Source: Candidatus Omnitrophota bacterium
GTDB lineage: Bacteria; Omnitrophota; Gorgyraeia; Duberdicusellales; 4484-171
DNA length: 64,000 nucleotides
Direction: 5' to 3'
Assembly: GCA_041652815.1 (NCBI GenBank)
Contig: JBAZGN010000001.1
Location: forward strand, 97,363-161,362
The notes beneath the pieces are model-generated. The model made no database searches, had not been told where the DNA came from, and worked only from the letters and a program-made list of their open reading frames with translations. The position numbers and the translations under genes are program-made. Positions within the stretch are counted from its first letter, which is position 1; the number at the start of each line of letters is the position of its first letter. Below, piece after piece: positions 1 through 64,000 of this stretch.

Positions 1-530
1 TAGACCCCGACTAAATACCCACCTACCATTCCCGATAAATTCCCTAAAATTGTAAGGCAGGGTAACATAAAAAATAATGCAATAAACCGCGGAACTGCCA
101 GGAACCTGACGGGATTTATTGCCATGGTATCAAGAGCCTCTATTTGTTCGCTGACTTTCATTGTGCCAAGTTCTGCTGCAAAAGCAGAACCAACGCGGCC
201 GGCAACGACAAGGGCAGTAAGCACCGGGCCAAGTTCCCTGCATAAAGAAACCGCAACTAAGGAAGCAACATAAAGTACAGCCCCCATTTTTTGAAGTTGA
301 TAAGCTGACTGCATAGCCAAAACTATGCCGGTAAAAATGGTTACAAAAAATACAATCGGGGCTGAACGAAGCCCAGTAAAAATCATCTGGCTGAATATAC
401 CCTCGCGCTGGGCGGATTTGCCTTTGAATGGGCCGATTATCATCCAGTATAATATATCCGCCAAAAGCTTGATTACGCCGCTTATATTCTTAATGAAGTT
501 AATTGTTGTTTTACCTATACCAGTTATCAT
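1..530 (-). CDS. mlaE: ABC transporter permease MlaE (phospholipid retrograde transport), 3'-end truncated by window edge
   Basis: Reverse-strand translation from ATG at 530 gives MITGIGKTTINFIKNISGVIKLLADILYW...LGPVLTALVVAGRVGSAFAAELGTMKVSEQIEALDTMAINPVRFLAVPRF, the MlaE/YrbE signature. The start ATG overlaps the TGA stop of the upstream STAS gene (ATGA). Not in the ORF track because no stop lies inside the window. Confidence 0.7.
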   Translation of the reverse strand, partial: MITGIGKTTINFIKNISGVIKLLADILYWMIIGPFKGKSAQREGIFSQMIFTGLRSAPIVFFVTIFTGIVLAMQSAYQLQKMGAVLYVASLVAVSLCRELGPVLTALVVAGRVGSAFAAELGTMKVSEQIEALDTMAINPVRFLAVPRFIALFFMLPCLTILGNLSGMVGGYLVGV

Positions 531-862
531 AAAAAATTACTTAATGCTGCTTCCCGCGTATCAAAGATTTCAAAAAGTTTGTGTAATTTAGTTACCTCAA
601 AAATATTCTTAACTTTTTGATTCATATTGCATATACGAAAGGTGCCGCCTATTTTTTTAAGCCGCTGCAGAAGTTCTATAAAAGTAGCAAGCCCTGAACT
701 ATCAATATAAGATACCTGAGAAAAATCTACAACTATTTTTGCTACATTAGCTTCAACAAAAGACTCAAAGGACTTACGCAGCTGCGGTGAAGTAGTTATA
801 TTAATTTCACCGCTTATGTTACAAATTGTTATTCCGCCTTTTTTTTCTTCAGTTATGTTCAT
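527..862 (-). CDS. STAS-domain anti-sigma factor antagonist (SpoIIAA/RsbV-like; possibly an MlaB-type STAS)
   Basis: 111 aa. Conserved STAS motifs (VDFSQVSYIDSSGLATFIELLQRLKKIGG). Followed by a GGAGG RBS. Confidence 0.75.
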   Translation of the reverse strand: MNITEEKKGGITICNISGEINITTSPQLRKSFESFVEANVAKIVVDFSQVSYIDSSGLATFIELLQRLKKIGGTFRICNMNQKVKNIFEVTKLHKLFEIFDTREAALSNFL

Positions 863-877
863 ATTGCCTCCTTAAAT

Positions 878-966
878 AGCTCTCAGCTCTCAGTTTTCAG
901 CCATCAGCTGCCCTTCAGGGGCACCCCTTGGGGGGCTGAACGCTGACGACTCATAGCTGAAAGCGT
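878..966. repeat. Stop-proximal palindromic repeat, cagc-heptad family, with core cagctgcccttcaggggcaccccttgggg
   Basis: Imperfect long inverted repeat made of (a/t)tcagc(t) units. A near-identical core copy sits at 57741-57830. Confidence 0.6.
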
Positions 967-1362
967 TTAAAATAATTTTACCATTTTAATCGTACTTCCG
1001 CCATTAGAAAACCTTACACCGTCCATAAGCTTTTTTATGAGAAAAATACCTCTACCTGAAGGTTTTTTTATGTTTTTGCCTTTTGTAGGAGAAGGTATAT
1101 TTTTATAATCAAATCCCTTACCTTGGTCCTTTACAATTATTTCTATAATATGGTTTATAAATTTAACGGCTATGTAAACCAGCTTTTTCTTATCTTTTTT
1201 ATTTCCATGTTTTATGGCATTGACCAATGCTTCCTCAAGGCACAGTCGCACATCAAATAAAATATCTTCTTTTACGCCTTGTGACTTTAATTTTTGGAAA
1301 ATTTCCAATGTGACAGGCAGGATGTTTTTCAAATCGGAATTTATTTTATATTTTATAATCAT
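967..1362 (-). CDS. Anti-sigma regulatory factor (Ser/Thr protein kinase, HATPase_c; RsbW/SpoIIAB-like)
   Basis: EEALVNAIKHGNKKD...VKDQGKGFD...GRGIFLIKKLMD motifs. Start moved to MIIKYK because the upstream part of the ORF runs into a GC-rich repeat. Confidence 0.65.
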   Translation of the reverse strand: MIIKYKINSDLKNILPVTLEIFQKLKSQGVKEDILFDVRLCLEEALVNAIKHGNKKDKKKLVYIAVKFINHIIEIIVKDQGKGFDYKNIPSPTKGKNIKKPSGRGIFLIKKLMDGVRFSNGGSTIKMVKLF

Positions 1363-1439
1363 TTTAAAAAAATAAATTAAATGAACCTCCCCGTCATAAA
1401 TGGCGGGGTTTCTTTGAAAAATTTGGCAAAGATTCATTC

Positions 1440-1560
1440 CTCCGAAGCCAAACTCTGCTTCGCCCCTTGCGAGCAAGTTCCGGTGGGGCTTCGCAGGAGC
1501 TCCTTCGCCTTTATCCCCGGACTAAAGTCCGGGATTCTCGGCGAAGGAGAATAAATATCC
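1440..1560. repeat. GC-rich structured intergenic element
   Basis: Shares the motif ggactaaaGtccgggaTtctc with 2581-2619. Internal inverted repeats ctccttcgcc...ggcgaaggag. GC content far above the local background. Confidence 0.5.
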
Positions 1561-1658
1561 CAGGCAAACAATTTGCGGGACAGTTACAAGCGGCAGCCAA
1601 ATGACTGGTTCTTTCTATATTTGTCCCATACCCCATACAAGTCATTAGCTATAGTTTT

Positions 1659-2003
1659 TTAAGCTTGTACTTTCTTCAAGTCTTTGGTAAGAAAATAACT
1701 AAGTATAGTCCTGATTACTACAATTGCTCCAAGTATCCCAAGGCTTTGCCAGGTTGGGGTAATTATAGTCTTAACAATGTCTCCGGCAATAAAAAACTCA
1801 AGCGCCAAAACAAGGTAACTGCCCAATTTAATCCTTATTGCTTCATTTAGTTGTATTGTTTCTGTACGGTTTAATATCTCTTTTTTTAAGAATTCAGCTA
1901 AAGAAATCAGCGTGCCCCAAACAGTAATTAACGCACCGATTATATTAAATGTAAAACTTATTTTATCTATAGCGATATGCCAAATATCCATACCAACCTC
2001 CAT
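1659..2003 (-). CDS. Small polytopic membrane protein (DUF1622-like)
   Basis: 114 aa with three predicted TM helices. Confidence 0.45.
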   Translation of the reverse strand: MEVGMDIWHIAIDKISFTFNIIGALITVWGTLISLAEFLKKEILNRTETIQLNEAIRIKLGSYLVLALEFFIAGDIVKTIITPTWQSLGILGAIVVIRTILSYFLTKDLKKVQA

Positions 2004-2011
2004 TTGTTTGA

Positions 2012-2407
2012 TTAGGCTAAATCTATTTCTATATTTTCGGTATGTATTACCGTATTATGGATGGGGCAATTTTTCATAAATCTTAAGAAAACTTCTCGCT
2101 CTTTACCATCAAGCTTTGCATCTGTATGCGCCTTTATCTTTATCTCCACCAAACGCGTAGGGAAATCTTTTGAAAACTCGGCATTTGCGCTAACTCGTAG
2201 TTCCTTAAATTCTATGGAATGTTGGGTGAGGTACTTTTTAGCATAAACACATACACAGCTTGCGAGGCTTCCCAGAAATAGCTCTAAAGGATTTGGGCCG
2301 CAAGCTTTTTCTTTGCTTAAATCTACATAAACGCTTGTGCCTGAAGAAGAAAAATTAGCTAAAAATCTGTCTTTTTCTTCTGCTTTTACCTCTACGCTTA
2401 TTGCCAT
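2012..2407 (-). CDS. OsmC/Ohr family peroxiredoxin-like protein
   Basis: C-terminal 132 aa (MAISVEVKAEEK...GPNPLELFLGSLASCV...) match OsmC. The ORF-track N-terminal extension is a read-through of the GC-rich repeat and was trimmed. Confidence 0.7.
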   Translation of the reverse strand: MAISVEVKAEEKDRFLANFSSSGTSVYVDLSKEKACGPNPLELFLGSLASCVCVYAKKYLTQHSIEFKELRVSANAEFSKDFPTRLVEIKIKAHTDAKLDGKEREVFLRFMKNCPIHNTVIHTENIEIDLA

Positions 2408-2439
2408 AAGTATTTTGTGCCAGGTAAAGTTCCTGTTTT

Positions 2440-2650
2440 CAGGTTGGATTATACCACTCCGGAGCCCCGTGTGCAAATCCCGTCGAACCTTCCTGTCGGC
2501 CACTTCGCGGAGCGACGTCTCCCCAGCCCAACAGGGCGTCCTGTTGGACAGAAATCGCCTGACTCTCTGAGGGGCGATTTCGGGGACTAAATCCCGGGAA
2601 TCCTCCGGATTCCTCGGGGCCCTTGAGGGATTAGCGGAAATTTGCACTGC
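2440..2650. repeat. GC-rich structured element (repeat or ncRNA) in the osmC leader
   Basis: About 60% GC within a ~35% GC region. Multiple hairpins (ccaacaggacgccctgttgg, cgaaatcgcccctcagagagtcaggcgatttc). Shares a motif with 1515-1549. Confidence 0.45.
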
Positions 2651-2715
2651 TTTTTTTAATAAGCACAGCATTTTTCCAAGCCGTGAAGCGGCGCAGAAAA
2701 AATGCTAGTGCGAAT

Positions 2716-2882
2716 TCACCCCCCACCACTTTTAGTAATGAACGATTTTTCTGTAAGGCATTCATTCTCTCTCAAACCCACCGCATTTTTGTAACAAGAT
2801 GCTTTCTAAAAGTGGTGGGGGGTTAATTCGGCTACGTTAATTTTCTATGCCGAAGGCATAGAAAATTAAACTGCCTCATTAA
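2716..2882. repeat. Dispersed repeat, aattcggctacg...ctgcctcatta family
   Basis: Layout: a G-rich hairpin (ccccccaccactttt/aaaagtggtgggggg), then ttaattcggctacg, then a second hairpin, then ctgcctcatta. Copies also at 32658-32756, 46125-46288 and 54281-54352. Confidence 0.55.
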
Positions 2883-3012
2883 AAAAAATAGAGCCGGCTA
2901 AATTCTAAGTCGGCTCTACGCCTCCACTAAAGACCCGCCTTTGTGAGGGTCACGGTTTTAAATCGTAACCCACAAAGGTCGGCTCATCGCCTCCCCACCA
3001 TCCCTATTAAAT

Positions 3013-3504
3013 CTACCACTTAAGGATATCTATTTTAAAACCCTCATTAGGATTTTCAACTTTATACTGCGGTTCCATTAAAGGTTTATCATAAGGCGCA
3101 AGCCCGAAAGTAGCAACATCAACAACGCCTGAGGCGCCCCTGGCTAAACCTGAAACAATCCCTTCTCCAAACCCTAAGGTAACGCCCAAGAAAAGATTGT
3201 CTCTTTCGGATACTTCGGCAATTTTTCCAGGAATATCCACCCAGGAAGTAGTTGTATTGACTATGCCAACTCCCATTTTCTCAACCGGAGTATTAGCGTA
3301 GGATTTGCTTCCTAAATCAAGTTTTGTTGGTTGTTTTAAAGCTGAACCTTGTGGTGTAGCCGGAGTTATACGGTATGTATTAATTTCACTCATAGTAATC
3401 GGATCTGCTGCTGCCTGAGGTGCTTGAGCGTAAGCTGCATAAGCTGTTAAGTCCATCGACAATAAAAAAACCAGCGTAAAAATAATACTTTTGCTCTTTC
3501 TCAT
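3013..3504 (-). CDS. Secreted protein of unknown function with signal peptide
   Basis: Cleavable signal peptide ending AYAAYAQAP. Gly-rich C-terminal half. Confidence 0.45.
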   Translation of the reverse strand: MRKSKSIIFTLVFLLSMDLTAYAAYAQAPQAAADPITMSEINTYRITPATPQGSALKQPTKLDLGSKSYANTPVEKMGVGIVNTTTSWVDIPGKIAEVSERDNLFLGVTLGFGEGIVSGLARGASGVVDVATFGLAPYDKPLMEPQYKVENPNEGFKIDILKW

Positions 3505-3517
3505 CGGATACCTCCTC

Positions 3518-3790
3518 TTAAAGGCTTTTTGGCTTGGTTAAACCTATACGTATTTGTTCAAACAATTTTCTTTTCAAGGCTTCATCAGAATCAACATTTT
3601 GCGCAGAAAGCCCTATTTCTTTCGAAAAATCAATAAGTGCGCGCAGGATTTCATTATAGGAAAGCTTATGCCCTGTTGAGAACAAGGCATCTTTTCCTAA
3701 TTTATCCAGAAATTCAAGCTCATCCCTATCAAGCATTGTTATAACCCGGTGCTTGATGTTTCCATGTTTTTCCATATCTTTATTTTCCAT
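3518..3790 (-). CDS. Hypothetical small protein (possibly ribbon-helix-helix-like)
   Basis: 90-aa ORF with a GGAGG RBS. Confidence 0.4.
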   Translation of the reverse strand: MENKDMEKHGNIKHRVITMLDRDELEFLDKLGKDALFSTGHKLSYNEILRALIDFSKEIGLSAQNVDSDEALKRKLFEQIRIGLTKPKSL

Positions 3791-4165
3791 TTTTGCCTCC
3801 TCTTTTCTATATAAACCCCGTTTTATGCCGGGGGATAAAATAGAAAACCCCTAGCAAAGCTAGGGGCTAAAAATAAGAAAACCTTGAGGCAAACTCAAGG
3901 TTAAACGTCCCTTTCTGGCGGCCAGGCTGCCCTTTTAGGGGCCCTTTAGCTTTGCGTCCTCCGATTACTCGGAGTTTGCCTTTTTCAGTAAGTCAAATTG
4001 TCAAATTGTCACTTTGTCACTTTCTACCTTTTATATAACATATTTTTGCATAACTTTCAAGTTAACTCAGAAAATACCTGCGAAGTGTGCATTTTCTGAG
4101 TTAAGCTAAAAGCCCAATAAAATCAATGATTTTTTGCCGAATTAGGCCCTCTGAAGTGCCCGCTG

Positions 4166-4561
4166 CTACAGGTCTATCACCTTAAAACGCATGCGCTTCT
4201 TTCGAGAAAGCCGGCGTTTGTCTTCAAGAATTTTCCTTTTGAGCCTTGCGGGTTTTCGACGGGTCATTCTTCTTATTTTTTCCGCTTCGCTTTTTGCTTT
4301 GCGGATTTGCCTTAATTGGTATTCTTTAATTTTTTCAGCAAGAATCTTTCTTGCCACATACCGGTTCAATGCCTGCGAACGCTCTTTTTGGCATTTAACT
4401 TCTATGCCGGTTGGAATATGCTTTAAGTAAACGCAGCTTGAGGTTTTATTAACAAATTGCCCGCCAGGGCCGCTTGCTCGTATAAATTTTTCAACAATAT
4501 CTTCCTCGCGGATGCCTGCTTGTTGAAATGTATCCTCTAGTTTAAAGCTTTTCTTTCGCAT
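4166..4561 (-). CDS. arfB: Alternative ribosome-rescue factor ArfB (peptidyl-tRNA hydrolase, RF-1 domain)
   Basis: GGQ motif (ASGPGGQFVNKTSS) followed by a basic C-terminal tail, about 130 aa. Confidence 0.6.
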   Translation of the reverse strand: MRKKSFKLEDTFQQAGIREEDIVEKFIRASGPGGQFVNKTSSCVYLKHIPTGIEVKCQKERSQALNRYVARKILAEKIKEYQLRQIRKAKSEAEKIRRMTRRKPARLKRKILEDKRRLSRKKRMRFKVIDL

Positions 4562-4601
4562 AGGCCAATACAAAGATATTTTTCCGGAAAGTAGGATTTA
4601 C

Positions 4602-5195
4602 CTAGTTTCTAAGCGCCCCCTTTATTGTATTCTCTATCATATCCTTCACTGAAGAAAGTGAGAATTTGTTATAACCGGAAGGCACTTCAAATAAACTATC
4701 CGGCTGTTTGCCTACATTTATATTTCGATACTCCACTTGCCAGCTGCCATCTTCCGCAACGGTTTTAGCGGGAATGCCCAAATCGGGCAATATCCAAGAA
4801 TAAACTGCCTGGGTTTTACCAGCGGCGCTATAAACTATATAATATTTATCGGCTACTTTGCCGCCTAATGTTTCTTTTCCGATTAATTTTCTTTCAATTT
4901 CACCCGGCATCTTATTGTTTCCGGCAATGATACTGCTTGATGTTAAAGGTACCTCCATATATGTTTTTTCCTTTGGCATAAGTATCCAGGCTATATTTTT
5001 ATCAATACGTGAAATTGCAATCACCTCGTTTGTCTCCATTCTGGCTTTTCCGGGAGCATTATAGATTTTTCCGGAAACTTGTTTGCCCATGGTGGTTGAG
5101 CTAACATCGGCAGAAAATTCTTGAGCAAAAAGACTGTTTAAAATAACGAAAGAAAAAATAATAAAGATAAAAAATATTTTACCTATTCGTTTCAT
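4602..5195 (-). CDS. Secreted or periplasmic protein of unknown function (LolA/DUF4412-like size)
   Basis: Signal peptide MKRIGKIFFIFIIFSFVILNSLFA. Beta-rich. Confidence 0.4.
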   Translation of the reverse strand: MKRIGKIFFIFIIFSFVILNSLFAQEFSADVSSTTMGKQVSGKIYNAPGKARMETNEVIAISRIDKNIAWILMPKEKTYMEVPLTSSSIIAGNNKMPGEIERKLIGKETLGGKVADKYYIVYSAAGKTQAVYSWILPDLGIPAKTVAEDGSWQVEYRNINVGKQPDSLFEVPSGYNKFSLSSVKDMIENTIKGALRN

Positions 5196-5330
5196 AGCCC
5201 CCCCCTACCTTTTATTCGTATAAACACATTATTCTATTGCGGAATCGAAATATTTATTGAATTAAATCCCCGCAATCATTGGGACTGCGGGGAAGATTGT
5301 ATCGGTTAAATAATAAATTAAATTGTTAGA

Positions 5331-5642
5331 TTATTTTTGCTTCATTTTTGGGCACATCATTCCTTCCGAAGAGCCTTCTCTTTGTGGCATACCCATCATC
5401 GAATGCTTCATCATTGCTCTTTTCATAAACATTCCGGGATACATTCCTTTGCTTGTCTTATAAATTCCGCCGGTAAAAACTAAAATTGTCGTAAGCCAAA
5501 TAAGTGCAACAATCACATAGCCAAAAACTTTTAGTGTATGCGTTTTAACATTGCCAAGCACAACCAAAATAAAAAAGCTAAGCGACAAGAGAAAAATTAC
5601 CGGGAGAAGCAAAAATACCATCGAGCATAAAGCCATAACCAT
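5331..5642 (-). CDS. Small membrane protein with Met-rich C-terminal tail (possible Cu(I)/metal binding)
   Basis: Two TM helices, then GMYPGMFMKRAMMKHSMMGMPQREGSSEGMMCPKM. Start trimmed to MVMALC because the ORF N-terminus reads through the palindrome at 5650-5760. Confidence 0.4.
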   Translation of the reverse strand: MVMALCSMVFLLLPVIFLLSLSFFILVVLGNVKTHTLKVFGYVIVALIWLTTILVFTGGIYKTSKGMYPGMFMKRAMMKHSMMGMPQREGSSEGMMCPKMKQK

Positions 5643-5777
5643 AATGACCTCCTTGTTTATAGTTCCCCAGTGACCCAATCCCCAGTTCCCCAGTTTTGAC
5701 TGGGACACTGGGCACCTGGGGCTCTGGTGCACTTTTCTGTGGTATTTTACCACTTTACTTGTTTTAGGCAATAACTG

Positions 5778-7442
5778 CTAAGTATGCAATATTTCTTTCA
5801 AATCATTATCAGGAGTTGTAATCGGTTTAATGTTAAACTTCTCAATTAATATGTTTAATATGTCAGGGCTCACAAAAGCAGGCAAGGTTGGGCCCAAGCG
5901 TATATTTTTTATACCAAGAGAAAGCAGAGTAAGTAAGACACACACTGCTTTTTGCTCATACCAGGAAAGAATCAAGGACAGAGGAAGATCGTTCACGCTG
6001 CATTTAAATGCATCAGCCAAAGCAACTGCTATTTTTATTGCCGAATAACTATCATTACACTGCCCGCAATCGAGGAGCCTTGGGAAAAGCCCGATTGAAC
6101 CTAAATCCAGCCTGTTAAAACGGAATTTGCCGCAGGCAAGGGTAAGTATTATGCAGTCATTCGGCACTTTTTGCACGAATTCGGTGTAATAATTTCTTCC
6201 CGGCTTTGCTCCATCACAGCCGCCAACAAGGAAAAAATGCCTCACGGCCTTCGATTTAACTGCCGCAATTATTTTATCGGCTAAGCTTAAAACTGCATTA
6301 TGGCCGAAACCGACAACTATTTCTTTCTCGATTGCATCTTCTTTGAACCCGCCTAATTCTTTTGCTTTCTGTATTGCGCGGTTAAAATCTTTTTTTCCGG
6401 CTATGGCATTTATGTGCTCTACTTGCGGCCAGGAAACTAAACCTGTTGTAAATATCCTATCTTTATAAGATATGCGTGGCTCTTGGATGCAATTTGTCGT
6501 CATAAGAATAACTGCCGATATGTTGTCAAATTCTTTCTGTTGGTTCTGCCAGGCACCTCCGAAATGGCCGGCAAGATGTTTATATTTTTTAAGCTCAGGA
6601 TAGCCGTGCGCCGGAAGCATTTCGCCATGAGTATAAATATTTACGCCGGCATCTTTTGTTTGTTCAAGCAATTGTTTTAAGTCATAAAGGTCATGACCGG
6701 ATACGATAATTGCCGGGCCTCTTTTAACACCCAGCATAACTTTTGTAGGAACAGGGTTACCAAAACAGCTAGTATGCGCACTATCCAATAATTCAAGGCA
6801 TTTTAAGTTAACTTTACCGAATTCCATAATCAAGGATAAATAGTCATCAGCTGACAACTTATCATCTAATAATGCGGATAAACCTTTATGAAAAAATGAA
6901 GTTACGTCTTCATCGTGCCTGCCTAATATAGCTGCATGGTCGGCATAAGCAGCCATGCCTTTAAGCCCATAAAACAATATTTCCCGCAGGCTCTGGACAT
7001 TTTTATCTACGCTGCCTGATATGACCCCGTAAGCCTTGCCCTGCTCAATAAGTGCCTCTAAAGAAGATTCCGGCTTGAAGATGCAGGCAGGCGGCAATAC
7101 GGCAGTAAATTTTTTTCCGAATTTATTTTCATATCCTTCAAAAAAAAGTTTTTTTATTTTTTCTTTAACCTCGTAAGCTTTATATATCATTTCGGAAATT
7201 TTATGGCTTGAAAAATTCACATTTGTAACCGTTGTAAATAAACCTTCTATCACAAATAAATCTACATCTTTATCTTTAATGCCTAAGTCGCGGGCTTGCT
7301 TTGCGTATACTGAGATGCCTTTTAAACTGTAATTTAAAAGGTCCTGCAGGATAGCAACATCGGATGTTTTTCCGCATACGCCTTTAACGGTACAACCCTC
7401 GCCTTTTGCCGTTTGTTCACATTGCCTGCAAAACATTGCCAT
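5778..7442 (-). CDS. hcp: Hydroxylamine reductase / hybrid-cluster protein
   Basis: N-terminal MFCRQCEQTAKGEGCTVKGVCGK cysteine cluster. 554 aa with full-length Hcp architecture. Confidence 0.9.
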   Translation of the reverse strand: MAMFCRQCEQTAKGEGCTVKGVCGKTSDVAILQDLLNYSLKGISVYAKQARDLGIKDKDVDLFVIEGLFTTVTNVNFSSHKISEMIYKAYEVKEKIKKLFFEGYENKFGKKFTAVLPPACIFKPESSLEALIEQGKAYGVISGSVDKNVQSLREILFYGLKGMAAYADHAAILGRHDEDVTSFFHKGLSALLDDKLSADDYLSLIMEFGKVNLKCLELLDSAHTSCFGNPVPTKVMLGVKRGPAIIVSGHDLYDLKQLLEQTKDAGVNIYTHGEMLPAHGYPELKKYKHLAGHFGGAWQNQQKEFDNISAVILMTTNCIQEPRISYKDRIFTTGLVSWPQVEHINAIAGKKDFNRAIQKAKELGGFKEDAIEKEIVVGFGHNAVLSLADKIIAAVKSKAVRHFFLVGGCDGAKPGRNYYTEFVQKVPNDCIILTLACGKFRFNRLDLGSIGLFPRLLDCGQCNDSYSAIKIAVALADAFKCSVNDLPLSLILSWYEQKAVCVLLTLLSLGIKNIRLGPTLPAFVSPDILNILIEKFNIKPITTPDNDLKEILHT

Positions 7443-7453
7443 AAACCCTCCTT

Positions 7454-7852
7454 CTATTTTAAAAGTGAAGCTATGCTTATTGATCCCAGTTCATTAACTA
7501 CATATTTTTCTATATTGTTTATTTTTTTTCTAAGTAAGCATGTTCTTTCATTCGGGCATTTCATTTTTTTAAAAAAACATTCGTTTAACTTTAATGGCCC
7601 CTGAAAAATCTCTAATAATTCTGTTAAAAATATATCTTTGACCGGTTTTGCCAGGACAAATCCACCTCCTGCTCCTTTACAGGAACATAAAATACCTTTA
7701 TTGTTCAAAATCTGAAGTATCTTTCTTAAAAACGGCTGGGGCATCTTTAGTTCTTTGACCAATTCAGATACCGAAACTTTCCTATTCTTAGCCTTGGCGA
7801 TAAAACAAACTGCTCTTAATGCATAATCCGTGTCTCGAGTAATTAGTTTCAT
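7454..7852 (-). CDS. Rrf2-family transcriptional regulator (NsrR/IscR-like)
   Basis: HTH MKLITRDTDYALRAVCFIA plus three Cys (CSCKGAGGGF...). Immediately upstream of hcp. Confidence 0.8.
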   Translation of the reverse strand: MKLITRDTDYALRAVCFIAKAKNRKVSVSELVKELKMPQPFLRKILQILNNKGILCSCKGAGGGFVLAKPVKDIFLTELLEIFQGPLKLNECFFKKMKCPNERTCLLRKKINNIEKYVVNELGSISIASLLK

Positions 7853-8049
7853 ATTTGTTATTTTTTGATATTTGCGGCCACAAGCTTAAGGCCTCAATTC
7901 TAAACTGAAGCCTTAAGCCTATATAGCCTAGAAAGGCAGTTTAAAGTCTTGCCTGGGACAAAGTACGGCAACCCTCTTTGCAGTGAGTTACCGGCCTGAT
8001 TAGCCAGCGTATATAAGTTCTTGCCATAATCCACCCCCTTTCTAATTTA

Positions 8050-8078
8050 AATGATACCATATTAGTATCATTTGTCAA
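8050..8078 (-). promoter_or_regulatory. Putative sigma70 promoter (TTGACA-16-TATCAT) overlapped by an 8-7-8 palindromic operator aatgatac-N7-gtatcatt
   Basis: Read from the sequence upstream of rrf2-hcp. The geometry is typical of an autoregulated Rrf2 operator. Confidence 0.4.
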
Positions 8079-8184
8079 GTAAAATTTTTCCTTTTTTTGA
8101 AAACGTTTTTAAGCTAAGGCAGAAAGTTACTTTAAGCCGGCGATGATAGCCTGCGAATTTCCCGCAAGCAGGACGTGAGCCTTA

Positions 8185-8763
8185 TTAATAATTCTCGGCT
8201 AAAACTTCGTAAAATGCCTGGGGATGTTTGCAGGCAGGGCACTGATCTGGAGCCTTATCTGATTCAATGATATATCCGCAGTTTATGCAATGCCATTTTA
8301 CGGGCTTTTTCTTTTTAAAAACCTCTCTGCTGGTGATGTTGTTTATTAATTTTCGATAGCGCGTTTCATGAAACATTTCTACCTTGGAAATATGCTCGAA
8401 TGAATTCGCAATCTCGGTAAAACCTTCTGCTTCGGCTGTTTTGGCAAAATCAGCATAAAGCGTTGTCCATTCAAGATTTTCTCCTGCTGCGGCTGCTTCA
8501 AGATTTGATTTTGTATCGCGTATCTGTCCTGCGGGGTAACTGGCTGTAATTTCTACATCCGAGCCCTCAAGATATTTAAAAAATACCTTGGCGTGTTCTT
8601 TTTCATTTTCTGCTGTTTCGGTAAAAATATTCGCTATCTGCTCAAAGCCTTCCTTCCTGGCGGCGCTTGCAAAATATGTATAACGATTTCTTGCCTGAGA
8701 TTCTCCGGCAAAAGACGCCAGTAAATTTTTTTCGGTCTTACTTCCTTTGATTGACTTTGCCAT
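8185..8763 (-). CDS. rbr: Rubrerythrin
   Basis: Ferritin-like diiron domain ([10 protein letters not shown]...EKEHAKVF...) plus C-terminal rubredoxin CxxC...CxxC (CINCGY...CPACKHP). Confidence 0.9.
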
Positions 8764-8834
8764 GTTTAGCCTCCTATTTAGTCCATAGTCGATAGATTTT
8801 TACTGTGGACTATGGTCTATAGACTGTGGACTGA

Positions 8835-9401
8835 TTATTTTTTTAGATATGCCTTTATTATTTTTACCTCAGAAACCGGCTTATCAGCTGCGCCGGTTTC
8901 TGTATTTTCTATTGCTTCCACCACATCATACCCTGAAATAACTTCGCCGAAAATTGTGTGCTTCATATTAAGCCATGGAGTAGCTGCAGTTGTAATAAAA
9001 AACTGGCTGCCGTTGGTATTAGGGCCGGCATTAGCCATGGCAAGTAAGCCGGGTTTGTCGAATTTAACGCCTGGGGTAACTTCGTCTTCAAAAGGCTTGC
9101 CGCTTGCAGATTTCCCGCCCATTCCCGTACCTGTGGGGTCACCGCCCTGAATCATAAAATCCTTTATTACTCTATGGAAGATAATGCCGTTATAATAACC
9201 TTTTTCTACAAGCTTTGTAAAATTTTCGCACGCCTTTGGCGCAACAGACGGCATAAGTTTAATTTCAATATTTCCCTTGTTTGTTTCTAAAACTACTATT
9301 TCATCCATAGCAAATGCCTCCTTACAAAAACTACCAATAAACAACCCAAGAACAAGCGCAATGATTAACTTTTTCATTTGGCACCTCCCTTTGTTGCGCA
9401 A
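8835..9401 (-). CDS. ppiB: Peptidyl-prolyl cis-trans isomerase, cyclophilin type, secreted
   Basis: FHRVIKDFMIQGGDPTGTGMGG and SQFFIT motifs. N-terminal signal peptide. Confidence 0.85.
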   Translation of the reverse strand: MRNKGRCQMKKLIIALVLGLFIGSFCKEAFAMDEIVVLETNKGNIEIKLMPSVAPKACENFTKLVEKGYYNGIIFHRVIKDFMIQGGDPTGTGMGGKSASGKPFEDEVTPGVKFDKPGLLAMANAGPNTNGSQFFITTAATPWLNMKHTIFGEVISGYDVVEAIENTETGAADKPVSEVKIIKAYLKK

Positions 9402-9577
9402 ATTCGAAATATCGTTGATCGTTCATCGGTTACGCGGCTCGTTTCGTCAATCGTCATATGTTTTACGTTAAACGCAACCGTGACGCGTTGCGCAACCGCA
9501 ACCGTTTTACGAAGATCTTTTACCCGTTTGTTATTTATACCTTTTTTAAATAAAAAATCAACTGAAATTTTTAACGG

Positions 9578-11314
9578 TTAGAATTCATAAGCCACACTTA
9601 ATTTATACCATCGTTTGCTGCCATCGATGTCTTTTAACTCTTCATAGCTTTTATTGAAAATGTTTATGCCTTCTAATGCGAAAGTAAAGTCACGTAATTT
9701 TTTTTCTAATTTTAAATCGAAAGTAACGTATTTTTTCCTATCTACCGGTTTTGAAAAATTACTGACAAAATTTGCACGGTAGCCTTTATAGTTAAACCCA
9801 AAACTGGTTGCTACCTTATGGCGGTCGTAGTCAAAGACATATTTCGAATACGCAAAAGGGCTTGCTTTATCAAGGGCAAGATAAGTATATCCGACGGAGA
9901 ACCTTTCTAAGATGCAATCTTTGAATTTAAATTCGGGGAAAATATCAATACCATAAGCTCTAACGCTACCGACATTCTGCGCCTGCCAGACATCTGCCTG
10001 ATTATTCCTTACCCAGTCAATAGTATTATACTGGTCCCTTAAAAATACGCTTGAGGAAAGGCTGAAAAATTCTTTCGGTAAAAAGTCAAAGCCTAAATCA
10101 AAATTGTTCGAACGTTGTATGCCAAGTTCTGGGTTACCTCTATTCGCAGCATCCGAATAATATAATTCCGTAAAGGAGGGTGCCCGCCAAAGCCGGTCAT
10201 AGGAAAATCTTAGCTTAAAATCATCCCGCAAAAAGTATCCTGTCCCAAAATGCGCATTCTCAAGATAATTCCACTTGTAATAATAATCCGTGCCCGCGTT
10301 AAATTCCAGTAAAAACTTACCAAATTGCTTCTCTGTAGCCCCAAGTAAAATACCTTTTCTCAGCCTAGAATGTTTACCTAAATTGGTACTGTCAATTTTT
10401 TCCTGTTCGATATTTAAATTTACGAATAAATCGTTAGGAAAGCTCAATTCCTCTTTTAAGCCATAAACATAGGTTGTATGATAATTTGTAGAGAGTGGTG
10501 GGTTTGAACGGTCTAAGATAAATTTATCTCGATGGCGCCGCAGATAAGCTGTGTTGTTTAATTTGAAAATCCCGCTATCAAAACCGAAGCGTCCGAGAAA
10601 AAATGTCTGGTTTATGTGTTCCTCTTCTTGCCTAAAACGTGATGAATAAAAGCTATCTGCTCCAAAATCTCTTTTGGTCTGGCCGAATAAAAATTCCAAA
10701 TCATTTTTATCAATCTGCCATAGGCTATGATAAGAAAAATTATAAATTTCAAAATCAGTATCAGTCCGTGAACCCTTTGATATCTTATGCTCTATTGAAA
10801 GCCTGTTCTTTGTTTCTGAAATCGGAAAGTTTATAGACATCAAGTTTTCCCAGAGAGCGTATTGCCCGAAAGAACTTTTTAAAAGCGCCCCCTTATCTTG
10901 AGGAGCCTTAAGTTTAAAATTTATTCTCTGCGAATTTTTATAAATACCGACTTCTTCGAGATCTGCGCTGGTTAAAGGAATTTCTAAGGTAAAATGGCCT
11001 GTCTGGGGATCGTTTATTTTAACACCGCCCAGCGTTACATAAGCATCTTCAAATGTGCTACCGCGAATCGATAAATCCTGTTGTATTCCAAAAGGAGCGC
11101 GTTCCTTAAGATTTACGCTTGATGAATAATCGAGAAGCTCTTCAAGGGAAGTGTAGGGCAAGTTTTCGATATCTTCCGAAGAAATATTATCTACGCTCTC
11201 TGTTGCATTCTCAGAATAGTTTCTGGTTACTGTAATCGGCTCAAGCGTGACAGTTTCACAAAAACTGCATAGAGGGCATAAAAAAACTAATAAAAAAATG
11301 GCTGATTTTTTCAT
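9578..11314 (-). CDS. TonB-dependent outer-membrane receptor (plug plus a short barrel)
   Basis: Signal peptide and plug-domain motifs (DLSIRGSTFEDAYVTLGGVKINDPQTGHF). Terminal aromatic residue (…AYEF). Confidence 0.7.
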   Translation of the reverse strand: MKKSAIFLLVFLCPLCSFCETVTLEPITVTRNYSENATESVDNISSEDIENLPYTSLEELLDYSSSVNLKERAPFGIQQDLSIRGSTFEDAYVTLGGVKINDPQTGHFTLEIPLTSADLEEVGIYKNSQRINFKLKAPQDKGALLKSSFGQYALWENLMSINFPISETKNRLSIEHKISKGSRTDTDFEIYNFSYHSLWQIDKNDLEFLFGQTKRDFGADSFYSSRFRQEEEHINQTFFLGRFGFDSGIFKLNNTAYLRRHRDKFILDRSNPPLSTNYHTTYVYGLKEELSFPNDLFVNLNIEQEKIDSTNLGKHSRLRKGILLGATEKQFGKFLLEFNAGTDYYYKWNYLENAHFGTGYFLRDDFKLRFSYDRLWRAPSFTELYYSDAANRGNPELGIQRSNNFDLGFDFLPKEFFSLSSSVFLRDQYNTIDWVRNNQADVWQAQNVGSVRAYGIDIFPEFKFKDCILERFSVGYTYLALDKASPFAYSKYVFDYDRHKVATSFGFNYKGYRANFVSNFSKPVDRKKYVTFDLKLEKKLRDFTFALEGINIFNKSYEELKDIDGSKRWYKLSVAYEF

Positions 11315-11323
11315 TATTAAATA

Positions 11324-12310
11324 TTAGATTCTAAACTGTTTTAATTTGTTTTCATCAATCGGAGCGACAGAAACTGTTTCGCTACTGGCCTGCGGGAAAA
11401 CCCTGATTGTGACTTTGATTGCTCCGTTATTTTTAGAAGTATACCCGGCAATTATCTGGCTGGAGATTGCTTTTGCGCTCTCATTGGCAAATCCTTTTCC
11501 AAGGCCGGTTGGACCGGGTAATTCCAGCGGCTCAAAAATAACATCTCTATCAGCGGCTGATTTCAAAATTTCGTTATTCTCCTTTTCGTTTCTTCCTACA
11601 ATCAGCTTAAAAGATTTACTTAATCTAAAATGCCTTCCAATTTTAAGTAATTCTAAATTCGCCGAAGTGCATTCATCGTGCTTTAAAAGATCCTCTACTC
11701 TGCCGCAAAATGATGAAATTGTAAGTAGGCAACCTCCTGCAGGCCAGGCGAAATTTTTTATACCCAGGCTATCAGCAAGCTTAAATTGAGGGTTCCTCGA
11801 GCGGCCGTTAAAATTAAAAAGAACTTGCCGGTTCACCCATTTTTCTTTTTCCGGAAAAGTTTCTTCTAGTAATTTTGCTGACAAAGGCCTGAGAAGCAAT
11901 CCGGCAAGCCCGGCGTTCTTTTCAATAAGTATCAATGTTTCTTTGTGCTGTGATTTTGGCCTTTGCGCTAATACTTCTCCGGTTATAACGAATGAAGCGC
12001 CTAATTCTTCCATTAACCTAGCGGCATGCTTTAACATTAAAATTTTACAGTCGATGCAAGGATTTAAATTTTTTCCGTAACCGAACCGAGGGTTCTTTAG
12101 CATCTGCACGTAATCGCTGCCGAGATAAATAATTTTTAGCTGCCCACCCAGCTCTGTTACTTTCTTACGCAAGATTTCTTCTTTATTTTTGTCAAAGTTG
12201 GAAAGGGGTGTTACAAAATGCAGGGCGATTACCTCAATGCCCTGGTTTATGATGAGCTTCATTGCCAATAAGCTATCCAGACCGCCTGAAAAAAGTGCTA
12301 ATGCTTTCAT
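11324..12310 (-). CDS. PP-loop ATPase, ThiI-like tRNA sulfurtransferase domain without THUMP
   Basis: ALFSGGLDSLLA PP-loop and HF...NPCIDCK...ITGEVLAQRPKSQ...LLRPL motifs, resembling ThiI. LarE-like is a less likely alternative. Confidence 0.5.
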   Translation of the reverse strand: MKALALFSGGLDSLLAMKLIINQGIEVIALHFVTPLSNFDKNKEEILRKKVTELGGQLKIIYLGSDYVQMLKNPRFGYGKNLNPCIDCKILMLKHAARLMEELGASFVITGEVLAQRPKSQHKETLILIEKNAGLAGLLLRPLSAKLLEETFPEKEKWVNRQVLFNFNGRSRNPQFKLADSLGIKNFAWPAGGCLLTISSFCGRVEDLLKHDECTSANLELLKIGRHFRLSKSFKLIVGRNEKENNEILKSAADRDVIFEPLELPGPTGLGKGFANESAKAISSQIIAGYTSKNNGAIKVTIRVFPQASSETVSVAPIDENKLKQFRI

Positions 12311-12352
12311 ATGTCTAACAGAATAGTTTTATTTCGCTCTGGCAGGATTAAT

Positions 12353-12517
12353 TTTTATTCTTGGTAAGATTTATAAGCTCTTCCATCTGTTTTGAAATCT
12401 TTTTAAGCAGTTCAATTTGTTCTTTTTGTAAATGTTCCTGTTTTTCCTGTATCTGCTTTGCCTCATTAGCTAACTTTGCCATATCTCCAAGCTTACTGAA
12501 ATCAAACATGTTTTGCT
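12353..12517 (-). CDS. Unannotated small coiled-coil protein (54 aa), YbaB N-terminus-like
   Basis: MFDFSKLGDMAKLANEAKQIQEKQEHLQKEQIELLKKISKQMEELINLTKNKN. AAGGAG RBS 7 nt upstream. Below the ORF-track size cut-off. Confidence 0.4.
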
Positions 12518-12626
12518 CCTTAAATTATCCAACTAAAGTTGGATAATTTAACCCGCAGCGCTTCGGTTAAATTTCGCGGCCTGCGGCTGGGAAATTTAAC
12601 CGATATGCAGGCGCAAGGGGTAAAAT

Positions 12627-12648
12627 CTAGAAGCGGATATCCGCTTCT
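12627..12648. repeat. Minimal copy (terminal inverted repeats only) of the tagaagcggat MITE-like family
   Basis: Perfect palindrome tagaagcggatatccgcttcta. Confidence 0.55.
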
Positions 12649-12649
12649 A

Positions 12650-12868
12650 TTACTTATAGGTAATCTCAATGTTTTTTTCTTCAAGAAAATCGAACAATCT
12701 ATTCATTTCTTTCTCTTTGCCTTCGAAACTAACAATCGCCCATCCCATTTCAGTTGAGAAGGAAGCTTCGATTATTCTTACGGTTAGATCAAAATTTTTT
12801 ATGATGTAGCAAAAAAAAGGTTCATTCTTGTATTCTATCGGAATGTTAAGCTCTACTTCTTTTATCAT
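12650..12868 (-). CDS. Small NIL-domain-like protein
   Basis: 72 aa, MIKEVELNIPIEYKNEPFFCYIIKNFDLTVRIIEASF...GWAIVSFEG. GGAGG RBS. Start trimmed out of the repeat. Confidence 0.45.
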   Translation of the reverse strand: MIKEVELNIPIEYKNEPFFCYIIKNFDLTVRIIEASFSTEMGWAIVSFEGKEKEMNRLFDFLEEKNIEITYK

Positions 12869-12884
12869 ATTAACCTCCATATTA

Positions 12885-12976
12885 TAGAAGCGGATAGCCG
12901 CGGATTTATACGCGGATAAACGCAAGCGAATTACTGTGCGTAAATCCGCGTTGCTATCTGCGGTAATCCGCTTCTA
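12885..12976. repeat. Full copy of the tagaagcggat MITE-like palindromic element
   Basis: About 85% identical over ~92 nt to the inverted copy at 29771-29863. Same terminal inverted repeats as 12627-12648. Confidence 0.65.
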
Positions 12977-12985
12977 ATTATTATA

Positions 12986-14263
12986 CTATACATTTTCAAA
13001 GTTTTTGAATTTTTCTTTCGGCAGGTTAAAATAGCCTATTTTAAGGCGAGGAAACTTTTTGTTTAAGATATTTACGAGAAAACTTATGCCTTTTGGAGAA
13101 AAATCTTTACACCCCAGCATTTCGAAATAAAAATCCGGGTCTATGTTTAGATTGCGCATCTGCAGCATATCTACGCCTGTATTTCTTACAAACGTAAGTA
13201 GAGCCTCGACCTGCTCTTTTGAATCAGAAAATCCCGGAAAGATAAACAGATTTGCCGAAACAAACTTATTGTGTTTTTTTGCTATTTCAATTGACTTAAG
13301 GACATCGCTGAATTTATAGTGCAATGGGCGAAAATAAAGATTATAAAATTTTTCCTGCGGGCTGTTTAAACTCACGCGGAAAGAATCAATGCCCGCCCGA
13401 CAAAGTAAATCAATCTTGCTCGGGATACTTGCATTTGTATTCATATTTATTGTGCCGAGGGAAAGGTTTTGCCTGACCTTAGCTATAGCCTTTGCTATTA
13501 AATCTGCTTCAAGCAAAGGCTCACCCTCGCAACCCTGGCCGAAACTGACTATTGCTTCACGAGCATACGCTAAATGGCTATGCATTACTTCATAAATTTC
13601 CGAAACACTCGGCCTGAAATTTATTCTGCTATGGGACGCTTCGCAATCAGACTCCTGGTAAGAAAGGCAACCTATGCAGCGGGCATTACAGAAACGTGAG
13701 GTAGGAACTGGTGCCTCCCATCTTTGTAAAAAAAAGTTTTTTGCGGCAAGGCAATTATAATTTAAAGCGCAATTTGCAAGATGCCGGAAAAGCCTGTTTT
13801 GTGGATAAGTTCTCAAAAAGATTTTGACTTGTTTTTTTATTAAACTGTTTTTATAAAAACGCGGGCTCTGGCGTATTCTTCTATCTATTCTTTTCGCTGT
13901 AACGTATACGTCTTTGCCAATCATCCCGCAGGCAGTATATGCCCACAAAGGTAATTTACCTTTATCGGCATATACTGCCGCCGGGTTATAAAGCCTAAGA
14001 TACGCTGGAATGATAAATGCAGCTACCGCATATACAGGCCTGGCTTCGAATTCGAAAAGCGGGGTAAACTGCCCGGTTTTTTCATTAAAACCGACGGGTG
14101 CGCGATAGGGAAGATAAAATAAAGAGCTTCCTTTAGGAATTTTTATCAAATCATTTTTTTGCGGCAGTTTAAAAAGATTAAGGCTTGAGACGGCCATTTT
14201 TAAGAAAGGGTGCTGATGGATTTTACCTTTTTGGTCTGAAAAAAGAAGATGTGGAAGGTTCAT
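12986..14263 (-). CDS. Radical SAM enzyme with ~200-aa N-terminal extension
   Basis: CNARCIGC (CxxxCxxC) plus glycine-rich SAM motif SFGQGCEGEPLL. 425 aa. Confidence 0.65.
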   Translation of the reverse strand: MNLPHLLFSDQKGKIHQHPFLKMAVSSLNLFKLPQKNDLIKIPKGSSLFYLPYRAPVGFNEKTGQFTPLFEFEARPVYAVAAFIIPAYLRLYNPAAVYADKGKLPLWAYTACGMIGKDVYVTAKRIDRRIRQSPRFYKNSLIKKQVKIFLRTYPQNRLFRHLANCALNYNCLAAKNFFLQRWEAPVPTSRFCNARCIGCLSYQESDCEASHSRINFRPSVSEIYEVMHSHLAYAREAIVSFGQGCEGEPLLEADLIAKAIAKVRQNLSLGTINMNTNASIPSKIDLLCRAGIDSFRVSLNSPQEKFYNLYFRPLHYKFSDVLKSIEIAKKHNKFVSANLFIFPGFSDSKEQVEALLTFVRNTGVDMLQMRNLNIDPDFYFEMLGCKDFSPKGISFLVNILNKKFPRLKIGYFNLPKEKFKNFENV

Positions 14264-14394
14264 TGATTAGGTTTTAGAAACAGCATTGGAATATACTTGG
14301 GCTCATCAATTGACATACAGTTGAAATGCAATGGAAATACAGTGGAAATGCAATTGTATTTCTATTGTATATCTAGTGTATTTCAATCGTATTT

Positions 14395-14802
14395 CTATTG
14401 CACATCTGCTTTTTTATTTTTAGGCTTTTCAACATACGCCCTTAACCTTAAAGTGATAACGCGGTTTTGTTTGCCTAAAAGTTTTATTTCCTGAATCGTT
14501 AAACCTTTATACTCTGACGGGTCAAATTCTACATTTATAAGAGCGCTATCTTTTTTCTTGGTTACGTTTACCTCAATGCAGTCGCACAGGCTCACGGCAT
14601 TGTTAATTTCTTCTTTAATCTCGTAAGTTTTTTTAAATATTTTATTGGGAGAAATTATTCCTATATTGTATTCGAGAACTTTTCCCTCCGGGGCCTGGGC
14701 ATAAATAAAAAAGCAAAAACTAATCAGAAATAATAATCCGAAGCCATACATGCAAATGCGTAAAATTTTGCCAAAAAGTGTGGAAAATTCTAACTTATCC
14801 AT
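14395..14802 (-). CDS. DUF1573-like membrane-anchored beta-sandwich protein
   Basis: TM anchor then YNIGIISPNK...VSLCDCIEV pattern. Confidence 0.45.
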   Translation of the reverse strand: MDKLEFSTLFGKILRICMYGFGLLFLISFCFFIYAQAPEGKVLEYNIGIISPNKIFKKTYEIKEEINNAVSLCDCIEVNVTKKKDSALINVEFDPSEYKGLTIQEIKLLGKQNRVITLRLRAYVEKPKNKKADVQ

Positions 14803-15992
14803 AAAATTACAAATCCTAAGAGTATAAATAACAAAAACATCAAAAGTTTTATTCCAGCCATATTCTCTTTTAAAAAGTTATTGAATTTTTGAGAACCGAG
14901 CCCAAGAAGAGAAAGTATAAAAACAACCACAAGCGGCAGTATGAACATCAGATTATAAATAACAAGGTAGCTAAAGGCCTTGAGACGTAAATTCGTATTT
15001 TTCAAAATAAGTACTATTGTAGGCAAATATACCTGGCCGGTACAGGCACCTTCAAGTAAAGACACAAGAAAGCCCACAACAAAAGCGCTGATACAAAGGC
15101 TTAACATTCCCTCCTCTTGCTTTTTACGTAAATGCGCGCCGATTACTTCATTGATGCGTTTTTTTAAGAAATGCGGCAGTTGCAAGACCATTCCGTCAGT
15201 TTGTCCGGTTTTTTTGAATTTAAAGAAGTCAAAAAGAGCCAGCCCGGCAAGAACAAAACAGAACCCAGCGATAAAATAATAAAATGTTTTTATGACATTG
15301 TAGAAGTTGGATAAAGAATAAAGAAAATTGAAAAAACCGAGGCCTATGAGAAGATAAGTTAGAAACACTGCGAAACAATATGAAGTGCCAACATAAATTA
15401 TTTCCCTTCTTCGGTAGCCGTAGACTGCAAGAAATGACACGAAGAAAACAATTACCGCAAAAGCACAAGGGTTTACCCCGTCAATAAGCCCGCTGGCAAT
15501 TACCGTAAATATAGAAATTTTTTTAAATACCTGCAAAAGCTCTAATTTAATAAACCCTAAGGGAGTTTTCTTGGCTTTTAAAGCCAACTCTATGGAATTA
15601 ACCAATTTGCTTTTTATTTCGTCTCTTCCGATTAATAAACGGTCTCCAATCAAAACAGAAGGCACGCGGCCGTCAACATTTCTTAACCGGACACTTAATG
15701 TTACAAGCTTAACAAGGTTGGCTGAATTACCGGAAGTATTCAGGTCTTCCCAGGTTACCTTGTTTTTATATTTTTCTTTTATCGAAGGCAGGAATTCTTT
15801 TTCAAGCTCCATGCAAATTTTACAATGGGGAGAATAAAAAACGATTATCTGCAGTTTGCCTTCTTTGTTGGAAGGAATTGAAACAGCCTGATTCGTATTA
15901 TTGACTGGCGTATCCGTAGAAGACTTTGCGGCACTTGGATAAACACAAAAAGGCACAATTGTTAAGGCTATAATCAATAATATGCGCTTCAC
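14790..15992 (-). CDS. Thioredoxin-like periplasmic domain fused to a CcdA/DsbD-type polytopic membrane domain (disulfide relay)
   Basis: Signal peptide. FYSPHCKICMELEKEF thioredoxin-fold motif. TM domain with conserved Cys (GVNPCAFAV, EGACTGQVY). Confidence 0.45.
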   Translation of the reverse strand: MKRILLIIALTIVPFCVYPSAAKSSTDTPVNNTNQAVSIPSNKEGKLQIIVFYSPHCKICMELEKEFLPSIKEKYKNKVTWEDLNTSGNSANLVKLVTLSVRLRNVDGRVPSVLIGDRLLIGRDEIKSKLVNSIELALKAKKTPLGFIKLELLQVFKKISIFTVIASGLIDGVNPCAFAVIVFFVSFLAVYGYRRREIIYVGTSYCFAVFLTYLLIGLGFFNFLYSLSNFYNVIKTFYYFIAGFCFVLAGLALFDFFKFKKTGQTDGMVLQLPHFLKKRINEVIGAHLRKKQEEGMLSLCISAFVVGFLVSLLEGACTGQVYLPTIVLILKNTNLRLKAFSYLVIYNLMFILPLVVVFILSLLGLGSQKFNNFLKENMAGIKLLMFLLFILLGFVILWIS

Positions 15993-16475
15993 CCCGCCCT
16001 TCCTCCTTAGTATTTAAGATTATTATTTTTGCCCCAACCCTTGTTTTTCTTGAAACCTATTAAACTTTTACTTATAAATATAACGCATTTCTGGAAGGGT
16101 GGGGTTCATAATAAATAGATTATACCAAGCATATTATAAAAATCTATAAGTAAATTTTAAACACGAATATCCACGAATCAAAGACGAATTGCCACGAATC
16201 ATTCGTGGAAATTTGTTTCGAATTCGTGGTCATTCGTGTTAACAAATTTATAATGAAAAATGCATAATTTATTGTAGAATATATAAATAATCAAATTAGG
16301 CTAAAGGCTAAACAACAAATTTCAATGAATTTCGCAAAGCGAATTTCTACTAATTTCGATTGTCCGCCACCGATGACTTTTTATATGTGGGCGGATCCGC
16401 CTCAGGCGGAAAATTGGTAGAAATTAAGAAATTGATAGAAATTTATTGTCTTTGATCTATTCGGAGGTTTTTGGA

Positions 16476-17309
16476 ATGAAGATTTATCTTGCCAAGCACT
16501 GTGGTTTCTGTTTCGGGGTAAAAAGGGCTATCAAAATAGCCAAAGAAACAGCTGCTAAATATAAAAATATATACATAAAAGGCGACCTTGTGCATAATGA
16601 AGCTGTCTGCAAGAAAATAGAAAAATCCGGCATAAAAAGGATGGATTCTCTGGACAAGCTGCCTGTCGGATCGAATGTAATCATAAAAGCTCATGGCGAG
16701 CCTCTTAAAACTTATAAGACACTTCAGGCTATGGATTTAAACATAGTGGATGCAACGTGCCCTATGGTAAAAGATATACATAAAAAAGCCCGGGAACTCG
16801 AACAAAAAGGGTACCAGGTTGTCATAATCGGCGACAGAAATCATGAGGAAACAAAAGGCATATTGGGTAACGTAAAAAATGGCGTTATTCTGGAAAATAA
16901 AAATGACGCTGATAAATTAAAGGGAAATATTAAAAATAAGATCGGCGTTTTATGCCAATCAACCCAGACGCTTGAAAACGTGACAGCTACCGTGCATGAA
17001 CTCGCAAAGCACGCAGAAGAGCTTTTCTTTATAAATACGATATGCAATCCTACTCGTCTTCGCCAGAATGAAATAGAAGAATTATCTTCTAAATGCGCGG
17101 CTGTATTAATTGTCGGCTCAAAGAAAAGCGCAAATACAAAAAGGCTTTATGAGGCGGCGAAAAAAATAAATAAAAACGCTTTCTGGATAACATCAGAAAA
17201 AATAAACAAGAATGATTTTAGTAAATTCAAATCAATAGGCATAATTGGAGGCGCTTCCACCCCGGTTGAAGTCCTGCAAACGATAACAAGGAGATTAAAT
17301 GATTTATAA
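16476..17309 (+). CDS. ispH: 4-hydroxy-3-methylbut-2-enyl diphosphate reductase
   Basis: MKIYLAKHCGFCFGVKRAI...DLVHNEAV...DATCPMV. Start chosen at MKIYL. Confidence 0.85.
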   Translation: MKIYLAKHCGFCFGVKRAIKIAKETAAKYKNIYIKGDLVHNEAVCKKIEKSGIKRMDSLDKLPVGSNVIIKAHGEPLKTYKTLQAMDLNIVDATCPMVKDIHKKARELEQKGYQVVIIGDRNHEETKGILGNVKNGVILENKNDADKLKGNIKNKIGVLCQSTQTLENVTATVHELAKHAEELFFINTICNPTRLRQNEIEELSSKCAAVLIVGSKKSANTKRLYEAAKKINKNAFWITSEKINKNDFSKFKSIGIIGGASTPVEVLQTITRRLNDL

Positions 17310-20016
17310 ATTTAAAGATACAAACGGCACCTTTCAGGTAGAAAACCCGCAAAAATATAACCTTTATTTTCCTCTGACAAATGCAAAAGGGGAAATCTTA
17401 AGCTCGATAAGCCCCAATCTTGCCGGTGACATCAAAAAAGACAACGACCATTTCCTGATGCAACCAGCAAGCATTGAAGACATAAGAAATAATTTATTAT
17501 GCCGTAGGGAATTCTTCATAAAGACAGACGGCGATACTATAAGGTGCTCTTATCCTTATAAAGATATCGTAGAATGCGGTTTGCTTTATCAAAACGTCAT
17601 AAAACAAACCACGGACTTGCACATAGAAATTCTCAATTTCATCCCTTACAATTTAAAAGTTGAAGTAATGCAGGTAAATATACAAAATACATCGAGAAAG
17701 GAATTAAAAATAACAGCAACTTCCTTTATTCCTGTCTTCGCAAGGAGTGAAAAGAATTTACGCGATCATAGGCATGTTACTTCATTACTCAATAGAGTTG
17801 AATTGGATAAATACGGAATATTCGTAAAACCTACGATGATATTCGACGAACGTGGACACAGAGTTAACGAAACCATATATTTTATTTTGGGCTATGAAGG
17901 GGAAAAAATTGCCCCATCCGGACAGTTTCCTACATTAGACTGCTTTTGCCAGGAAGGAAATTTAATAAACCCTGATGCGATAGAAAAAAACATAAAACCC
18001 ATAAGCGAAAAAAAATCTGAATTTGACGGAAAAGAAACATGCGCTGCTTTCAGGTTCAAAGAAAGAATTTTAAAACCGGGGCAGAATTCGACATTTTTCC
18101 TTATAATGGGCATGGATGAAAATATTAAAAATATACGTAATACCTTTTCGAAACTAGATTCGCCCCAGAAAATAAAAAATGCTTTCCAGGATACCAAAGC
18201 TTACTGGATTGGCTATCTTTCCAATTTAAGCTTTGACTTTAAAGATAATGCTTACAACAACTGGCTTATCTGGGTTAAACTGCAACCAACCCTACGAAAG
18301 CTTTTTGGCTGTTCGTATCTGCCCCATTTTGATTATGGAAAAGGCGGGCGTGGCTGGCGTGACCTTTGGCAGGACGCGCTGGCTTTGCTTTTGATTGAAA
18401 ATACTAAAGTAAAGAAACTTATCTTGCATAACTTTAAAGGTGTCCGTATCGACGGCACAAACGCAACCGTAATAACAAACACGGGAGAATTTATCCCGGA
18501 CAGAAACCGTATCAGTCGCGTCTGGATGGACCACGGAGTATGGCCATATCTTACGCTCTCATCTTACATTCATAAAAATGCCGACTTGGAAATTTTGCTG
18601 GAAGAACTCCCTTATTTTAAGGATTGTCAGTTAAAAAGAGCAAAGGAGATAGATGCCGGTTTTAAACAAAAAGACAACCTCTTACGCGCAAAAAATGGAA
18701 AGATTTATAAAGGAAACGTGCTCGAGCATATATTGGTACAAACGATAGTACAGTTTTTTAATGTCGGCTCTCACAATATAGTCAAGCTTGAAAACGCGGA
18801 TTGGAATGACGGCCTGGATATGGCAGCCAAAAACGGAGAAAGTGGCGCTTTTAGTTTTATGTATGCACACAATTTAGCAGGTATTTGCAAATTACTTAAA
18901 GAACTAAAGACAAAAACAAAAAGCGTTTCCCTGCTTAAGGAGCTAAAAATCCTTCTAGACAGGCTAAGCAAACCAATAAACTACGCAAACTATAAAGAAA
19001 AACAAAGAAGGCTTGAAGAATATCTCGAAAAAACTAAAAATATAAGCGGTGAAAAAGTTAAAGTGGCCATAGATGATATTATCCGTGATTTAGAAGAAAA
19101 ATCAAACCACATGAATAATTGGCTGCGAAAAAATGAATGGCTTAGCTTGGGTTTTTTTAACGGCTATTATGATAACAAAGGAAAACGGGTTGAAGGTAGA
19201 TACAACAAAACTATACACATGATGCTTACCTCCCAGGTTTTTGCAATAATGAGCGGGGTAGCCTCGGATGAACAGATAAAAAATACTTGGGCTTCAATAA
19301 AAACACATCTCTACGACAAAGAATTAAAGGGGTTTCGGCTTAATACCGATTTCGGTTCTTTGTGCCTTGATTTAGGAAGAGCATTTGGATTTTCTTACGG
19401 TGACAAAGAAAACGGCGCATTTTTCAGCCATATGGTAATTATGCTGGCAAATGCCTTATATTGCCGCGGATTCATAAAAGAAGGCTATGAGGCAATGAAT
19501 TCTATTTACAATATGGCGATAAACGAACGAGCAAAAATTTATCCATTAATACCTGAATACTTTAATAGCCAGGGCCGTGGCCTTTACCTTTATCTTACAG
19601 GTTCAAGCTCCTGGTACATACATACATTGCTTGAAGAAACCCTCGGCATAAAATTCAACTATGGCGACCTTGTCATTAAACCCAAATTAGTTCCGCAAAA
19701 CTTTTCCGACAGTACAATAGAGGTAAAATTTACTTTGTCAGGAAAAACCATAAAGATCATTTTTACCCGTGAACCAGTCCCGCCTGTTGGCGGGACGATT
19801 CAGGGTTCCGCTCCACGGCGCAACCGCATAAACCAAAAGACTAATGCTATTAGACCGTGGGGCTTCACTGCCGCAAAAACAACTAGGCCTTTTTATGAAA
19901 TAAAAGATATTTTCTTCGGGAAAACAAAAATCATTAAAGAAAATTCAATATTTTTAATAAGACGGGAAAGCCTTCTCAAAAACCCGGATAAAATTATAAA
20001 AGTATATTTGCACTGA
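17299..20016 (+). CDS. Large (alpha/alpha)6-barrel glycoside hydrolase/phosphorylase-like protein (GH94/GH65-like)
   Basis: 905 aa. Motifs GGRGWRDLWQDAL and NADWNDGLDMAAKNGESG. Overlaps ispH by 11 nt. The 3' end carries a GC-rich in-frame segment at 19770-19870. Confidence 0.45.
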   Translation: MIYKFKDTNGTFQVENPQKYNLYFPLTNAKGEILSSISPNLAGDIKKDNDHFLMQPASIEDIRNNLLCRREFFIKTDGDTIRCSYPYKDIVECGLLYQNVIKQTTDLHIEILNFIPYNLKVEVMQVNIQNTSRKELKITATSFIPVFARSEKNLRDHRHVTSLLNRVELDKYGIFVKPTMIFDERGHRVNETIYFILGYEGEKIAPSGQFPTLDCFCQEGNLINPDAIEKNIKPISEKKSEFDGKETCAAFRFKERILKPGQNSTFFLIMGMDENIKNIRNTFSKLDSPQKIKNAFQDTKAYWIGYLSNLSFDFKDNAYNNWLIWVKLQPTLRKLFGCSYLPHFDYGKGGRGWRDLWQDALALLLIENTKVKKLILHNFKGVRIDGTNATVITNTGEFIPDRNRISRVWMDHGVWPYLTLSSYIHKNADLEILLEELPYFKDCQLKRAKEIDAGFKQKDNLLRAKNGKIYKGNVLEHILVQTIVQFFNVGSHNIVKLENADWNDGLDMAAKNGESGAFSFMYAHNLAGICKLLKELKTKTKSVSLLKELKILLDRLSKPINYANYKEKQRRLEEYLEKTKNISGEKVKVAIDDIIRDLEEKSNHMNNWLRKNEWLSLGFFNGYYDNKGKRVEGRYNKTIHMMLTSQVFAIMSGVASDEQIKNTWASIKTHLYDKELKGFRLNTDFGSLCLDLGRAFGFSYGDKENGAFFSHMVIMLANALYCRGFIKEGYEAMNSIYNMAINERAKIYPLIPEYFNSQGRGLYLYLTGSSSWYIHTLLEETLGIKFNYGDLVIKPKLVPQNFSDSTIEVKFTLSGKTIKIIFTREPVPPVGGTIQGSAPRRNRINQKTNAIRPWGFTAAKTTRPFYEIKDIFFGKTKIIKENSIFLIRRESLLKNPDKIIKVYLH

Positions 20017-20092
20017 TTACGCTGTTTAAGAAATCCTACAATTACCCTCCCCAATCAGTGCAATCAGCGTTAATTGTAATCTGTATTTAAAA

Positions 20093-22555
20093 ATGAAAAA
20101 ACTATTGGTTATCCTGATATTAGTAATCAGTTTTTATCTGGCCACAAATTTTATCTTGAGCACCCTGCTTCCGGAAAAAATAAACCAAGCTGCCAAGGAA
20201 TTTGTCGAAGATAATTTTGGCAGGAAAATTATAATCTCTCACATAAATGTAAATATCATAAGGGGAATCTTTTTAAAAGATATCACAATATTTGAAGCAG
20301 ACAGAAAAACTCCTTACTTAAAAATAAAAATAGCCCGCGTTACGCCATTTTACCCCTCCTTGCTCAACAGTAAAAAACTTTCCCTCTCGATAAACCTTGA
20401 GGGAGTTTATTTTACTCTCAAAAGAAATGCGGATAACACATTTAACCTTCTGCAGATACAACCAGCCCCTCAACTTGAAGTTGAAACGGCAAAAAAAAGC
20501 GTAAAAGCAACTAAAAATATTTTTCTTATAAAAAGCCTGTCTCTTAAGAAACTAAACCTTGATTTCGTAGATACAACCGTGGGTTTTAAGAAGAAATTTG
20601 AAGGTATAACCGTTTTTGCCGATTTGCAGGCTTTTCCTAAGATAACCTCCAAAATCTTATGGCAAGAAAAATTAAAGATAAATGCAAAATATAATTCATC
20701 CTCCAGGGAGCTTAAAGGTTCTGCACAGCTAAAAGAGATTGCCTTAAATGATTTTAATAGTTATTTTCCCCAGATAATACTTAAGGACGGCTATATAAAG
20801 AATGCCAAGATAAACATTGAGGGCAAAGAAAATTACACCTTAAAGATAGATGCTCTTTTAAGTGAATTATCCCTCACTAAAGAAAAAGCCGAGATAAAAG
20901 GCAATCTACATACAGCTATGCAAATTAATACGGGCGCAGGAAATGTTATTTATAATATTTCCGGCAGCTTAAACGGCGGGAATTTAAAATTGTTGCCCTA
21001 TCTAGACAGTTTAACCTCAGCAAAGGGAAATTTCCAACTGGATAATAAAAAATTGCAGCTTACGGATTTAACGGCTGATTTTTCAACCTTCGGTAAAGAA
21101 AAAGATAAAGATATCCAGACAAAAATTCCGATAGTTGCAAATGCAGAAGTAAATTTTGAAACTTCCCAGGTTACCGTCAAGGCAAAAGCTACCCCGCAAA
21201 TAACCGACCTCTTAAAAGCAGTTAAAACTATAAATGCAGATAACTCTAAAGCCCTTAAAAATTTTAATTACGAAGGAGGTGGAAATATCATCCTGGTCGC
21301 AGATATCAAAACTAATTTAAAGAACGAATACTTTGAATATTACATAGACTATTATATAGAAAATGTAGACTACAAAGAATTTAAAAATATCCGGGCAAAT
21401 GGCTTTATCGCCAACGATAAATTTAAAATTGAAAACTGTAAATTTAAACATAAAAATATAGCCTGGGATGGAGTGTTTGAACTAAATGATTTTTCTTCCC
21501 CGGATATGAAGCTGGTTGCAAACAGCAGTTTATTCAATTTGAATCTTACCGCAAAGCAGCTCAAAGACCTGACGGCAATAAAAAATTTGACGATAAAAAC
21601 TAAAAATTCGCAAGTTAAAGCCGAGGGCGGTTACCATAGAGATACTCAAGAGCTCGAATTACAAGGTTTAGCCTACATTGAGCTTAGTGAAATTATGCCG
21701 CTTGCAGACACCTATAACATCAAAGTATCCGGGCTTAAAAAAGCAGGCCCTCGAGGTGTACTTAACGCTAAGTTTATGATAAATGGCCCGCTTAAGCCGG
21801 ATAAATGGCAGATAAAACTTGCCGGGCTGAGTGAAAAACTAAAAATTTATAACCTTGAAGCAAGTGAAGTAAAACTTGAACTCTATAGAGATAAAGATTT
21901 ATTAATCATAAGCCCCCTGGTTGCCGACATCGCACAAGGAAAAATAGACCTACGCATCAAGACAGATTCGATAAACAAAAAAATGGTAGTAAATATGCTC
22001 ATAAATGACCTGGATTTGGCAGTTTTGCGAGAACAGCTTAAGCTGAAAAATAGCTTCTTAAGCGGGATTTTGTCTCTGGATGCAAATTTTGAGAATAACA
22101 GCTTGACTTCCTTAACCGGGCTTGAAGGTTCGGGAAAAGTAAGTATTCATAACGGAAATATCTGGGAAATAAATTTCCTAAAAGGCATGGGCGAATTTCT
22201 GTTTATACCGGAGTTTGAGCAAATAAAGTTTGAAGAAGGTTACAGCGATTTAATCTTTAAAGGTGAGAATGTAGTTTTTGAAAATATTGAATTAAACTCC
22301 TATCAGATGAATTTAAAAGGGAAAGGAAGAATTTCCCTTAAGGGTGATTTAAATTTTATACTTGTTTCCGAATTCAACCCCGACCTCGTATCCTCGTCAC
22401 AGGGTTTAAAAAAATTCTTCACTAATCTCCTGGGGCAAACCAGCCTCGCTATCGAGCTTAAAGGGACTGTTAAAAACCCTACCTACAATGTAAAACCGGT
22501 AATCTTTTCTGATTTAGAAGGTTTCAAGAAGATACTTGACGGTATATTTAAGTAA
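20093..22555 (+). CDS. AsmA-family outer-membrane biogenesis protein
   Basis: N-terminal TM (MKKLLVILILVISFYLATNFIL), then 800 aa of beta-rich AsmA-like repeats. Confidence 0.5.
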   Translation: MKKLLVILILVISFYLATNFILSTLLPEKINQAAKEFVEDNFGRKIIISHINVNIIRGIFLKDITIFEADRKTPYLKIKIARVTPFYPSLLNSKKLSLSINLEGVYFTLKRNADNTFNLLQIQPAPQLEVETAKKSVKATKNIFLIKSLSLKKLNLDFVDTTVGFKKKFEGITVFADLQAFPKITSKILWQEKLKINAKYNSSSRELKGSAQLKEIALNDFNSYFPQIILKDGYIKNAKINIEGKENYTLKIDALLSELSLTKEKAEIKGNLHTAMQINTGAGNVIYNISGSLNGGNLKLLPYLDSLTSAKGNFQLDNKKLQLTDLTADFSTFGKEKDKDIQTKIPIVANAEVNFETSQVTVKAKATPQITDLLKAVKTINADNSKALKNFNYEGGGNIILVADIKTNLKNEYFEYYIDYYIENVDYKEFKNIRANGFIANDKFKIENCKFKHKNIAWDGVFELNDFSSPDMKLVANSSLFNLNLTAKQLKDLTAIKNLTIKTKNSQVKAEGGYHRDTQELELQGLAYIELSEIMPLADTYNIKVSGLKKAGPRGVLNAKFMINGPLKPDKWQIKLAGLSEKLKIYNLEASEVKLELYRDKDLLIISPLVADIAQGKIDLRIKTDSINKKMVVNMLINDLDLAVLREQLKLKNSFLSGILSLDANFENNSLTSLTGLEGSGKVSIHNGNIWEINFLKGMGEFLFIPEFEQIKFEEGYSDLIFKGENVVFENIELNSYQMNLKGKGRISLKGDLNFILVSEFNPDLVSSSQGLKKFFTNLLGQTSLAIELKGTVKNPTYNVKPVIFSDLEGFKKILDGIFK

Positions 22556-22573
22556 TCTCCTGCCTTAAACTTG

Positions 22574-23161
22574 TTATTTTTGTAAGCCGTTAAGGCGGTT
22601 TTTAATTTCTTTGTAAATGTAGGCACTTTTGCCCTTGATTTCAGAGAGTGCCGAAATAAAGTATTTTTTTGCCTTCTGGGTATCGCCCATCTTTAAATAA
22701 CTGTCTCCTAAACTAAAAATTGCCTCTACTCTGTTACTTTCAAGCTCTAAAGCTTTCTTAAAGAATATTATTGATTGCTTAAATTTTCCTAATTTATTAA
22801 GCAACCAGCCCTTATTATGGTATAAAGAAGCGCAGTCTCTGCTTATCCTTATTCCTCTATCAAAAATAACCATAGCTTGTTCGTATTCTCCAAGTTCGGC
22901 AAAACAAATTGCTTTATCATTATAAGAACAGCCGTCATTTGGCCGTAATTTAATACAAAGATTCAGATATTTTATTGCCTTTTCGTAGTCCCGGCGGATT
23001 ATAAAGTTTTGGGCGGTAAAATAAGATAAGAAAAAGATATCATTAGCAGCAGCGGATTCTTTAATACCTTTAGTGATTCTTCTTTTTGCTTTTTCGAAAT
23101 GAAAAAACGTTATTTCCCTGTCTAAAATTCGCCTTTCTTTTTCCAAATCTATTTTTTGCAA
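22574..23161 (-). CDS. TPR-repeat protein
   Basis: Multiple 34-aa TPR units (AICFAELGEYEQAMVIFDRGI..., AIFSLGDSYLKMGDTQKAKKYF). Confidence 0.7.
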   Translation of the reverse strand: MQKIDLEKERRILDREITFFHFEKAKRRITKGIKESAAANDIFFLSYFTAQNFIIRRDYEKAIKYLNLCIKLRPNDGCSYNDKAICFAELGEYEQAMVIFDRGIRISRDCASLYHNKGWLLNKLGKFKQSIIFFKKALELESNRVEAIFSLGDSYLKMGDTQKAKKYFISALSEIKGKSAYIYKEIKNRLNGLQK

Positions 23162-23955
23162 ACAATTCCTCCCTTCCCCGGCGAAAAATCAAGTATCTTG
23201 AAACCTGTCTTTTTAAGCTTTTTTTCTATCTTAGAAGGAAAATCATAACCCTGGCTTATTTTATAAAGCGGCGTGTAATGAAACAGCCTGCCTTTTTCTT
23301 TAAGCACCCGGTAAAGTTCCCTGTAAAACGCCTCGGTAAAAAGCTCGGGCGCGAGCTTAAAAGTAGGCGGGTCGTGGATTATGCAGTCAAAATGGTTTTC
23401 GCTAAATCCTTTTATCGCATTTGATATGTCCCCGCTTTTTACCTCAATATTTCCTGAAGAGAATAACTCCTTTGATATTGGATTAAGCTTTGCTAAATTG
23501 TATACATTTTCGTCTTTTTCGAATGTTATTACTTTTGCCTGATAAGAAGCTAAAATTGCGCTATAGCCAAGCCCCATGCAGGTATCTAGCGTAAGACCAT
23601 AAGGCTTAAGCATGTTAATTTTATTTTCTGTGTCTTTCTTGGGGGAGCTTAATTTATGCATAGGCACAGAGCCTATCGATATGGTGGGCCAGTCATTTGT
23701 TGGCGTAAGCTTATAGAAACGGTTAGTATCATCAGAAAAATATGCAAGAGGCTCTATTTTGTTATTGTTAATTAAATAACAAAAATTGTCTTTTACCTTT
23801 TCTTTTATGTTTATGCTGGACTTACCTGCAAATACTACTGTTTCCTTGCCCACACAAACATCTATTTCTTTCAAACCGAAGTCTACTTTGGCCTTGAAAC
23901 AAACGCCCTGGCTTTGTTTTAATATATAATCCCACTCCTTTTTCGTGATAACCAT
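23149..23955 (-). CDS. Class I SAM-dependent methyltransferase (D-P-P-[FT] N-methylase-type motif; RNA/DNA base N-methyltransferase-like)
   Basis: DTCMGLGYSAILAS (motif I) and CIIHDPPTF (motif IV). Confidence 0.5.
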   Translation of the reverse strand: MVITKKEWDYILKQSQGVCFKAKVDFGLKEIDVCVGKETVVFAGKSSINIKEKVKDNFCYLINNNKIEPLAYFSDDTNRFYKLTPTNDWPTISIGSVPMHKLSSPKKDTENKINMLKPYGLTLDTCMGLGYSAILASYQAKVITFEKDENVYNLAKLNPISKELFSSGNIEVKSGDISNAIKGFSENHFDCIIHDPPTFKLAPELFTEAFYRELYRVLKEKGRLFHYTPLYKISQGYDFPSKIEKKLKKTGFKILDFSPGKGGIVCKK

Positions 23956-24024
23956 GGTAATTATTATAAAACAGCCGAGGATTTATGGAAATTATATTTT
24001 GCATTATGCACAATTTAAAATATC

Positions 24025-24052
24025 TTGACAAGAAAAAGCTAAGTTATACAAT
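24025..24052 (+). promoter_or_regulatory. Sigma70-like promoter of the HU gene (TTGACA-16-TACAAT)
   Basis: -35 at 24025-24030 and -10 at 24047-24052, about 85 nt upstream of the HU start. Confidence 0.5.
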
Positions 24053-24139
24053 ATTGAAAGTGGTTGAAAATATTAACTTTTTCAAACAAAACAGTCCCGA
24101 CGTTAGGTCTGGGCAATTCCGTTAAAAGGAGGTGTCTAA

Positions 24140-24409
24140 ATGAATAAGGCAGAGCTAGTTGAAGCAGTAGCACAGAGTTGTTGCACCAAGAAAGAAGCGC
24201 AGACAGCAGTTGATTCAGTGTTTGATGCAATTAAGGGTTCTCTTAAGAAAAAAGACCAAGTAGCAATTTCTGGTTTTGGCACTTTCAAGGTAAAAGAAAC
24301 AAAGGCAAGAACAGGAAGAAATCCTAAGACCGGCGAAAGCATTCAGATTCCCGCAAAGAAGAAAATAGCTTTTAGAGCCTCCAAAGACTTAAAAGCACTT
24401 TTGAACTAA
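24140..24409 (+). CDS. hup: Nucleoid-associated protein HU
   Basis: MNKAELVEAVA...GFGTFKVKETKARTGRNPKTGESIQIPAKK. AAAGGAGG RBS. Confidence 0.9.
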   Translation: MNKAELVEAVAQSCCTKKEAQTAVDSVFDAIKGSLKKKDQVAISGFGTFKVKETKARTGRNPKTGESIQIPAKKKIAFRASKDLKALLN

Positions 24410-24424
24410 AAATCAGTCTATTGT

Positions 24425-24466
24425 AAAAAAGGGCGCATATTAAATTGCGCCCTTTTTTATTTTTAT
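24425..24466. terminator. Bidirectional intrinsic terminator
   Basis: aaaaaagggcgca-tattaaat-tgcgccctttttt. Serves HU on the plus strand and the convergent radical SAM gene. Confidence 0.7.
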
Positions 24467-26146
24467 GTAATAACTACCGCTCGCTGCGCTAACTTTAAGT
24501 TTATTAAGCAAACTCTTCAAAATTACCGGGTCAATAAATTTTTCCTGTACAAAATCGTAACTAAATCCGTAAGCGCTTGCGGTTTCTTTGATTCTAAAAA
24601 CCTTATACTCCCTTAACATTTTACGTAAAGCAACCAGGCCAAGGGTTGTTTTATCAATTTTTTGCTTGTTGAAAAAATTGTCCGTGTGGATATCGAACTT
24701 ATCGGTTTTTTCCCTTAAAAAAGAAAAGAACTTTTCCCCGCTTAAAGAATATGCATCAAGCAAATACTTTATAAAATTTATGATCCTTGAAAGATAAAAA
24801 ACGAAAAATATGTGGTTACGCGGTATAAATTTATCGAAATAAGCACACGAACCTCTAAAAAATCTGTAATCTTCAACCCGTGTTGAAAAATTATCTTTAA
24901 GATAATCGAAAAACGGGCTTTCTATCACGGGATAAAATATACTTGGGCCCAGGAAAACACGCTTTGAGCTAAGGATTTTCAAGTCAGCCAGAGAGTCTCT
25001 TATCTTCTGATAAGGCAAAGCCACTATAAAATGAACCGTAACCGGAATGTTGATTTTGGCCATAGAATTAGCCAGGGAAAATACGTTCCTTTGCTGCTCG
25101 GGCCTGGAAGCTTCCCTCCTTACTGGCTCTTTTGCGCTTATAAGAGATAAATCTATATGCGTAAGGCCGCATTTTTGTAGTTTTTGCCGTAAATTCTTGT
25201 TTATTCCTTTGCCAAGCAACCCATTCATGAACGAAATTTTTATCTTTCCGCTAAAATTAACGATCAATAAATCGAGGATTTTTTCAAATTCCGGGTTGCA
25301 ATTGGCATTATCGTCTTCGAAATTGAAATGTCTTGCACCAAGAGAGTAGCCTTTGGCTATTTCCTCTAATACATTTTCGGCGCGGCGATGGCGGAATTTT
25401 TCTTTTATGCCGCAAAATTTACAGCCCAGGCTGCATCCTCTTGAGGAAATCAAAGAAGCGCTGGGCATGCCCTGAAACTTATATAAATTGTGATTGATAA
25501 GTTCCATCTGCGGCAAAGGCAACAAATTTAAATCCTTGATTAAATTTACCCTGTTGTCGATGTGATTTTTGTTTTTCAACCTAAAACATAAGCCGCTAAT
25601 TCGGTTCAATCCTAAGGAAGAGCTTAATCCAGCACCTTTAATATGCATACATAATTGGCTTAAACTGTATTCTGCCTCTCCTCTTATAACAAAATCCAGG
25701 TTTTTATTTTTAAGCATAATCTCCGGACAAGCTGTAGCCGCCCTGCCTCCGCATACAACAACTATTCTCTTATCTATTCTTTTTGCGATTTGCGCAACTG
25801 CGAATGTACTATCGATATAGGCAGAAAAGTTTCCGGAGATTCCTATTATTTGAGGGTTGAATTTCTTTATATTCTCTTCTATCTCCTCATAAGTTAACCC
25901 AAAATGGTAATAATTCGAAAAAAGACAAAAAGGAGATTTATTTGGTTTATAGTATTCCTTAAGATAGTTAAATTCGGTAGGTATTTTTAGGGTTATTTTT
26001 TTATACTCTGCAGGACAGTTAAGTATCTTTACATTAAAACCGTTCTGTTTAAGAGGTGAGGCAAGATAGCTTAAGCCCAAAGGATATGCTCTTTGAGGCG
26101 TAAAATAGAAATCTTGGATTGGAGGGTTTATAAGGAGAACTTTCAT
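24440..26146 (-). CDS. B12-binding-domain radical SAM protein
   Basis: N-terminal cobalamin-binding fold (MKVLLINPP...), then SSRGCSLGCKFCG radical SAM motif. Start trimmed out of the palindrome at 26150-26290. Confidence 0.7.
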   Translation of the reverse strand: MKVLLINPPIQDFYFTPQRAYPLGLSYLASPLKQNGFNVKILNCPAEYKKITLKIPTEFNYLKEYYKPNKSPFCLFSNYYHFGLTYEEIEENIKKFNPQIIGISGNFSAYIDSTFAVAQIAKRIDKRIVVVCGGRAATACPEIMLKNKNLDFVIRGEAEYSLSQLCMHIKGAGLSSSLGLNRISGLCFRLKNKNHIDNRVNLIKDLNLLPLPQMELINHNLYKFQGMPSASLISSRGCSLGCKFCGIKEKFRHRRAENVLEEIAKGYSLGARHFNFEDDNANCNPEFEKILDLLIVNFSGKIKISFMNGLLGKGINKNLRQKLQKCGLTHIDLSLISAKEPVRREASRPEQQRNVFSLANSMAKINIPVTVHFIVALPYQKIRDSLADLKILSSKRVFLGPSIFYPVIESPFFDYLKDNFSTRVEDYRFFRGSCAYFDKFIPRNHIFFVFYLSRIINFIKYLLDAYSLSGEKFFSFLREKTDKFDIHTDNFFNKQKIDKTTLGLVALRKMLREYKVFRIKETASAYGFSYDFVQEKFIDPVILKSLLNKLKVSAASGSYYIKIKKGAI

Positions 26147-26149
26147 GGT

Positions 26150-26290
26150 ATTTATAAAATAACCAAATCCCAAGATACAATAACCAAACAATAACCAATA
26201 ACCAAATTCCAATGACCAAACAAAAAATCAATACAATTGTTTGGTGATTGGTTATTGGATATTGGAATTTGTTTGGAGCTTGTATCTTGG
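26150..26290. repeat. About 140-nt imperfect palindrome built from accaa(a/t) units
   Basis: Identical 22-nt ends ataaccaaatcccaagatacaa in inverted orientation. Generates mirrored pseudo-ORFs 26049-26231 and 26241-26447 that share LYLGIWLFYK. Confidence 0.7.
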
Positions 26291-26309
26291 GATTTGGTTA
26301 TTCTACAAA

Positions 26310-27257
26310 TCATGCCGAGATTTTTCTCAATTTCGCTACGAAAAAGCCTTCCATGAATTCATTAGGTATTACGCGCCTTGTAAGCTTACAGGCATTGGAA
26401 AAATGTTTATTGCGCCATTTAGTGATACCGCAAAACACATTATTTAAAGGAAATTCTATTGGTACAACCTCTAATTGTTCTTTAAATTTATTGATAAACC
26501 AATCTATCACCCCTTCGTTTTCTTCGGGTGAAAAGGTGCAGGTAGAATACACTAGTTCTCCTCCTTCTTTTAAAGCAAAGAATGCAGAATGCAGCAGGGA
26601 TTTTTGCTTATCATGGAGCTCTTTTACTTTTCTTTCCTTCCAGTATTTATAGCTTCTTGGATTATTCAGGTCGAAGAGGCCTTCCGCAGAACAAGGAGCA
26701 TCTACCAGAATTTTGTCAAAATATTCCGGAAATTTCTTTCTTGCCCAGAAACCGTCCTGTGCGAAAGTTTCTACGTTGGTTACTCCCTGGATTTTTAAAT
26801 TAGCTTCCAGCTTACAATGCCTGATGTGCTCTTTTTCAAAGGCGACAATTTCTGCATTCGGAGCAAGGGAAGCTATCTGGGTAGTTTTTGCCCCAGGAGA
26901 CGCACACAGGTCAAGAATCTTTTGCCCATTTTGAGGGCTAAGTGCAATAACCGGAAGCATACTTGATACATTTTGCACATATATAAACCCGTTTCTATAT
27001 GCAGGGGTTTGCTGCAGCCCCCTAAAGGGAACTTTCGAAAGAAATGCGCCCTTGGGGAATGGGAGCTCCTGAAAGCGTAAACCGTCTGCAAGCAATTCCT
27101 TCTTTAAGCTTACCAAATCTGTTTTTAGATAGTTTATCCTGAAAGTGGTTTGCTTCTTCACTAAGAATGTAGTTAATATTTGCTGAAAATGATGAGGGTA
27201 TAGCGCTTCTATTTTTTCAAGAAAGCCTTTTGGTAATTTATAGAATATTTCATTCAC
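26310..27257 (-). CDS. rRNA cytosine-C5 methyltransferase, RsmB/RsmF (NOL1/NOP2/Sun) family
   Basis: DLCASPGAKT, VDAPCSAEG and YSTCTF motifs. Confidence 0.75.
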   Translation of the reverse strand: MNEIFYKLPKGFLEKIEALYPHHFQQILTTFLVKKQTTFRINYLKTDLVSLKKELLADGLRFQELPFPKGAFLSKVPFRGLQQTPAYRNGFIYVQNVSSMLPVIALSPQNGQKILDLCASPGAKTTQIASLAPNAEIVAFEKEHIRHCKLEANLKIQGVTNVETFAQDGFWARKKFPEYFDKILVDAPCSAEGLFDLNNPRSYKYWKERKVKELHDKQKSLLHSAFFALKEGGELVYSTCTFSPEENEGVIDWFINKFKEQLEVVPIEFPLNNVFCGITKWRNKHFSNACKLTRRVIPNEFMEGFFVAKLRKISA

Positions 27258-27317
27258 CTAGATCCTCCTTCTAACTAATGTTTTGTTATGTTATAAAACT
27301 AAACCATACAAAAAATA

Positions 27318-28013
27318 TCATTTGAACTTATTCTTCCATTTGAAAGCTATAACAATTGAGATGATAAAATAAATAAGCACAAGAAAGGTAATTAGACTGT
27401 TTTTTTGGTAATATTGCATTATTTTTTCAAAAGAAAACCCCCCGACAGAAGCCATTATGAATTGTATCCAGAATATTCTTGGAGGCGAAGCCAAGATAAC
27501 CGCGGCTAAATATTTTCTAAAGCTTACCTTGCTTAAACCAAAACCGGCATCCAAAACTCTGTAAGGAATCAAGGGAAGCAGCCTTAGCATAAATATCCAG
27601 CTGAAACTTATATTTTCCAGGTTTTCATAAAAATTTTTGAATTTTCCTTTAAGTATTTTTTCCACAAAATCCCGGCCGAGAATTTTGCTTATATTAAAAA
27701 ACAAAAATGCATTTATTATTTCGGCAATATAAATAAACAAAGTACTAAGGTATGCGCCGAAAATGACTGCCGCAACAGGCTTCAACAGGTCTTTTACATC
27801 CCAAAATACAACGAAATTTGCCAAGACATAAAGCATTATAAAAACCAGGGATGAATATATCAAAGGAGTTTTTTTAAGGAAAGTATTTATTTTTTCTAAA
27901 TTCCCGGAGAAAAAATGGCCCAGAATGACAATAACACCTATCAGACAAAAAACTGCTATTGCTTTGGCTAATATTTTTTTAAATTTATTTTTTTCTTCCA
28001 TAATCAGCCCCAA
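27318..28013 (-). CDS. TVP38/TMEM64 (DedA-related) family membrane protein
   Basis: Typical LLPLIPYRVLDAGFGLS re-entrant motif. Confidence 0.7.
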   Translation of the reverse strand: MGLIMEEKNKFKKILAKAIAVFCLIGVIVILGHFFSGNLEKINTFLKKTPLIYSSLVFIMLYVLANFVVFWDVKDLLKPVAAVIFGAYLSTLFIYIAEIINAFLFFNISKILGRDFVEKILKGKFKNFYENLENISFSWIFMLRLLPLIPYRVLDAGFGLSKVSFRKYLAAVILASPPRIFWIQFIMASVGGFSFEKIMQYYQKNSLITFLVLIYFIISIVIAFKWKNKFK

Positions 28014-29020
28014 AGGGCATACAACTGACCGCAGGAAGCCCGAATATCCTGCCCGCGCGATTTTCTTAAAGTATAAAATAATCCTGCCTTTTCAAGCTCA
28101 TTGCAGAAATCTTCCACCTCCGAAAGCGTAGGCTGCCTGAAAGCCCCCTGGGATGCGTTATAAGGTATCAGGTTAATTTTACAATTCATACCCCGAAGCA
28201 GCCGGATTAACTTTTGCGCATCCAGTTTACTTGTATTAAGCGAACCAAATAATGCGTATTCAAAAGTAACCGGATATTTTTCGCTCTCGCTAAAACTCTT
28301 TAAGGCTTTCATAAGCTCGCCTAAAGGGTATTTGCGGTTTACCGGCATAATTTTGGAACGTATTTCACAATCAGCCGAATGCAGTGACACCGATAGTTTC
28401 ACTCCCAGCTTAAGCTTGGAAAGTTGTTGTATCTGCGGTATGATACCGCACGTTGAAATAGAAATTCTTCTTTTACCAAAATCCAACCCCTTATGCTCGG
28501 TAAATATCCTGATAGCCTTAACTATCATTTCGAAATTATCGAGCGGCTCCCCTATTCCCATAAATACCATATTTGTTATCGGGTTATTGCTCAAATCAGA
28601 AACTGCTAGATACTGATTTACTATTTCGCCTGCGGTTAGATTCCTTTTAAGTCCGCGAGAGCCGCTTAAGCAAAATTTACAGCTGTATTTGCACCCTACC
28701 TGGCTTGACAGGCAAAGAGTAAACCTGTTACCTTCAGGAATAAATACTGACTCTATACTTGCACCATCATTTAACTCAAAAAGGAATTTTTCTGTTTTGT
28801 CTAAAGACGTTTCCCGCTTTAATATTTTTAATTTTGAAAAATAGAAATTTTCTAAAAGCAAACTCTTTGTTTCTTTTGAAACGTCGGTCATCAAATCAAA
28901 ATTCTCAATCCTCTTTGCATATATCCAGTTAAAAATCTGACAAGCACAATAGGAAACAACTCCTTTTTCCGAAAGAGCGCTTTTAAGCTCGCTAAGTGTA
29001 TAATTTTTTACATCTTCTGT
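28004..29020 (-). CDS. rlmN: 23S rRNA / tRNA m2A methyltransferase RlmN (radical SAM)
   Basis: CLSSQVGCKYSCKFC, MGIGEPLDN, and C-terminal Cys. Start chosen at MTEDVKNY. Confidence 0.85.
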   Translation of the reverse strand, partial: TEDVKNYTLSELKSALSEKGVVSYCACQIFNWIYAKRIENFDLMTDVSKETKSLLLENFYFSKLKILKRETSLDKTEKFLFELNDGASIESVFIPEGNRFTLCLSSQVGCKYSCKFCLSGSRGLKRNLTAGEIVNQYLAVSDLSNNPITNMVFMGIGEPLDNFEMIVKAIRIFTEHKGLDFGKRRISISTCGIIPQIQQLSKLKLGVKLSVSLHSADCEIRSKIMPVNRKYPLGELMKALKSFSESEKYPVTFEYALFGSLNTSKLDAQKLIRLLRGMNCKINLIPYNASQGAFRQPTLSEVEDFCNELEKAGLFYTLRKSRGQDIRASCGQLYALWG

Positions 29021-29203
29021 CATGATAATAGCTTTGAAACGCAGATGATCGCAGATCATTTTACAATAAATTTCTATTAATTTCTTAATTTCTACCAATT
29101 TCTATTACCATTGAAATTTATAGAAATTTGCTTTGCGAAATTGAGAAATTATTTATTAAATAATTTGTGATCATCTGCTTTAAAATCTGTAATTATCTGT
29201 GTG

Positions 29204-29758
29204 TTAAAAAGAAAGGGCGAGGTCTTTATCGTCTTTCAAATTTTTTAATGTAACAACGGTAGGCGCAATATCAATTACAATAAAATCGCCTATTGCATCT
29301 GACTTCCTAAGAGTTTTGCCGTTTATTATGGCAAAGGGGGAGTTTTCATCATAAACTATTCCCTGCAAGCTATATACGGGAAGGCCTGGTGCATTATTTA
29401 ATGCCGGGCTATCGGCTGTAGGGCTTATACTTTTTACCTCAGGTGTTTCAGCTCTTACTTGTATAATATCTGCCTTAGCAGGCTGATATGTTTCGTTTTT
29501 GTTTTTCCCAATTTCTTGTTTATCTAAATAGCTTTTTACGGTTTGCAATCGCAAATTCCGGCTAGAAAAATATGTCCCGACAACTATCAGAATTGTCGAG
29601 ATTGTACATATAGCAATTAGCGCATAAAATGTTAAGTTCATTTTTTTAGACGATTTAGGCGGGCTATTATTTATACCGGACGGCATGTGGTTGGCCTTAG
29701 GAATATTACCACCCGTATTAGTTTCTACTTTTTTTAATGCTTCGTAAATTATGCTCAT
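29204..29758 (-). CDS. GspB/ExeB-like secretin-assembly accessory protein
   Basis: TM anchor, Pro/Ser-rich linker, C-terminal GIVYDENSPFAIINGKTLRKSDAIGDFIVIDI domain. Located next to exeA. Confidence 0.45.
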   Translation of the reverse strand: MSIIYEALKKVETNTGGNIPKANHMPSGINNSPPKSSKKMNLTFYALIAICTISTILIVVGTYFSSRNLRLQTVKSYLDKQEIGKNKNETYQPAKADIIQVRAETPEVKSISPTADSPALNNAPGLPVYSLQGIVYDENSPFAIINGKTLRKSDAIGDFIVIDIAPTVVTLKNLKDDKDLALSF

Positions 29759-29770
29759 CGCTTCGCTCCA

Positions 29771-29863
29771 TAGAAGCGGATTCACGCGGATGTTTACGCG
29801 GATTTACGCACAATAATTCGTTGGCGTTTATCCGCGTATAAATCCGCGGCTATCCGCTTCTAT
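29771..29863. repeat. Second full copy (inverted) of the tagaagcggat MITE-like element
   Basis: Reverse complement aligns with 12885-12976, including the internal block gcggatttatacgcggataaacgc. Confidence 0.65.
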
Positions 29864-30660
29864 TATTTGAGTTCCTCGATACACGCCCTGAAAATTTCGG
29901 CGTCGAAAACCTTTTTTTCTTTGGTAAAACCACAAAGCAAGGCCCGGTCGCAAAGAACATTTATGAGCCTGGGTATTCCCTTTGAAAATTCATAAATTAA
30001 ATTGTAGCTTTCCGGCAAAATTTCAATATCAGCCTTGCCGGCAGTATTTAGGCGAAATTCTATATAATTTTTTACCTCTTCCGGTGCCAACGGCAAAATA
30101 TTATATTTAACGCATATGCGCTGGCGTATTTGCCTTAAATTAAACTGCTCTAATTTAGTCTTAAGCTCCGGCTGGCCCACAAGAATTATCTGGAGAAGTT
30201 TGTCTTGGGATGTCTCAAGATTAGAAAGCAGCCTTATTTGCTCAAGCTGCCGAGCAGTCAAATTCTGGGCTTCATCTATTATCAGAACAGCATTACTTCC
30301 CTTGGAATTTATATCGACCAGAAATTCGTTAAGCTTTTTTATTATTTCCAGGCGGTTTTTCTTTACAAGGTTTAACCCGAAATCTTCAATTACTGCACAA
30401 AGCAGCTGGACATCGCTAAAGGATGGATTAAGTATAAACGACGTTTTTATCTCACGCGGGAGCATAGAAAGTAAGGTTTTGCATAGCGTAGTTTTTCCTG
30501 TGCCTACCTCTCCCGTAATAAGCATAAGCCCGGTTTTAGAAGAAATTCCATACAAAAGGCAAGAAAGCGCTTCCTTATGAGAAATACTTTCAAAAAAAAA
30601 GTTTGGGTTGCTTGTTATATTAAAAGGAAGGGTTTTTAAGCCGTAAAATTTGGCATACAT
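29863..30660 (-). CDS. ExeA/GspA-family AAA+ ATPase (secretin assembly)
   Basis: Walker A GEVGTGKTT and Walker B VLIIDEAQNL. COG3267-like. Confidence 0.7.
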   Translation of the reverse strand: MYAKFYGLKTLPFNITSNPNFFFESISHKEALSCLLYGISSKTGLMLITGEVGTGKTTLCKTLLSMLPREIKTSFILNPSFSDVQLLCAVIEDFGLNLVKKNRLEIIKKLNEFLVDINSKGSNAVLIIDEAQNLTARQLEQIRLLSNLETSQDKLLQIILVGQPELKTKLEQFNLRQIRQRICVKYNILPLAPEEVKNYIEFRLNTAGKADIEILPESYNLIYEFSKGIPRLINVLCDRALLCGFTKEKKVFDAEIFRACIEELK

Positions 30661-30665
30661 TTTAT

Positions 30666-32228
30666 TTATCTTTTGACTTCGAATGCTTTCGAAACACTTG
30701 CGGAACCTATATTTATGGTTTCCGGCGGAACTTTTTCCTCCGGCTTTATAATATGCACTGTTATAAATATCAACAGGTCAATTTTTTGTGAATAATACGA
30801 ATCGCGGCCGAAAGCCCAACCTACCAATGGAAGGTCTTTAAGCACGGGTATCCCTGTTCTTTCTTTTGCTTTTCTGTCCTTAAGCAGGCCGCCCATAACT
30901 ATCGTATCGCCATCTTTGACTACGATTTGCGTTTGGGCTTCTCTTGTGTCGATTATGGGATACTCTGCAAGGATAGTTGTTCCGCTTTGAATCTTACTTG
31001 TGCCATTCTGAGTGGATACAACAGGATGGATAATCATATTTATGTACTCGTCCCGCTCTCCGCATGCCTGGGGAACAACATTTAGCTGTATGCCTATATC
31101 CTGATACTTATCCAGAGACCCGCCGATTATCTGCGAACTCTGCTCGCTAACCTGTGTTTTTAAGATGGGAAATTTTGTTCCAACCATGATAGAAGCTTCC
31201 TGATTGTTAAGCGTAAGTATGCTTGGCGCGGAAAGCGTATTTGTATTTACATCATTTTCAAGAGCATGCATAACTATTTCAAATTCTGCTCCGGTAAGAT
31301 GCTTAAAATCTATTTTTAAGCCCGTATTATTCTCGGTAAGGGAAGTACCCGTCGGAAAAACAGATGGGGTTTGCCCGGAAAGAGAATGCCCGCCCAAAGT
31401 CTTTGTGTTTTTTCCGCTTAGGTTAAGTTGGTCAAATGCAAACGTAGCACTTGATGCGCCGGTTGTCCCTGTTCCGAATTCAAAACCAATATCCCGCAAA
31501 AGATTTCTGTCAACCTCCATAACTCTCGTTTTTATGAGGATTTGCTGCGGCATTACATCTATTTCCTTAAGAAGCTTTTCTATCTCATCGAGGCTCTTGG
31601 ATATATCCGAGACAACAAGGACTTTTGTTCTTGAGATTTGGCCTTCCTCTGCCCTTTTACGTTTAGCCACATCGTCTCCGAATTCCCAACCAGCTTGCCC
31701 GGTTGCCTCAAGAACCGAAGCTTTGCCTACCGGAGAAAGCAATGATTCAATGGCTTTTTTTGCATCATTTGCATCCAAGTATTTAAGTTTAAACACTTTT
31801 AACTTGGGCACTTCTATTTCCTGCCTTTCTTTTTCCTGGACATCTTTTTCTTTTATTTCATCAACTGTCGCAACAAGAATTATATTGTCGCCGCTCCATT
31901 TATAGCTATATCCATAGGCATCCAAAACACCTTTAAGGGCGGTTTGCCAATCGACACTCTCTAAATTAACGCTCACTAAGCCTTCTACTTTAGGGCTTAC
32001 TACTATATTTACCTTTTTGCCGTTTTTTACAGCTTTCTGGGATATCGATTGCAAAACAACTTTAATGTCTGCGTCCTTAAATTTGATAACAGGAATTACC
32101 TCCTGGGAAAATGAAACAAAAATGGCGATAGAAGAAAAAACAAATAAAACAAAAATTGCCAAAAAAAGCCTTGAAAGGTTTTTTGATTTATAATCAGAAA
32201 TTATCTGTATTATCCTGGATATTTTCAT
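30666..32228 (-). CDS. pilQ: Type IV pilus / T2SS secretin
   Basis: C-terminal secretin domain (…IVMGGLLKDRKAKERTGIPVLKDLPLVGWAFG…). Confidence 0.8.
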   Translation of the reverse strand: MKISRIIQIISDYKSKNLSRLFLAIFVLFVFSSIAIFVSFSQEVIPVIKFKDADIKVVLQSISQKAVKNGKKVNIVVSPKVEGLVSVNLESVDWQTALKGVLDAYGYSYKWSGDNIILVATVDEIKEKDVQEKERQEIEVPKLKVFKLKYLDANDAKKAIESLLSPVGKASVLEATGQAGWEFGDDVAKRKRAEEGQISRTKVLVVSDISKSLDEIEKLLKEIDVMPQQILIKTRVMEVDRNLLRDIGFEFGTGTTGASSATFAFDQLNLSGKNTKTLGGHSLSGQTPSVFPTGTSLTENNTGLKIDFKHLTGAEFEIVMHALENDVNTNTLSAPSILTLNNQEASIMVGTKFPILKTQVSEQSSQIIGGSLDKYQDIGIQLNVVPQACGERDEYINMIIHPVVSTQNGTSKIQSGTTILAEYPIIDTREAQTQIVVKDGDTIVMGGLLKDRKAKERTGIPVLKDLPLVGWAFGRDSYYSQKIDLLIFITVHIIKPEEKVPPETINIGSASVSKAFEVKR

Positions 32229-32613
32229 TATTTTCCTCCAGTTTTAAAATAATTACTTCTTTGCCTTTCTGCAGGATGACCTTTTTTCTGCTTATTTTCA
32301 TAACTCTATAATCATCTATTATATCACTTTCCTTGAATACTTCATCACCTATAATAGCAACACTGCCATCTTTTGAATAGATAATACCTTTTAAAACCAA
32401 TCCCGCCGGGCCGATATTCTTTTTTACAAGTAATTGCCCGGTTTCGGTTATAAGCGGAGAGAATGGGTCACGCTGTTCGTTGGTAAAAGGGTATTTATTA
32501 TTTTCGCAAATACCTTTAAGCTGCGAAACAAACAAATAAAGCATACACAGTAATGATAATCCTAACCCTATTCCAACCGTACGATAATTTATCAATTTTT
32601 TAGAAGTAAACAT
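32194..32613 (-). CDS. pilP: Pilus assembly lipoprotein PilP-like
   Basis: TM/lipobox, then C-terminal LKGIIYSKDGSVAIIGDEVFKESDII beta-domain. Confidence 0.6.
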   Translation of the reverse strand: MFTSKKLINYRTVGIGLGLSLLCMLYLFVSQLKGICENNKYPFTNEQRDPFSPLITETGQLLVKKNIGPAGLVLKGIIYSKDGSVAIIGDEVFKESDIIDDYRVMKISRKKVILQKGKEVIILKLEENNENIQDNTDNF

Positions 32614-32657
32614 ACTTAATGAATTCCATTAAAACTAAACTCGCGATTTTCTTGTAT

Positions 32658-32756
32658 TAACCCCGCACCAGAACTCACTCCGCTCCTTCGGTGCGGGGTT
32701 AATTCGGCTACGCAACTTTTCGACACCTTTCAGGCTTGAAAAGTTGCTGCCTCATT
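32658..32756. repeat. aattcggctacg...ctgcctcatta family copy, intra-operon between pilO and pilP
   Basis: ccccgcacc...ggtgcgggg hairpin, then ttaattcggctacgcaacttttc...gaaaagttgctgcctcatta. Confidence 0.6.
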
Positions 32757-33294
32757 AATTTTCTTTTATTAAACCGCATATTACCATTTCTATCGAATGA
32801 TACGGAGAATCTGATAAAATCTGCATCTCCAAAACGTCAAAAAAATACTTGCCGGTTTGAAGGAAATCCATAAATTGCGCAAAGTTATGAAAAGAGCCTA
32901 TGGCACTTATGGTAATTGGCAGGCATTTAAACTTGCCAATTTTGCTCGCTGCATAATCCTGCAAAGCTTGTGGCTTTATTACTTTTATTTGCACACTGAA
33001 GTTTTTGCTTTCTGTAGAAATATAAGAAAACAGCGCTGAATCCTGCTGGGGCAGTATAAACTTTTCTCGCATATCGTCTATTTCCTTCGTAAGGGTTTCA
33101 CTCTTGCTTACATACCTATCTTTATTTGGCCATTCTTTTTCAATTGTTGCAAGGTCTTGCCTTATTTTGGATATTTTTTTATTTATATTGAAAACTATAC
33201 CTGCGCCTAAAACCAACAAAATAATTTCGCCAATTGACACAATCACTAAAACAATGGCTACAATAATATTTTTATCTAACTTTAGTTTGCGCAT
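32755..33294 (-). CDS. pilO: Type IV pilus assembly protein PilO
   Basis: N-terminal TM plus coiled coil, in PilO position. Confidence 0.65.
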   Translation of the reverse strand: MRKLKLDKNIIVAIVLVIVSIGEIILLVLGAGIVFNINKKISKIRQDLATIEKEWPNKDRYVSKSETLTKEIDDMREKFILPQQDSALFSYISTESKNFSVQIKVIKPQALQDYAASKIGKFKCLPITISAIGSFHNFAQFMDFLQTGKYFFDVLEMQILSDSPYHSIEMVICGLIKEN

Positions 33295-33836
33295 TCTATA
33301 TAAAATTCAAGCACTTCCGCTCCGTTAAAATTATTCTTTTGCGAGTCCTTTATATTTATCTTTTTAAACCTGGAGTTGAAATATTCTTTAGCCTTTAAAT
33401 TATTGATGAACTTTTCTAAAGAAACAAGGTAATCTTCATCGATTTTAACTACATACCCTCTTATATCCAACGTATCTTTTTTTAAGCCCATGGTATTAAA
33501 CCATATATTTTTAGGAAGAGAAGAAAAAATATCTTCGAAGACCTTTGCCATTTGGTTTTTGGGTGTAAGTATTCTTTTAAACTCATTCCTGTCGCTTTCA
33601 AGCCCGGCTATATCTTTTTTTATCTTGTTAATTGTTTCGTATCTTTCTTTCCATTTTGACCATTTAATATCTTCATATTTATAGACGCTCGCGCGCATTG
33701 CAATGAAAACCCCGAGGGCTATGATAATAGCTAATAAAAAAATGGCGGCCAGGCCGGAATAATAAGAAAAATCTTTCACAAAAATGTTTTCTTCTTTTTT
33801 CTGCTTTGGGCTTAGATTTATATATATATTATCCAT
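33282..33836 (-). CDS. pilN: Type IV pilus assembly protein PilN
   Basis: Bitopic protein with TM IFLLAIIIALGVFIA, in PilN position. Confidence 0.65.
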   Translation of the reverse strand: MDNIYINLSPKQKKEENIFVKDFSYYSGLAAIFLLAIIIALGVFIAMRASVYKYEDIKWSKWKERYETINKIKKDIAGLESDRNEFKRILTPKNQMAKVFEDIFSSLPKNIWFNTMGLKKDTLDIRGYVVKIDEDYLVSLEKFINNLKAKEYFNSRFKKINIKDSQKNNFNGAEVLEFYIECAN

Positions 33837-33848
33837 GGCTTTAGCGCT

Positions 33849-34832
33849 CTATAGCACAAGGCCGCTGCTTACCGCAAAGGTATTTTTTAAGCTATTGAAT
33901 TGCTCCGGGCTAAAAGCTGATTTCAAATTTAAAAGATTATCCAAAGACAAGACCGTAGATTCAAGATGCTCCTTAAATAATGCGTCTATGCCGATAACTG
34001 AAGAAAGCCCGCCGGTTAAAAAAACCTTTTCTATGCGTTCTCCTTTATTCACCTCGAAATAATCAAAAGAGCTTTTGACCTCTTTACATAACGCCGTTAC
34101 ATTATCTTGTGATAATTCCAAAAATTCTTTATGATTTTCGGATAGGCTCACCCATTTGTCTATTTCCTCAAACGGTATATTTTTTATATGCGATATAATA
34201 CTTAAAATATCCTTTGTGCCGAATGTTAAATCCCTTGTCATAAACGGAATGCCATTTTTTAAAACAGTAAGCGTAGAAAACCCGTAACCGATATCAAGGA
34301 CGCTGGTGTTGATTTTCCTCTCCTCTTTGTAATAATTCAAAAAAACATTAACCAGGCATATGCTATCAAGGCTTATATCCAGGATTTCTTTTTTTTCCTT
34401 CTCGAAGATATCTATAGTGTTATTTATAAGTTCTTTCTTGGCTACGGCAAGCAACAGAAACATATCGGCTGGGTTTTCTTCCAAAATAGAAAAATCAAAA
34501 TATACTTCTTCCGGGGAAAAAGGAATATGCTTATTCAATTCATAAAAAAGTGTTTGTTTAATTTTATTTTTATCGAGCCTGGGAAAGTTGAAATACCTGA
34601 CTAGCGTTGAATGGTCTTTGAGGGATATTTTTACTTTGTTGGTTGTGATATTTTTTTCTTGCCATATTTGTTTCAGGGCGTCCGGAAAAGCTTTTCTTTC
34701 CTTTATGAAATAGTCCCTAATACGGCCGCCGCGGACGATCAGCCCTTTTACATAATAGTTGCCTATATTAATACCAACGAAATCCTGAGTTTCTTTTTTT
34801 AAAAATTTATTGAACAGGGGGATCGCTTTCAC
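33849..34832 (-). CDS. pilM: Type IV pilus assembly ATPase-fold protein PilM
   Basis: Actin-like fold (VGINIGNYYVKGLIV...LDIGYGFSTL). Confidence 0.75.
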   Translation of the reverse strand: MKAIPLFNKFLKKETQDFVGINIGNYYVKGLIVRGGRIRDYFIKERKAFPDALKQIWQEKNITTNKVKISLKDHSTLVRYFNFPRLDKNKIKQTLFYELNKHIPFSPEEVYFDFSILEENPADMFLLLAVAKKELINNTIDIFEKEKKEILDISLDSICLVNVFLNYYKEERKINTSVLDIGYGFSTLTVLKNGIPFMTRDLTFGTKDILSIISHIKNIPFEEIDKWVSLSENHKEFLELSQDNVTALCKEVKSSFDYFEVNKGERIEKVFLTGGLSSVIGIDALFKEHLESTVLSLDNLLNLKSAFSPEQFNSLKNTFAVSSGLVL

Positions 34833-35265
34833 TCGCTGGCCCTCCTTCTTTCGCCCTTATGATTCCGGTTTCATCCAGATAGAAATATCGGGCACCGGTT
34901 TTACCCGGGCTTTTTGGGCTGGCTAGAAGACGGAAATTATCATCATCTTGGTATTCGTATACGTAGAGATAGCCCGACTTGGCATTATCTATAAAATCTT
35001 TGTCGATATAAGGGGGGTTTGAGTTAGGAGCTACAAGATCATCAAAGTTTTTAGGGTATTTATAATCATTGGTCATAGAATACTGTTGGATTGATTTTCC
35101 TAAAGAACTGAGGTTGCTTATAGTAGCAACCTCATTTGAATTAATTCGGGCGCGCAGTACATTAGGCACCACTAAGACGGCTAATACCAAAATTATGGAT
35201 ACCGCAATCATAATTTCAACAAGAGTAAACCCCTGCTGGAAAATTTTTTCTTTTTGCTTAGTCAT
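34807..35265 (-). CDS. Prepilin-type N-terminal cleavage/methylation-domain protein (pilin or pseudopilin)
   Basis: Leader MTKQKEKIFQQG then FTLVEIMIAVSIILVLA. Confidence 0.75.
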   Translation of the reverse strand: MTKQKEKIFQQGFTLVEIMIAVSIILVLAVLVVPNVLRARINSNEVATISNLSSLGKSIQQYSMTNDYKYPKNFDDLVAPNSNPPYIDKDFIDNAKSGYLYVYEYQDDDNFRLLASPKSPGKTGARYFYLDETGIIRAKEGGPASESDPPVQ

Positions 35266-35518
35266 TTAGCTAATTAATATATATTAAGGAATGCTTCTTC
35301 TAAAAAAATAACACCTTTTGCCCGCAATAGTATGTGTTGAGGCTAACTTTTTAAAAGTTACTCCCCAATTAAACTCTTAGAAATATATTAATATGGGGAA
35401 TGAGGTTTGTCAATTTATCTCTTTATCCGAAGGAAGGTATCTGAGATTTTTTTGTGGTGAAAATAAAAAGAGGGGCAATATACTTGCCCCTCTTTTATGA
35501 TAAACTTATTTTTGCGGA

Positions 35519-35968
35519 TCAACTAGTTGGCGGTAAAAGTAAACATGCAGCGCGGCTAGCAATAGCTCCTCCAGCTGCCTGAACCCTGATTACGCCATCA
35601 TCAGCTACACAGAATGAACGTGTTCCGGTCTGGTTTGCCGTAACAGGGACAGCGCTAACACAAAAAGTATTTGCATCAGGTGCCGCTTGGGCATCGGCAA
35701 ATACATAACCCTGTTTTCCACCAACATCATCAACTGTTGCATCGATATACGGCGGAACCGCTGCTATCAACTGTGCCAACGTAGCATAAAGAGGATTAAC
35801 GCTTCTGTAACTTTGCTCGACAGCGGAAATAGTACCCAATGTTGACTGAGCTGCTGTTTCATTGGCATTAAGCCTTTGACGTAAAATGTTAGGAATAGAA
35901 ATTGCAGCTAATAACGCGATGATTGCAACAACGATCATAATTTCTACAAGAGTAAAACCTTTTTTCAT
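35519..35968 (-). CDS. pilA: Type IV major pilin
   Basis: MKKG then FTLVEIMIVVAIIALLAAISIPN. C-terminal Cys pair. Coding region is clearly more GC/Ala-rich than its neighbours. Confidence 0.8.
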   Translation of the reverse strand: MKKGFTLVEIMIVVAIIALLAAISIPNILRQRLNANETAAQSTLGTISAVEQSYRSVNPLYATLAQLIAAVPPYIDATVDDVGGKQGYVFADAQAAPDANTFCVSAVPVTANQTGTRSFCVADDGVIRVQAAGGAIASRAACLLLPPTS

Positions 35969-36389
35969 CTTACACCTCCGTTTTTTACCATTTCAAAGCC
36001 CTTTTTTACCTCTTACACCTCCTTTTTAAGAGCTTTGCTTAATAAAATAATTATAAAGAAATATCTCAAATTAAGGTTAAATTAGGTAAAAGATTAGAGA
36101 ATGAGGGGGTCTGTTTAGATAATTTAGAAGACAGGCTTATAAAGCTCAAATACGGATTATAATAATAAAACACCGTTATTGCCTTATAACCGGTCTTTTA
36201 GCGAAAGATAAGGCCTTTTTACCCCTCACAGAAACCCTGTATTTTAAAGAGCATTCTTTGCTACTTAAAATATAACATATACTCTTGGCGTTGTCAATCC
36301 ACATAAATGCCCGTGGATATTGGGGTTTTTAACTTTTGAAGGTTTAAAAGCCGTAATCGGATAGATTTCAGCCATAAGAGCCCTTCCGG

Positions 36390-37613
36390 CTATTTAGTCA
36401 AATGCTGCGTTATCTGGATAATCGGCAGAAATAAAGAAATAACTATTCCGCCTACAACAATACCCAAAAACACTATAATTAAAGGCTCAATTAAGCTTGA
36501 AAGGCCGGCAACCATAGCGTCAGTCTGCTCTTCGTAAAATTGTGCAACCTTTGAAAGCATTTCTTCAAGCCGGCCACTACGCTCTCCTATCGAAATCATC
36601 CTTACAACCATCGGCGGGAAAATACCTGTTTCCTCAAGCGGGGCGGAGATAGTCTGGCCTTCCTGGATAAACTTTTTTGATTTCATTACTGCCTCTTCTA
36701 TAATCTTGTTGCCTGAAGTTTTTCCGACTATCTCAAGGCATTTTATTATGGGCACACCGCTTTTAATTAAAGTGGAAAAAGTCCTGGCAAATCTTGCTAT
36801 TGCTATCTTTTTAATGAGATCTCCTAATACCGGCAATTTAAGAAGCATTTTATGGTAATTTTTTTTACCCTTATCTGTATTTATATACTTTAAAAATAAA
36901 AATATACTGATACCTAAAAAGATGAGAATGACTATCATATTTTCTTTCTTACTTAAAAAAGTTGAAACATTTATCAATATTTGTGTAGGCAGAGGAAGCT
37001 TGGCGTTTAAGCTGTCAAAAATACCTTTAAAAGTGGGGATTACGCGAATCATGAGAAATGTCGTAATACCTATCGCCATAAGCACAACCACTATTGGATA
37101 ATACATTGCAGAAATTATTTTTTTCTTTAATGCGCTGCTTTTTTCAAGATATACGGAAACCCTGTCCAGAATCGAAGGTAAATTTCCGCTTACCTCTCCT
37201 GCCTCAACCATACTTATGTATATTTCTGGAAATATCCGTGGGTGTTTACCAAAGGCGCTGGATAAAGATGCGCCTTCTTTTACATCTTTTAATATAAAGC
37301 CTAAAGCCTCCTTAAAAGTGTTGCCTTCTACCTGGCTGCGCAATATTTCCAAACACTCAACCACAGGGATACTGCTTTCAATAAGCGTTGTAAATTGACG
37401 GGAAAAAACTACAAGGTCGTCGCTTTTAACGCCTCCTTTAGCTCCGCCTTTCGACCTTTTTTTCGCTTCAGACACGGAAAAAATCATGTATCCTTCTTTT
37501 TGAAGGTACTCAACAAGTTTTTCCTTAGATTCCGCGTCTACGAAACCCTTTACAGTTTTTCCTTCTTTATTTTTTACGGTATATGAAAATGTTAACATAT
37601 CTCTCCAAGTCAA
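36390..37613 (-). CDS. pilC: Type IV pilus inner-membrane platform protein PilC (GspF family)
   Basis: Duplicated T2SS-F domains. Confidence 0.8.
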   Translation of the reverse strand: MTWRDMLTFSYTVKNKEGKTVKGFVDAESKEKLVEYLQKEGYMIFSVSEAKKRSKGGAKGGVKSDDLVVFSRQFTTLIESSIPVVECLEILRSQVEGNTFKEALGFILKDVKEGASLSSAFGKHPRIFPEIYISMVEAGEVSGNLPSILDRVSVYLEKSSALKKKIISAMYYPIVVVLMAIGITTFLMIRVIPTFKGIFDSLNAKLPLPTQILINVSTFLSKKENMIVILIFLGISIFLFLKYINTDKGKKNYHKMLLKLPVLGDLIKKIAIARFARTFSTLIKSGVPIIKCLEIVGKTSGNKIIEEAVMKSKKFIQEGQTISAPLEETGIFPPMVVRMISIGERSGRLEEMLSKVAQFYEEQTDAMVAGLSSLIEPLIIVFLGIVVGGIVISLFLPIIQITQHLTK

Positions 37614-37702
37614 AACTAAAATTTGATGATAGATTCTAGATGCTGGATGCTCGTTGAAAGGTTTTTACTATCATCTAGTATCAAGTATCTATCTGGACGG
37701 CT

Positions 37703-39382
37703 TTACTCTGTCGTTGCGCGTAAGACCTCTTCTATAGAAGTTGTGCCTTCAATGCAATGCGCAAACCCATTTTCTCGTAAAGGCCTGTAACCTCTGTTTT
37801 TCATTGCGTATTCGATGATTTCGTCTTCCGAGCGCCGGCTTATAATCATTTCTTTCATTTTATCATCCAAAAGAAGAACCTCCAATATGGCTATTCTTCC
37901 CCTGTAACCGGTATCATTACAATAGCTACACCCCTTTGGTATGAAGAATGTCCTGTTATTGGTTTCAATTTTTAAGTTTTTCAAAACTTTTTCTTCTATC
38001 TCATATTTTTCTTTACATTTGGAACAAAGTTTCCGGACTAACCTTTGAGCTGTTGCCGCAACTAAAGACGATGCCAAGAGGAAAGGTTCGATGCCCATAT
38101 CGATAAGCCTGGTTATAGCGCCAACTGCTGTATTTGTATGCAGAGTCGAAAGAATAATTTCTCCGGTTAAAGATGCCTTTATTGCTATATCTGCTGTTTC
38201 GCTGTCTCTGATTTCTCCTACCATTATTATATCCGGCGACTGCCTGAGCACTGAACGCAAACCGTTTGCGAAAGTAAGCCCTATTTCGGTATTTACATGA
38301 ATTTGCGTTATCCCTTCTATCTGATACTCTATAGGATCTTCTATGGTGACTATGCTTTTTTCGGGAGTGTTTGTTTGATTAATTATCGAATAAAGTGTTG
38401 TTGATTTTCCGCTTCCCGTGGGCCCGGTTACAACAATCATTCCAAAAGGAGCTTTTGTCGCTTCCTCAAAAAGCTTAAGCGGCTCATCTGAGAACCCCAA
38501 GGCTTTTAAGCCGGTCGATAGATTTTCTTTGTCCAAAACTCTTAAAACAAATTTTTCCCCAAAATGCGTAGGCAGGCTTGATACTCGAAAATCTATCTCT
38601 CTGCCTTCGAATTTAACCTTGAAACGGCCGTCTTGCGGCAGGCGTGACTCGGTTATGTCCAAAGAAGAAATTATTTTAAGGCGTGCTATTACTGCTTGCT
38701 GGTTCTTTTTAGGAAAATTAAATTCTTCATGCAGGCTTCCATCTATTCTGTATTTTATTACTAATCTGTCTTGATAAGGCTCAACATGGATATCTGAGGC
38801 CCGTTTTTTTAAAGCATTGTAAATAAATAAATCAACCGCGCGCACAATCGGCGGGCGGGCGCTTTCATCAATCAGGGTTTCAAGAGAATCTTTTGCTTCA
38901 AAAACCTCACCTACTTCAAAATAAGAATCCTCATCGATAAATTTGGCAGTATCTTCCGTCTTATACAATATGCTTAGCGCTTTAACAATATCATCTTCCC
39001 TGGAAAGCACCAAGTCTACTCTTTCTGCACCGGTTATTATTTTGATATCGTCGTGGCTTAAAACATTTAAAGGGTTGCCGGTCGAAATAGTTAAAGCATT
39101 ACCAATTCTGCACACCGGAAAAACTTTATACCTAAAAGCTATATCTTGGGGTAACAAATCTTTATTTTTATAAGGTACTTTATATTTCTTCAAATCCAGA
39201 AAAGGTATCTTAAATTCTTTAGAAAAGATCAGAAGAAGCTCTTCTTCTGTCACAAGGTGGTTGTCGATAAGCAAGTGCTTAAAAATATCGTAGTTAGAAG
39301 CCCCCTCTATAGATTTAAGTACGTGCTTATTTATACTTTTATTTGCCTGTATGTAACTTAATATTTTATTTTTTAAACTCAT
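37703..39382 (-). CDS. GspE/PilB-family secretion ATPase (paralog 2)
   Basis: N-terminal T2SSE_N domain. Walker A GPTGSGKSTTLYS. C-terminal tetracysteine CSKC...CSYC. Confidence 0.8.
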   Translation of the reverse strand: MSLKNKILSYIQANKSINKHVLKSIEGASNYDIFKHLLIDNHLVTEEELLLIFSKEFKIPFLDLKKYKVPYKNKDLLPQDIAFRYKVFPVCRIGNALTISTGNPLNVLSHDDIKIITGAERVDLVLSREDDIVKALSILYKTEDTAKFIDEDSYFEVGEVFEAKDSLETLIDESARPPIVRAVDLFIYNALKKRASDIHVEPYQDRLVIKYRIDGSLHEEFNFPKKNQQAVIARLKIISSLDITESRLPQDGRFKVKFEGREIDFRVSSLPTHFGEKFVLRVLDKENLSTGLKALGFSDEPLKLFEEATKAPFGMIVVTGPTGSGKSTTLYSIINQTNTPEKSIVTIEDPIEYQIEGITQIHVNTEIGLTFANGLRSVLRQSPDIIMVGEIRDSETADIAIKASLTGEIILSTLHTNTAVGAITRLIDMGIEPFLLASSLVAATAQRLVRKLCSKCKEKYEIEEKVLKNLKIETNNRTFFIPKGCSYCNDTGYRGRIAILEVLLLDDKMKEMIISRRSEDEIIEYAMKNRGYRPLRENGFAHCIEGTTSIEEVLRATTE

Positions 39383-39463
39383 TTCTAAAGCCTTCAGCTA
39401 TCAGCTTTCAGTCTTCAGCTGAAAGCAGAAGACTGATGGCTGAAAGCTTTTTTAGTCTTTAGT

Positions 39464-41158
39464 CTATCCCAATGGTTCGTCCGGGCCCGTAACTTTCAAT
39501 ACTTCTTCAAGAGTAGTTATGCCTTTAACCACCTTGATTAATCCATCTTCCCTTAAAGTGCGCATGCCTAAAAGCCTGGCTTCCCTTTTTATAATATGTT
39601 CGGAAGTTGAGCTATTAACTAACGCTCTTATTTTTATGCCTACAGGAAGATATTCACAAAGCACAGTCCTTCCTTTATAGCCTGCGTTTTGACACGAATT
39701 ACACCCTTTAGCTTTATAGAGCTTTGCCTGTTTGTCTATAGAGTATTTCTCTCTAATAGCGTCAGGCATTGTAAACTCCTCTTTACATTTATTGCAAAGC
39801 GTGCGCACTAACCTTTGGGTTAAAACACCGATGAGCGTAGAAGAAAGTAAAAATGGTTCAATGCCCATGTTAAGAAGCCTGGTTACAGAGCCAGGGCTGG
39901 TTGTTGTATGAAGTGTCGATAAAACCATATGCCCGGTTAGAGCTGCTTTTATAGCAATATCTGCGGTATCAAAATCTCTTATTTCTCCTATCATTATTAT
40001 GTCGGGGTCTTGGCGTAAAATAGAACGCAGGCATGATGCAAAAGTCAGATTTATCTGAGGGTTAATACTTACCTGGTTTATACCTTTTAATTGATACTCT
40101 ATGGGGTCTTCGACGGTTATTATGTTTTTCTCCGGAGCGTAGATATGGGATATTGTAGCATAAAGCGTTGTAGTCTTTCCGCTGCCGGTTGGCCCGCAAA
40201 CAAGAATTAAACCGTGCGGCTTAAGGCTGTCTTCCTTAACCTGCTTAAGAACATCTTCTTCAAAGCCCAAAAGATCCAAATCAAGAAGCGCTGTAGTTTT
40301 GTCAAGAATCCTTAGCGCGCATTTTTCCCCCATACTGGACGGCAAAACAGAAACCCTAAAATCAACGTTTCTATCGGAAATAATACTTCTAAATCTGCCT
40401 TCTTGGGGAAGCCTATGTTCTGCGATATTTAAGTTACACATTACTTTTACGCGGGACACCACAAAGGGATGCATTTTTTTAGGAAAAGTTTCTGCTTCGC
40501 GCAATAATCCATCTACCCTGAACCTTACCCTGCTTGTTTTTTCCAATGGCTCTATCAATATATCTGATGCCCGTTCATATACGGCTTTCTTTAACATAGA
40601 GTTGGTGAATTTTATAACCGGAGCTTCGTCTATGGAGCCAATCTCTTCCCCTGTTCCTTCTTTCTCTCTTATTATTTCAAGATTCTCCGGCCGTTGGCCT
40701 TCTATAATATCCTCAAGCGAGGTCAGCGGCTGGCGGCTATAATGGGCGGCTATTGCTTCCTTCATTTCAGACAAAGGCGCTATCACGGGGTTTATTTCAC
40801 ATCCGGTAATTTTCTTTAAGTCATCTATAGCCAAGACGTTTAAAGGGTCGCTCATCGCAACGGTTATGGAGTTACCAATTTTACCTATAGGCATAGCTTG
40901 TAAGTTGTGCGCAAGTTTTTCAGGAATAAGGTCTAAAATTTCTTTTGTGATATTTAAATTAAGAACTCTCATCGGCGGGATTGAAAGATATTCCGAAAGT
41001 ATACTTATAATCTGCGATTCCTGCATAATGCCGAGCTTTACAAAAAGTTCAACCAAAGACCCACCTTTTTCTTTTTGGGTAGACAAGGCTTTTCCCAGGT
41101 CATCTTTCGAAATAAGCTTTTTATCGATAAGGTAGTCGGTAAATTTCTCTTTCACCAT
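39464..41158 (-). CDS. GspE/PilB/MshE-family secretion ATPase (paralog 1)
   Basis: T2SSE_N domain with partial MshEN-like motif. Walker A GPTGSGKTTTLYA. CNKC...CNSC. Confidence 0.8.
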   Translation of the reverse strand: MVKEKFTDYLIDKKLISKDDLGKALSTQKEKGGSLVELFVKLGIMQESQIISILSEYLSIPPMRVLNLNITKEILDLIPEKLAHNLQAMPIGKIGNSITVAMSDPLNVLAIDDLKKITGCEINPVIAPLSEMKEAIAAHYSRQPLTSLEDIIEGQRPENLEIIREKEGTGEEIGSIDEAPVIKFTNSMLKKAVYERASDILIEPLEKTSRVRFRVDGLLREAETFPKKMHPFVVSRVKVMCNLNIAEHRLPQEGRFRSIISDRNVDFRVSVLPSSMGEKCALRILDKTTALLDLDLLGFEEDVLKQVKEDSLKPHGLILVCGPTGSGKTTTLYATISHIYAPEKNIITVEDPIEYQLKGINQVSINPQINLTFASCLRSILRQDPDIIMIGEIRDFDTADIAIKAALTGHMVLSTLHTTTSPGSVTRLLNMGIEPFLLSSTLIGVLTQRLVRTLCNKCKEEFTMPDAIREKYSIDKQAKLYKAKGCNSCQNAGYKGRTVLCEYLPVGIKIRALVNSSTSEHIIKREARLLGMRTLREDGLIKVVKGITTLEEVLKVTGPDEPLG

Positions 41159-41271
41159 TCAACCTCGCTTCGCTCGGTTAGTTCACAGAGTACAGATTAC
41201 AGAAAGCAGAGTACAGAATAATTTCTTATTTCTTCTCTGTTCTCTATACTCTGTTATCTGTTCTCTTTTTC

Positions 41272-41709
41272 TTAATAGAACTTCTCTATCGCTTTCCTTA
41301 TGTCCGAGGGGGTACTGACAAAAACCTGGATATCGCAGTGGCTTAAATCTTCCAGGTCTTCTATCGCCTGAGTATTCAAGGGGTTAGCTATGGCTACCGT
41401 TAAGGTGGCTCCGATTTTGTCCAGTGCTATCAGGCAATAATGCGTAGCAACATTCTTGGGTACTAAACTTACTGTTTCTTTGGAAACTTCATAATTCTCT
41501 AGGGGAAGGTAAGGAAACCCGAACTGAAGGCTAAGGCAATGCGCAATCTCATCTTCCTTGGCAAATCCTAATTTTGCAATAACCTCTCCAATTAAACCAC
41601 CATCTTTATTCTGGACAGCTAGAGCTTTTTCCAGTTGCTCAAAGGTGATAACGCCCCTTTCTACCAGAATCTGGCCCAAAGGTTTTTCTACTTTTTTAGG
41701 AGGTTTCAT
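41272..41709 (-). CDS. Stand-alone T2SSE_N (MshEN) domain protein with two c-di-GMP-binding-type motifs
   Basis: LGQILVERGVITFEQLEKALAVQ and LIGEVIAKLGFAKEDEIAHCLSLQ fit the MshEN consensus LGxxLVxxGxIxxxQLxxALxxQ. Confidence 0.6.
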   Translation of the reverse strand: MKPPKKVEKPLGQILVERGVITFEQLEKALAVQNKDGGLIGEVIAKLGFAKEDEIAHCLSLQFGFPYLPLENYEVSKETVSLVPKNVATHYCLIALDKIGATLTVAIANPLNTQAIEDLEDLSHCDIQVFVSTPSDIRKAIEKFY

Positions 41710-43042
41710 TTGCTTGCGATGTGCCGATGTGGGATTCGGCGAAAAGTATAAGTTCTTTTGCAGTTACACCGTCTATCGGATTTTCCGCTACAGAAAAGGA
41801 GAGTTTCACTTGATTCTTAAAATTATCTTCTATTTTCTTTTTAAGTTCTTTGGCGATTGCCTGCGATTGCCTTTTATTCTTTTCTATCAAAATCGCACAC
41901 AAACGGCTTAATCCGAACCTTCCGGGTATATCAATTGGCCTTAAGCCTTCTTTAAATATCTTTGCGGTCTTTTTTACCAGCTTCTCCGATTCAATCGGGC
42001 CGAATCTCTCTTGATATTCCTTATAATTGGATATTTCCATAAATAATAATGCGCAGGGGCGCTGATAAGAAAGAGACCTTATCATTTCTTCGTCAAGCCT
42101 TTTTCTAATATACTTTTCGTTATATAATCCGGTCAAATAATCAAACACTTCAAGTTCATCTACTTTATGAGAAAGCCTCTTGTGCTCCCAGATAATTGCG
42201 ATATTTTGAGAAAAAAGATTAAGCACGCTTAAATCATCCTTGCTAAACATAAAATTATCAAGGTGTGAAGCAGCAACTAAAATTCCGACTTGCTGGTTTC
42301 TGGAAAGAATCGGCACAACAGCCATATTAATCACACCTAATCCATTTGCAAGCTTCGTATAAGGAAAACTCTTGTTTTCTTTATCTAGAATAAATGTTCT
42401 TCCGGCCTTATATAAATCAGAATTTTTTTCATCGATAATTTCTTCAACTTTTGCGGCATCAATTCCGCAATAGCTTGCTAATTCGAATTTTCCGGAAAGC
42501 TCATCCAAAAGGATACAAAAGCTTATTTTCATTTCCACTATTTCTTTCAAACGCTGATTTAGAAATTGAAGTATTTCCCGGGGAGGCAATTCTTTTGAGA
42601 ATAAATCGTTTGCCTGTAAAATTGTAGACAAAACCAAAACTTTCTTTGAAACTTCCTGGTTTAATTCTTCTGCTTTCTGGCTGAAATCTTTAAGTTGCTC
42701 CAGGCCGCTTCTCATTTTGGAAGAAAGTATATTAATTATCGATTCAAGGCTCTGCACTTCATTGGCCACATCAGGAGCATCTTCGCCTATGTTTTTCAGT
42801 GTTTTTTTAGAATTAGAATATACCCTTACGATTGAAGTAAAAACTTCGAAAATTATCCACCACCCCAGGGATATAATTAAAAAAGCAGCGACTACGGCAT
42901 GAATCGAAATGTACAGGCCGCTAAAGTGGTAAATGATGACAATAAGCGGAATTAATGTAACCAGGGATATAGCTATCCAAATTCTTCTTTTTAAACTTAA
43001 TTCCTGGATCGAAAATTTTTTTTTCTTATCATTATTAGGCAT
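41696..43042 (-). CDS. Membrane-anchored GAF-like plus degenerate GGDEF-domain protein (probably non-catalytic)
   Basis: Two N-terminal TM helices. GGDEF fold (FDYLTGLYNEKY...) with the active-site motif replaced (GRFGLSRL instead of RxGGDEF) and metal-binding Asp residues lost. Confidence 0.6.
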   Translation of the reverse strand: MPNNDKKKKFSIQELSLKRRIWIAISLVTLIPLIVIIYHFSGLYISIHAVVAAFLIISLGWWIIFEVFTSIVRVYSNSKKTLKNIGEDAPDVANEVQSLESIINILSSKMRSGLEQLKDFSQKAEELNQEVSKKVLVLSTILQANDLFSKELPPREILQFLNQRLKEIVEMKISFCILLDELSGKFELASYCGIDAAKVEEIIDEKNSDLYKAGRTFILDKENKSFPYTKLANGLGVINMAVVPILSRNQQVGILVAASHLDNFMFSKDDLSVLNLFSQNIAIIWEHKRLSHKVDELEVFDYLTGLYNEKYIRKRLDEEMIRSLSYQRPCALLFMEISNYKEYQERFGPIESEKLVKKTAKIFKEGLRPIDIPGRFGLSRLCAILIEKNKRQSQAIAKELKKKIEDNFKNQVKLSFSVAENPIDGVTAKELILFAESHIGTSQANETS

Positions 43043-43148
43043 GTAATTTTAATTTTTAAATATTCTTTTTATAACTCAAGCTACACCCGCCGCAACCACC
43101 CTTCTAGGCATACATTTAAATAAAGCTTAACATTTTTCGCCTTAGATG

Positions 43149-43535
43149 TCAATTGAAGCTGGTTTCCTTAAAGGAGAGTATTACATTTATACCCTTAAGT
43201 ATCTCATCTATAGTATAAGGCTTTGTGACATAGTAATCTGCTTCCAGGGAATAACCTTTTTTTATATCCTCAAGCTCCTTTTTGCCGGTTGCCAGCATGA
43301 CAAAAATATCCGGCTTATTTTTTTTAATCCACTTAAGCACTTCCAGGCCGTCCAGCTCCGGGAGTATTATATCCAAAACCACCACATCCGGCATAAAATC
43401 TTGCACCTTCTGAATAGCGTCTTTACCGTCAACGGAAGTTTCAACTTTAAAATTAAACCTGCGAAGCCCTTCCGCAAGCAAGGTTAGTGTATCTTTCTCG
43501 TCTTCAACAACCAGAATTTTTTTTCCTCCAGGCAT
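43149..43535 (-). CDS. Single-domain CheY-like response regulator receiver
   Basis: KKILVVEDE...DVVVLDIILPELDG...LATGK. GGAGG RBS before MPGGKK. Confidence 0.75.
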   Translation of the reverse strand: MPGGKKILVVEDEKDTLTLLAEGLRRFNFKVETSVDGKDAIQKVQDFMPDVVVLDIILPELDGLEVLKWIKKNKPDIFVMLATGKKELEDIKKGYSLEADYYVTKPYTIDEILKGINVILSFKETSFN

Positions 43536-43625
43536 ATTAATTACCTCCCCCCTTGCAACCACAGATATTATTCATCCGTGCCATCTACCCGCCCTTAAGC
43601 TATGTTAAAAGCACCTATGGTTGCA

Positions 43626-44156
43626 TTATTTGATTTCTCCGTTTTTTATTACTGCTATCATGTCCTTAAGAAATTCTCTTTCAGCACTTGCTAATTTGAA
43701 ATGATGTTTAAGCAGTAATGTTAAATTCTTTGGTGTATTTTTATGTTCTTTTTCTTTTTCAAGCAACCATCGTTTTACCTTTTCCAAAAACCAAAGCCGC
43801 AGCCTTAGTAGCGGCAAAATCTTTTTTTTATCAAGGAAAGGTAAAAAATATAAAGCCACATCTAATTCAACGAAAGGTTGACGCTGCGAAAGAAATATTT
43901 GCCTGCAAAGCTCGAAGAATTCCTTCTCTCCGCGAGGCGTTATATGATAAATGTATTTATTAAGGTTCTTTTTCCCTTTAATTTCCTTTTTTTTTACAAG
44001 GCCCTGCTCCTCCATTTTGCTAAGAGGGTAGTATATCGATTGCATTTCAAATTCAGAAAAAATTCCCATTTCTTTCTGAATTATTTTTTTTATCTGATAA
44101 CCGTGCTTGGGGCCTTCTTTTAAAATACCTAATATTACAAGCCGCTGTATACGCAT
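43626..44156 (-). CDS. PadR-family transcriptional regulator
   Basis: ILGILKEGPKHGYQIKKII...YYPLSKMEEQGLV. Confidence 0.75.
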   Translation of the reverse strand: MRIQRLVILGILKEGPKHGYQIKKIIQKEMGIFSEFEMQSIYYPLSKMEEQGLVKKKEIKGKKNLNKYIYHITPRGEKEFFELCRQIFLSQRQPFVELDVALYFLPFLDKKKILPLLRLRLWFLEKVKRWLLEKEKEHKNTPKNLTLLLKHHFKLASAEREFLKDMIAVIKNGEIK

Positions 44157-44227
44157 CTTTTAAAGCTCTCAGCTGTCAGCTTTCAGTTATCAGCTCCTGA
44201 AAGCCGATAGCTGATGGCTGATAGCCT

Positions 44228-45181
44228 TTATTCCTTAAACACACCCATCTTTCTGAATTTATCGTACCTTAGCTTAAGAAGTGTGTTTATATCCATACTT
44301 GTCAACTCTTTCAGACCCTTTAAGATTGACTCTTTTAAATTCTTAGCCGTTATTTCATAATTTCTATGGGCGCCGCCTTCAGGCTCCTGGATAATTTCAT
44401 CTATTATTCCTAAGTTTAATAAATCCGGCGCGGTTAATTTTAAAACTTTTGCTGCTTCCTTTTTTGCCGCTGCATCTTTCCACAAAATAGCAGCGCATCC
44501 TTCCGGAGAAATAACTGAATAATAAGCGTATTCCATTGTTAAAACTTTATCCCCCACCCCAATTCCCAAGGCTCCCCCTGACCCACCTTCGCCTATCACG
44601 ACAACAACAATTGGGGCCCTGATGCAAAACATATCTCGTATATTTTCTGCAATCGCTAGGGCTTGTCCGCGCTCTTCAGCCCCTATTCCCGGATACGCGC
44701 CTGGTGTATCAATAAGACAAACTATAGGCAAACCAAATCTTTCTCCAAGGCGCATAAGCCTGATTGCTTTACGGTACCCTTCAGGATTTGCACAACCAAA
44801 GCTTCTGGCAATGTTTTCTTTTGTATCTTTGCCTTTTTGGTGCCCGATAAGAACAATTTTTTTGTCATCCAGCGTTGCAAGACCGGCAATAATCGCCCTG
44901 TCTTCTCCGAAAAGCCTATCACCGCACAAAAGCAAAAAATCTTTCATTATAAGATTGATATAATCCATGGTGGTAGGCCTTTTTGGATGGCGGGCGATTT
45001 GTATTGTCTGCCAGGGAGATAAATTAGAATAGATTCCTTTTTTGAGGTTCTTTAATTTTTTCTCCAAATTATTTATCTCTGCAGATAGATCAACTTCTTT
45101 TTCTGCAGAGAACCTCCTCAACTCTTCAATCTTTCTCTCCAACTCAATAACTGGTTTTTCAAAATCCCAATTTTCTATCAT
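44228..45181 (-). CDS. accA: Acetyl-CoA carboxylase carboxyltransferase alpha subunit
   Basis: Full-length AccA motifs (…IGHQKGKDTKENI…DTPGAYPGIGAEERGQ…). Confidence 0.9.
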   Translation of the reverse strand: MIENWDFEKPVIELERKIEELRRFSAEKEVDLSAEINNLEKKLKNLKKGIYSNLSPWQTIQIARHPKRPTTMDYINLIMKDFLLLCGDRLFGEDRAIIAGLATLDDKKIVLIGHQKGKDTKENIARSFGCANPEGYRKAIRLMRLGERFGLPIVCLIDTPGAYPGIGAEERGQALAIAENIRDMFCIRAPIVVVVIGEGGSGGALGIGVGDKVLTMEYAYYSVISPEGCAAILWKDAAAKKEAAKVLKLTAPDLLNLGIIDEIIQEPEGGAHRNYEITAKNLKESILKGLKELTSMDINTLLKLRYDKFRKMGVFKE

Positions 45182-45248
45182 TTGAATAGCCTTCAGCTTT
45201 CAGTCGTCAGTCTTCAGCAGCTGAAAGCTGATGACTGACAGTTTATTA

Positions 45249-46049
45249 TTAATCGATAATAGTTACCTCTGTGCCCACAGGAACCATGTCGTATAATTCT
45301 TCCACTTCTTCGTTACGCATTCTGACACAACCAAGAGTAACTTGTTTGCCAAGCTGCCCTGGTTCGGTTGTGCCGTGTATTCCGTAGCCTTTTGCTTCAA
45401 TGCCCAGCCAACGGGTACCTAAAATATTCTCCGGGCTATCGGGCGGAACAACTGCTCCGGCTTTAAACCAAGTAGGGTTAGGCTGTTTATTAACAATTTT
45501 AAAGACACCTACCGGGGTTGAATTATTTTTACCCGTAGAAACTATATAAGTTTTCACTATCTCATCGCCGACCTTTAAAAAAAGAAGGTTTTGCGATTTA
45601 TCAACCACTATGGAAAATTTACAGTTATTAATTTTTAATTCCTGTTCGGGCCTTATTACATCCGAGCTTAGATTGTTGGTTCTTTTGATAAGTTCTATTG
45701 TGGTATTATTTTCTTTGGCAATCTTCGCCAAGCTATCGTTTGGCCTTACAATGTATTTCTTCGCGCATTTATCTACTATGGGAGAAAATATAATTTTTAT
45801 ATTTATATCCTCTATCTTTCTTTGTATTTCTTTAAGCCTTGCGGTATCGTCTGTTTTTTCCTGCGCCTGCTCATAAAGTTTTTTTGCCGCCAGCAAATCG
45901 CCGTTAAGGAATGCCATATCTGCTTCTTTTAGATAGGCTTTCTGAAAATTTGATTGTGCATTGTTAGATTTCCTCCCCAAAGCAAATAACACAGCCAGAG
46001 CAACGACAATCGCAATTGCCGCTATGATTATTATGAATTGTTTTTTCAT
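45249..46049 (-). CDS. L,D-transpeptidase (YkuD) with LysM domain
   Basis: LysM (IVRPNDSLAKIAKENNTTIELIKRTNNL). Catalytic GIHGT...LGCVRM. AAGGAG RBS at MKKQF. Confidence 0.8.
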   Translation of the reverse strand: MKKQFIIIIAAIAIVVALAVLFALGRKSNNAQSNFQKAYLKEADMAFLNGDLLAAKKLYEQAQEKTDDTARLKEIQRKIEDINIKIIFSPIVDKCAKKYIVRPNDSLAKIAKENNTTIELIKRTNNLSSDVIRPEQELKINNCKFSIVVDKSQNLLFLKVGDEIVKTYIVSTGKNNSTPVGVFKIVNKQPNPTWFKAGAVVPPDSPENILGTRWLGIEAKGYGIHGTTEPGQLGKQVTLGCVRMRNEEVEELYDMVPVGTEVTIID

Positions 46050-46124
46050 CTTTTTACTCCTTTTCAATGAGACTTGCATTTTTGCAAGCCGCAAGGCGCA
46101 GCAAAAATGCTTAGTCGAATTGAA

Positions 46125-46288
46125 CCCAGCACTAATTTTTTAAACAAGCGCCGAGCTATCAAAATGTTATTAAATCTTATAGTTTTACATTACAATTCCA
46201 GCCTAACCACAAAAATTAGTGCTGGGTAAATTCGGCTACGCAACTTTTCTACGCCAGTTATGGGCTTGAAAAGTTGCTGCCTCATTTA
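46125..46288. repeat. aattcggctacg...ctgcctcatta family copy, intra-operon
   Basis: Long hairpin cccagcactaattttt...aaaattagtgctggg, then taaattcggctacgcaacttttc...gaaaagttgctgcctcattta. Confidence 0.6.
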
Positions 46289-46731
46289 TAAAATAACAGA
46301 GTTACAAGGATACCTATGAGTGCGCCTGCAAAGACTTCTGTAGGGGTATGTCCTGCTAGTTCCTTTAAGCGGTCATCTTGAATTTTACGTTTACTATGTA
46401 AATCATCCATAATCCTGTTAAGAATACGTGCCTGCACGCCTATAGACCGCCGCCAGGTTTGAGCATCAAACATTGTCATCAATGCAAAGAAACAGCTCAT
46501 GGCAAAGATAGGAGAAGAAAACCCCACTTCTTTACCCAGAGAAGAAGCCAGGCCCACAACTGCTGCGCTATGCGCTGACGGCATGCCTCCGGTACGTAAA
46601 ATCCAGTTAAAGTTGAATTTCTTCTCAGTAACAAGCCCTATAATTACCTTTAAGCCCTGGGCTGTCACCCAACTTAAATTCGTAATCCAGAAAACCTTAT
46701 TGGACCATAATCCTTGAAAAACTCCTTCCAT
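46282..46731 (-). CDS. Divergent PAP2 / DUF212 family membrane protein
   Basis: GGMPSAHSAAVVGLASSLG motif. Confidence 0.7.
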   Translation of the reverse strand: MEGVFQGLWSNKVFWITNLSWVTAQGLKVIIGLVTEKKFNFNWILRTGGMPSAHSAAVVGLASSLGKEVGFSSPIFAMSCFFALMTMFDAQTWRRSIGVQARILNRIMDDLHSKRKIQDDRLKELAGHTPTEVFAGALIGILVTLLFYK

Positions 46732-47104
46732 ATTTTAATATTATAAGGATAACCCCAGATTTTGCAATAGCAAAATCTGCCCGAAGGCCCGCCGCCAAAA
46801 TTTTTAAGCCAAAGGTCGAACCGAAACTTAATCATAAGTTTCGGTTCGAGGTAATCCTAAAATTTGCATTAGAAATTATGGTCTTGACTTAACATGTTTA
46901 GTGCGAAATACTTGTACAATAACTGCCTGATATAAAAAATCGCAGGCAAATTTTGGAATAAAAGGGTATTTGGGCAATAAAAATTAAATTTGCGGCTATT
47001 TGCTGCTGCTCTTTGTATGTATGCGCCACTGAGGCTTTCTCGTTCGACTATATTAACGATTATTTAAAAGTATACCTGCTACGCTTGGGCATGTGGTTTT
47101 TGAA

Positions 47105-47533
47105 TTAATGTACCAGAATGCCTTGGTCCCTGAGTTGTTCAATCCGCTCTTTAGGAGGGCGCTTGCCAATTTTTGTCACGCCGGATACGGGCTTTTCGGT
47201 AACCACAGAAGTACCTTCTGCGCCGGCGGCGGCGGGCGAGCTTGAAGAAGTAGGTGTTTTTTTGGGGGACACATTGGTATTTATCTTTTTGTTTTCTAAA
47301 GTAACTGTTTCTTTTGCGGGTTGAGCTTTTTTGATAATGGTGATTGCTGATTTATTTTCGGAAGGTAAAGATGATTGCTGGTGCCTGGTTAATGTTTCTT
47401 GCTCTTCGGCAGAAAATTGTTGTACAATTTTCTGTACTGGAACGGATTGGCTAATATTGCTTTTTCTATTTATAAAAATCAAAAGAAATACCGTGGCAAG
47501 AATAAAAACTATATAAAAAACCTTCTGTTTCAT
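47105..47533 (-). CDS. Hypothetical membrane-anchored Pro/Ser/Thr-rich protein (pilus-operon associated)
   Basis: N-terminal TM, then low-complexity PTS-rich region. Confidence 0.4.
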   Translation of the reverse strand: MKQKVFYIVFILATVFLLIFINRKSNISQSVPVQKIVQQFSAEEQETLTRHQQSSLPSENKSAITIIKKAQPAKETVTLENKKINTNVSPKKTPTSSSSPAAAGAEGTSVVTEKPVSGVTKIGKRPPKERIEQLRDQGILVH

Positions 47534-47536
47534 AAT

Positions 47537-48859
47537 TTAATTTTCCTCCCAGGATAATGTAGTGTAGTCTCCGGTATTAGGCATAAAGGGCGGTGGGCTA
47601 TTTATAAATCTTGAGTCATGTATATAATTTTTGTCGTATCCGCTCATTTTGGTTGAACCACTAAAAGTGCCGACAGGGCCCCTTAAGTCCTGGATTATTC
47701 CTCCGTAGACGGTTAAAGTCCCTTTCATATAGTCATCCCAGTTTTCCATCATAAAAGAGTTGTTTAAAGCCATAACGGCGGCGTCAATTTCCAGGTTTGA
47801 AGGCGCAATATCATCAATTACCACATCCGATTCAGAAATTATACCAAGGGTATCATCTGAGGTACCGTCTCTCGGATCATCGGCGTAAACAATATTATTG
47901 GGAATAATGACATCCTGGCTTGCGCCTACGGTTAACCTGCCGTTTAGAGTTCCGGAAACAGTCAAGGTTCCATTATTCACAAATAAAGCCCCGTTTGTTG
48001 GTATGCTTACTGTGCATCCAGACCTACATCCTGATTTATTTCTGTTTGTCAGGTATATAGTCCCATTACTGTTAAACACCGCGGTAGTATTACCTGTTAA
48101 GTAAAGCCCGCCGGTACTTGCGGCAGCGGAACGTAAGGCAAGCGCATTTTCCGGCATATCAATATGTGCAACCCCAAGTTCAATCCCATCATTGAAAACA
48201 GGGACATCATTCGGTGGATTGCTGGTAAGGTCGGGTAATTCGTCGGAAGTAACAGGGTTATTATTGTTATAAAAATATATGTAGGGGTCTACTGAGTGAG
48301 CCCTACCATCAAATACAGGGTTACCGGCGATATTGTAATGGCTATTAGTGTGTGTGGGGCCGCTTAAATGGTCGCGTGTCCAGAACCAGACGTTTTGGCA
48401 ACGATTCCAGTCGTCACAATAAGTCTCTGAATTAGTCCACCAAAGATATCCTCCAAAATTATCTACTTTAAGATAATTTGACAAAACCCTACTCATATTC
48501 CCGAAAGTCCCCGTAGAAGTTACTTTATATCTTCTAACCAGCGGGTTGGTGCCTACCGGACCAAGGTCATCTATGGCAACAGTGTAAGTGCCTCCGCCTA
48601 CATTCTGAGGCCCACCCCAAGGGTCAACCGAATCAGCCGCAGGCGGTGAATCCTGGCTTCTTAACCAAAGAAGGGCGTGGTCGAGCCCTGCCTCAGCAAT
48701 ATTAAATGCAGCAGCTCTTCTCTTAAAGATATCCGCAATAAAAGTCTGGTTTATGCTTGCACTTATAAATGCTGTCGCATAAATAAGTAAAGCTATTATC
48801 ATAACCAAAACAAAGATAAGTGCTGATCCTTTTTTAGTTCTTTTTCTCATCATATTCAT
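47537..48859 (-). CDS. PilX-N-terminal-domain protein, large beta-rich (putative pilus tip/adhesin, PilX/PilY1-like)
   Basis: N-terminal KGSALIFVLVMIIALLIYATAF (PilX_N-like). Asn/Thr/Gly-rich repetitive body. Confidence 0.5.
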   Translation of the reverse strand: MNMMRKRTKKGSALIFVLVMIIALLIYATAFISASINQTFIADIFKRRAAAFNIAEAGLDHALLWLRSQDSPPAADSVDPWGGPQNVGGGTYTVAIDDLGPVGTNPLVRRYKVTSTGTFGNMSRVLSNYLKVDNFGGYLWWTNSETYCDDWNRCQNVWFWTRDHLSGPTHTNSHYNIAGNPVFDGRAHSVDPYIYFYNNNNPVTSDELPDLTSNPPNDVPVFNDGIELGVAHIDMPENALALRSAAASTGGLYLTGNTTAVFNSNGTIYLTNRNKSGCRSGCTVSIPTNGALFVNNGTLTVSGTLNGRLTVGASQDVIIPNNIVYADDPRDGTSDDTLGIISESDVVIDDIAPSNLEIDAAVMALNNSFMMENWDDYMKGTLTVYGGIIQDLRGPVGTFSGSTKMSGYDKNYIHDSRFINSPPPFMPNTGDYTTLSWEEN

Positions 48860-48860
48860 T

Positions 48861-49451
48861 TTATCTGTTCCTCATTTTTACAAGAAGCTGGACCGTATCA
48901 TTTAATACTCTTCCTTTTTTATCCGCCTTTTGCACGGTGATATCTATTCGTAACATATCATCAGGAAACGGGTCTGGAGGCGCCAGCCTTGAAAATTGTA
49001 GGCTTGTGATATTGCGCGCAAGCACGCGGTACTCTCCCGAACTGGTCCTCCTTATTATTTCTCCGTTTACATTCCGTTCATAAGTGATAATATCAGCCGA
49101 CCAGCTTATCGACGGCACGAGATTGCCCCAATTTATAACTACTCCGTTGGCATCTTTATTTGGCAAATGGAAATTTAGTGAGGTGGCTGTGGCTCCATCT
49201 GCCAAATCTGTTTGCGCGGGTGCCGTATATTTCAGCTCTTTTTCCATTGTTGTCAATGCCTTTATAATTTCGCGGCGCAATTCGACTTCGACATCGCCCG
49301 AAAACCAGGAACTCATGCCGGTATTTAGCGCGAGAAAGGTCATGCCTATCACTATAGAAAAAATAGCTGCCGCGATAAGGACTTCTAAAATTGTAAACCC
49401 AGCGCAAAAATTATGATTAACGCCCATTTTGCGGGAAAAACTTAGCCTCAT
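48861..49451 (-). CDS. Minor pilin (PilW/GspJ-like), prepilin-type
   Basis: …CAGFTILEVLIAAAIFSIVIGM. Start codon ambiguous; could be at 49427, 49451 or 49511. Confidence 0.55.
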   Translation of the reverse strand: MRLSFSRKMGVNHNFCAGFTILEVLIAAAIFSIVIGMTFLALNTGMSSWFSGDVEVELRREIIKALTTMEKELKYTAPAQTDLADGATATSLNFHLPNKDANGVVINWGNLVPSISWSADIITYERNVNGEIIRRTSSGEYRVLARNITSLQFSRLAPPDPFPDDMLRIDITVQKADKKGRVLNDTVQLLVKMRNR

Positions 49452-49515
49452 CACGTTTCGATGAGAAAGATCTAAAGAGCCCTTATGCTTTTCCAACGAA
49501 AGAAGATTCATCTTT

Positions 49516-49977
49516 TTATTTCCGGTTAACCATCTTGGTCGTTATTTGTGCCACTGAATCTATTATGCCATTGCCATTTAAATCTTCACCTGCATCAAGT
49601 ATGCCATTTAAATTTGTATCTTCCCCTATAATCCTGTTTCTCTGCTTCCAACATACACTTACAGTTACTTCCAAAAATTCCGGATTGGCATTGTTGACCG
49701 ATACGACGCCCATACTTTCTGGGATATCATTTAATACAAAATTAAGGCCGTTATAATTGTCCATGATATTCCCGAAAATACTGGTACGCATTTCCTCAAT
49801 CATTCCCTGCGCGGCAGTAGTTGCGATATTTATGTTTTTAATGGTATCAATTAATATGAAACAATTAGTATAAGCTATCAATATAGTGCTTACAAGTAAG
49901 ACTAGTATAATTATTGCCATCAACACCTCAACGAGGCTAAAACCCTTTGCAAAAAAAACCTGTTTTTTTGCCCTCAT
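49516..49977 (-). CDS. Minor pilin (PilV/GspI-like), prepilin-type
   Basis: MRAKKQVFFAKGFSLVEVLMAIIILVLL. Confidence 0.6.
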   Translation of the reverse strand: MRAKKQVFFAKGFSLVEVLMAIIILVLLVSTILIAYTNCFILIDTIKNINIATTAAQGMIEEMRTSIFGNIMDNYNGLNFVLNDIPESMGVVSVNNANPEFLEVTVSVCWKQRNRIIGEDTNLNGILDAGEDLNGNGIIDSVAQITTKMVNRK

Positions 49978-50141
49978 ACCGCCTTCTTTTCTCTTGATTT
50001 TTCTAATAATTTCCTGGAAAGTATGTAAAACCCCTATTAAATTATAGAACATTTTAGCCTAATATACAACAGTAAAAACCCATTGTTTTCAAACAAAATG
50101 ATTCTTCCGGGATATTACGCTTTTTACGTCTTTTGGCGCCT

Positions 50142-51689
50142 TTAAACCCACAAATTCTTATCCAAAGACCTGTATTGGATGGCCTCGGAAATATCCTCTG
50201 CCGAGATATTCTGCCTATCTGCAAGGTCAGCGATTGTCCTGGAAACCTTAAGTATTTTGTCGTAAGCTCTGGCGCTAAAATTAAAATGCGAGATTGCCAT
50301 CTTAAGCAGTTCTTGAGCTGCTTTATCCAATCCACAGAATTTACGTAATTGCTTATGGTTCATCTGGGAATTGAAAAATATTTTTTCATTTCTGAACCTT
50401 TCTGCCTGAATAAGGCGCGCCGCCTCAACTCTTGCTTTTATGGCTTGGGAGCTTTCTGCTTTAAAATCACAAGACACTAAATCGTCCGTCTTAATTGCGG
50501 CTAATTCCAAGTGAATATCTATTCTATCCAGAAGCGGGCCGGAAATTCTATTTCGATATTTTTGTATCTGGTAGCTTGAGCAATGACAGCTTTTTTCCTT
50601 CGAACCAAAATAGCCGCACGGGCAAGGGTTCATTGCTGCTGCGAATAGAAAACGGGAAGGAAGTTTTAAATGCCTGGCTGCTCTTGATATGCTAATTGAA
50701 CCATCTTCAAGGGGTTGCCTTAACGCTTCAAGCGCATCTCGGTTAAATTCCGGTAGTTCATCAAGAAAAAGCACTCCGTTATGAGATAGAGTTATTTCTC
50801 CCGGCTTTATGTTTGCTCCACCGCCGACTAAAGCGATACTTGAAGATGTATGATGAGGCGACCGGAATGGCCGCGATTTTATTATTGGCTGAGATTTATC
50901 CAAAAGGCCTGCCACACTATAAATTTTAGTTACCTCTAAACTTTCCTCAAATGCCATATCCGGTAAAATCGTAGGCAGGCGGCGGGCAAGCATAGTTTTG
51001 CCTACACCCGGGGGGCCAAGCAAAAGAGCGTTGTGCATACCGGCGGCTACAACTTCAAGCGCCCTTTTAGCGAAAGATTGGCCTTTGACTTCGGAGAAAT
51101 CGACTTCGTATTGGGGGTTTTCGGAAATTACATTGGCCGTATCGGATTTAAAGGGCTTTTTTTCAATCAGGCCGCAAAGAAAAGATACAGCCTCGCTTAT
51201 GCTTTTTACAGGATACACCTCTAAACCGGAAACTAACGCTGCTTCGTGAGCATTTTCCAAGGGGACAATAATTTTTTTACCCTTTTCTTTTGCGTATAGC
51301 GCCATTGGGAAAACACCGCTTACCGGGCGAAGCTGGCCTTCCAGAGAAAGTTCTCCGATTATAAAATAAGAAGACGTATCCAATTGCGCCTGGCCTGAGG
51401 AAGAAATAATGCCCAGGGCGATAGCTAAGTCAAAATGTGTCCCTTCTTTTTTGATGTTGGCGGGTGCGAGGTTTATTGTGATTTTCTGGGAAGGAAATTC
51501 AAAACCGCTGTTTTTTATGCTTGAACGTACCCTGTCCCTACTTTCCCTGACAGACGCGTCACAAAGCCCGACCAAAGAAACAGCAGGAAGGCCTCTTTGG
51601 ACGTCAACTTCGATGCAAACCGGATAAACATCCAGGGCAAAATTACCTAAAGAGGTTGTCTTAGAAACCACTTTTATTGCCTTTGCCAA
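50142..51689 (-). CDS. comM: YifB/ComM-family Mg-chelatase-like AAA+ ATPase
   Basis: Lon-like N-terminal domain. Walker A LLLGPPGVGKT. C-terminal ChlI domain. Confidence 0.85.
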   Translation of the reverse strand: MAKAIKVVSKTTSLGNFALDVYPVCIEVDVQRGLPAVSLVGLCDASVRESRDRVRSSIKNSGFEFPSQKITINLAPANIKKEGTHFDLAIALGIISSSGQAQLDTSSYFIIGELSLEGQLRPVSGVFPMALYAKEKGKKIIVPLENAHEAALVSGLEVYPVKSISEAVSFLCGLIEKKPFKSDTANVISENPQYEVDFSEVKGQSFAKRALEVVAAGMHNALLLGPPGVGKTMLARRLPTILPDMAFEESLEVTKIYSVAGLLDKSQPIIKSRPFRSPHHTSSSIALVGGGANIKPGEITLSHNGVLFLDELPEFNRDALEALRQPLEDGSISISRAARHLKLPSRFLFAAAMNPCPCGYFGSKEKSCHCSSYQIQKYRNRISGPLLDRIDIHLELAAIKTDDLVSCDFKAESSQAIKARVEAARLIQAERFRNEKIFFNSQMNHKQLRKFCGLDKAAQELLKMAISHFNFSARAYDKILKVSRTIADLADRQNISAEDISEAIQYRSLDKNLWV

Positions 51690-51806
51690 CCCAGCAGGAT
51701 TTCCTTTTGGGTTGCCTCATAGAGGTTTCAGCTTTATAAAAACACTCTTTTGCATAATCGTAAGATCAATAAGAATCAAAAAAATTAAGCAGGCGCAGCG
51801 AGGTGG

Positions 51807-52166
51807 CTATTTTTCCGAACAAAGCATCTTTTCAATTGTTACTTTTATCATGTTTCGGTCTTGGTCATCTATCTCGCAAAACTCAACACCGGTATCGTAA
51901 TAACAAATACCTTTTCTATAGGGGCTTTTTTTGTCAACAACCCATGCGATTTTTCCTTTGCAAATTATTTTGTTTCCTTTTAAATGCATCTCTATACCGA
52001 TAACCGTTCCTGCTTCAATTTTCTCTCCAGTTATAACGCGTACCCCGCCAGCAGAAATATTTTCGGTGTGCGTGGAAATGCTATGCTCGGGAAAACTATG
52101 CAGCAATATCTTGCAAGGAAACCGTACTCTTATAAACTTTCTCTTTTCTATGCCGTCATAATACAT
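51807..52166 (-). CDS. PilZ-domain c-di-GMP receptor
   Basis: RKFIRVRF (RxxxR) and NISAGGVRV (D/NxSxxG) motifs. Confidence 0.65.
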   Translation of the reverse strand: MYYDGIEKRKFIRVRFPCKILLHSFPEHSISTHTENISAGGVRVITGEKIEAGTVIGIEMHLKGNKIICKGKIAWVVDKKSPYRKGICYYDTGVEFCEIDDQDRNMIKVTIEKMLCSEK

Positions 52167-52587
52167 AGAATTGATATTATAGTAAGCCTTATTTTTTCCT
52201 AAAGCTTTTTAATTTGAGAGCGTTGAAAACCTTTTCAACGCTCTCATCCCGAGCGTCCGCGAAGGATCTCAAAGTGAATTCTCTATATAATTTTAAGATC
52301 CTTCACTTCGTTCAGGATGAGACTGTTGACTTTTTTAACGGTCTCAATTTATATTTTTGTAATTGCCTCTTTTCCCTAAGCAGCCGTGAAATATTTTTCT
52401 GCCGGTTTGTATTTTTTCCTTTCGCCATAAAATTTATACAGGGCTTTATGCTAGGATTTTACCTCTTATTGAATAATTTTCAACCCTAATTTTGTTTAAC
52501 ACTGATTATAAAAAAGTATTAAATCCGCTCAATTACTACAGCCAGGCAGGAATGGTAGTGTATAAGATAAACAATCAGAAGGTATAT

Positions 52588-53235
52588 TTAACGAGGATGA
52601 GTAACAACTATTTTTTCAAGTTGTACTATTTTTTCGCGGGAAAAAGTGGATTTTCCGCCCTTAGTCAGGAAACCTTGATTACCCAGTTGCATTTTTATTT
52701 TGTCTATTTCTCGCTGGGTTTTTACTTTCAAATCCCAAATTCTCTTACTTAATTCTTTAATGCTCTGGCTTCTTCTTGCTGTAAACAGTTTTTTTTCATC
52801 AAGACTATTGATCTTGCCTTCCCATAGCCTTAATTCTTCTTTTAAGCCGGCTACGGTTTTATTTAAAGCAGCATTTTCTTCCTTCAGGAATTCTTTTTCT
52901 TCTTGTGCTTGTTTAAGCAAATCTTCTGTTGCATTTAATTTAGCCTTTATTTGCGCAAGTTCAACCATAAGCGTATCCTTATCATAGCTTACGGCAACAA
53001 AGGCCCCCTTTTTACCTTTTAGCTTATCTCCCAGCTGCCCCAAATCTACGCTTACTCTTTCGCTTGGGGCCGAACTTAATGCCCTTCTAAGAGACCTGAT
53101 GATTTTTTGTTGATAAACAATCAAAAATGCGCCTAAAACTATGGCTGAAATCAGTATAATCAACAGGCCCTTACTCATGTTTGCTTTTTTAGAAATCATA
53201 CATATTCTCCAATTAGTTGATATATTGTAAGACAA
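52588..53235 (-). CDS. Membrane-anchored coiled-coil protein
   Basis: TM LLIILISAIVLGAFLIV, then heptad-rich region. Confidence 0.45.
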   Translation of the reverse strand: MSYNISTNWRICMISKKANMSKGLLIILISAIVLGAFLIVYQQKIIRSLRRALSSAPSERVSVDLGQLGDKLKGKKGAFVAVSYDKDTLMVELAQIKAKLNATEDLLKQAQEEKEFLKEENAALNKTVAGLKEELRLWEGKINSLDEKKLFTARRSQSIKELSKRIWDLKVKTQREIDKIKMQLGNQGFLTKGGKSTFSREKIVQLEKIVVTHPR

Positions 53236-53431
53236 TATTACAATCTGTCAATGAAGAATTTAAGCGTTACAATAAGCTACATTTACAATGTAAGCCTGTG
53301 AAAAAGCTATAAATCCTTCAATTTTACGGCCACATATGGCACGATAAGCCTGTAGCTTACAGCTTTTAGCATAAAAACTTGCCATAATAGCTTTTGTATG
53401 GTATAAATAATTTCAATTAACAGGAGGGAAA

Positions 53432-53599
53432 ATGGGAAGATATAAAGAAAAATTGAAAAAGATTCACAGAAAAAAAATGAGAAAAGCCAAGGAAGCAGTA
53501 AGGCTCTATTATAAAAAAGAGCTAGCCTACGAAAAACTAAATGCTTTGGCTAGGAAATTTTTGGCAAAAAGAAAAAGCAAAGAAAAGAAACCTTCCTAA
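53432..53599 (+). CDS. Unannotated small basic protein (55 aa)
   Basis: MGRYKEKLKKIHRKKMRKAKEAVRLYYKKELAYEKLNALARKFLAKRKSKEKKPS. AGGAGGG RBS 6 nt upstream. Possible TTGCCA-17-TATAAA promoter at about 53378-53406. Confidence 0.4.
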   Translation: MGRYKEKLKKIHRKKMRKAKEAVRLYYKKELAYEKLNALARKFLAKRKSKEKKPS

Positions 53600-53874
53600 G
53601 CACCGAACTTGTAGTGCTTTTTAACTTTTCGTTGGATATTCCACTTACATTTAAGGCCTTTTGGAAAAACAACTAAATCGCCTTTTGCTATTTTCACGCT
53701 GCTTTTATCAACAAGCTCTACAGTAACCTCGCCTTCCAGAAAGTAACAGGTTTCTTTTTCATCATAAAACCAGTTAAAACTACTTACCTCTTTTTCCCAG
53801 ATAGGCCAGGATTTAATACCCAAATCGTTTAATTCTTTTTCGCCGGGTTTTTTAACTTCTATTTTTGTATTCAT
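53596..53874 (-). CDS. Small cupin-domain protein
   Basis: 92-aa beta-barrel pattern (GEVTVEL...GDLVVFPKG). Confidence 0.6.
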   Translation of the reverse strand: MNTKIEVKKPGEKELNDLGIKSWPIWEKEVSSFNWFYDEKETCYFLEGEVTVELVDKSSVKIAKGDLVVFPKGLKCKWNIQRKVKKHYKFGA

Positions 53875-53888
53875 TTAAACCACTATTT

Positions 53889-54266
53889 TCATTTCTTTTC
53901 CATCAAATCAAGTATTTTATTTATCTTATCCACCAGAGGAATTAAAATATCGCCCTTACGCAGCTTTATTCTCAGAGAGCGTTTTCCTTTTATAACCTCT
54001 TCCAATATTTCTTCCATTCGCGAGAGCGCTCCAAAACCTTTATGTAAAACGAATGCCATGCTAATTAAAAGAATCAACAGAATTGCGCCGAAATTAAGCT
54101 GAAAAACCATGTAAGCTGCATCTCCGCTGACATCAAAATCTCTCCAGCCTAAGGTTCGTATAGATACGTAAGCGTTAATAAAAAAAGAAATTATAACCAT
54201 TATCAGAATAATCCGGATGAATTTAAACTGTATGGGGATTCGTAACCGCGGTAGTCTCCTTCTCAT
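53889..54266 (-). CDS. Small two-TM membrane protein
   Basis: GGAGG RBS before MRRRLPRL. Two hydrophobic helices. Confidence 0.4.
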   Translation of the reverse strand: MRRRLPRLRIPIQFKFIRIILIMVIISFFINAYVSIRTLGWRDFDVSGDAAYMVFQLNFGAILLILLISMAFVLHKGFGALSRMEEILEEVIKGKRSLRIKLRKGDILIPLVDKINKILDLMEKK

Positions 54267-54350
54267 GTTAACCTCCTTTTTAATGAGATAGCATTTTTTC
54301 AAGCCTGACTGCCGCAAGGCAGGCGTGCCTAAAAAAATGCGTAGCCGAAT

Positions 54351-54695
54351 TTAATATGTTAAAGAAAAAATTTGCTTATAATAATTTGATACTGTCTTTA
54401 TTGAATTTACGAGTATAACCCCCAAGATAGTGCTTATAACAGTTATTATAACCGTTGCAGCAATTTTTTTATCGCGCGATAACCCTGGGTTAAACCATAC
54501 CAAGGGCAACATAAGCGGGCCTATGCATAGAAAAGTAATTACCAGAAACGATGTTCCAAAATACCATTTATTTTGCGGCTGTTTAACCAAAAATTCATTG
54601 CAGAAACGGCACTTTACAGCTTCATCTTGTATACTTTCTGCGCAATAAGGGCATTTTTTCATTTTATGTTCATTGACAAAAGTATTTACGGGCAT
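54351..54695 (-). CDS. Zinc-ribbon plus membrane-domain protein
   Basis: CPYC...CRFC zinc ribbon followed by two TM helices. Start may instead be at 54662. Confidence 0.45.
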   Translation of the reverse strand: MPVNTFVNEHKMKKCPYCAESIQDEAVKCRFCNEFLVKQPQNKWYFGTSFLVITFLCIGPLMLPLVWFNPGLSRDKKIAATVIITVISTILGVILVNSIKTVSNYYKQIFSLTY

Positions 54696-54770
54696 TAAGA
54701 AAAAAACCTTATTTTTAGGTTATCTGTTTATTTCATTATACTCTGAATCTTCGCTGCGGGACAGTTAATT

Positions 54771-55217
54771 CTAATTCGCTTTTTGCTCGGTTAGTTCTTT
54801 TTGTTCATTGTAGACAGCCTCCGGATAGAGCCCCTTTTCTGCCATTTCTGCCTCTATCATATAAACTTTTTCTGCCTGGAATAAATAATCCGCATATTCA
54901 ACCGGATTATAATTTGCATTCTTTAACTCTTGCCTCTCTTCCTCATCTAATTTATTACGCTCATCTGTTGTATTAAAATCCAGACGGGCCTGCAGTTTGT
55001 CGCTACTTTCGGCATCCCGGAATAACTTATCCTTTATTTCTTCAGGGACATCGCATCTTCCGGAAATCTCACTAATATTAAGGCAGCCCTCCAGTTTCTC
55101 CACCATTTGTTTACGAAACTGAATAACTTTTAGCTTCATTTCCTGTTTATGTATCCACATGCTTTCAAGTTTTTTGCGTTCCTCGTAATATATTTTTTTT
55201 AGCAATTCAAGATACAT
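54771..55217 (-). CDS. Hypothetical acidic coiled-coil protein
   Basis: 148-aa ORF. No recognisable domain. Confidence 0.35.
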   Translation of the reverse strand: MYLELLKKIYYEERKKLESMWIHKQEMKLKVIQFRKQMVEKLEGCLNISEISGRCDVPEEIKDKLFRDAESSDKLQARLDFNTTDERNKLDEEERQELKNANYNPVEYADYLFQAEKVYMIEAEMAEKGLYPEAVYNEQKELTEQKAN

Positions 55218-55261
55218 AAGCCCTCCTTATATGAATTAAGGTTTATTTTGGTTAAAGTAAA

Positions 55262-55335
55262 TGGCGGCGAGTGGATTTGAACCACCGACGCAACGGGTAT
55301 GAGCCGTTTGCTCTACCAAGCTGAGCTACACCGCC
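55262..55335 (-). tRNA. tRNA-Met (anticodon CAU; elongator Met or lysidine-modified Ile2 cannot be distinguished)
   Basis: Reverse complement GGCGGTGTAGCTCAGCTTGGTAGAGCAAACGGCTCATACCCGTTGCGTCGGTGGTTCAAATCCACTCGCCGCCA folds as a canonical cloverleaf. CCA not encoded. Confidence 0.85.
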
Positions 55336-55427
55336 AAATTAGTTAACTAAAGTAAAATAGCACGAGCGAGTGGATTTTCCGCCTTCGCTAAAGCTTCGGC
55401 GGACCCGCCTTTTATTTTATATTAAGG

Positions 55428-55491
55428 TGGCGGGGAACCACCGACCGAACGGGTATGAGCCGTTTGCTCTACCAAGCTGAGCTATCCCGCC
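55428..55491 (-). pseudogene. Truncated tRNA-Met(CAU) paralog lacking about 10 nt of the T-arm
   Basis: GGCGGGATAGCTCAGCTTGGTAGAGCAAACGGCTCATACCCGTTCGGTCGGTGGTTCCCCGCCA. The acceptor/D/anticodon arms are intact, but the T-loop is deleted and the acceptor 3' strand has an extra C. Confidence 0.55.
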
Positions 55492-55573
55492 AGTGTGTAG
55501 GATTATATCATCGATAAGCAAAAAATCTATCAAAAAGCTGGATAGCTGAAAGCTGACGACTGATGACTGGCAG

Positions 55574-56659
55574 CTATAGATTTTTATATATCTCAATAAG
55601 CGGGACATTGAATTTTCTTGCGGCAATAAGACAATCTTCGTATTCCGGGGCATCTTTTTGGAATGGTTCAGCGGATATCCTAAATCTGATTTTTCCGAAT
55701 TTAGTTTTTTTTGAAACAAAATTATATTTCAGCTTGTCTCTTGAATATTCGCTGTAACGTATGCCAAAAGTGGTTGTGTGAGAAAAAATTACATCTCTTA
55801 TTTTTTCAAAATCCTTATGCATGCATAAAACGTTTAAGACAAAAGCCGGCCTGGTTTTTTTCATAATAACCTGCTCGATATATGCTTCTCTTGCACCATT
55901 TGCATAAAGCTTTTCAAAAACATTTTCGAACGCTTGCGGATTCATATCGTCGATATTTGTTTCTATCTTAATTATTTTATCTTGCTCTATCTGTGGACTA
56001 TGGTCTATGGACTGTGGACTTAAATAGGCAACAAGGTAATCGGTTTCTGCGGCAGCACCATAAGCAGTGCTGTATTTTCCCAAATCGAAGCTGCATTCAA
56101 GCTGATTCGCATCTTTTAATAATATTGCCGCGGTAGGCGTTATTGATTCGTAGCCAAAGTTTTTGGGATTTATTTTTTTACCTTTAAGAATTTCGAAAGT
56201 TGCTCTTGACGGCATACTTAAGGGAAAATTTGAAACGTATATCTCGTTAATTCCGAGGTATTGAAGCCCGATATAAAAACCACAGATTTCTAAAATTGCA
56301 TCGAGCTTGCCTAAGTGGTGGAATTTAAAATCCGCTGTCTTTGCGCCGTGGATTTTGCGTTCTATTTCGAAAAGTTCTTGATACGCGCGTATAGCTTTCT
56401 CTCTAATACCTCTCTCCAGTTTTGATTTAGAAATAAGTTTTAGTATCTTAAGATAAGACAGGTTAAGTTCTCCTTTGAAATCCAAACATTTATTTTTGTG
56501 GTGGTTATTTTCTATTTCTTTTAAGGCGATATCGAAATCCACATTCAGTTTTCTAAGTTCTTTTTTTAGATGCGAAACGGGATACCCCAGGCCGATTAAG
56601 GAATAAAGCAGCATATCGCCTGCTGCACCGCCGACAAGTTGGAAATATATACTTTTCAT
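55574..56659 (-). CDS. larC: Nickel-pincer cofactor biosynthesis protein LarC (DUF111)
   Basis: MKSIYFQLVGGAAGDMLLYSLIGLG N-terminus. Contains an in-frame repeat-derived insertion SPQSIDHSPQ at 55991-56021. Confidence 0.7.
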   Translation of the reverse strand: MKSIYFQLVGGAAGDMLLYSLIGLGYPVSHLKKELRKLNVDFDIALKEIENNHHKNKCLDFKGELNLSYLKILKLISKSKLERGIREKAIRAYQELFEIERKIHGAKTADFKFHHLGKLDAILEICGFYIGLQYLGINEIYVSNFPLSMPSRATFEILKGKKINPKNFGYESITPTAAILLKDANQLECSFDLGKYSTAYGAAAETDYLVAYLSPQSIDHSPQIEQDKIIKIETNIDDMNPQAFENVFEKLYANGAREAYIEQVIMKKTRPAFVLNVLCMHKDFEKIRDVIFSHTTTFGIRYSEYSRDKLKYNFVSKKTKFGKIRFRISAEPFQKDAPEYEDCLIAARKFNVPLIEIYKNL

Positions 56660-56761
56660 AACGCTAATTGACGCGAATCTAACGCAAATAAACGCGAATG
56701 AAAAACAAATGCGAATAAAACTATTCGTGAACATTCGCGTTCGATTCGCGAGTATTCGCGT

Positions 56762-57454
56762 TTATTTGTTAATCAAATGCGCGAAGTATCCTGCTCCAAG
56801 CCCGTTGTCTATATTTACGCACACAGACCCAGGCGCACAACTATTAAGCATACCTAAAAGTGCGCTAAGGCCCCGGAAAGACGCTCCATAACCAATGCTT
56901 GTAGGAACTCCGATTATGGGTGATGGGCAAATACCTGAAATTATACTTAACAAAGCTGCTTCCATGCCGGCAACAACGATTAAAACATGTGCCTTTCTTA
57001 TTTTATCCTTGTAAGGTGTAATCCTGTGCACGCCGGCAACGCCTATATCGTAAATCCTTTCCACTTTGTTTCCTAAAATTTCAAGAAACATTGCGGCCTC
57101 TTCAGCAACAGGAATGTCTGAAGTGCCTGCTGTAATTATCAGGCAATTTCCACGATTTGCGTTAATTTCTTTTCCCAAAAAAGCGAGCTGGGAAATTTTA
57201 AAATATTTTAATTTAGGGTAGGATTTTTTTAATATTTTAAATTGAGGTTGCGTGAGGCGCGATATAAAGATTAAATTGGTATATTTTTTAAATTCCTTAA
57301 TGATGCCTTTAAGTTGATTAATAGTTTTACCTGGTGCGTAAATTATTTCCGGCAGACCCTTCCTTCTTTCTCTTTCAATATCAAGCTTAACAAATTCAAG
57401 GTCAATAAATCCTTTGGGTTTCATTAAACAAAGAGGTCTTTGAAAATCGTCCAA
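56762..57454 (-). CDS. larB: Nickel-pincer cofactor biosynthesis protein LarB (PurE-like carboxylase)
   Basis: VVAGMEAALLSIISGICPSPIIGVPTSIGYGASFRGLSALLGMLNSCAPGSVCVNIDNGLGAG. The start may be the internal MKPKGF. Confidence 0.75.
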   Translation of the reverse strand: MDDFQRPLCLMKPKGFIDLEFVKLDIERERRKGLPEIIYAPGKTINQLKGIIKEFKKYTNLIFISRLTQPQFKILKKSYPKLKYFKISQLAFLGKEINANRGNCLIITAGTSDIPVAEEAAMFLEILGNKVERIYDIGVAGVHRITPYKDKIRKAHVLIVVAGMEAALLSIISGICPSPIIGVPTSIGYGASFRGLSALLGMLNSCAPGSVCVNIDNGLGAGYFAHLINK

Positions 57455-57732
57455 AGCAGCGCAACAATTACGGCAGCAGAAACTATATAGAAATCATTGA
57501 AATATAGGAATTCGCGTAAAGCATCCTTAAATTTGTGCTTTTTTTCCGGCAGGTTATATTTATTTTTTATCGTTTCTTTAACTTTAGAAATCTCTTCTTT
57601 TCGAAAACGCAGGAATTCTCCCGCTACTTTAAAACTTGGGAGAAGATTTGCATTTGCCAAATCTATAATCTCTTGTTCGCTTAAACCCAAAATTTTTGAC
57701 ACTTCTCTTGTAGTTAATAATCTTTCTTTCAT
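57424..57732 (-). CDS. Excisionase/MerR-like HTH domain protein with C-terminal TM anchor
   Basis: LTTREVSKILGLSEQEIIDLANANLLPSFKV HTH. C-terminal IVSAAVIVALLWTIF. Confidence 0.5.
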   Translation of the reverse strand: MKERLLTTREVSKILGLSEQEIIDLANANLLPSFKVAGEFLRFRKEEISKVKETIKNKYNLPEKKHKFKDALREFLYFNDFYIVSAAVIVALLWTIFKDLFV

Positions 57733-57740
57733 CTTTAAAA

Positions 57741-57830
57741 GCCTTCAGCTATCAGATGTCAGCCATCAGCTGCCCTTCAAGGGGCACCCCTTGGGGACTG
57801 AGAGCTGAAAGCTGATGTCTGAAAGCTATT
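57741..57830. repeat. cagc-heptad palindrome, second copy of the cagctgcccttcaaggggcaccccttgggg core
   Basis: Matches 878-966. Shorter cagc-type palindromes without the core at 39389-39448, 44164-44229, 45188-45242 and 55538-55578, each just downstream of a stop codon. Confidence 0.6.
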
Positions 57831-57833
57831 TTT

Positions 57834-58325
57834 TCAACGGTGCTGTGTAATCCAATCTTCTACGTTCCTGCGGTCAAAGAATAAATTTTCTCCTTCTTTT
57901 TCAACAGGAATTTTACCCTTTCCAACCCATTCCATAATTTTTTCTTCTTCTATAGAGAGGTAATCTGAAAGCTCTGACAGCGATAATCTACTTTGAGGCA
58001 TTTTACACTTTCCATTAAAAACAGCGCCCTCCTCCATAACTATTTTAGGTGCTTCAATATCTCCGGTAAACTGAGCTGTACCGGTTAGAGTAACCATCCG
58101 GCTTGCGATAATCTTTCCGCTGATACGACCGCCTAAAACCATATCTTCTCCAATAATATCTGCGTTTACTATAGCAGCTTCACCAACCATGAGGTTACCT
58201 TTTGTGTTTAATGTTCCTTCGAATTTACCATTTATTCGCAAATTAACGGGTTCGGAAAAAACCAGGCTTCCTTGCATTGTAGCATTTATATCCAGTACTT
58301 TTTCATCTTCTTTTTTTCTAAGCAT
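57834..58325 (-). CDS. Bactofilin-domain protein with C-terminal HTH (excisionase-like) extension
   Basis: Bactofilin beta-helix repeats (LVFSEPVNLRINGKFEGTLNTKGNLMVGEAAIVNADIIGEDMVLGGRISGKI…), then LSIEEEKIMEWVGKGKIPVEKEGENLFFDRRNVEDWI. Confidence 0.55.
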   Translation of the reverse strand: MLRKKEDEKVLDINATMQGSLVFSEPVNLRINGKFEGTLNTKGNLMVGEAAIVNADIIGEDMVLGGRISGKIIASRMVTLTGTAQFTGDIEAPKIVMEEGAVFNGKCKMPQSRLSLSELSDYLSIEEEKIMEWVGKGKIPVEKEGENLFFDRRNVEDWITQHR

Positions 58326-58390
58326 TCAAATCACCTCCCTCAATAAAAACCTTAAATTCTAAATTTTTTTTAGAATTTAGGGTTTCGGGT

Positions 58391-58858
58391 TTAGGATTTA
58401 TCGGTTTTTTCTGTCACTTCTAATTTTTTCTCTATGTGTTTTAAAAAAGCAAGCGTCGCGAAAGTAACTATGGTAGCGACTACTGCCGCGCTCGTAAAGC
58501 CACAGCCAACCGCAAGGCCTATTGCTGAGCTAACCCAGATACTTGCTGCAGTCGTAAGCCCTTTTACGCCCTCGGCGCTAGCCATTATCGTACCCGCACC
58601 AAGAAAACCTATGCCGGTAACTACACCAGCGGCAATGCGTGAAGGGTCTACGGGAACTTTTCCCTGATACATTTCAAACACATATAACGAAACAAGCATG
58701 ATTAAGCTTGAGCCGGTGCAAACCAAAATATGCGTACGTAGCCCGGCATTTCGGCCTTTCTTTTCCCTTTCAAGGCCTATAAGGCCTCCAAGCAAAGCCG
58801 CCAAAACTATACGTATAATCGTTATTTTTAAATCTAACATTTTAATTCGCCTGCGCAT
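58391..58858 (-). CDS. MgtC/SapB family membrane protein
   Basis: IVLAALLGGLIGLEREKKGRNAGLRTHILVCTGSSLIMLVS. Confidence 0.75.
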   Translation of the reverse strand: MRRRIKMLDLKITIIRIVLAALLGGLIGLEREKKGRNAGLRTHILVCTGSSLIMLVSLYVFEMYQGKVPVDPSRIAAGVVTGIGFLGAGTIMASAEGVKGLTTAASIWVSSAIGLAVGCGFTSAAVVATIVTFATLAFLKHIEKKLEVTEKTDKS

Positions 58859-59831
58859 CCAACATTAAACCGCTTGTTTTACCTTTTTTATTATACAAGT
58901 AAAAACCCAATCCTGCAACTATTGCAGCGTTATCTGCAGTATAGCCTATTGGAGGGATTAAAAATCTTATCCCCTGGTTTTCGCTCTCTTTAAGCCGTTT
59001 TCGCAAATAACTATTTGCCATAACCCCGCCGCCGCAGGCAACGACCTTTAATTTGTACTGCGCTTGGGCCTCTAAAATTGCTGATACTATCGCTTCTATG
59101 CTTGCACCCTGGAAAGAAGAAAGCAGTTTTATCTTAGTATTTTTATCAAGCAAGTTATTTTTTTCAAATTCCATTTTTTTATATATTAAAGCGGTCTTAA
59201 TGCCGCTAAAACTTAAATTTAGCCTGTTTCTCCCGCATTTAAATTTAAAATAATCTTTATAGCGCGCATCAAAAAGTTTATCAATAGCAGGGCCACCCGG
59301 ATAGCCAAGAGAGTATGCCTTTGCAATCTTATCAAAAACTTCTCCGCAGGCATCATCCTGTGTTTGGCCGATAAGTTTTATCTTGTCAAAATCCTTAACG
59401 TAATAGATTTCGCTGTGGCCTCCGGAAACAACGAGCCCTAATAATGGAAATTTCAATTTTTCTTCGTTATTTAGGAAAGGCGCGAAAATATGCGCATGAA
59501 GGTGGTTAACTCCGATAAAGGGTTTTTTAAGAGAGTAGCTTAGAGCTTTTGCAAAATTGACACCAACAACCAGTGAACCTATAAGCCCGGGCTTATAGGT
59601 TGCAGCAACCAGCTCAATCTTTCCTAAAGAAATCCCTGCTGTGGCAAGTGCACCCAGAAGAACCTTATCTATACTTTTGAGATGCGCGCGGGTTGCAATC
59701 TCAGGAACTACTCCTCCATACTTTCTATGTTCTTTTAAAGAAGAAATAGTGACATTTGAAAGGACTTTATAATCTTTCAAAATTGCGCAGGAAGTTTCAT
59801 CGCAAGACGTTTCTATGCCGAGTGTATACAT
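58842..59831 (-). CDS. tsaD: tRNA N6-adenosine threonylcarbamoyltransferase
   Basis: MYTLGIETSCDETSCAIL...GVNHLHAHI...SGGVMANSYLRKRL. Confidence 0.9.
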   Translation of the reverse strand: MYTLGIETSCDETSCAILKDYKVLSNVTISSLKEHRKYGGVVPEIATRAHLKSIDKVLLGALATAGISLGKIELVAATYKPGLIGSLVVGVNFAKALSYSLKKPFIGVNHLHAHIFAPFLNNEEKLKFPLLGLVVSGGHSEIYYVKDFDKIKLIGQTQDDACGEVFDKIAKAYSLGYPGGPAIDKLFDARYKDYFKFKCGRNRLNLSFSGIKTALIYKKMEFEKNNLLDKNTKIKLLSSFQGASIEAIVSAILEAQAQYKLKVVACGGGVMANSYLRKRLKESENQGIRFLIPPIGYTADNAAIVAGLGFYLYNKKGKTSGLMLDAQAN

Positions 59832-59966
59832 ATATTAATAGCAAGGAAGGTTTATTAAACAATAAATTTCTACAAATTTCGCGAAGCTAATTTCTATCAA
59901 TTTCGATTTGAAATTTGTAGAGATTCATAGAAATCAAGAAATTTATTGTTTCTTTCTCTCTACTTT

Positions 59967-61190
59967 CTACTTTTCTAAAACGAGCATGCCTTTTAGAAAA
60001 TCTGCGGCTCTGACTATAAGATAATCCTTTTTATAATCGAATTCTGTTTTGGTTTCCAATTTTTCAAAAACATCTTCTTTTCTATCGGTACCCACATCAT
60101 TGACAACAACTATATCGGGTGTTACACCCTTTTCGTGTATACTTGTACCTAGCGGCGTATAATATCTTGAAGTAGTAAGCCTAAGGGCCGAACCGTCAGA
60201 AAGAGGGATTATCGTTTGCACCGAGCCCTTCCCAAAACTGGTTTCTCCCATAACAACAGCTTTTTTATTGTCGCGAAGCGCTGAAGCAAGAATTTCACTT
60301 GCGGAAGCACTTCCTTTATTTACCAAAACTACTATCGGCAAAGCGCTGTATTTTTCCCTTAGCGCAACCGACTTATATACATTTTCTTTTTCTGTCCTTG
60401 ATTTTGTAGAAACAACGACCTTGTCAGTTTCCAGAAACCTGCTCGTTACATCAATCGCCGATTCAAGCAGGCCTCCGGGATTATTCCTGACGTCTATCAC
60501 TATTGCCTTAAGCCCTTTCTTGTTTAATTCCTGTAAAGCTCGATCCAGGTCTCTTGCGGTATTTTCCCTGAATTCCGCTATCCTTACATAACCTATACCA
60601 TCCTCGAGTATTTCGGCGTGCTTGATATCCTTTATTTTTATTATTGCCCGCACCAGCGTAACATCCTCAAGCTTTTTGTCTTTTTCTTTAAGTACAGTAA
60701 GAGTGACTTTTGTGCCAGGGTCTCCTCTTAGTTTTTTTACGGCTTCGGTTATTGTAATTCCTTTTGTTACCTTTCCATCTATCTTAACAATTATGTCTCC
60801 GGGCTTAAGGCCTGCAGTCCAGGCAGGGGTATCTTCCATGGGAGAAACTACCGTAAGCAATGTGTCACGTATGGTAATTTCAACACCCAAACCTCCGAAT
60901 TTGCCTTCCGTATCTACCAGTAATTCCCGGTATTCATCCGGACTTAAGAATTCGCTATAGGAATCGAGAGAAGCAAGCAGACCGTCCAAAGCCCCGTAAA
61001 TTAAATCGTGCGGCGGTTTTTCCTCTACATATTTTTTTTCAATTACAGCCAGAGCTTCAGCGAATACATCCAGCTCTTTGTAGAAATTGTCTTCGCGTTC
61101 TTTGGCAATTGAAACTTTGTTATAATAAGAAAAAATACCTACACATATAAGTGCGGTTATTATTACACCTAACAAAAATCTTTTTCGCAT
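59967..61190 (-). CDS. ctpA: Carboxy-terminal processing protease (S41) with PDZ domain
   Basis: PDZ (GLKPGDIIVKIDG) plus S41 catalytic GSASASEILA...K. Confidence 0.85.
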   Translation of the reverse strand: MRKRFLLGVIITALICVGIFSYYNKVSIAKEREDNFYKELDVFAEALAVIEKKYVEEKPPHDLIYGALDGLLASLDSYSEFLSPDEYRELLVDTEGKFGGLGVEITIRDTLLTVVSPMEDTPAWTAGLKPGDIIVKIDGKVTKGITITEAVKKLRGDPGTKVTLTVLKEKDKKLEDVTLVRAIIKIKDIKHAEILEDGIGYVRIAEFRENTARDLDRALQELNKKGLKAIVIDVRNNPGGLLESAIDVTSRFLETDKVVVSTKSRTEKENVYKSVALREKYSALPIVVLVNKGSASASEILASALRDNKKAVVMGETSFGKGSVQTIIPLSDGSALRLTTSRYYTPLGTSIHEKGVTPDIVVVNDVGTDRKEDVFEKLETKTEFDYKKDYLIVRAADFLKGMLVLEK

Positions 61191-61199
61191 ATTTTTCCC

Positions 61200-61338
61200 T
61201 CCTTTAATAAAATCCTAAACACTAAACTCGAAACACTAAACAAACTACAAACACGAAACTACAAACTCGAAACGTTTAGGGTTTGTAATTTATAGCTTCG
61301 AGTTTGTTTAGAGTTTAGGATTTCGGGTTTAGAGTTTA
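61200..61338. repeat. About 135-nt imperfect palindrome built from aaac(t/a)(a/c) units
   Basis: aaatcctaaacactaaactcgaaacactaaacaaactacaaac... with its complement gtttaggg...gtttgtttagagtttaggattt. Lies directly after the gatB stop. Confidence 0.65.
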
Positions 61339-62754
61339 TCATTTAATTGCTTTTTCAAGCAGCTCCTTGACCACTTTTGGGTTAGCTTTGCCTTTGGTCT
61401 TTTTCATCACACTGCCGACAAGAAACATTATCGCCTGTTCTTTTCCGTCCATATATTCTTTTACGGCTTTCTGGTTTTCTTTTATTGCTTCTTCAACAAG
61501 CCCTTTTAACTCAGATTCGTTGGATACCTGGGAAAGCCCTTCTTTTTTAATAATTTCATCTATGTCATTATTATTATTGATGCTAAGAACAAGGACTTTT
61601 TTGGCTGCTAAATTATTCAGGAGCCCGGTAGAAAAATACTTCACAATCTTTGAAAAATTTTGCGCGCTCAATTTCACCGATTGAAACCTGTCAGGAAACG
61701 TATTTACCTGCTCCAAAAATGGCCCAATAATAAAATTACATATTTTTTTAGGCTCATTAAATTCTTTTACTGCCTCTTCGAAATAATCCGCAATAAATTT
61801 CTCTGATATCAGCACATCCGTATCAGACTCCTGTAGCTTGTATATATCAAGAAACCTTTTATATCTATCATGCGGAAGTTCTTTTACAAATGGTTTTTCT
61901 TTTTCCATGAATTCTTCCTCAACCAAAAAATCCAAAAGGTCGGGCTCTGGGAAATAACGGTAATCGTGGGCTTCTTCCTTGCTACGCATTACTTCGGTTC
62001 TTTGTATGTCTCCATCCCAAAGCCGGGTTTCCTGAAAAATCTTTCCGCCTTCGCCAAGAACTTTAGATTGCCTGGCTATCTCGTATTCTAACGCATCCCT
62101 TACCCCTTTAAAAGTATTCATATTTTTTAATTCAACCTTAACCCCAAGCGCTGAGGCGCCTTTATTCTTCAATGATACGTTAGCGTCGCAACGCAGGCTT
62201 CCTTTTTCCATGTTGCATTCAGAAGCGCCTATGTATTGAAGAGCTAATTTAAGACAGGTAAGATAGCCAAAGGCTTCTTGGGGGCTGGTTATGTCCGGGT
62301 TTGAAACTATTTCTAAAAGAGGCGTGCCGGTTCTGTTTAAGTCAACCAGAGAATAATTTTCTTTATGGATAAGTTTTCCAGCATCTTCCTCAAGGTGAAC
62401 CCGGGTTATGCCGATTGTCTTTCCTGTCCGTAAACTAAGCTCGCCATTTTCCCCCAAAGGCATTTTATACTGGGATATCTGGTAATTTTTGGGTAAATCA
62501 GGATAAAAATAATTTTTTCTCTCAAAATATATTTTTTTATTTATTTTACACTTTAAAGCAAGCGCTACCCTTATGGCAAGCTCGAGAGCGCGCTTGTTAA
62601 AAACAGGAAGCACCCCAGGATAGCCGCAACAAACAGGGCAAATATTAGTATTCGGCGGATTTTCAAACTTCGTAGAGCACGAGCAGAAAATCTTAGAAAG
62701 AGTGTTAAGCTGTACGTGAACCTCCAAGCCTATTACTGTGTCGAATTCCTGCAT
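61339..62754 (-). CDS. gatB: Asp-tRNA(Asn)/Glu-tRNA(Gln) amidotransferase subunit B
   Basis: Full-length GatB (…GLEVHVQLNT…CPVCCGYPG…). Confidence 0.9.
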   Translation of the reverse strand: MQEFDTVIGLEVHVQLNTLSKIFCSCSTKFENPPNTNICPVCCGYPGVLPVFNKRALELAIRVALALKCKINKKIYFERKNYFYPDLPKNYQISQYKMPLGENGELSLRTGKTIGITRVHLEEDAGKLIHKENYSLVDLNRTGTPLLEIVSNPDITSPQEAFGYLTCLKLALQYIGASECNMEKGSLRCDANVSLKNKGASALGVKVELKNMNTFKGVRDALEYEIARQSKVLGEGGKIFQETRLWDGDIQRTEVMRSKEEAHDYRYFPEPDLLDFLVEEEFMEKEKPFVKELPHDRYKRFLDIYKLQESDTDVLISEKFIADYFEEAVKEFNEPKKICNFIIGPFLEQVNTFPDRFQSVKLSAQNFSKIVKYFSTGLLNNLAAKKVLVLSINNNNDIDEIIKKEGLSQVSNESELKGLVEEAIKENQKAVKEYMDGKEQAIMFLVGSVMKKTKGKANPKVVKELLEKAIK

Positions 62755-62759
62755 AGTTT

Positions 62760-62857
62760 TTCTTTTTAGGTTACGAAGGTTACGGATGTTACGAAAGTTA
62801 CGGATGTTACATTAAAACATCGTGATTTATTGTAACCTTCGTAACGTTCGTAACCTT
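62760..62857. repeat. Palindrome built from gttacg(a/g)a(a/g)g units
   Basis: ggttacgaaggttacggatgttacgaaagttacggatgttac...gtaaccttcgtaacgttcgtaacc. Lies directly after the gatA stop. Confidence 0.65.
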
Positions 62858-64000
62858 TTATTTCAAATCAGGTATTCTTTTATGATAATCAGTTACACAC
62901 TGGTAACTGTAACCGGCTCTAATAAGTGTTTCTTCATCGAAATCTTTCGCAATAAGTTGCGCCCCAATAGGTAAATTATTCTTGGTTGAGCCACAGGGGA
63001 AAGAAACCGCCGGAAGCCCGGCAAGATTTACGGATATGGTATAAATATCGGAAAGATACATACTTAAAGGGTCGGTGGATTTTTCTCCCATCTTAAAAGC
63101 AGGCGTGGGAGAGGTCGGCGTAAGTATTACATCTACTTTTTTAAAAGCTTCATCAAAATCTTTTTTAATTAGCTTACGCACTTTTAATGCCCTTACATAA
63201 TAGGCGTCATAATATCCGCTGGAAAGGCTATAAGTGCCAAGAAAAATTCTTCGCTTTGACTCATCGCCAAAACCTACGCCGCGGGTTTTTTTGTAAACAT
63301 CCAAAAGCCCGGAAGCTGGTTCTCTTAAACCATACTTAATGCCGTCGAATCTTTGCAAATTAGAGCTGGCCTCAGAAGAGCCTATAATATAGTAAGTAGC
63401 TACTGCATATTCGGTGTGAGGCAAATCAATATCTATTATTGTCGCACCCTTCTCTTTTAAAATCCTGCCCACTTCTAAAATCGCGCTTTTTATTTCTTCG
63501 TCAATTCCTTTAGCAAAATACTGGCGAGGCATACCTACTTTAAGCCCTTTTATATCCTCTACCAATGATTTTGAAAAATCTTTCTTCTCAATTGGCGCAG
63601 AAGTAGAATCATGTTCATCAAAGCCGCAGATTATGTTAAGAAGATGGGCGCAATCGACAAAATTTGTGGTAAGCGGGCCTATCTGGTCCAGGCTTGAACC
63701 AAAAGCTATCAAACCATACCTTGAAACCCTGCCGTAGCTTGGTTTAAACCCTACGATACCGCAAAAAGAGGCTGGCTGGCGTATAGAACCCCCCGTATCA
63801 GAGCCTAGAGCAAAAGGTATAAGCCGCGCTGCAACTGCTGCTGCAGAGCCTCCGCTTGAGCCTCCTGGCACCCTTTGTATATCCCAGGGGTTTTTTGCCG
63901 GGCCATAACAGGAATTCTCTGTAGATGAACCAAAGGCAAATTCATCCATGTTGGTTGTCCCGATAATCTTAAGGCCTGCGTCTTTTAATCTCTTTATTAC
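62858..64000 (-). CDS. gatA: Glutamyl-tRNA(Gln) amidotransferase subunit A, 5' end beyond window
   Basis: Amidase signature [13 protein letters not shown]. The frame stays open to the window edge. Confidence 0.85.

Follow-up and report, generated by a model that had tools for sequence, protein, structure and literature searches.

STRR heptamer hairpins are known from the spacer between hupS and hupL (PMC2670836), and REPINs are a known analogue of palindromic repeats such as those considered here (PMC3116915). The window analysed in this study, a 64,000-nt stretch of a contig from an uncultured Candidatus Omnitrophota bacterium (JBAZGN010000001.1, positions 97,363 to 161,362), contains long imperfect palindromes of related appearance (Table 1). 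A preliminary description of the window had pointed them out, and they are real: a scan in the manner of einverted (match +3, mismatch -4, gap -7, span ≤260) returned 21 inverted repeats scoring ≥45, where ten dinucleotide shuffles averaged 0.7 and never gave more than 3, and at about 18-20 sites significant periodicity is present in both arms. Between 19 and 20 of the 21 repeats fall outside maximal ORFs, that is, in 13% of the window. Repeats of this strength occur at 1.2-6.1 per 10 kb in the window and some relatives, and at 0-0.5 per 10 kb in most other Omnitrophota loci; the hairpin-rich condition is lineage-restricted within the phylum.

Such a palindrome had been said to follow nearly every gene, but a repeat scoring ≥36 begins within the interval from -15 to +50 nt around the stop codon in only 21 of 66 genes. 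This amounts to about one gene in three or, counted against the 41 junctions whose annotated gap is ≥50 nt, to around half. Enrichment downstream of stop codons does hold relative to random positions given the same test (3.0, maximum 10), yet a specificity for gene ends is unsupported, as divergent junctions are as hairpin-rich as co-directional ones (3/19 vs 39/216 junctions). The hairpins begin between 10 nt before and 15 nt past the stop codon, a single one beginning at +44, and their far edge lies 0-25 nt from the next ribosome-binding site (RBS) or start codon. Most of the examples first listed are good (26150, 61200, 62760, 16150, 56690, 8780, 41170, 14290, 5650, three AATTTCT sites and six CAGC sites), although 16150-16250 and 16300-16440, presented as following stop codons, both lie between divergently transcribed genes. 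Two others do not stand: 53240-53300 is weak (score 33), and 3980-4030, which immediately precedes a c-di-GMP riboswitch, is a direct and not an inverted repeat (dG -3.6).

Table 1. Hairpins and related elements in the window (dG, predicted folding energy in kcal/mol; L numbers, comparison sequences).
Position	Strand	Feature	Score	dG	Period (nt)	Context and similar copies
872..970	-	TCAG/CAGC heptad hairpin, GC-rich central core	46	-49.1	7, both arms	Overlaps stop of gene 967-1476, ends directly before GGAGG and ATG of 527-862; 92% over 52 nt to 57745; in TCAG alignment
5661..5733	-	CCCCAGT(T) word hairpin	39	-37.7	8 (p=0.002, both arms)	44 nt past hcp stop, 20 nt ahead of AGGAGG-ATG
8775..8837	-	AGTCCAC/TGGACTA heptad hairpin	38		7	Contains stop of 8835-9401; one arm 96% identical to in-frame array at 55991-56020
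9402..9577	-	Degenerate CGGTTGCG/ACGA word element, probable decayed family member	fold; no repeat ≥30			85% over 81 nt to L005:6809 (non-orthologous junction)
12628..12649	-	Minimal TAGAAGCGGATATCCGCTTCTA hairpin, only outer unit pair of GCGGAT family	from sequence			Directly past stop of 12650-12925
12879..12981	-	TAGAAGCGGAT...ATCCGCTTCTA family hairpin	58	-51.6	10	4 nt past stop of 12986-14263, GGAGG follows at once; 95% over 68 nt to 29796, inverted; in family alignment
14307..14400	-	GAAATACAATNG-type hairpin	59		11 (p=0.002)	Overlaps stop of 14395-14802; 89% over 57 nt to L005:4500 (non-orthologous junction)
16105..16294	.	CGTGAAT word hairpin, core 16152-16248	81	about -40	21 (TRF)	Spacer of divergent genes 14790-15992(-) and ispH 16446(+)
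16312..16449	.	Nested/composite: AATTTCT word arms, 94-nt loop with GC-rich mini-hairpins	45		10 (p≤0.01)	Same divergent spacer as 16105..16294; 97% over 39 nt to 29063
26150..26310	-	ACCAA(A/T)/AAATTCCAAT family, longest hairpin	131	-82.6	7	Fills gap from stop of rsmB-like 26310-27257 to ATG at about 26146; clusters with L004:3081, L011:12656, L013:6328, L013:17001
29022..29196	-	Composite hairpin: CAGATNAT words outer, AATTTCT words inner	68; fold			39 nt at 97% in common with 16411
29770..29863	-	TAGAAGCGGAT...ATCCGCTTCTA family hairpin	73	-51.2	10	Directly past TAA stop of 29863-30660, then GGAGCGAAGCGATG; in family alignment
37628..37693	-	GATAG/CTAGAT heptad hairpin	39		7 (p=0.002)	Between PilB2 and PilC
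39396..39448	-	TCAG heptad hairpin	47	-29.5	7	Between two PilB/MshE-type ATPase genes; orthologous copies in L206 and L208
41185..41261	-	ACAGAGT heptad hairpin	45		7	Between MshEN-domain gene and PilB1; tail AACCGAGCGAAGCGAGGTTGAATG comes next, found again at L208:17530
44161..44230	-	TCAG heptad hairpin	43	-31.2	7	Between accA and padR-like gene
45197..45241	-	TCAG heptad hairpin	35	-20.7		Between ykuD-like gene and accA
55535..55573	-	TCAG heptad array, single arm without partner				Upstream of degenerate tRNA-like copy; in TCAG alignment
56660..56762	-	CGCGAAT word hairpin	50	-38.8	10 (21 by TRF)	Abuts stop of 56762-57454 and likely ATG of larC
57737..57830	-	TCAG heptad hairpin, GC-rich core	45	-47.4	7	Paralog of 872-970 (92% over 52 nt); in TCAG alignment
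58347..58385	-	Short TAAATTCTAAA hairpin, then TTTTTATT	44		7	Sole terminator-like one
59857..59951	-	AATTTCT family hairpin	45			Past ctp gene; 84% over 52 nt to 16310
61206..61348	-	TAAAC(T/C)C heptad hairpin	78	-49.2	7	Between gatB and ctp; overlaps gatB stop region, ends ahead of AAAGGAGGG
62768..62856	-	GGTTACGAA 9-mer hairpin	64		9	Between gatA and gatB; 18-nt tandem duplication (62770-62810) lengthened one arm

The arm of each hairpin consists of 3-10 tandem units, each 7-11 nt long and made of a conserved core word of 4-9 nt joined to an A/T-rich variable spacer. Eleven sites have a period of 7 and the remaining periodic sites one of 8, 9, 10 or 11, while periodicity is absent from all in-ORF inverted repeats of the window, and ORF-internal periodic hairpins number 0 of 44. 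In the predicted folds, of which the strongest (-82.6 kcal/mol) is at 26150-26310, period-conserved positions are paired in 86% of cases vs 66% for other positions (Fisher p 1e-18). The core words are thus predicted to pair between arms and the spacers to stay mostly unpaired, giving a long helix interrupted at regular intervals by internal loops.

Judging from their sequences, the hairpins are members of many dispersed families of small non-coding palindromic repeats. For at least 12 of the 22 hairpins in the window, similar copies turn up at non-orthologous sites. Even when tens of kb separate them, copies in this genome match at 84-97% of positions, those of the spacers among them, and one pair (12885 and 29771) lies in opposite orientations. 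Families with fixed termini (TAGAAGCGGAT...ATCCGCTTCTA, AAATTCCAAAT and the TCAG family) are found again across genomes, and genomes whose GatB proteins are 65-94% identical have hairpin families in common at non-orthologous junctions. Termini and spacer lengths of such families agree across at least nine contigs; more GCGGAT copies occur in low-GC metagenome contigs that also bear further word hairpins directly abutting stop codons, and some elements are nested (e.g., L023:3892). Several families had already been called dispersed, which is borne out by their recurrence in related Omnitrophota genomes and in metagenome contigs, and the accompanying claim of a separate word for every locus holds only in part, since TCAG occurs six times in the window, GCGGAT and AATTTCT three times each and CGYGAAT twice. 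Comparison of the copies shows that they spread to new intergenic sites and change by gain and loss of units, with concerted change along an arm. We therefore favor, with a probability of roughly 60%, a reading in which REPIN/MITE/STRR-like palindromic families colonise the gaps between stop codons and RBSs, evolve by unit slippage, and probably appear as bulged hairpins within the transcripts of their neighbouring genes.

Under this reading of mobile palindromic families, copies would, as their position suggests, survive only where no gene is broken. In this compact genome, the surviving sites would be stop-to-RBS stretches of a few nucleotides, or a divergent spacer. The flush-to-stop position would then arise because gaps are only 0-30 nt in hairpin-free relatives. 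Relatives with the same gene order have, at the window's hairpin junctions, either a gap of 0-7 nt (L002, L006, L009, L012, L206 and L211) or another hairpin family. The gatA-gatB junction is empty in L002 and L020, is occupied by other families in L001, L003, L005 and L007, and has in L004 the same word and loop as in the window with a different number of units. In L206, the MshEN-domain gene/PilB1 junction is 1 nt (7 nt in L211), accA/padR-like is 6 nt, ykuD-like/accA is 29 nt without a hairpin, and PilB2-PilC is a 20-nt gap holding only ACAGATAGCAGAT. A comparison had been suggested to see whether relatives keep the position and not the sequence of the hairpins; the junction of ctp and its next gene has eight different words in eight genomes. 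In the PilB1-PilB2 spacer, 75 of 81 aligned nt (93%) are identical between the window and L206. As four-fold sites are only 0.44-0.59 identical (0.50-0.59 in the flanking genes), at least this one copy appears to be under purifying selection. A clear target-site duplication was not found when filled and empty junctions were compared. Neither a transposase nor RAYT was found within the window, and a tblastn search with E. coli RayT gave no match in the comparison sample, which comprises 2 Mb of DNA at ~20 kb per genome. Mobilising more than 15 words would need many sequence-specific enzymes or one enzyme that recognises structure.

Local de novo generation was the origin first proposed. In such a model, a short local seed grows by slipped-strand expansion together with template switching or fold-back synthesis, such that words are locus-specific. 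Its slippage component stands, as unit gain and loss and concerted change are seen in the 18-nt duplication in one arm, in the unit numbers of L004, and in core variants that shift together along an arm. As the main origin we consider it rather unlikely, since it does not account for the close identity of distant copies in their non-repeated spacers and loops, for termini and spacer lengths held in common by at least nine contigs, or for the non-orthologous relatives of 12 of the 22 hairpins even in a 2-Mb sample. It fits the tandem arms themselves and the many singleton words (23/27 clusters and 10/22 window hairpins in the sample), which may have arisen de novo. Two further junctions are in its favor: in L005 the stop codon sits within the first word, and at one otherwise empty L206 junction the window's word is present in two units, which may represent a seed instead of a remnant.

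As first noted, the hairpins are not canonical intrinsic terminators: the 10 nt past them mostly contain 0-3 T, with no T-tract, and ordinary GC-stem terminators with T-tracts occur separately in the window. Because they lie inside co-directional gene strings and lack a U-tract, they are most likely transcribed within mRNA, probably as bulged intercistronic hairpins. By analogy with REP/BIME or cyanobacterial STRR hairpins, they may there form a barrier to 3' exonucleases, and might uncouple or tune adjacent cistrons rather than serve dedicated termination. We find it unlikely that they are dedicated factor-independent, "I-shaped" U-less terminators or RNA-processing punctuation, selected for position with sequence left free. 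Such a role would suit hairpins that start at stop codons, the occupation of one junction by differing sequences in many genomes, and the conservation of one orthologous hairpin far beyond four-fold sites. However, the hairpins separate normally co-transcribed genes (gatA-gatB, type IV pilus genes) and occur in divergent spacers and in both orientations, at the same junctions the genes of relatives overlap or are 0-7 nt apart, stems of 25-70 bp are not terminator-like, and sequence is conserved rather than structure alone. There is also no excess of G-U pairs on the sense strand (30 sense vs 48 antisense), so that an RNA-level role is unsupported by this test. Of the REP/BIME-like 3'-end architecture originally suggested, the extragenic, palindromic and dispersed character is upheld, while specificity for 3' ends is unsupported given the equally hairpin-rich divergent spacers and the G-U result.

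Eleven aligned GCGGAT copies from nine contigs are 90% identical in helix columns and 40% in spacer columns (random expectation 32%), with covariation nearly absent. Invariant cores without covariation suggest sequence recognition or homogenisation rather than selection on the fold alone. Recognition could take place on DNA, with core words 7 or 10-11 bp apart serving as sites for a DNA-binding protein (a nucleoid, uptake-sequence or recombinase factor, for example), in which case the palindrome would be secondary. This would fit cores that are invariant across genera beside free spacers, periods of 10-11 nt and of 21 nt (three heptads) that match helical repeats, the lack of strand asymmetry, and the type IV pilus genes in the window. 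We nevertheless regard such binding arrays as decidedly unlikely: more than 15 unrelated words would require many proteins, whereas DUS/USS systems have one word per genome; no candidate binding protein was identified; and the arms always form inverted pairs whose units match in order, an arrangement indicative of a hairpin or cruciform.

Although MDA or assembly errors can make palindromes and the source is a MAG, the probability of an artefact such as fold-back chimeras is negligible, as the hairpins are contig-internal between intact genes, two independent assemblies match through them (an ENA MEGAHIT contig at 99.95% over 12.9 kb without gaps, a Logan contig at 100%), those at 44161..44230 and 45197..45241 are reproduced in L204 and L205, and these families recur in dozens of MAGs and metagenomes from different assemblers.

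Overall, the window's hairpins resemble the REP/BIME elements of E. coli in being extragenic, palindromic, dispersed and situated within operon-like gene strings, and they resemble cyanobacterial STRRs in being intergenic hairpins built of tandem words.

Folding energy, computed in sliding windows with RNAfold/Lfold, was tried first and failed to discriminate, because coding regions contain many strong local folds of -20 to -60 kcal/mol. We therefore used an einverted-like scan for inverted repeats in the DNA together with a test for periodicity; an ungapped palindrome scan misses many hairpins. The window yields 21 repeats scoring at least 45, whereas 10 dinucleotide shuffles average 0.7 and never exceed 3, and 19-20 of the window repeats lie outside maximal ORFs, in only 13% of the window. 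Both arms are periodic at ~18-20 window sites by a permutation test, with a period of 7 nt at 11 sites and 8-11 nt at the remainder, while none of the repeats within ORFs is periodic. TRF likewise finds many period-7 arrays in the hairpin-bearing gaps, and predicted folding energies go down to -82.6 kcal/mol. The word hairpins thus exist, are non-random and are built from word arrays. They are not an assembly artefact: an ENA contig aligns over 12.9 kb with no gap at 99.95% identity, and a Logan contig matches at 100% across two hairpins.

The preliminary description had placed a hairpin after nearly every gene. This is too strong, although stop codons are indeed enriched: 21 of 66 genes have a repeat scoring at least 36 between -15 and +50 nt, compared with 3.0 at random (maximum 10). 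Most of its example sites hold up; 53240-53300 is a weak hairpin, 3980-4030 is a direct repeat only, adjoining a c-di-GMP riboswitch, and two sites at 16.1-16.4 kb said to follow stops lie between divergent genes. The 44 periodic hairpins, whose period is 7 nt in 26 and 6 or 8-11 nt in the others, occupy 39 of 216 co-directional, 3 of 19 divergent and 1 of 12 convergent junctions, with none in ORFs. By this distribution, word hairpins are a feature of intergenic DNA at large rather than of 3' ends in particular.

An arm consists of 3-10 short words in an array, and the inverted conserved arms form hairpins with AU-rich, bulged stems of 25-70 bp. Of the arm positions conserved at the repeat period, 86% are paired, compared with 66% of the rest (p 1e-18). 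The words thus make up a chain of short helices, and the spacers the small internal loops that split it. Hairpins start from -10 to +15 nt of the stop codon (one at +44) and end 0-25 nt before the next start; roughly half have GGAG or GAGG between hairpin and start. Like intrinsic terminators, they are hairpins downstream of a stop codon, but a terminator has a short GC-rich stem followed by a U-tract, and the word hairpins have long AU-rich stems and, as the preliminary description recognized, no U-tract. The 10 nt after the hairpin contain 0-3 T residues in 17 of 19 cases and 4-5 at 37628 and 58347, and only 58347-58385 comes close to an intrinsic terminator. Ordinary terminators with a GC stem and T-tract are found elsewhere in the window (for example, 35496-35466, 5293-5267 and 24423-24460). 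Word hairpins are a class separate from terminators. The elements are present in both orientations, the two strands fold with energies that are not significantly different, and the sense strand, with 30 G-U pairs to 48 antisense, is not enriched in them; these strand tests give no positive evidence for a function at the RNA level, nor do they refute one.

Alignments reveal true families with fixed ends. The TCAG heptad family has six copies in the window (alignment A1), a second family is bounded by TAGAAGCGGAT...ATCCGCTTCTA (alignments A2 and A3), the fixed termini TAGAAGCGGA...TCCGCTTCTA recur in 16 copies, and a mini-hairpin lies at 12628-12649. Copies within the window are 84-97% identical, spacers and loops included, and one pair (12885-12976 and 29771-29862) is in opposite orientation. 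Each locus had been thought to use its own word; instead, the 2 Mb of DNA sampled hold similar copies, at sites that are not orthologous, of 12 of the 22 window hairpins. The sample contains at least 27 clusters, families recur in other genomes, and multi-copy families lie almost only outside ORFs in the 64 kb of genome examined. Some elements are nested (window 29022-29196 and 16312-16449, and locus L023:3892). A metagenome scan used GAAGCGGATNNNCGCNGAT, a pattern of 15 specified bases that is too unspecific: most of its 120 matches are chance occurrences in high-GC contigs, with ~12 real elements left after filtering. The GCGGAT-family elements recovered are in low-GC contigs, where other word hairpins directly follow stop codons. 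A scan of viral contigs gave a single chance match, in a contig of 71% GC. Hairpins therefore belong to dispersed families.

Across 11 GCGGAT copies, drawn from 9 contigs, identity is 90% in helix columns and 40% in spacer columns, near the 32% expected at random, and covariation is almost absent. The core, GC[G/T/A]GAT, has a single variable position that tends to change together across a whole arm (L160:6585, L131 and L191), a mark of tandem-array homogenisation. Slippage alters the number of units, and core variants shift jointly along the arm. The local generation proposed in the preliminary description accounts for how arms change, but not for where most hairpins come from.

The window (G+C ~38%) carries housekeeping and type IV pilus genes, including hcp, a TonB-dependent receptor, radical SAM enzymes, pilQ, two pilB/mshE-type ATPases, pilC, a GGDEF protein, yifB, larC, ctp, gatB and gatA, almost all on the minus strand (the exception being 16446-22555). 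Its GatB is 94%, 88% and 85% identical to proteins from Candidatus Omnitrophota MAGs and 63-76% identical to those of further relatives (L004-L036), which with few exceptions are Omnitrophota MAGs too. A second set of relatives was defined by AccA (83-90% identical); the AccA of the window has an identical counterpart in a Ca. Omnitrophica MAG at NCBI, whereas exact-protein look-ups for gatB and hcp returned no record. The order gatA-gatB-ctp-... is kept in 13-15 genomes. Between gatA and gatB, the gap is 0-5 nt in L006, L009, L010, L012, L024 and, for one junction, L002, while the window and other relatives carry hairpins of different families, that of the window sharing its word and loop with L004 (GatB 76% identical). 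After ctp, eight genomes have eight different words at this junction. Four further junctions are filled in the window and short in L206, a relative from the AccA-based set; the listed L206 stretch between PilB2 and PilC contains ACAGATAGCAGAT, two units of the word of window hairpin 37628-37693, and is either a deletion remnant or a seed. The table collects these junctions and other features.

Filled and short junctions, and other features of the window and of sampled loci
Feature	Position	Strand	Description
MshEN-PilB1 junction			113 nt in window, 1 nt in L206
AccA-PadR junction			71 nt in window, 6 nt in L206
PilB2-PilC junction	L206:17271-17290		89 nt in window, 20 nt in L206
YkuD-AccA junction			67 nt in window, 29 nt in L206
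Tail AACCGAGCGAAGCGAGGTTGAATG	41159-41184; L208:17530	minus (window)	24 nt, with Shine-Dalgarno and start codon
Tail variant CGAAGTGAGGCGATATG	L208:13936; L001		in L001 just upstream of gatB
In-ORF palindrome	13925-13985		within radical SAM ORF 12986-14263; near-perfect, score 59, 26/30 ungapped; no word periodicity; sole strong in-ORF repeat
AGTCCAC/TGGACTA array	55991-56020	minus	one-armed, in larC ORF 55574-56734; 96% identical to an arm of hairpin 8775-8837; in frame, in the linker between LarC1 and LarC2 domains, encoding SPQSIDHSPQ
c-di-GMP-I-GGC riboswitch	3913-3989	minus	Rfam 63 bits (gathering threshold 59); neighbourhood rich in c-di-GMP-related genes (GGDEF, PilZ, MshEN domains)
Direct repeat	3992-4023		3.5 copies of GTCAAATT, preceding the riboswitch
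tRNA-Met gene and upstream degenerate tRNA-like copy	55261-55336 and 55428-55491	minus	degenerate copy: Rfam 33 bits, no ARAGORN call, preceded by a TCAG half-array
21-nt-period direct repeat	35958-36027	minus	3.3 copies, AGGTGTAAGAGGTAAAAAAGG-like, including GGAGGTG; directly upstream of pilin gene 35519-35968
Small ORF	57455-57730	minus	begins right after hairpin 57737-57830 (MKERLLTTREVSKILGLSEQEIIDL...); candidate helix-turn-helix protein by appearance; absent from the longest-ORF gene model because of an overlapping plus-strand ORF
Second dispersed element, window	2672-3012, 32614-32754, 46095-46281 (minus)		~150-200 nt, structured; consensus AATGAGGCAGCAACTTTTC..GAAAAGTTGCGTAGCCGAATTAACCCCnCACC ... 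GGTGnGGGGTTCAATTCGCA..GCATTTTT
Second dispersed element, other loci	L005:6100, L007:11546, L024:1652, L024:11465, L085:6550, L125:2098		

Even "close" relatives are nearly saturated at synonymous sites (4-fold-site identity 0.44-0.59), and the hairpin between PilB1 and PilB2 is 93% identical over aligned positions in the window, L206 and L208. Rapid drift of the sequence in place was dropped on these grounds. Taken together, the junction comparisons indicate gain, loss and replacement of hairpins on long time scales, with some copies strongly constrained: orthologous junctions differ in presence, absence and family, and one locus is under constraint. Separately, an identical 24-nt tail comes after different hairpin families in two genomes, at junctions that are not orthologous, and may be a portable ribosome-binding module travelling with the hairpins.

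Repeats scoring at least 45 have a density of 3.3 per 10 kb in the window, 1.2-6.1 in L001-L005, L007 and L008, and 1.9-4.7 in L011, L013, L023 and L024; the value is 0-0.5 in most of the remaining Omnitrophota loci, three complete chromosomes (CP070807, CP070797 and CP070684) among them. L009 and L012 also belong to the hairpin-poor group. A second dispersed element, kept across genomes and free of word arrays, was also found (table). Searched against Rfam permissively, one copy (46040-46300) gave chance miRNA matches only; at gathering thresholds, Rfam matches in the window are limited to the c-di-GMP riboswitch and a tRNA. The second element could be REP-like or an undescribed ncRNA.

How might the word hairpins spread? 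E. coli RayT had no tblastn match (E>0.3) in the window and 200 loci (2 Mb, a small sample per genome), no transposase was present among 30 window proteins searched with NCBIfam and Pfam, and none of the sampled loci shows an autonomous IS whose ends match the elements. Neither at the flanks of 16 GCGGAT copies nor at the four filled-versus-short junctions is there a consistent target-site duplication; the terminal TA and one possible TAA are ambiguous in this respect. We infer that a mobilising enzyme spreads the elements by copy-and-paste, that copies survive only in the gaps between stop codon and ribosome-binding site because the genome is compact, and that they would be co-transcribed there, with REP- or STRR-like effects on mRNA.

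Two functional candidates were dropped: DNA-uptake sequences, since there are many words and not one, and CsrA-type GGA sites, since GGA occurs in one family only and is paired there. We tentatively propose, at a probability of roughly one in four, that the hairpins go beyond selfish repeats and are a clade-wide, selectively maintained intercistronic "punctuation", in which arrays of sequence-specific words displayed in a bulged hairpin are read by a putative trans-acting protein. This could be a nuclease, a helicase or an RNA chaperone, or else a structure-specific recombinase to which the hairpins would also owe their spread. This proposal draws on core words that are invariant across genera while spacers are saturated and covariation is absent, on the conservation of the orthologous hairpin when 4-fold sites are only ~50% identical, and on the recurrence of the Shine-Dalgarno tail after different hairpins, through which the elements could re-establish downstream translation.

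Omnitrophota, an uncultured group of bacteria, have very small cells and compact genomes. That structured repeats fill half of the non-trivial gene junctions in one of their clades raises the question of how compact genomes put up with, or make use of, mobile non-coding DNA within operons. The hairpins have an unusually clean design, with conserved words paired, hypervariable spacers unpaired and changes sweeping along an arm, and allow the interplay of tandem slippage, palindrome maintenance and mobility to be tested. In practice, word hairpins inflate ORF calls at gene starts, break short-read assemblies and could serve as strain markers for the clade.

Our literature search found no paper on such elements in Omnitrophota, and a search with STRR word sequences returned nothing relevant. 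Bacterial MITEs (Correia/NEMIS, ERIC, RUP, Chunjie and others) are small, non-coding, hairpin-forming intergenic elements with terminal inverted repeats, often co-transcribed. The word hairpins share small size, lack of coding, hairpin formation, terminal inverted repeats and intergenic location with them. Target-site duplications and a cognate IS transposase, both of which MITEs have, were not seen in the sampled loci, and MITE arms are not tandem word arrays. The TAACTGA heptamer repeats of marine Beggiatoaceae, found also in cyanobacteria and Bacteroidetes, are abundant and intergenic; they are direct repeats (one inverted case in 170) just upstream of start codons (PMC4679880). They resemble our elements as abundant intergenic heptamer arrays in an uncultured lineage and differ in having one word, no hairpins and a start-proximal position.

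The closest described systems are REPINs and the cyanobacterial STRR heptamer hairpins. REPINs consist of two inverted conserved parts around a less conserved middle, form hairpins in single-stranded DNA or mRNA, and insert new copies into or beside existing ones without target duplication (PMC3116915). The Omnitrophota hairpins are comparable in their inverted conserved arms, in their nested copies and in showing no consistent target duplication, and, like REP/BIME elements as well, are extragenic, palindromic and dispersed, with several families per genome. REPs within operons stabilise upstream mRNA, as in malE-malF. A REP arm, however, is a single palindromic unit of ~20-35 nt rather than an array of 7-11-nt words, and REPIN spacers show compensatory changes, whereas ours are simply unpaired. 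No RAYT gene was found in our limited sampling of 2 Mb, and our families are far more numerous than RAYT systems usually have.

STRR hairpins occur, for example, between hupS and hupL in Nostoc/Anabaena; roles in transcript stability, translational coupling or termination have been proposed, and their function is unknown (PMC2670836). In both systems, tandem units, usually of 7 bp in STRRs, lie in intergenic or intercistronic spacers and are arranged in such a way that a hairpin can form, with several words per genome. The STRR words CCCCAGT and TTGGTCA, reportedly described by Mazel et al. in 1990, resemble those at 5661-5733 and 26150-26310. The hosts differ, being Omnitrophota rather than heterocystous cyanobacteria, and the Omnitrophota hairpins are far denser locally (about half of non-trivial junctions), fall into at least 27 clusters with periods of 8-11 nt besides 7, and form families with fixed termini and fixed spacer lengths. 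They offer a second, independent system in which to study the unexplained STRR hairpins.

Follow-up and report, generated by a model that had tools for sequence, protein, structure and literature searches.

In a Candidatus Omnitrophota bacterium, a complete MshEN (GSPII) domain, which is normally a part of the pilus-building ATPase, is encoded in the core type IVa pilus operon as a polypeptide of its own, 145 amino acids long. This protein would, with a likelihood that we put somewhat above even, be a trans-acting c-di-GMP receptor subunit of a type IVa pilus motor with two PilB paralogues. If this is true, the c-di-GMP signal reaches the pilus motor via a detachable subunit.

The locus lies in a 64-kb stretch of DNA (the window; Table 1). 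All of its genes are carried by the minus strand, in the order PadR, receiver, membrane GAF-degenerate GGDEF protein, 145-aa MshEN-only protein, PilB1, PilB2, PilC, pilins, PilMNO and PilQ. Each gene listed in the original prediction was found at the coordinates given there and every domain call was right, but the order had been reversed: four genes were said to follow the ATPases while, as all genes are on the minus strand, those for PadR, the receiver, the GGDEF protein and MshEN are located upstream of them. The PadR gene is situated between accA and the pilus genes, a position kept in the clade of the window (30 loci; synteny). The receiver, of which the Met at codon 10 is the likely true start, has the acidic pocket, the phospho-acceptor Asp, the Thr and the Lys in its sequence and was found in only 16 of 80 related loci. 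The ExeA/MshM-like ATPase and the 193-aa membrane protein are both encoded downstream of the secretin.

Table 1 Features of the pilus locus and its surroundings, in the direction of transcription of the minus strand
Feature	Position	Strand	Match or remark
PilZ protein, 119 aa, single-domain	51807-52166	-	Pfam PilZ 2.4e-13
ComM	50142-51689		Mg_chelatase 1e-91; adjoins PilZ gene
Three minor-pilin-like genes	49516-50052, 48861-49511, 47537-48859	-	Prepilin N-terminal motifs; weak GspJ / ComGE matches
PadR-family transcription regulator	43626-44156	-	Pfam PadR 7.1e-15
CheY-like receiver, single-domain	43149-43562	-	Response_reg 8.4e-26
Membrane coiled-coil, GAF, degenerate GGDEF protein, 448 aa	41696-43042	-	GGDEF 59.5 bits; GAF_2 30.6 bits (cutoff 28.6 bits)
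Stand-alone MshEN (GSPII) protein, 145 aa	41272-41709	-	Pfam MshEN, NF053729
PilB1, PilB/GspE-type ATPase, 564 aa, own N-terminal MshEN-fold domain	39464-41158	-	T2SSE 1.4e-132
PilB2, paralogous PilB/GspE-type ATPase, 559 aa	37703-39382	-	T2SSE 8.2e-132
PilC/GspF platform protein	36390-37613	-	T2SSF 5.8e-60, two stretches; NCBIfam PilC/GspF models ~1e-115
Probable major pilin	35519-35968	-	N_methyl 2.4e-07
Second prepilin-type protein	34807-35265	-	N_methyl 3.2e-06
PilM-to-PilQ block, five genes	30666-34832	-
PilM	33849-34832	-	Pfam PilM_2 5.7e-27
PilN	33282-33836	-	Pfam PilN 7.8e-05
PilO	32755-33294	-	Pfam PilO 1.5e-05
139-aa protein at PilP position	32194-32613	-
PilQ secretin	30666-32228	-	Pfam Secretin 1.5e-42; TIGR02515 PilQ 233 bits
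ExeA/MshM-like AAA ATPase	29863-30660	-	AAA_22 6.4e-27; TIGR03015 292.9 bits, under 324.5 cutoff
193-aa single-pass membrane protein	29204-29785	-

The 145-aa protein is composed of motif I (residues 10-33), a spacer (34-38), motif II (39-62) and an MshEN_C or N1 subdomain (63-145). The last of these is matched by Pfam MshEN (4.8e-17), and residues 10-62 are matched by NF053729, the NCBIfam model of the MshE-related c-di-GMP motif (cutoff 38 bits), with 58.2 bits (E 5e-16), which is far beyond chance. Matches to PDB sequences were obtained with PilF, PilB and MshE (5HTL). The AF2 model of the protein (pLDDT 88) had as its best Foldseek match V. cholerae MshEN with c-di-GMP (5HTL; TM 0.76); EpsE-N/EpsL and PilB-N/PilZ complexes were among the other structural matches. 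Both proteins have the same two-subdomain fold and a tandem 24+5+24 motif in exact register, residue n of the 145-aa protein being residue n-1 of VcMshE, with the same Gly, Leu and Gln contacts: L11, G12, L26, L30 and Q33 correspond to L10, G11, L25, L29 and Q32, and I40, G41, I55, L59 and Q62 to L39, G40, L54, L58 and Q61. Both are also tied to a type IV pilus extension ATPase, although the V. cholerae domain is the N-terminus of that ATPase while the Omnitrophota domain is a separate polypeptide.

Two good matches to the MshEN motif had been claimed for this protein. Q33, Q62, G12 and G41 are indeed in place, but neither motif begins with Arg: motif I begins at Pro10, after Lys9, and motif II at Leu39, so that VcMshE Arg9 is replaced by Pro/Gln and Arg38 by Leu in the Omnitrophota protein. 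An alignment check on these arginines thus formally fails. Such a check is too strict, and missing arginines are tolerated, because GSPII-B and GSPII-C of T. thermophilus PilF bind c-di-GMP without them. GSPII-B (K167/L196) does so with a KD of 6 nM and GSPII-C, with P335 within 'KPLGEILVELG', with a KD of about 460 nM; the motif start 'KPLGEILVE.G' of the latter is shared with the Omnitrophota protein. The published relaxed motif permits [RKPN] at the Arg position and is present in 78 of 81 stand-alone MshEN proteins, in none of 72 PilB1 and in 4 of 64 PilB2 sequences. G12 and G41 are kept in all 81 orthologues and Q33 and Q62 in 80 of them, while the Leu positions are hydrophobic throughout; in MshE, substitutions of G11 abolish c-di-GMP binding. 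The N-terminal four-helix subdomain, with its two tandem 24-residue motifs, most likely binds one c-di-GMP.

The neighbouring ATPases, unlike V. cholerae MshE, carry degenerate MshEN copies. PilB1 (TIGR02538 588.6 bits, under the equivalog cutoff of 675.65) has intact Walker A/B, Asp box, His box and CxxC...CxxC elements, and its N-domain has the same fold as the 145-aa protein, with 33% identity over the docking subdomain. When read in a gapless register against that protein, its motif shows T7 and V36 where the two glycines should be, and Y57 in place of the second Gln; T/I/S/A and V/K/S replace the two glycines in all 72 orthologues. PilB1 is predicted not to bind c-di-GMP on the basis of these Gly and Gln substitutions only. 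It nevertheless scores 41.8 bits with NF053729, above the cutoff, so that binders are not told apart from non-binders by this model. PilB2, 41% identical to PilB1, has an MshEN/T2SSE_N domain that gave no NF053729 match: nothing is left of motif I, motif II is degenerate, and its orthologues rarely keep a motif II. Both paralogues keep the N-terminal MshEN fold while lacking the residues needed for nucleotide binding, and the binding determinants are retained by the stand-alone MshEN alone. Two PilB-type ATPases in one pilus system are also found in Acinetobacter baylyi (PilB/TfpB). The Omnitrophota pair, in contrast, is in tandem and phylum-wide, and the first His of the PilB2 His box is Glu/Gln; the link with TfpB is weak (NF053534 441-455 bits versus a cutoff of 850).

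The MshEN gene was found directly upstream of that of PilB1 in about 80 Omnitrophota species (74 loci), the gap between the two having a median of 28 nt. Among the five core genes its conservation ranks first in 43 of 50 complete loci. The view that a detached MshEN is unusual needs qualifying: across the Omnitrophota its place next to the pilus ATPases is the rule, proteins that consist of MshEN only are abundant in metagenomes, and a near stand-alone one, PA3740, has been published. About 68 loci have a GGDEF-family gene as a neighbour; in 40 loci the GGDEF-like gene and MshEN adjoin each other and in 28 loci they are separated by a PilT gene. No PilT gene is present in the 64-kb window, as had been noted for the locus, but this absence is local; in a sister clade such a gene is located exactly between the GGDEF-like gene and MshEN. 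The genes of relatives at the upstream position specify an active cyclase, HD-GYP or PilT. In two loci (L050 and L085) the neighbouring GGDEF is canonical, while locus L083 has an HD-GYP gene in the operon and retains MshEN-PilB-PilB without any GGDEF gene. In locus L044, MshEN adjoins PilQ and the ATPases are absent, which counts against the reading as a motor subunit.

The original prediction that a detached MshEN couples c-di-GMP to the motor in trans is strengthened by the fixed synteny, by the high conservation of the gene and by the exclusive presence of the binding determinants in its product. From the observed domain identities, motif register, fold, synteny and differential conservation we infer the coupling itself, as well as nucleotide binding, the physical partner and the sign of the effect on assembly. 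The 145-aa protein would bind c-di-GMP and then act in trans on the extension machinery that the neighbouring PilB1 and PilB2 form. The MshEN_C (N1-like) subdomain, which is very conserved, would be the part that docks, with either the PilB1/PilB2 ring or the PilM/PilC platform as its target. The docked protein would gate pilus assembly by the c-di-GMP level, most likely with the 448-aa protein working alongside it at the membrane.

In function, the proposed subunit would be the detachable form of the extra binding GSPII domains that are carried in cis by PilF, the precedent for them, and by clostridial (MshEN)2-3-T2SSE ATPases. Thermus PilF (three GSPII) and, grouped with it, the (MshEN)2-4-T2SSE ATPases of Clostridia, Deinococcota and Nitrospirota have a non-binding GSPII adjacent to the ATPase and the binding GSPII domain(s) upstream. 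All PilF domains are in one chain, whereas the binding-competent domain of Omnitrophota is a separate gene product for tandem ATPases. Trans-acting c-di-GMP receptors on PilB are known in FimX-PilZ of Xanthomonas and Pseudomonas, in which extension is controlled through the N-terminal domain of PilB by a receptor that is not part of the ATPase. FimX, a degenerate GGDEF-EAL protein assisted by a PilZ adaptor, has a fold unrelated to MshEN; the Omnitrophota receptor candidate, unlike FimX, has its paralogue in the N-domain of the ATPase itself. P. aeruginosa PA3740, a near stand-alone MshEN reported to bind c-di-GMP, and Cyanothece cce_1044 are likewise small proteins that are essentially MshEN modules without an ATPase. 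PA3740, however, has a highly divergent C-terminal subdomain while MshEN_C is canonical in the Omnitrophota family, and neither protein has been described as encoded beside pilB, with which the Omnitrophota family is in fixed synteny.

Rather unlikely is the possibility that the 145-aa protein binds c-di-GMP as a decoy or inhibitor, which competes with the ATPases for the platform docking site or caps them. In that case c-di-GMP would turn pilus assembly off, or switch motors, instead of licensing assembly. The similarity of its docking subdomain to that of the PilB1 N-domain fits this idea, the sister-clade position between PilT and PilB1 is consistent with motor choice, and PlzR is a known example of a small protein that inhibits PilB function. 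MshE, PilF and M. xanthus PilB, on the other hand, depend positively on c-di-GMP binding; the present data do not separate activation from inhibition.

The strong conservation of the protein could also mean a purely structural role, which we consider unlikely: a constitutive adaptor of the motor, unresponsive to c-di-GMP, for example a bridge as an extra N1 domain between PilB1/PilB2 and PilM/PilC, with motif-like residues retained only for building the four-helix bundle. Conservation extends over MshEN_C, which makes no nucleotide contact, neither consensus arginine is present, and N1 domains of GspE/PilB are known docking modules, as in the EpsE-N/EpsL and PilB-N/PilZ matches. The fold alone, however, does not require the Gly, Gln and Leu pattern, as PilB1 and PilB2 share it without that pattern, and the persistent association with GGDEF and HD-GYP genes would stay unexplained.

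Very improbably, the main partner of MshEN is not the ATPases but the membrane GAF-degenerate GGDEF protein, the pair being a c-di-GMP signalling module for another output, such as adhesion, polysaccharide or, via PadR or the receiver, transcription, that is merely co-transcribed with the pilus genes. The stop of the GGDEF-like gene and the start of the MshEN gene overlap by 14 nt, DgcJ-NfrB offers the precedent of a GGDEF protein and an MshEN domain as a local pair, and close relatives of the 145-aa domain are fused to PilZ or other modules rather than to ATPases; yet a PilT gene splits the pair in 28 loci whereas the linkage with PilB1 is invariant, and MshEN-PilB-PilB persists in L083. Small size and similarity to the PilB N-terminus are all that would suggest an artefactual ORF, arising by chance or from a PilB gene that was split or frameshifted, and this was refuted by the conservation data: the ORF is discrete (142-168 aa, own start and stop) in 80 species-level genomes and in over 640 proteins from databases, and PilB1 has a complete N-domain of its own.

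Next to the trans-acting receptor proposed here, the 448-aa protein is most likely a second receptor or a scaffold, whose architecture resembles that of PelD and whose ancestor was an active local cyclase. Its hydropathy indicates a two-helix membrane hairpin. The replaced GGDEF active site was confirmed as GLSRL, with the metal and GTP residues lost in comparison with WspR and PleD, and an RxxD (RPID) is present at the I-site position, exactly 5 residues upstream of the A-site. The catalytic site is degenerate almost everywhere among the orthologues (n=68). P. aeruginosa PelD shares the membrane anchor, GAF, dead GGDEF and RxxD I-site, which in PelD is the c-di-GMP receptor site, but it has four membrane helices instead of two and is linked to polysaccharide, not to pili. 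No PelD family match was obtained with the 448-aa protein, and the PDB gave ordinary GGDEF domains only. RxxD is kept in the clade of the window; in contrast to PelD it is lost in a sister clade, and T-E-[IV]-D stands in its place in the distant Omnitrophota clade. A receptor role of the GGDEF-like protein is therefore not universal.

Neither a cyclase nor a phosphodiesterase is encoded in the 64-kb window, which counts against the proposed receptor. The PilZ protein, in which the c-di-GMP motifs R9xxxR13 and N36xS38xxG41 are intact, is encoded next to comM as had been stated, about 10 kb from the MshEN gene. A c-di-GMP-I-type riboswitch is also located within the window; together with the PilZ protein and the neighbouring GGDEF-family and HD-GYP genes of the related loci, it forms a c-di-GMP context that favours the receptor reading. 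A promoter and terminator scan placed a strong promoter-like site (36269-36297) and a strong terminator hairpin (35466-35496) at the gene for the probable major pilin.

The 145-aa protein encoded directly upstream of the two ATPases is, as judged from its residues and predicted fold, a full and motif-intact MshEN (GSPII) domain. The genome is a Candidatus Omnitrophota MAG, and an Omnitrophica contig in the database encodes a protein with 100 % identity to this one. NF053729, the NCBIfam model of the MshE-related c-di-GMP motif, matches residues 10-62 with 58.2 bits (cutoff 38; E 5e-16), and the Pfam MshEN family covers residues 63-145. Two 24-residue motifs (10-33 and 39-62) lie in tandem around a 5-residue spacer (34-38), forming the 53-residue MshEN unit. 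A PDB sequence search retrieved PilF, PilB and V. cholerae MshE; residues 3-119 align without gaps to MshE 2-118, residue n corresponding to MshE residue n-1. In the MshE structure the backbone of G11 and G40 (position 3 of each motif), two Leu triads (L10/L54/L58 and L25/L29/L39) and the Gln that ends each motif (Q32/Q61) hold the ligand, and position 1 of the motifs is occupied by arginines R9 and R38; the backbone amides of the two glycines read the guanine, and substitutions of G11 abolish binding (Wang et al. 2016). The equivalent G12 and G41 are invariant in all 81 orthologues, the triad positions (L11/I55/L59 and L26/L30/I40) are hydrophobic in all of them, and Q33 and Q62 are kept in 80 of the 81.

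The original prediction spoke of two good matches to the MshEN motif, to be checked at the Arg and Gln positions of the consensus. The Gly, Leu and Gln register stands and Q33 and Q62 align, but both consensus arginines are missing, with Pro at position 10 and Leu at position 39. Position 10 in motif I is Pro in 42, Gln in 24, Leu in 5 and Lys in 4 of the 81 sequences and follows a conserved Lys9; position 39 in motif II is Leu in 80 of 81. This does not disqualify the protein, since two T. thermophilus PilF domains bind without these arginines and the relaxed motif published by the authors of MshEN accepts [RKPN] at position 1. GSPII-B of PilF, with K167/L196 at the Arg positions, binds c-di-GMP with a KD of 6 nM, and GSPII-C, the motif of which starts with KPLGEILVELG (P335), does so at ~460 nM. 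An AF2 model of the 145-aa protein (pLDDT 88, pTM 0.78) has the four-helix MshEN_N and alpha/beta MshEN_C fold. Its top Foldseek match is 5HTL, MshE with c-di-GMP (E 1e-11, TM 0.76), followed by PilF GSPII domains and the X. citri PilB-N/PilZ complex. The 145-aa protein is predicted, with good confidence, to bind c-di-GMP.

The two tandem genes proposed to encode GspE/PilB-type ATPases do so: Pfam T2SSE (~1e-132) and MshEN are found in both products, and the ATPase motifs were checked across 72 PilB1 and 64 PilB2 orthologues. The MshEN copies of both ATPases lack the c-di-GMP motif and are predicted to be non-binding. In a gapless BLASTP alignment, residue n of the MshEN protein stands opposite PilB1 residue n-5. 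In the 72 PilB1 orthologues the two Gly positions are occupied by T/I/S/A and V/K/S, never by Gly, and the second Gln is Y/G; changes of the same sort (G11V, G40L and Q61V) characterise the non-binding XpsE. In the PilB2 orthologues the first Gly is replaced by Lys/Arg and the Leu next to it by an acidic residue; Gly stands at the second position in just 14 of 64, and the second Gln has become Glu. When the published relaxed motif was counted with position 1 left free, it occurred at least once in 78 of 81 stand-alone proteins, 0 of 72 PilB1 and 4 of 64 PilB2 sequences. NF053729 was rejected as a discriminator: PilB1 of the window scores 41.8 bits (cutoff 38) though both glycines are absent. 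Passing this model is thus no mark of a binder, and residue-level criteria were used instead.

Walker A, the Asp box and Walker B with its catalytic Glu are intact in both ATPases. The tetracysteine motif (CxxC...CxxC) is present in all 72 PilB1 sequences and was detected in 46 of 64 PilB2 sequences. In 62 of the 64 PilB2 orthologues, E/Q takes the place of the first His in the His box (SLTG[EQ]..[LF]STLHTN), whereas PilB1 keeps TGH; with Walker A/B and the catalytic Glu intact in both, this variant suggests that the tandem ATPases are functionally specialised. Neither reaches the type IV-A PilB equivalog level of TIGR02538 (588.6 and 575.6 bits vs 675.65), and both are also below the cutoff of TIGR02533 (GspE). 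The assignment to a type IVa pilus is based on the context of PilC, PilMNO, PilQ and pilins.

Features of the pilus operon and of other parts of the window
Feature	Position	Strand	Basis or remark
tRNA match	55428-55491	-	weak (33 bits); overlaps listed ORFs
tRNA match	55262-55335	-	
PilZ protein, 119 aa	51807-52166	-	Pfam PilZ 2.4e-13
accA	44228-45181	-	named from sequence and synteny; no family scan
PadR	43626-44156	-	Pfam 7e-15
CheY-like receiver	43149-43562	-	Pfam 8e-26
448-aa GAF-GGDEF protein	41696-43042	-	GGDEF 59.5 bits, GAF_2 30.6 bits
145-aa MshEN-only protein	41272-41709	-	start overlaps preceding stop by 14 nt
PilB1	39464-41158	-	T2SSE 1e-132
PilB2	37703-39382	-	T2SSE 8e-132; 41% identity to PilB1
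PilC	36390-37613	-	T2SSF
Two pilins	35519-35968, 34807-35265	-	N_methyl
PilM, PilN, PilO	33849-34832, 33282-33836, 32755-33294	-	Pfam
139-aa protein	32194-32613	-	PilP position; no family match
PilQ secretin	30666-32228	-	Secretin 1.5e-42
ExeA/MshM-like AAA ATPase	29863-30660	-	AAA_22
193-aa single-pass membrane protein	29204-29785	-	no family match
c-di-GMP-I-GGC riboswitch aptamer (RF03167)	3913-3989	-	full-length, 63 bits vs gathering 59, E 1.6e-12
GC-rich hairpin and U-run	~3840-3870		3' of riboswitch
163-aa signal-peptide protein	3013-3504	-	next same-strand gene 3' of riboswitch

The genes for PadR, the receiver, the GGDEF-like protein and the MshEN protein had been placed after the ATPases. 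As the pilus genes and these sensor genes all lie on the minus strand and are transcribed from high to low coordinates, the four genes in fact precede the ATPases. From PadR to PilC gaps are short, and there is no convincing terminator between the genes. The probable major pilin gene has its own strong promoter-like site and its own strong terminator; in the promoter and terminator scan only this flanking pair was exceptional, the totals equalling those expected from shuffled sequence. Neither PilT nor HD-GYP nor another GGDEF gene was found in the 64-kb window, which extends the PilT absence noted earlier for the 22-kb locus, and PilB1 and PilB2 are its only T2SSE homologues. Downstream of the secretin lie the AAA ATPase and then the 193-aa membrane protein. 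The top model for the AAA ATPase is the XrtA/PEP-CTERM-associated ATPase (292.9 bits, below the cutoff of 324.5), and the order of secretin and MshM-like gene is reminiscent of MSHA pilus loci.

The 448-aa protein starts with a two-helix membrane hairpin (residues 17-74, from hydropathy) with almost no external loop, followed by a coiled-coil stretch, GAF_2 (cutoff 28.6 bits) and GGDEF. Replacement of the GGDEF active site, as originally proposed, is borne out by alignment to WspR and PleD: GGDEF has become GLSRL, DxD has become E-I-S, N/D is lost, and the metal/GTP residues are replaced. Of 68 aligned orthologues, only the one at locus L050 has an A-site that is not degenerate (GGDEF); an intact GGDEF ORF is present in Omnitrophota locus L031. 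Exactly five residues before the GGDEF position, where an RxxD inhibitory site would be expected, the protein has RPID; orthologues from the clade of the window conserve R-x-[IV]-D here, and those from the distant clade have T-E-[IV]-D in its place. Membrane anchor, GAF and inactive GGDEF domain together give a PelD-like architecture. The likeness is architectural only, and homology to PelD is unsupported at the sequence level: Pfam and NCBIfam gave no PelD family match, and the PDB sequence search returned ordinary GGDEF domains only.

The organism very probably uses c-di-GMP; the window holds both a c-di-GMP riboswitch with a terminator-like hairpin and an intact PilZ protein. The aptamer is followed by a hairpin and U-run with the look of a terminator expression platform. 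The PilZ protein had been placed next to comM at a distance of 9 kb; it lies ~10 kb upstream of the pilus operon, together with comM and three minor-pilin-like genes. Read from the sequence, its receptor motifs are intact: R9-K-F-I-R13 (RxxxR) and N36-I-S38-A-G-G41 (NxSxxG).

The database contains 647 relatives of the 145-aa protein at an E-value of 1e-5 or below. The best 120 of these share at least 66 % identity over the aligned regions and are nearly all 142-168 aa long, and the named members among them are Omnitrophota. A scan with a single genome for each species yielded 80 loci, essentially all from Omnitrophota, some deposited as "uncultured Planctomycetia". By ORF-level comparison, the order GGDEF-like, MshEN, PilB1, PilB2, PilC, pilin(s), PilM-Q is kept throughout, with MshEN immediately 5' of PilB1 in 74 loci (median gap 28 nt). 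All five core genes are present in 50 loci, and in 43 of these MshEN shows the highest conservation. Median identities (%) for MshEN, PilB1, PilB2, PilC and the GGDEF-like protein are 70, 68, 67, 65 and 48 in the near clade and 57, 52, 51, 49 and 31 in the far clade. In the far Omnitrophota clade a PilT/PilU gene (TIGR01420, 466.6 bits; cutoff 319.1) stands between the GGDEF-like and MshEN genes; this insertion is seen in L043 and L048-L080, e.g., at L054:4725-5825.

For more remote MshEN-only proteins (35-42 % identity), too, the gene immediately precedes pilB. The order is GAF protein, PilT, MshEN, PilB in L081 (Omnitrophota), and MshEN, PilB, PilB, HD-GYP, PilC, pilin in L083, where the HD-GYP-type protein (L083:11821-12861; HHERYDGKGYP) lies between PilB and PilC. 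In L085, the gene of a canonical GGDEF cyclase (L085:7090-8004) that has an RxxD I-site shares 4 nt with the start of MshEN, and PilB, PilC, a PilS-like kinase, a PilR-like activator and a pilin come next. In L083 and L085, enzymes of c-di-GMP turnover are thus encoded within the MshEN-PilB operon. The MreB of L085 is 74-77 % identical to those of Ca. Auribacterota and other PVC lineages vs 61 % to those of Omnitrophota; L085 is thus probably from one of these lineages, and the linkage of MshEN to pilB is probably not confined to Omnitrophota.

An origin of the stand-alone gene from a split gene or a frameshift artefact is ruled out by the discrete ORF in 80 genomes and by the N-domain that PilB1 itself possesses. 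A "Rosetta stone" fusion of MshEN with PilB1 was sought among the closest longer relatives and not found. Two candidates were discarded: P0148 (723 aa, 53 % identity) has the domains MshEN-PilZ-DUF7305 and no ATPase, and P0128 is an ordinary (MshEN)2-T2SSE protein. The closest multi-domain relatives are MshEN-PilZ fusions (P0148, P0166, P0197 and P0219; 42-53 % identity), which combine two c-di-GMP-receptor folds in one chain and may echo the PilB-N/PilZ contact of Xanthomonas. Their loci (L087-L089) are on contigs too short for informative gene context; the fusion with DUF7305 lies near a secretin gene.

On the best-supported reading, the pilus machine has passed its c-di-GMP sensing to the separate MshEN subunit. 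The nucleotide would first bind in the N-terminal bundle of this subunit, which would then dock via its strongly conserved N1-like subdomain on the PilB1/PilB2 ring or on the PilM/PilC platform. For the membrane GAF-dead-GGDEF protein, descent from a local cyclase and a role as second receptor or scaffold are proposed. The MshEN subunit would match, in detached form, the extra GSPII domains with which Thermus PilF binds c-di-GMP. This trans-acting motor-regulator model as a whole is judged slightly more likely than not. A decoy or inhibitor, which overlaps with it as to binding, is not very likely. A ligand-independent structural subunit is considered unlikely. That the protein belongs to a module aimed at another output is highly improbable. 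A bolder reading makes the MshEN protein an obligatory c-di-GMP-gated, exchangeable subunit choosing which hexameric motor (PilB1, the His-box-variant PilB2 or, in the sister clade, PilT) engages the pilus platform. We regard this as a long shot; if true, motor choice would be under second-messenger control, and PilT-less loci could run extension and retraction via the two PilB paralogues.

MshEN is a well-known receptor domain, and the (nearly) MshEN-only proteins PA3740 and cce_1044 were listed in the original paper (Wang et al. 2016); FimX-PilZ are known trans-acting c-di-GMP receptors on PilB. No account was found in the literature of a stand-alone MshEN protein fixed upstream of motif-less tandem PilBs. 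According to a review, the route from c-di-GMP at the flexible N-domain of PilB-type ATPases to pilus assembly is still unclear, and this domain has largely escaped structural study in full-length enzymes. A lineage whose binding-competent domain is a small, extremely conserved protein of its own would offer this mechanism already taken apart by nature: as the ATPases keep only a predicted non-binding copy, receptor, docking surface and motors could be purified, mutated and mixed separately. It would also be the first proposed regulatory input to the type IVa pili of the Omnitrophota, which are uncultured and ultra-small and are thought to need these pili for host or prey attachment; a survey paper of the phylum mentions type IVa pili, and not PilB, PilT or c-di-GMP. 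When MshEN domains are counted on ATPases only, or an HMM cutoff such as that of NF053729 is trusted, the c-di-GMP sensor can be misassigned.

Several relatives vary the theme. Many of the best 150 relatives in a clustered protein library are single-domain proteins of 145-215 aa, and the N-terminal motif unit is duplicated in the Omnitrophota-type proteins P0002, P0011 and P0019 (202-218 aa). In locus L044, PadR-MshEN is followed directly by PilQ and the AAA ATPase, the genes from the ATPases through PilO being absent, which is either a deletion or a misassembly. Locus L072 has a second MshEN-only gene (L072:4117-4581; 154 aa) between PilB2 and PilC. Directly 5' of the pilus operon, L043, L048-L080, L081, L083 and L085 carry mreB-mreC-mreD-pbp2-rodA.

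Follow-up and report, generated by a model that had tools for sequence, protein, structure and literature searches.

An imperfect heptamer repeat array in the LarC1–LarC2 linker of an Omnitrophota LarC-family protein and its near-identical counterpart in an intergenic hairpin

The window, by which we mean the whole 64-kb stretch of Candidatus Omnitrophota DNA analysed here, carries a larC-family gene on its minus strand. Between the parts of this gene that encode its two domains lies a short array of imperfect heptamers. The gene and its surroundings are arranged as follows.

55534-55578, no strand assigned: heptamer array of another family (AAAGCTG type), spanning the larC stop codon and located upstream of a degenerate tRNA copy and tRNA-Met
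55574-56659, minus strand: larC-family gene, 361 codons plus stop (stop at 55574-55576), starting at the methionine of MKSIYF
55577-55990, minus strand: remainder of the linker (IEQDK) and LarC2 domain, residues 224-361
55986-55990, minus strand: ATAGA, codons I-E, marking the 3' limit of the variable patch and conserved in all orthologues
55991-56020, minus strand: imperfect heptamer array of 4.3 units, on the coding strand AGTCCAC, AGTCCAT, AGACCAT and AGTCCAC followed by AG
56021-56028, minus strand: CCTATTTA, codons of A-Y-L, directly 5' of the array
56021-56659, minus strand: LarC1 coding part, residues 1-213, ending in DYLVAYL
56660-56766, no strand assigned: hairpin of repeat units 10-21 bases long (AAACGCGAAT type) that occupies the larB-larC spacer

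Mechanical ORF calling gave larC 386 codons, with a start 75 bases further into the upstream repeat hairpin; orthologues start at MKSIYF. The association with larB was evident throughout, an AIRC-domain (PF00731) gene lying immediately upstream in all orthologous loci, and the window itself has a 230-residue ORF (56762-57454) upstream of larC. The window protein was 100% identical to a 361-aa protein (P0001) from a Candidatus Omnitrophica metagenome-assembled genome, where it is encoded on a contig of 810,962 bp.

Profile and structure comparisons identify this protein as a member of the LarC family, with a predicted Ni_insertion/DUF111 fold and a LarC2 CTP-binding domain. PF01969 was found on all LarC homologue matches, the NCBIfam model NF052512 (LarC2) matched residues 229-343 with 121 bits against a cutoff of 50, and the PDB entry 12bi matched over the full length (E = 2.5e-36). 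Full-length Moorella LarC aligned across the whole window protein, and the Lactiplantibacillus plantarum LarC2 crystal construct 6BWO aligned from residue 227. The NCBIfam model TIGR00299 (LarC1) matched residues 70-204 with 76.6 bits, under its cutoff of 90, so the score does not place the LarC1 part at equivalog level. A 12-residue segment of canonical LarC is missing from this Omnitrophota clade, which forms a divergent LarC subfamily; NCBI names the clade protein "LarC family nickel insertion protein". In an AlphaFold model with a mean pLDDT of 89.9, the lowest-scoring blocks (74 and 68) and a coil at residues 215-224 fall between the strands 208-214 and 225-235. Since LarC1 extends to residue 213 and LarC2 begins at approximately residue 227, the array maps to what is predicted to be a disordered LarC1–LarC2 linker.

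An earlier note on this DNA had drawn attention to a 31-mer within the LarC coding sequence, which we located at 55991-56021. Its peptide was as described: the codons AGT CCA CAG TCC ATA GAC CAT AGT CCA CAG read in frame as SPQSIDHSPQ, LarC residues 214-223. Tandem Repeats Finder reported a period of 7 with 3.9 copies and 85% matches at 55994-56020, and the segment of lag-7 self-matches extended over 55990-56022. With at least three head-to-tail tandem copies of a 7-base unit, the segment is a heptanucleotide repeat, and it is best described as imperfect tandem heptamers with the coding-strand unit AGTCCAY. Among the six frames of the 30-mer, two contain stops and three encode peptides rich in Trp, Leu, Val and Tyr; the frame in use is the only one of the six that is both open and clearly hydrophilic, giving a Ser/Pro/Gln-rich peptide with a mean hydropathy of -1.48. 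A local RNA hairpin within larC was ruled out, as the predicted fold of the segment was unremarkable (z = -0.85) and no inverted TGGACT partner was found near the array.

The counterpart of the larC array lies in the spacer between a rubrerythrin ORF (8185-8763) and a peptidyl-prolyl isomerase ORF (8835-9401), both on the minus strand. In agreement with the earlier description of an rbr/ppiB intergenic hairpin, two arms fold together in this spacer.

8780-8795, plus strand: left arm of the hairpin, AGTCCAT AGTCGAT AG, the same heptamer family inverted, preceded by CCTATTT
8803-8832, plus strand: near-identical array (29/30), the right-hand side of the isomerase–rubrerythrin hairpin

On the transcribed (minus) strand, 8780-8832 is predicted to fold with -16.1 kcal/mol (z = -2.47), 8780-8795 pairing with 8817-8832. 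The stretch matching the larC 31-mer, 8803-8833, reads ctgtggactatggtctatagactgtggactg. The near-identity noted earlier held, but the figure of 30/31 did not: the two copies agree at 29/30 positions (55991-56020 against 8803-8832), or 29/31 with the last base included. The sole mismatch over the 30 bases is G against A, and the 31st base differs as well. Written on the window strand, both copies read TGGACTA TGGTCTA TRGACTG TGGACT after CTG, the tail of a further unit, and Tandem Repeats Finder gave period 7 at the 8803 site as well. They share the order of their units and the rare TGGTCTA unit.

We compared this match with two nulls. In 100 dinucleotide-preserving shuffles, no larC/8803 match at three or fewer mismatches was obtained (0/100). 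The stricter null was the commonest heptamer family in the window, whose 11 arms gave 55 pairwise identities with a mean of 0.77 and a maximum of 0.88. The identity of the larC array and the 8803 arm (0.97) exceeded all 55 within-family pairs, and thus stands out against this null too, though less dramatically than against the shuffles. The two sites also share a flank. With both strands counted, the window contains the 8-mer CCTATTTA in only two places, where it precedes the larC array on the coding strand and the left arm of the 8780 hairpin, both of them AGTCCA arrays; the flank match is shifted by one base (TTT-AGTCC against TTTA-AGTCC) and is a single case with a rough chance of ~1e-3. 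On the other side, ATAGA recurs inside the heptamer units (CATAGAC) and where the left arm of the 8780 hairpin ends.

Arrays with a 7-base period are a general feature of this genome's intergenic DNA. A sliding-window count of lag-7 self-matches, applied to units only ~70-85% alike, detected 17 segments (~13 loci) in the 64-kb window, against 0 at lags 4-6 and 0.1 in shuffles, so heptanucleotide repeats are over-represented relative both to chance and to other unit lengths. Only the larC array was located within a real gene; the window's other arrays lie in intergenic spacers. A candidate second intragenic array at 26185-26213 was rejected, because the N-terminal extension in which it falls, on a radical-SAM-type ORF, is spurious. 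The unit families are many and unrelated (NNTCAGC, TTTAGGG, ACAGAGT, CAATAAC and others), and longer units of 8-11 bases also occur. The arrays are usually paired and inverted, forming imperfect hairpins that fill the spacers between co-directional minus-strand genes nearly from stop codon to start codon. We counted 63 arrays in 217 kb of Omnitrophota DNA with ~200 ORFs. At the gathering threshold, Rfam yielded no known RNA family for the repeats in the window; the only matches were two tRNAs and a c-di-GMP riboswitch. Against this background, the best explanation for the larC segment is that it belongs to the repertoire that normally builds spacer hairpins between operon genes in this genome.

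Comparison with orthologues indicated that the segment is specific to this lineage. In an alignment of 36 homologues, the protein varies most between the conserved motifs DYLVAYL and IIKIET. Where the query has SPQSIDHSPQI, its two closest orthologues (77% identity, 357 residues) have ISEQPEI and IGQGFKA, and their DNA carries 18 unrelated bases, flanked by the conserved TAT-YTN and ATA-GAR codons, in place of the 30-base array. This argues for a replacement, with a net gain of 12 bases or 4 residues, rather than a 30-base insertion; the net gain is not a whole number of heptamers. The earlier claim of an in-frame insertion between the two LarC domains was thus right about location and frame, but not about ten extra residues, ~18 native bases having been replaced. 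No target-site duplication was seen at the array, whose flanks are TTA and ATA.

Among the LarC homologues examined, with linkers taken from 60 Omnitrophota orthologues, SPQSIDHSPQ was present in none except two records in the same 90% cluster, and it was not found in unrelated taxa. A neighbour-joining tree that excluded the linker places the query within a clade in which all twelve other members have linkers of 10-11 residues, so the segment is derived and not ancestral. We accordingly rejected the possibility, also foreseen in the earlier note, that it is ancestral coding sequence: no orthologue has the peptide, and the query's relatives have short linkers.

An assembly or binning artefact, in which a chimeric join was made through the repeat, has to be considered for a metagenome-assembled genome, given that assemblers can be misled by short repeats. 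We rejected it as highly improbable. The identical linker is present in three records of separate source (NCBI, JGI and ENA), on contigs of 810,962, 217,198 and 7,280 bp, one of which carries a Tyr-to-His change elsewhere in the protein, and three such records are not expected from an assembly accident. The reading frame and both domains are also intact, and synteny with larB and tRNA-Met is conserved.

To place the array in context, linker lengths were taken from 60 Omnitrophota LarC orthologues. The base length was 8-12 residues, 15/60 linkers were longer, and the natural range in the clade was 8 to 46 residues. The DNA of nine long-linker and three short-linker larC genes was examined, and in eight of the nine long linkers a heptamer array, intact or decayed, was found directly after codon 213 and before ATAGA; clear 7-base periodicity was not seen in the long linker of P0030. 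The junction arrays assigned to units were the following.

P0026 (L003): NCAGARG, ~13 units, near-perfect
P0028 (L126): AGCCTGN, at least 8 units
P0018 (L127): TCAGAAG, ~5 units
P0023 (L128): decayed relative of TCAGAAG
P0014 (L129): GGGCGAG, 4 units
P0016 (L001): CCACCAT, 3 units
P0022 (L143): ACGAAAG arrays around a small stem-loop

Small stem-loop modules accompany the arrays in two of the orthologue linkers. The peptide IDRSPSTINHP had suggested that P0016 carries the query's own heptamer family; its DNA unit is CCACCAT, and this candidate was discarded. The other array-derived linkers are charged or rich in Gly, Ser and Pro, and many are decaying by point mutation. In L129, L003 and L143, intergenic arrays of the linker's own unit family (82-86% identity) lie no more than a few kilobases away. 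Because relatives carry heptamers of other families at the same junction, the linker appears to be a recurrent landing site for repeat DNA. The wider proposal of the earlier note, that coding sequence can be invaded by hairpin-forming repeats, which linkers then tolerate, gains from these other families and their nearby intergenic kin, but its picture of a unique palindrome arm has to be replaced by that of a tandem heptamer array.

The long linkers represent at least seven independent events on the tree. One of these could be seen at close range: P0015 and P0016 (L142 and L001), which share 92.8% nucleotide identity, differ by a clean 18-to-39-base replacement with the same boundaries. Extensions measured exactly +7, +14 or +35 residues in 9/15 cases (binomial P = 5e-5), or in 6/11 when independent events were counted (P = 0.002). 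Such 21-base steps, equal to three heptamers, are the signature that would be expected when 7-base units are added under reading-frame constraint. Only six intragenic arrays were found in credible genes in the 217 kb of Omnitrophota DNA, all of them in LarC linkers; a further candidate (L141, 4502-4551) lies upstream of the real FabH start and was set aside. The comparison of 15/60 LarC with 0/195 other ORFs gave a Fisher P of ~1e-10, a figure to be read with the facts that several loci were chosen for their long linkers and that the detector misses decayed arrays.

We next considered where the sequence of the larC array occurs elsewhere. A metagenome scan for the exact 27-mer of the repeat returned 12 loci, at least 8 of them distinct, with G+C contents of 39-67%. 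At each locus the 27-mer is the right arm of an intergenic hairpin, and left arms, loops, neighbouring genes and unit numbers vary. One high-G+C locus that was examined belongs to Omnitrophota by its NagZ homologues. A looser pattern of four TGGACTN units was found at at least 120 loci in many phyla, mostly as perfect arrays, so the unit itself is widespread; the TGGTCT unit is rare in such arrays (2/244 among the matches listed). A phage vector for the 27-mer was considered and dropped, no match having been found in viral contigs. Since the 27-mer sits in hairpins of distant Omnitrophota, the near-identity within the window need not mean a direct copy between larC and 8803. Rather than being a chance result, the sharing may point to an element that spreads horizontally or is recognised by a protein.

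Such spreading would fit a mobile hairpin element, REP- or MITE-like and moved by a Y1/RAYT-type transposase, that inserted in the linker and later lost one arm. REP and BIME elements of enterobacteria are imperfect hairpins found in many copies per genome in the intercistronic spacers of operons; REPs have a conserved family sequence and a RAYT transposase and are not built from tandem heptamers. The arrays described here resemble them in spacer position, but neither a conserved family sequence of the REP kind nor a RAYT was found for them in the 64 kb analysed. The exact 27-mer in distant Omnitrophota hairpins with unrelated flanking genes and very different G+C speaks for mobility, as do the conserved loop module (family D4) common to two hairpins of the window, a Y1 transposase gene at the edge of locus L003 in another genome, and the small stem-loop modules beside arrays in two orthologue linkers. 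We nevertheless judge this origin unlikely, because larC holds a single arm with no local fold, so that the two arms of such an element are lacking, and because native bases were replaced, not interrupted, and show no target-site duplication. Left arms, loops and unit numbers also differ freely between copies, no transposase lies near any copy in the window, the 27-mer is without a viral-contig match, and the 21-base linker steps fit slippage rather than insertion of a fixed element.

The wide occurrence of TGGACTN arrays (at least 120 loci in many phyla) raises the converse question of whether slippage of the native linker generated the array on the spot, the likeness to the intergenic arm being convergence on a favoured heptamer. 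The conserved ATAGA beside the linker does resemble part of a unit, and the identical 27-mer in unrelated genomes shows that the sequence can recur. Against this, the native linkers of the closest orthologues have no similarity to the unit, the rare TGGTCT (2/244 among the matches listed) is shared at the same position, the identity of 0.97 is higher than in all 55 within-family comparisons, and the flanking 8-mer CCTATTTA is common to both sites. An origin in place consequently seems to us improbable.

The account we consider probable is that an intergenic heptamer array was copied into the linker by template switching and was then shaped by frame-filtered slippage and decay. In this lineage's recent ancestry, a copy of an AGTCCAY array would have replaced ~18 native linker bases, the donor being the array now at 8803-8832 or a sister to it; the comparison of donors covered 64 kb of the 811-kb contig. 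The route would be template switching during replication or a patch resembling gene conversion. Its limits would be set by CCTATTTA (5') and ATAGA (3'), and these short flank identities, seen in this one case, would fit either. Once present, arrays would lengthen and shorten by slipped-strand mispairing in 7-base steps, and selection would retain the versions whose length is a multiple of three, which contain no stop codon and which encode a hydrophilic peptide. Frame-filtered retention would work here because the site is a disordered tether between independently folding domains. Our confidence is higher for the repeat origin and the linker location than for the copying mechanism and its direction; from sequence comparison, copying would have run from the intergenic hairpin to larC.

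Several properties of LarC bear on whether the array has a function. In a 2026 cryo-EM study of Moorella thermoacetica LarC, a 13-residue flexible tether, at the position corresponding to the array, connects the LarC1 trimers to the LarC2 hexamer core, and every tested alteration of the linker cut activity below 10% (PMC13510736). In L. plantarum, larC1 and larC2 are separate reading frames joined by programmed frameshifting (PMC13510736). The alteration-sensitive Moorella linker contrasts with the natural Omnitrophota linkers of 8 to 46 residues, which belong to a divergent LarC subfamily. The array could then be a functional switch or tuning device, in which one or two units shift the frame and uncouple LarC2 from LarC1, and three units retune the length by 7 residues under positive selection. 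It lies at the LarC1/LarC2 boundary where L. plantarum uses its frameshift (PMC13510736), linker length and composition matter for Moorella LarC activity (PMC13510736), enrichment at this single linker is strong, and the ~13 near-perfect units of one orthologue amount to a slippage-prone length. The array here, by contrast, is short and imperfect, so slippage should be rare, and the three records of the species share one linker, with no difference in unit number and no frame-switching alleles. The decay of many array-derived linkers by point mutation is also what one expects of neutral passengers. A search of the clade for split or out-of-frame larC found none; its LarC2-only matches are short proteins, and the only one examined in DNA, P0244 (125 residues), begins at a contig end and is therefore uninformative. 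On balance, there seems little chance that the array is such a switch. The larC array is similar to phase-variable contingency loci in being an intragenic repeat whose unit is not a multiple of three, but it differs from them in being short and imperfect and in showing neither unit-number variation nor out-of-frame alleles.

Under copying and frame-filtered slippage, the hotspot is stronger than plain tolerance predicts, so something is missing from the present account; the hotspot may reflect tolerance only, or some benefit from a longer linker. In a bolder reading, the LarC1–LarC2 linker would be a true mutational or selected hotspot, repeatedly recruiting arrays from the intergenic hairpin repertoire, and the arrays would be an evolvable length module with 7-residue quanta and possible one-unit uncoupling of the domains. 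This we hold to be doubtful, although if it were true the module would act in an enzyme whose linker length experimentally controls activity, as in Moorella (PMC13510736).

Heptamer tandem repeats are known from several bacterial groups. As cited in two later papers (PMC4679880, PMC4692102), Mrazek et al. (2007) described them as over-represented in some bacteria, mostly intergenic, and proposed polymerase slippage. The repeats described here resemble that type in their head-to-tail 7-base units, their excess over other unit lengths and their mostly intergenic location, but differ from it in being mostly imperfect, with one or two variable positions per unit, and in having inverted pairs that fill intercistronic spacers, and many families per genome. 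In marine Beggiatoaceae, TAACTGA arrays are intergenic near start codons with a minority inside ORFs (MacGregor 2015, PMC4679880), where they encode 7-residue periodic peptides located mostly at protein peripheries or outside assigned domains, and MacGregor proposed that insertions survive only where tolerated (PMC4679880). Those arrays consist of one unit sequence in direct repeats only, with no recurrent site in one protein family reported, whereas here the arrays sit between two domains, in an internal linker, and the junction is taken by different unit families in different lineages. The Xanthomonas GGGAATC, Nostoc GGGGA(T/C)T and cyanobacterial STRR heptamers are dispersed near gene ends, with few intragenic copies (Rehm et al. 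2015, PMC4692102); some Xanthomonas and Nostoc heptamers are inverted and able to form stem-loops, and their length varies between close relatives (PMC4692102). The Xanthomonas and Nostoc repeats are G-rich and quadruplex-forming, in contrast to the larC array, which is not G-rich and has no predicted self-fold.

Repeated independent colonisation of one interdomain linker by different heptamer families was not found in the literature searched, nor was a 21-base quantisation of linker length, and nothing was found there on heptamer repeats in Omnitrophota or PVC bacteria. In the larC case the kind of repeat is known, but its location is unusual, recurrent and amenable to experiment. Heptamer tandem repeats have long been noted and left unexplained in some bacteria, and their rare intragenic copies have been treated as curiosities; here different families have colonised one defined site, the LarC interdomain tether, on at least seven separate occasions, and the 21-base steps illustrate how 7-base slippage interacts with the reading frame. 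This makes the locus a clean natural setting in which to follow the conversion of non-coding repeat DNA into protein sequence. The linkers of 8 to 46 residues also form a natural length series that can be compared with the finding that length, flexibility and composition are critical in Moorella LarC (PMC13510736). On a practical level, heptamer arrays cause mis-called gene starts in Omnitrophota genomes.

Comparison of the hairpins at distant positions in the window revealed two long inverted matches, one of 99 bases at 88% (12878-12976 vs 29771-29869) and one of 39 bases at 97% (16411-16449 vs 29063-29101). In both cases the repeating unit of the hairpins was 10 bases long (GCGGAT or AAATTTCT type), showing that the TGGACT family, to which the larC array belongs, is not alone in having near-identical arms at distant loci.

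Heptamer-array hairpins also took up entire spacers, from stop codon to start codon, between co-directional minus-strand genes, including the following among others:
868-968, spacer-filling heptamer-array hairpin
39379-39451, spacer-filling heptamer-array hairpin
44154-44229, spacer-filling heptamer-array hairpin
45178-45255, spacer-filling heptamer-array hairpin
57730-57830, spacer-filling heptamer-array hairpin
Because the arm unit proximal to the start codon carried GAAGG or GAGAG 6-9 bases 5' of the ATG, the ribosome-binding site seems to be provided by the hairpin repeat itself. The loop of the hairpins at 868-968 and 57730-57830 was a conserved module of 27 bases, TGCCCTTCA(A)GGGGCACCCCTTGGGG, common to both, but the two differed in their heptamer arms; a hairpin of this kind looks like a modular element. 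Besides arrays, two LarC linkers contained small G+C-rich stem-loop modules similar to the apex modules of intergenic hairpins:
L143 (locus of the long-linker orthologue P0022) 2901-2987, stem-loop module CCCCGAAGGGG with direct ACGAAAG arrays on its flanks
L126 (locus of the long-linker orthologue P0028) 10652-10789, stem-loop module GGCTTTGGCTAACGGAAGCCAAACC

The exact 27-mer TGGACTATGGTCTATGGACTGTGGACT formed the right arm of an intergenic hairpin at eight or more distinct sites (metagenome loci L130-L141). These had G+C contents of 39-67%, and the genes beside them were unrelated; one or more of the high-G+C loci belonged to Omnitrophota. This recurrence may reflect chance, constraint or horizontal spread. 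TGGACTN arrays of at least four units, mostly perfect, were found at at least 120 genome loci (L004-L123 among the matches listed), and the taxa among the matches listed included Verrucomicrobiota, Planctomycetota, Acidobacteriota, Cyanobacteria, Bacteroidota, Saccharibacteria and others.

The Omnitrophota LarC clade lacked a 12-residue segment (GxGxVxCxHGxL) of canonical LarC (alignment A1 of LarC homologues, columns ~187-198), and its LarC1 score fell below the NCBIfam cutoff; the clade may be a functionally divergent subfamily.

Stop-free repeat arrays 5' of real start codons gave false N-terminal ORF extensions in three cases:
window 56660-56734, array extending larC
window 26150-26212, array extending a radical-SAM-type ORF
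L141 (27-mer metagenome locus) 4426-4551, array extending FabH
For larC, the spurious extension gave 386 residues vs 361 without it, and the extended call was present in one database record (P0122).

Several RNA elements lay near arrays or larC in the window:
3913-3989, minus strand, c-di-GMP-I-GGC riboswitch aptamer (63 bits vs a gathering score of 59)
55261-55336, minus strand, tRNA-Met (CAT), downstream of larC
55428-55491, minus strand, degenerate tRNA-Met duplicate upstream of the tRNA-Met (33 bits, Rfam)
An 8-base tandem array (3992-4023) directly adjoined the aptamer. The degenerate duplicate showed 93% identity to tRNA-Met over 58 bases, and ARAGORN made no call for it at 55428-55491. 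The order larC, heptamer array, tRNA-Met was kept in L003 and L129, two loci with long-linker larC orthologues, where the tRNA-Met 5' end lay no more than ~4-6 bases from the array end.
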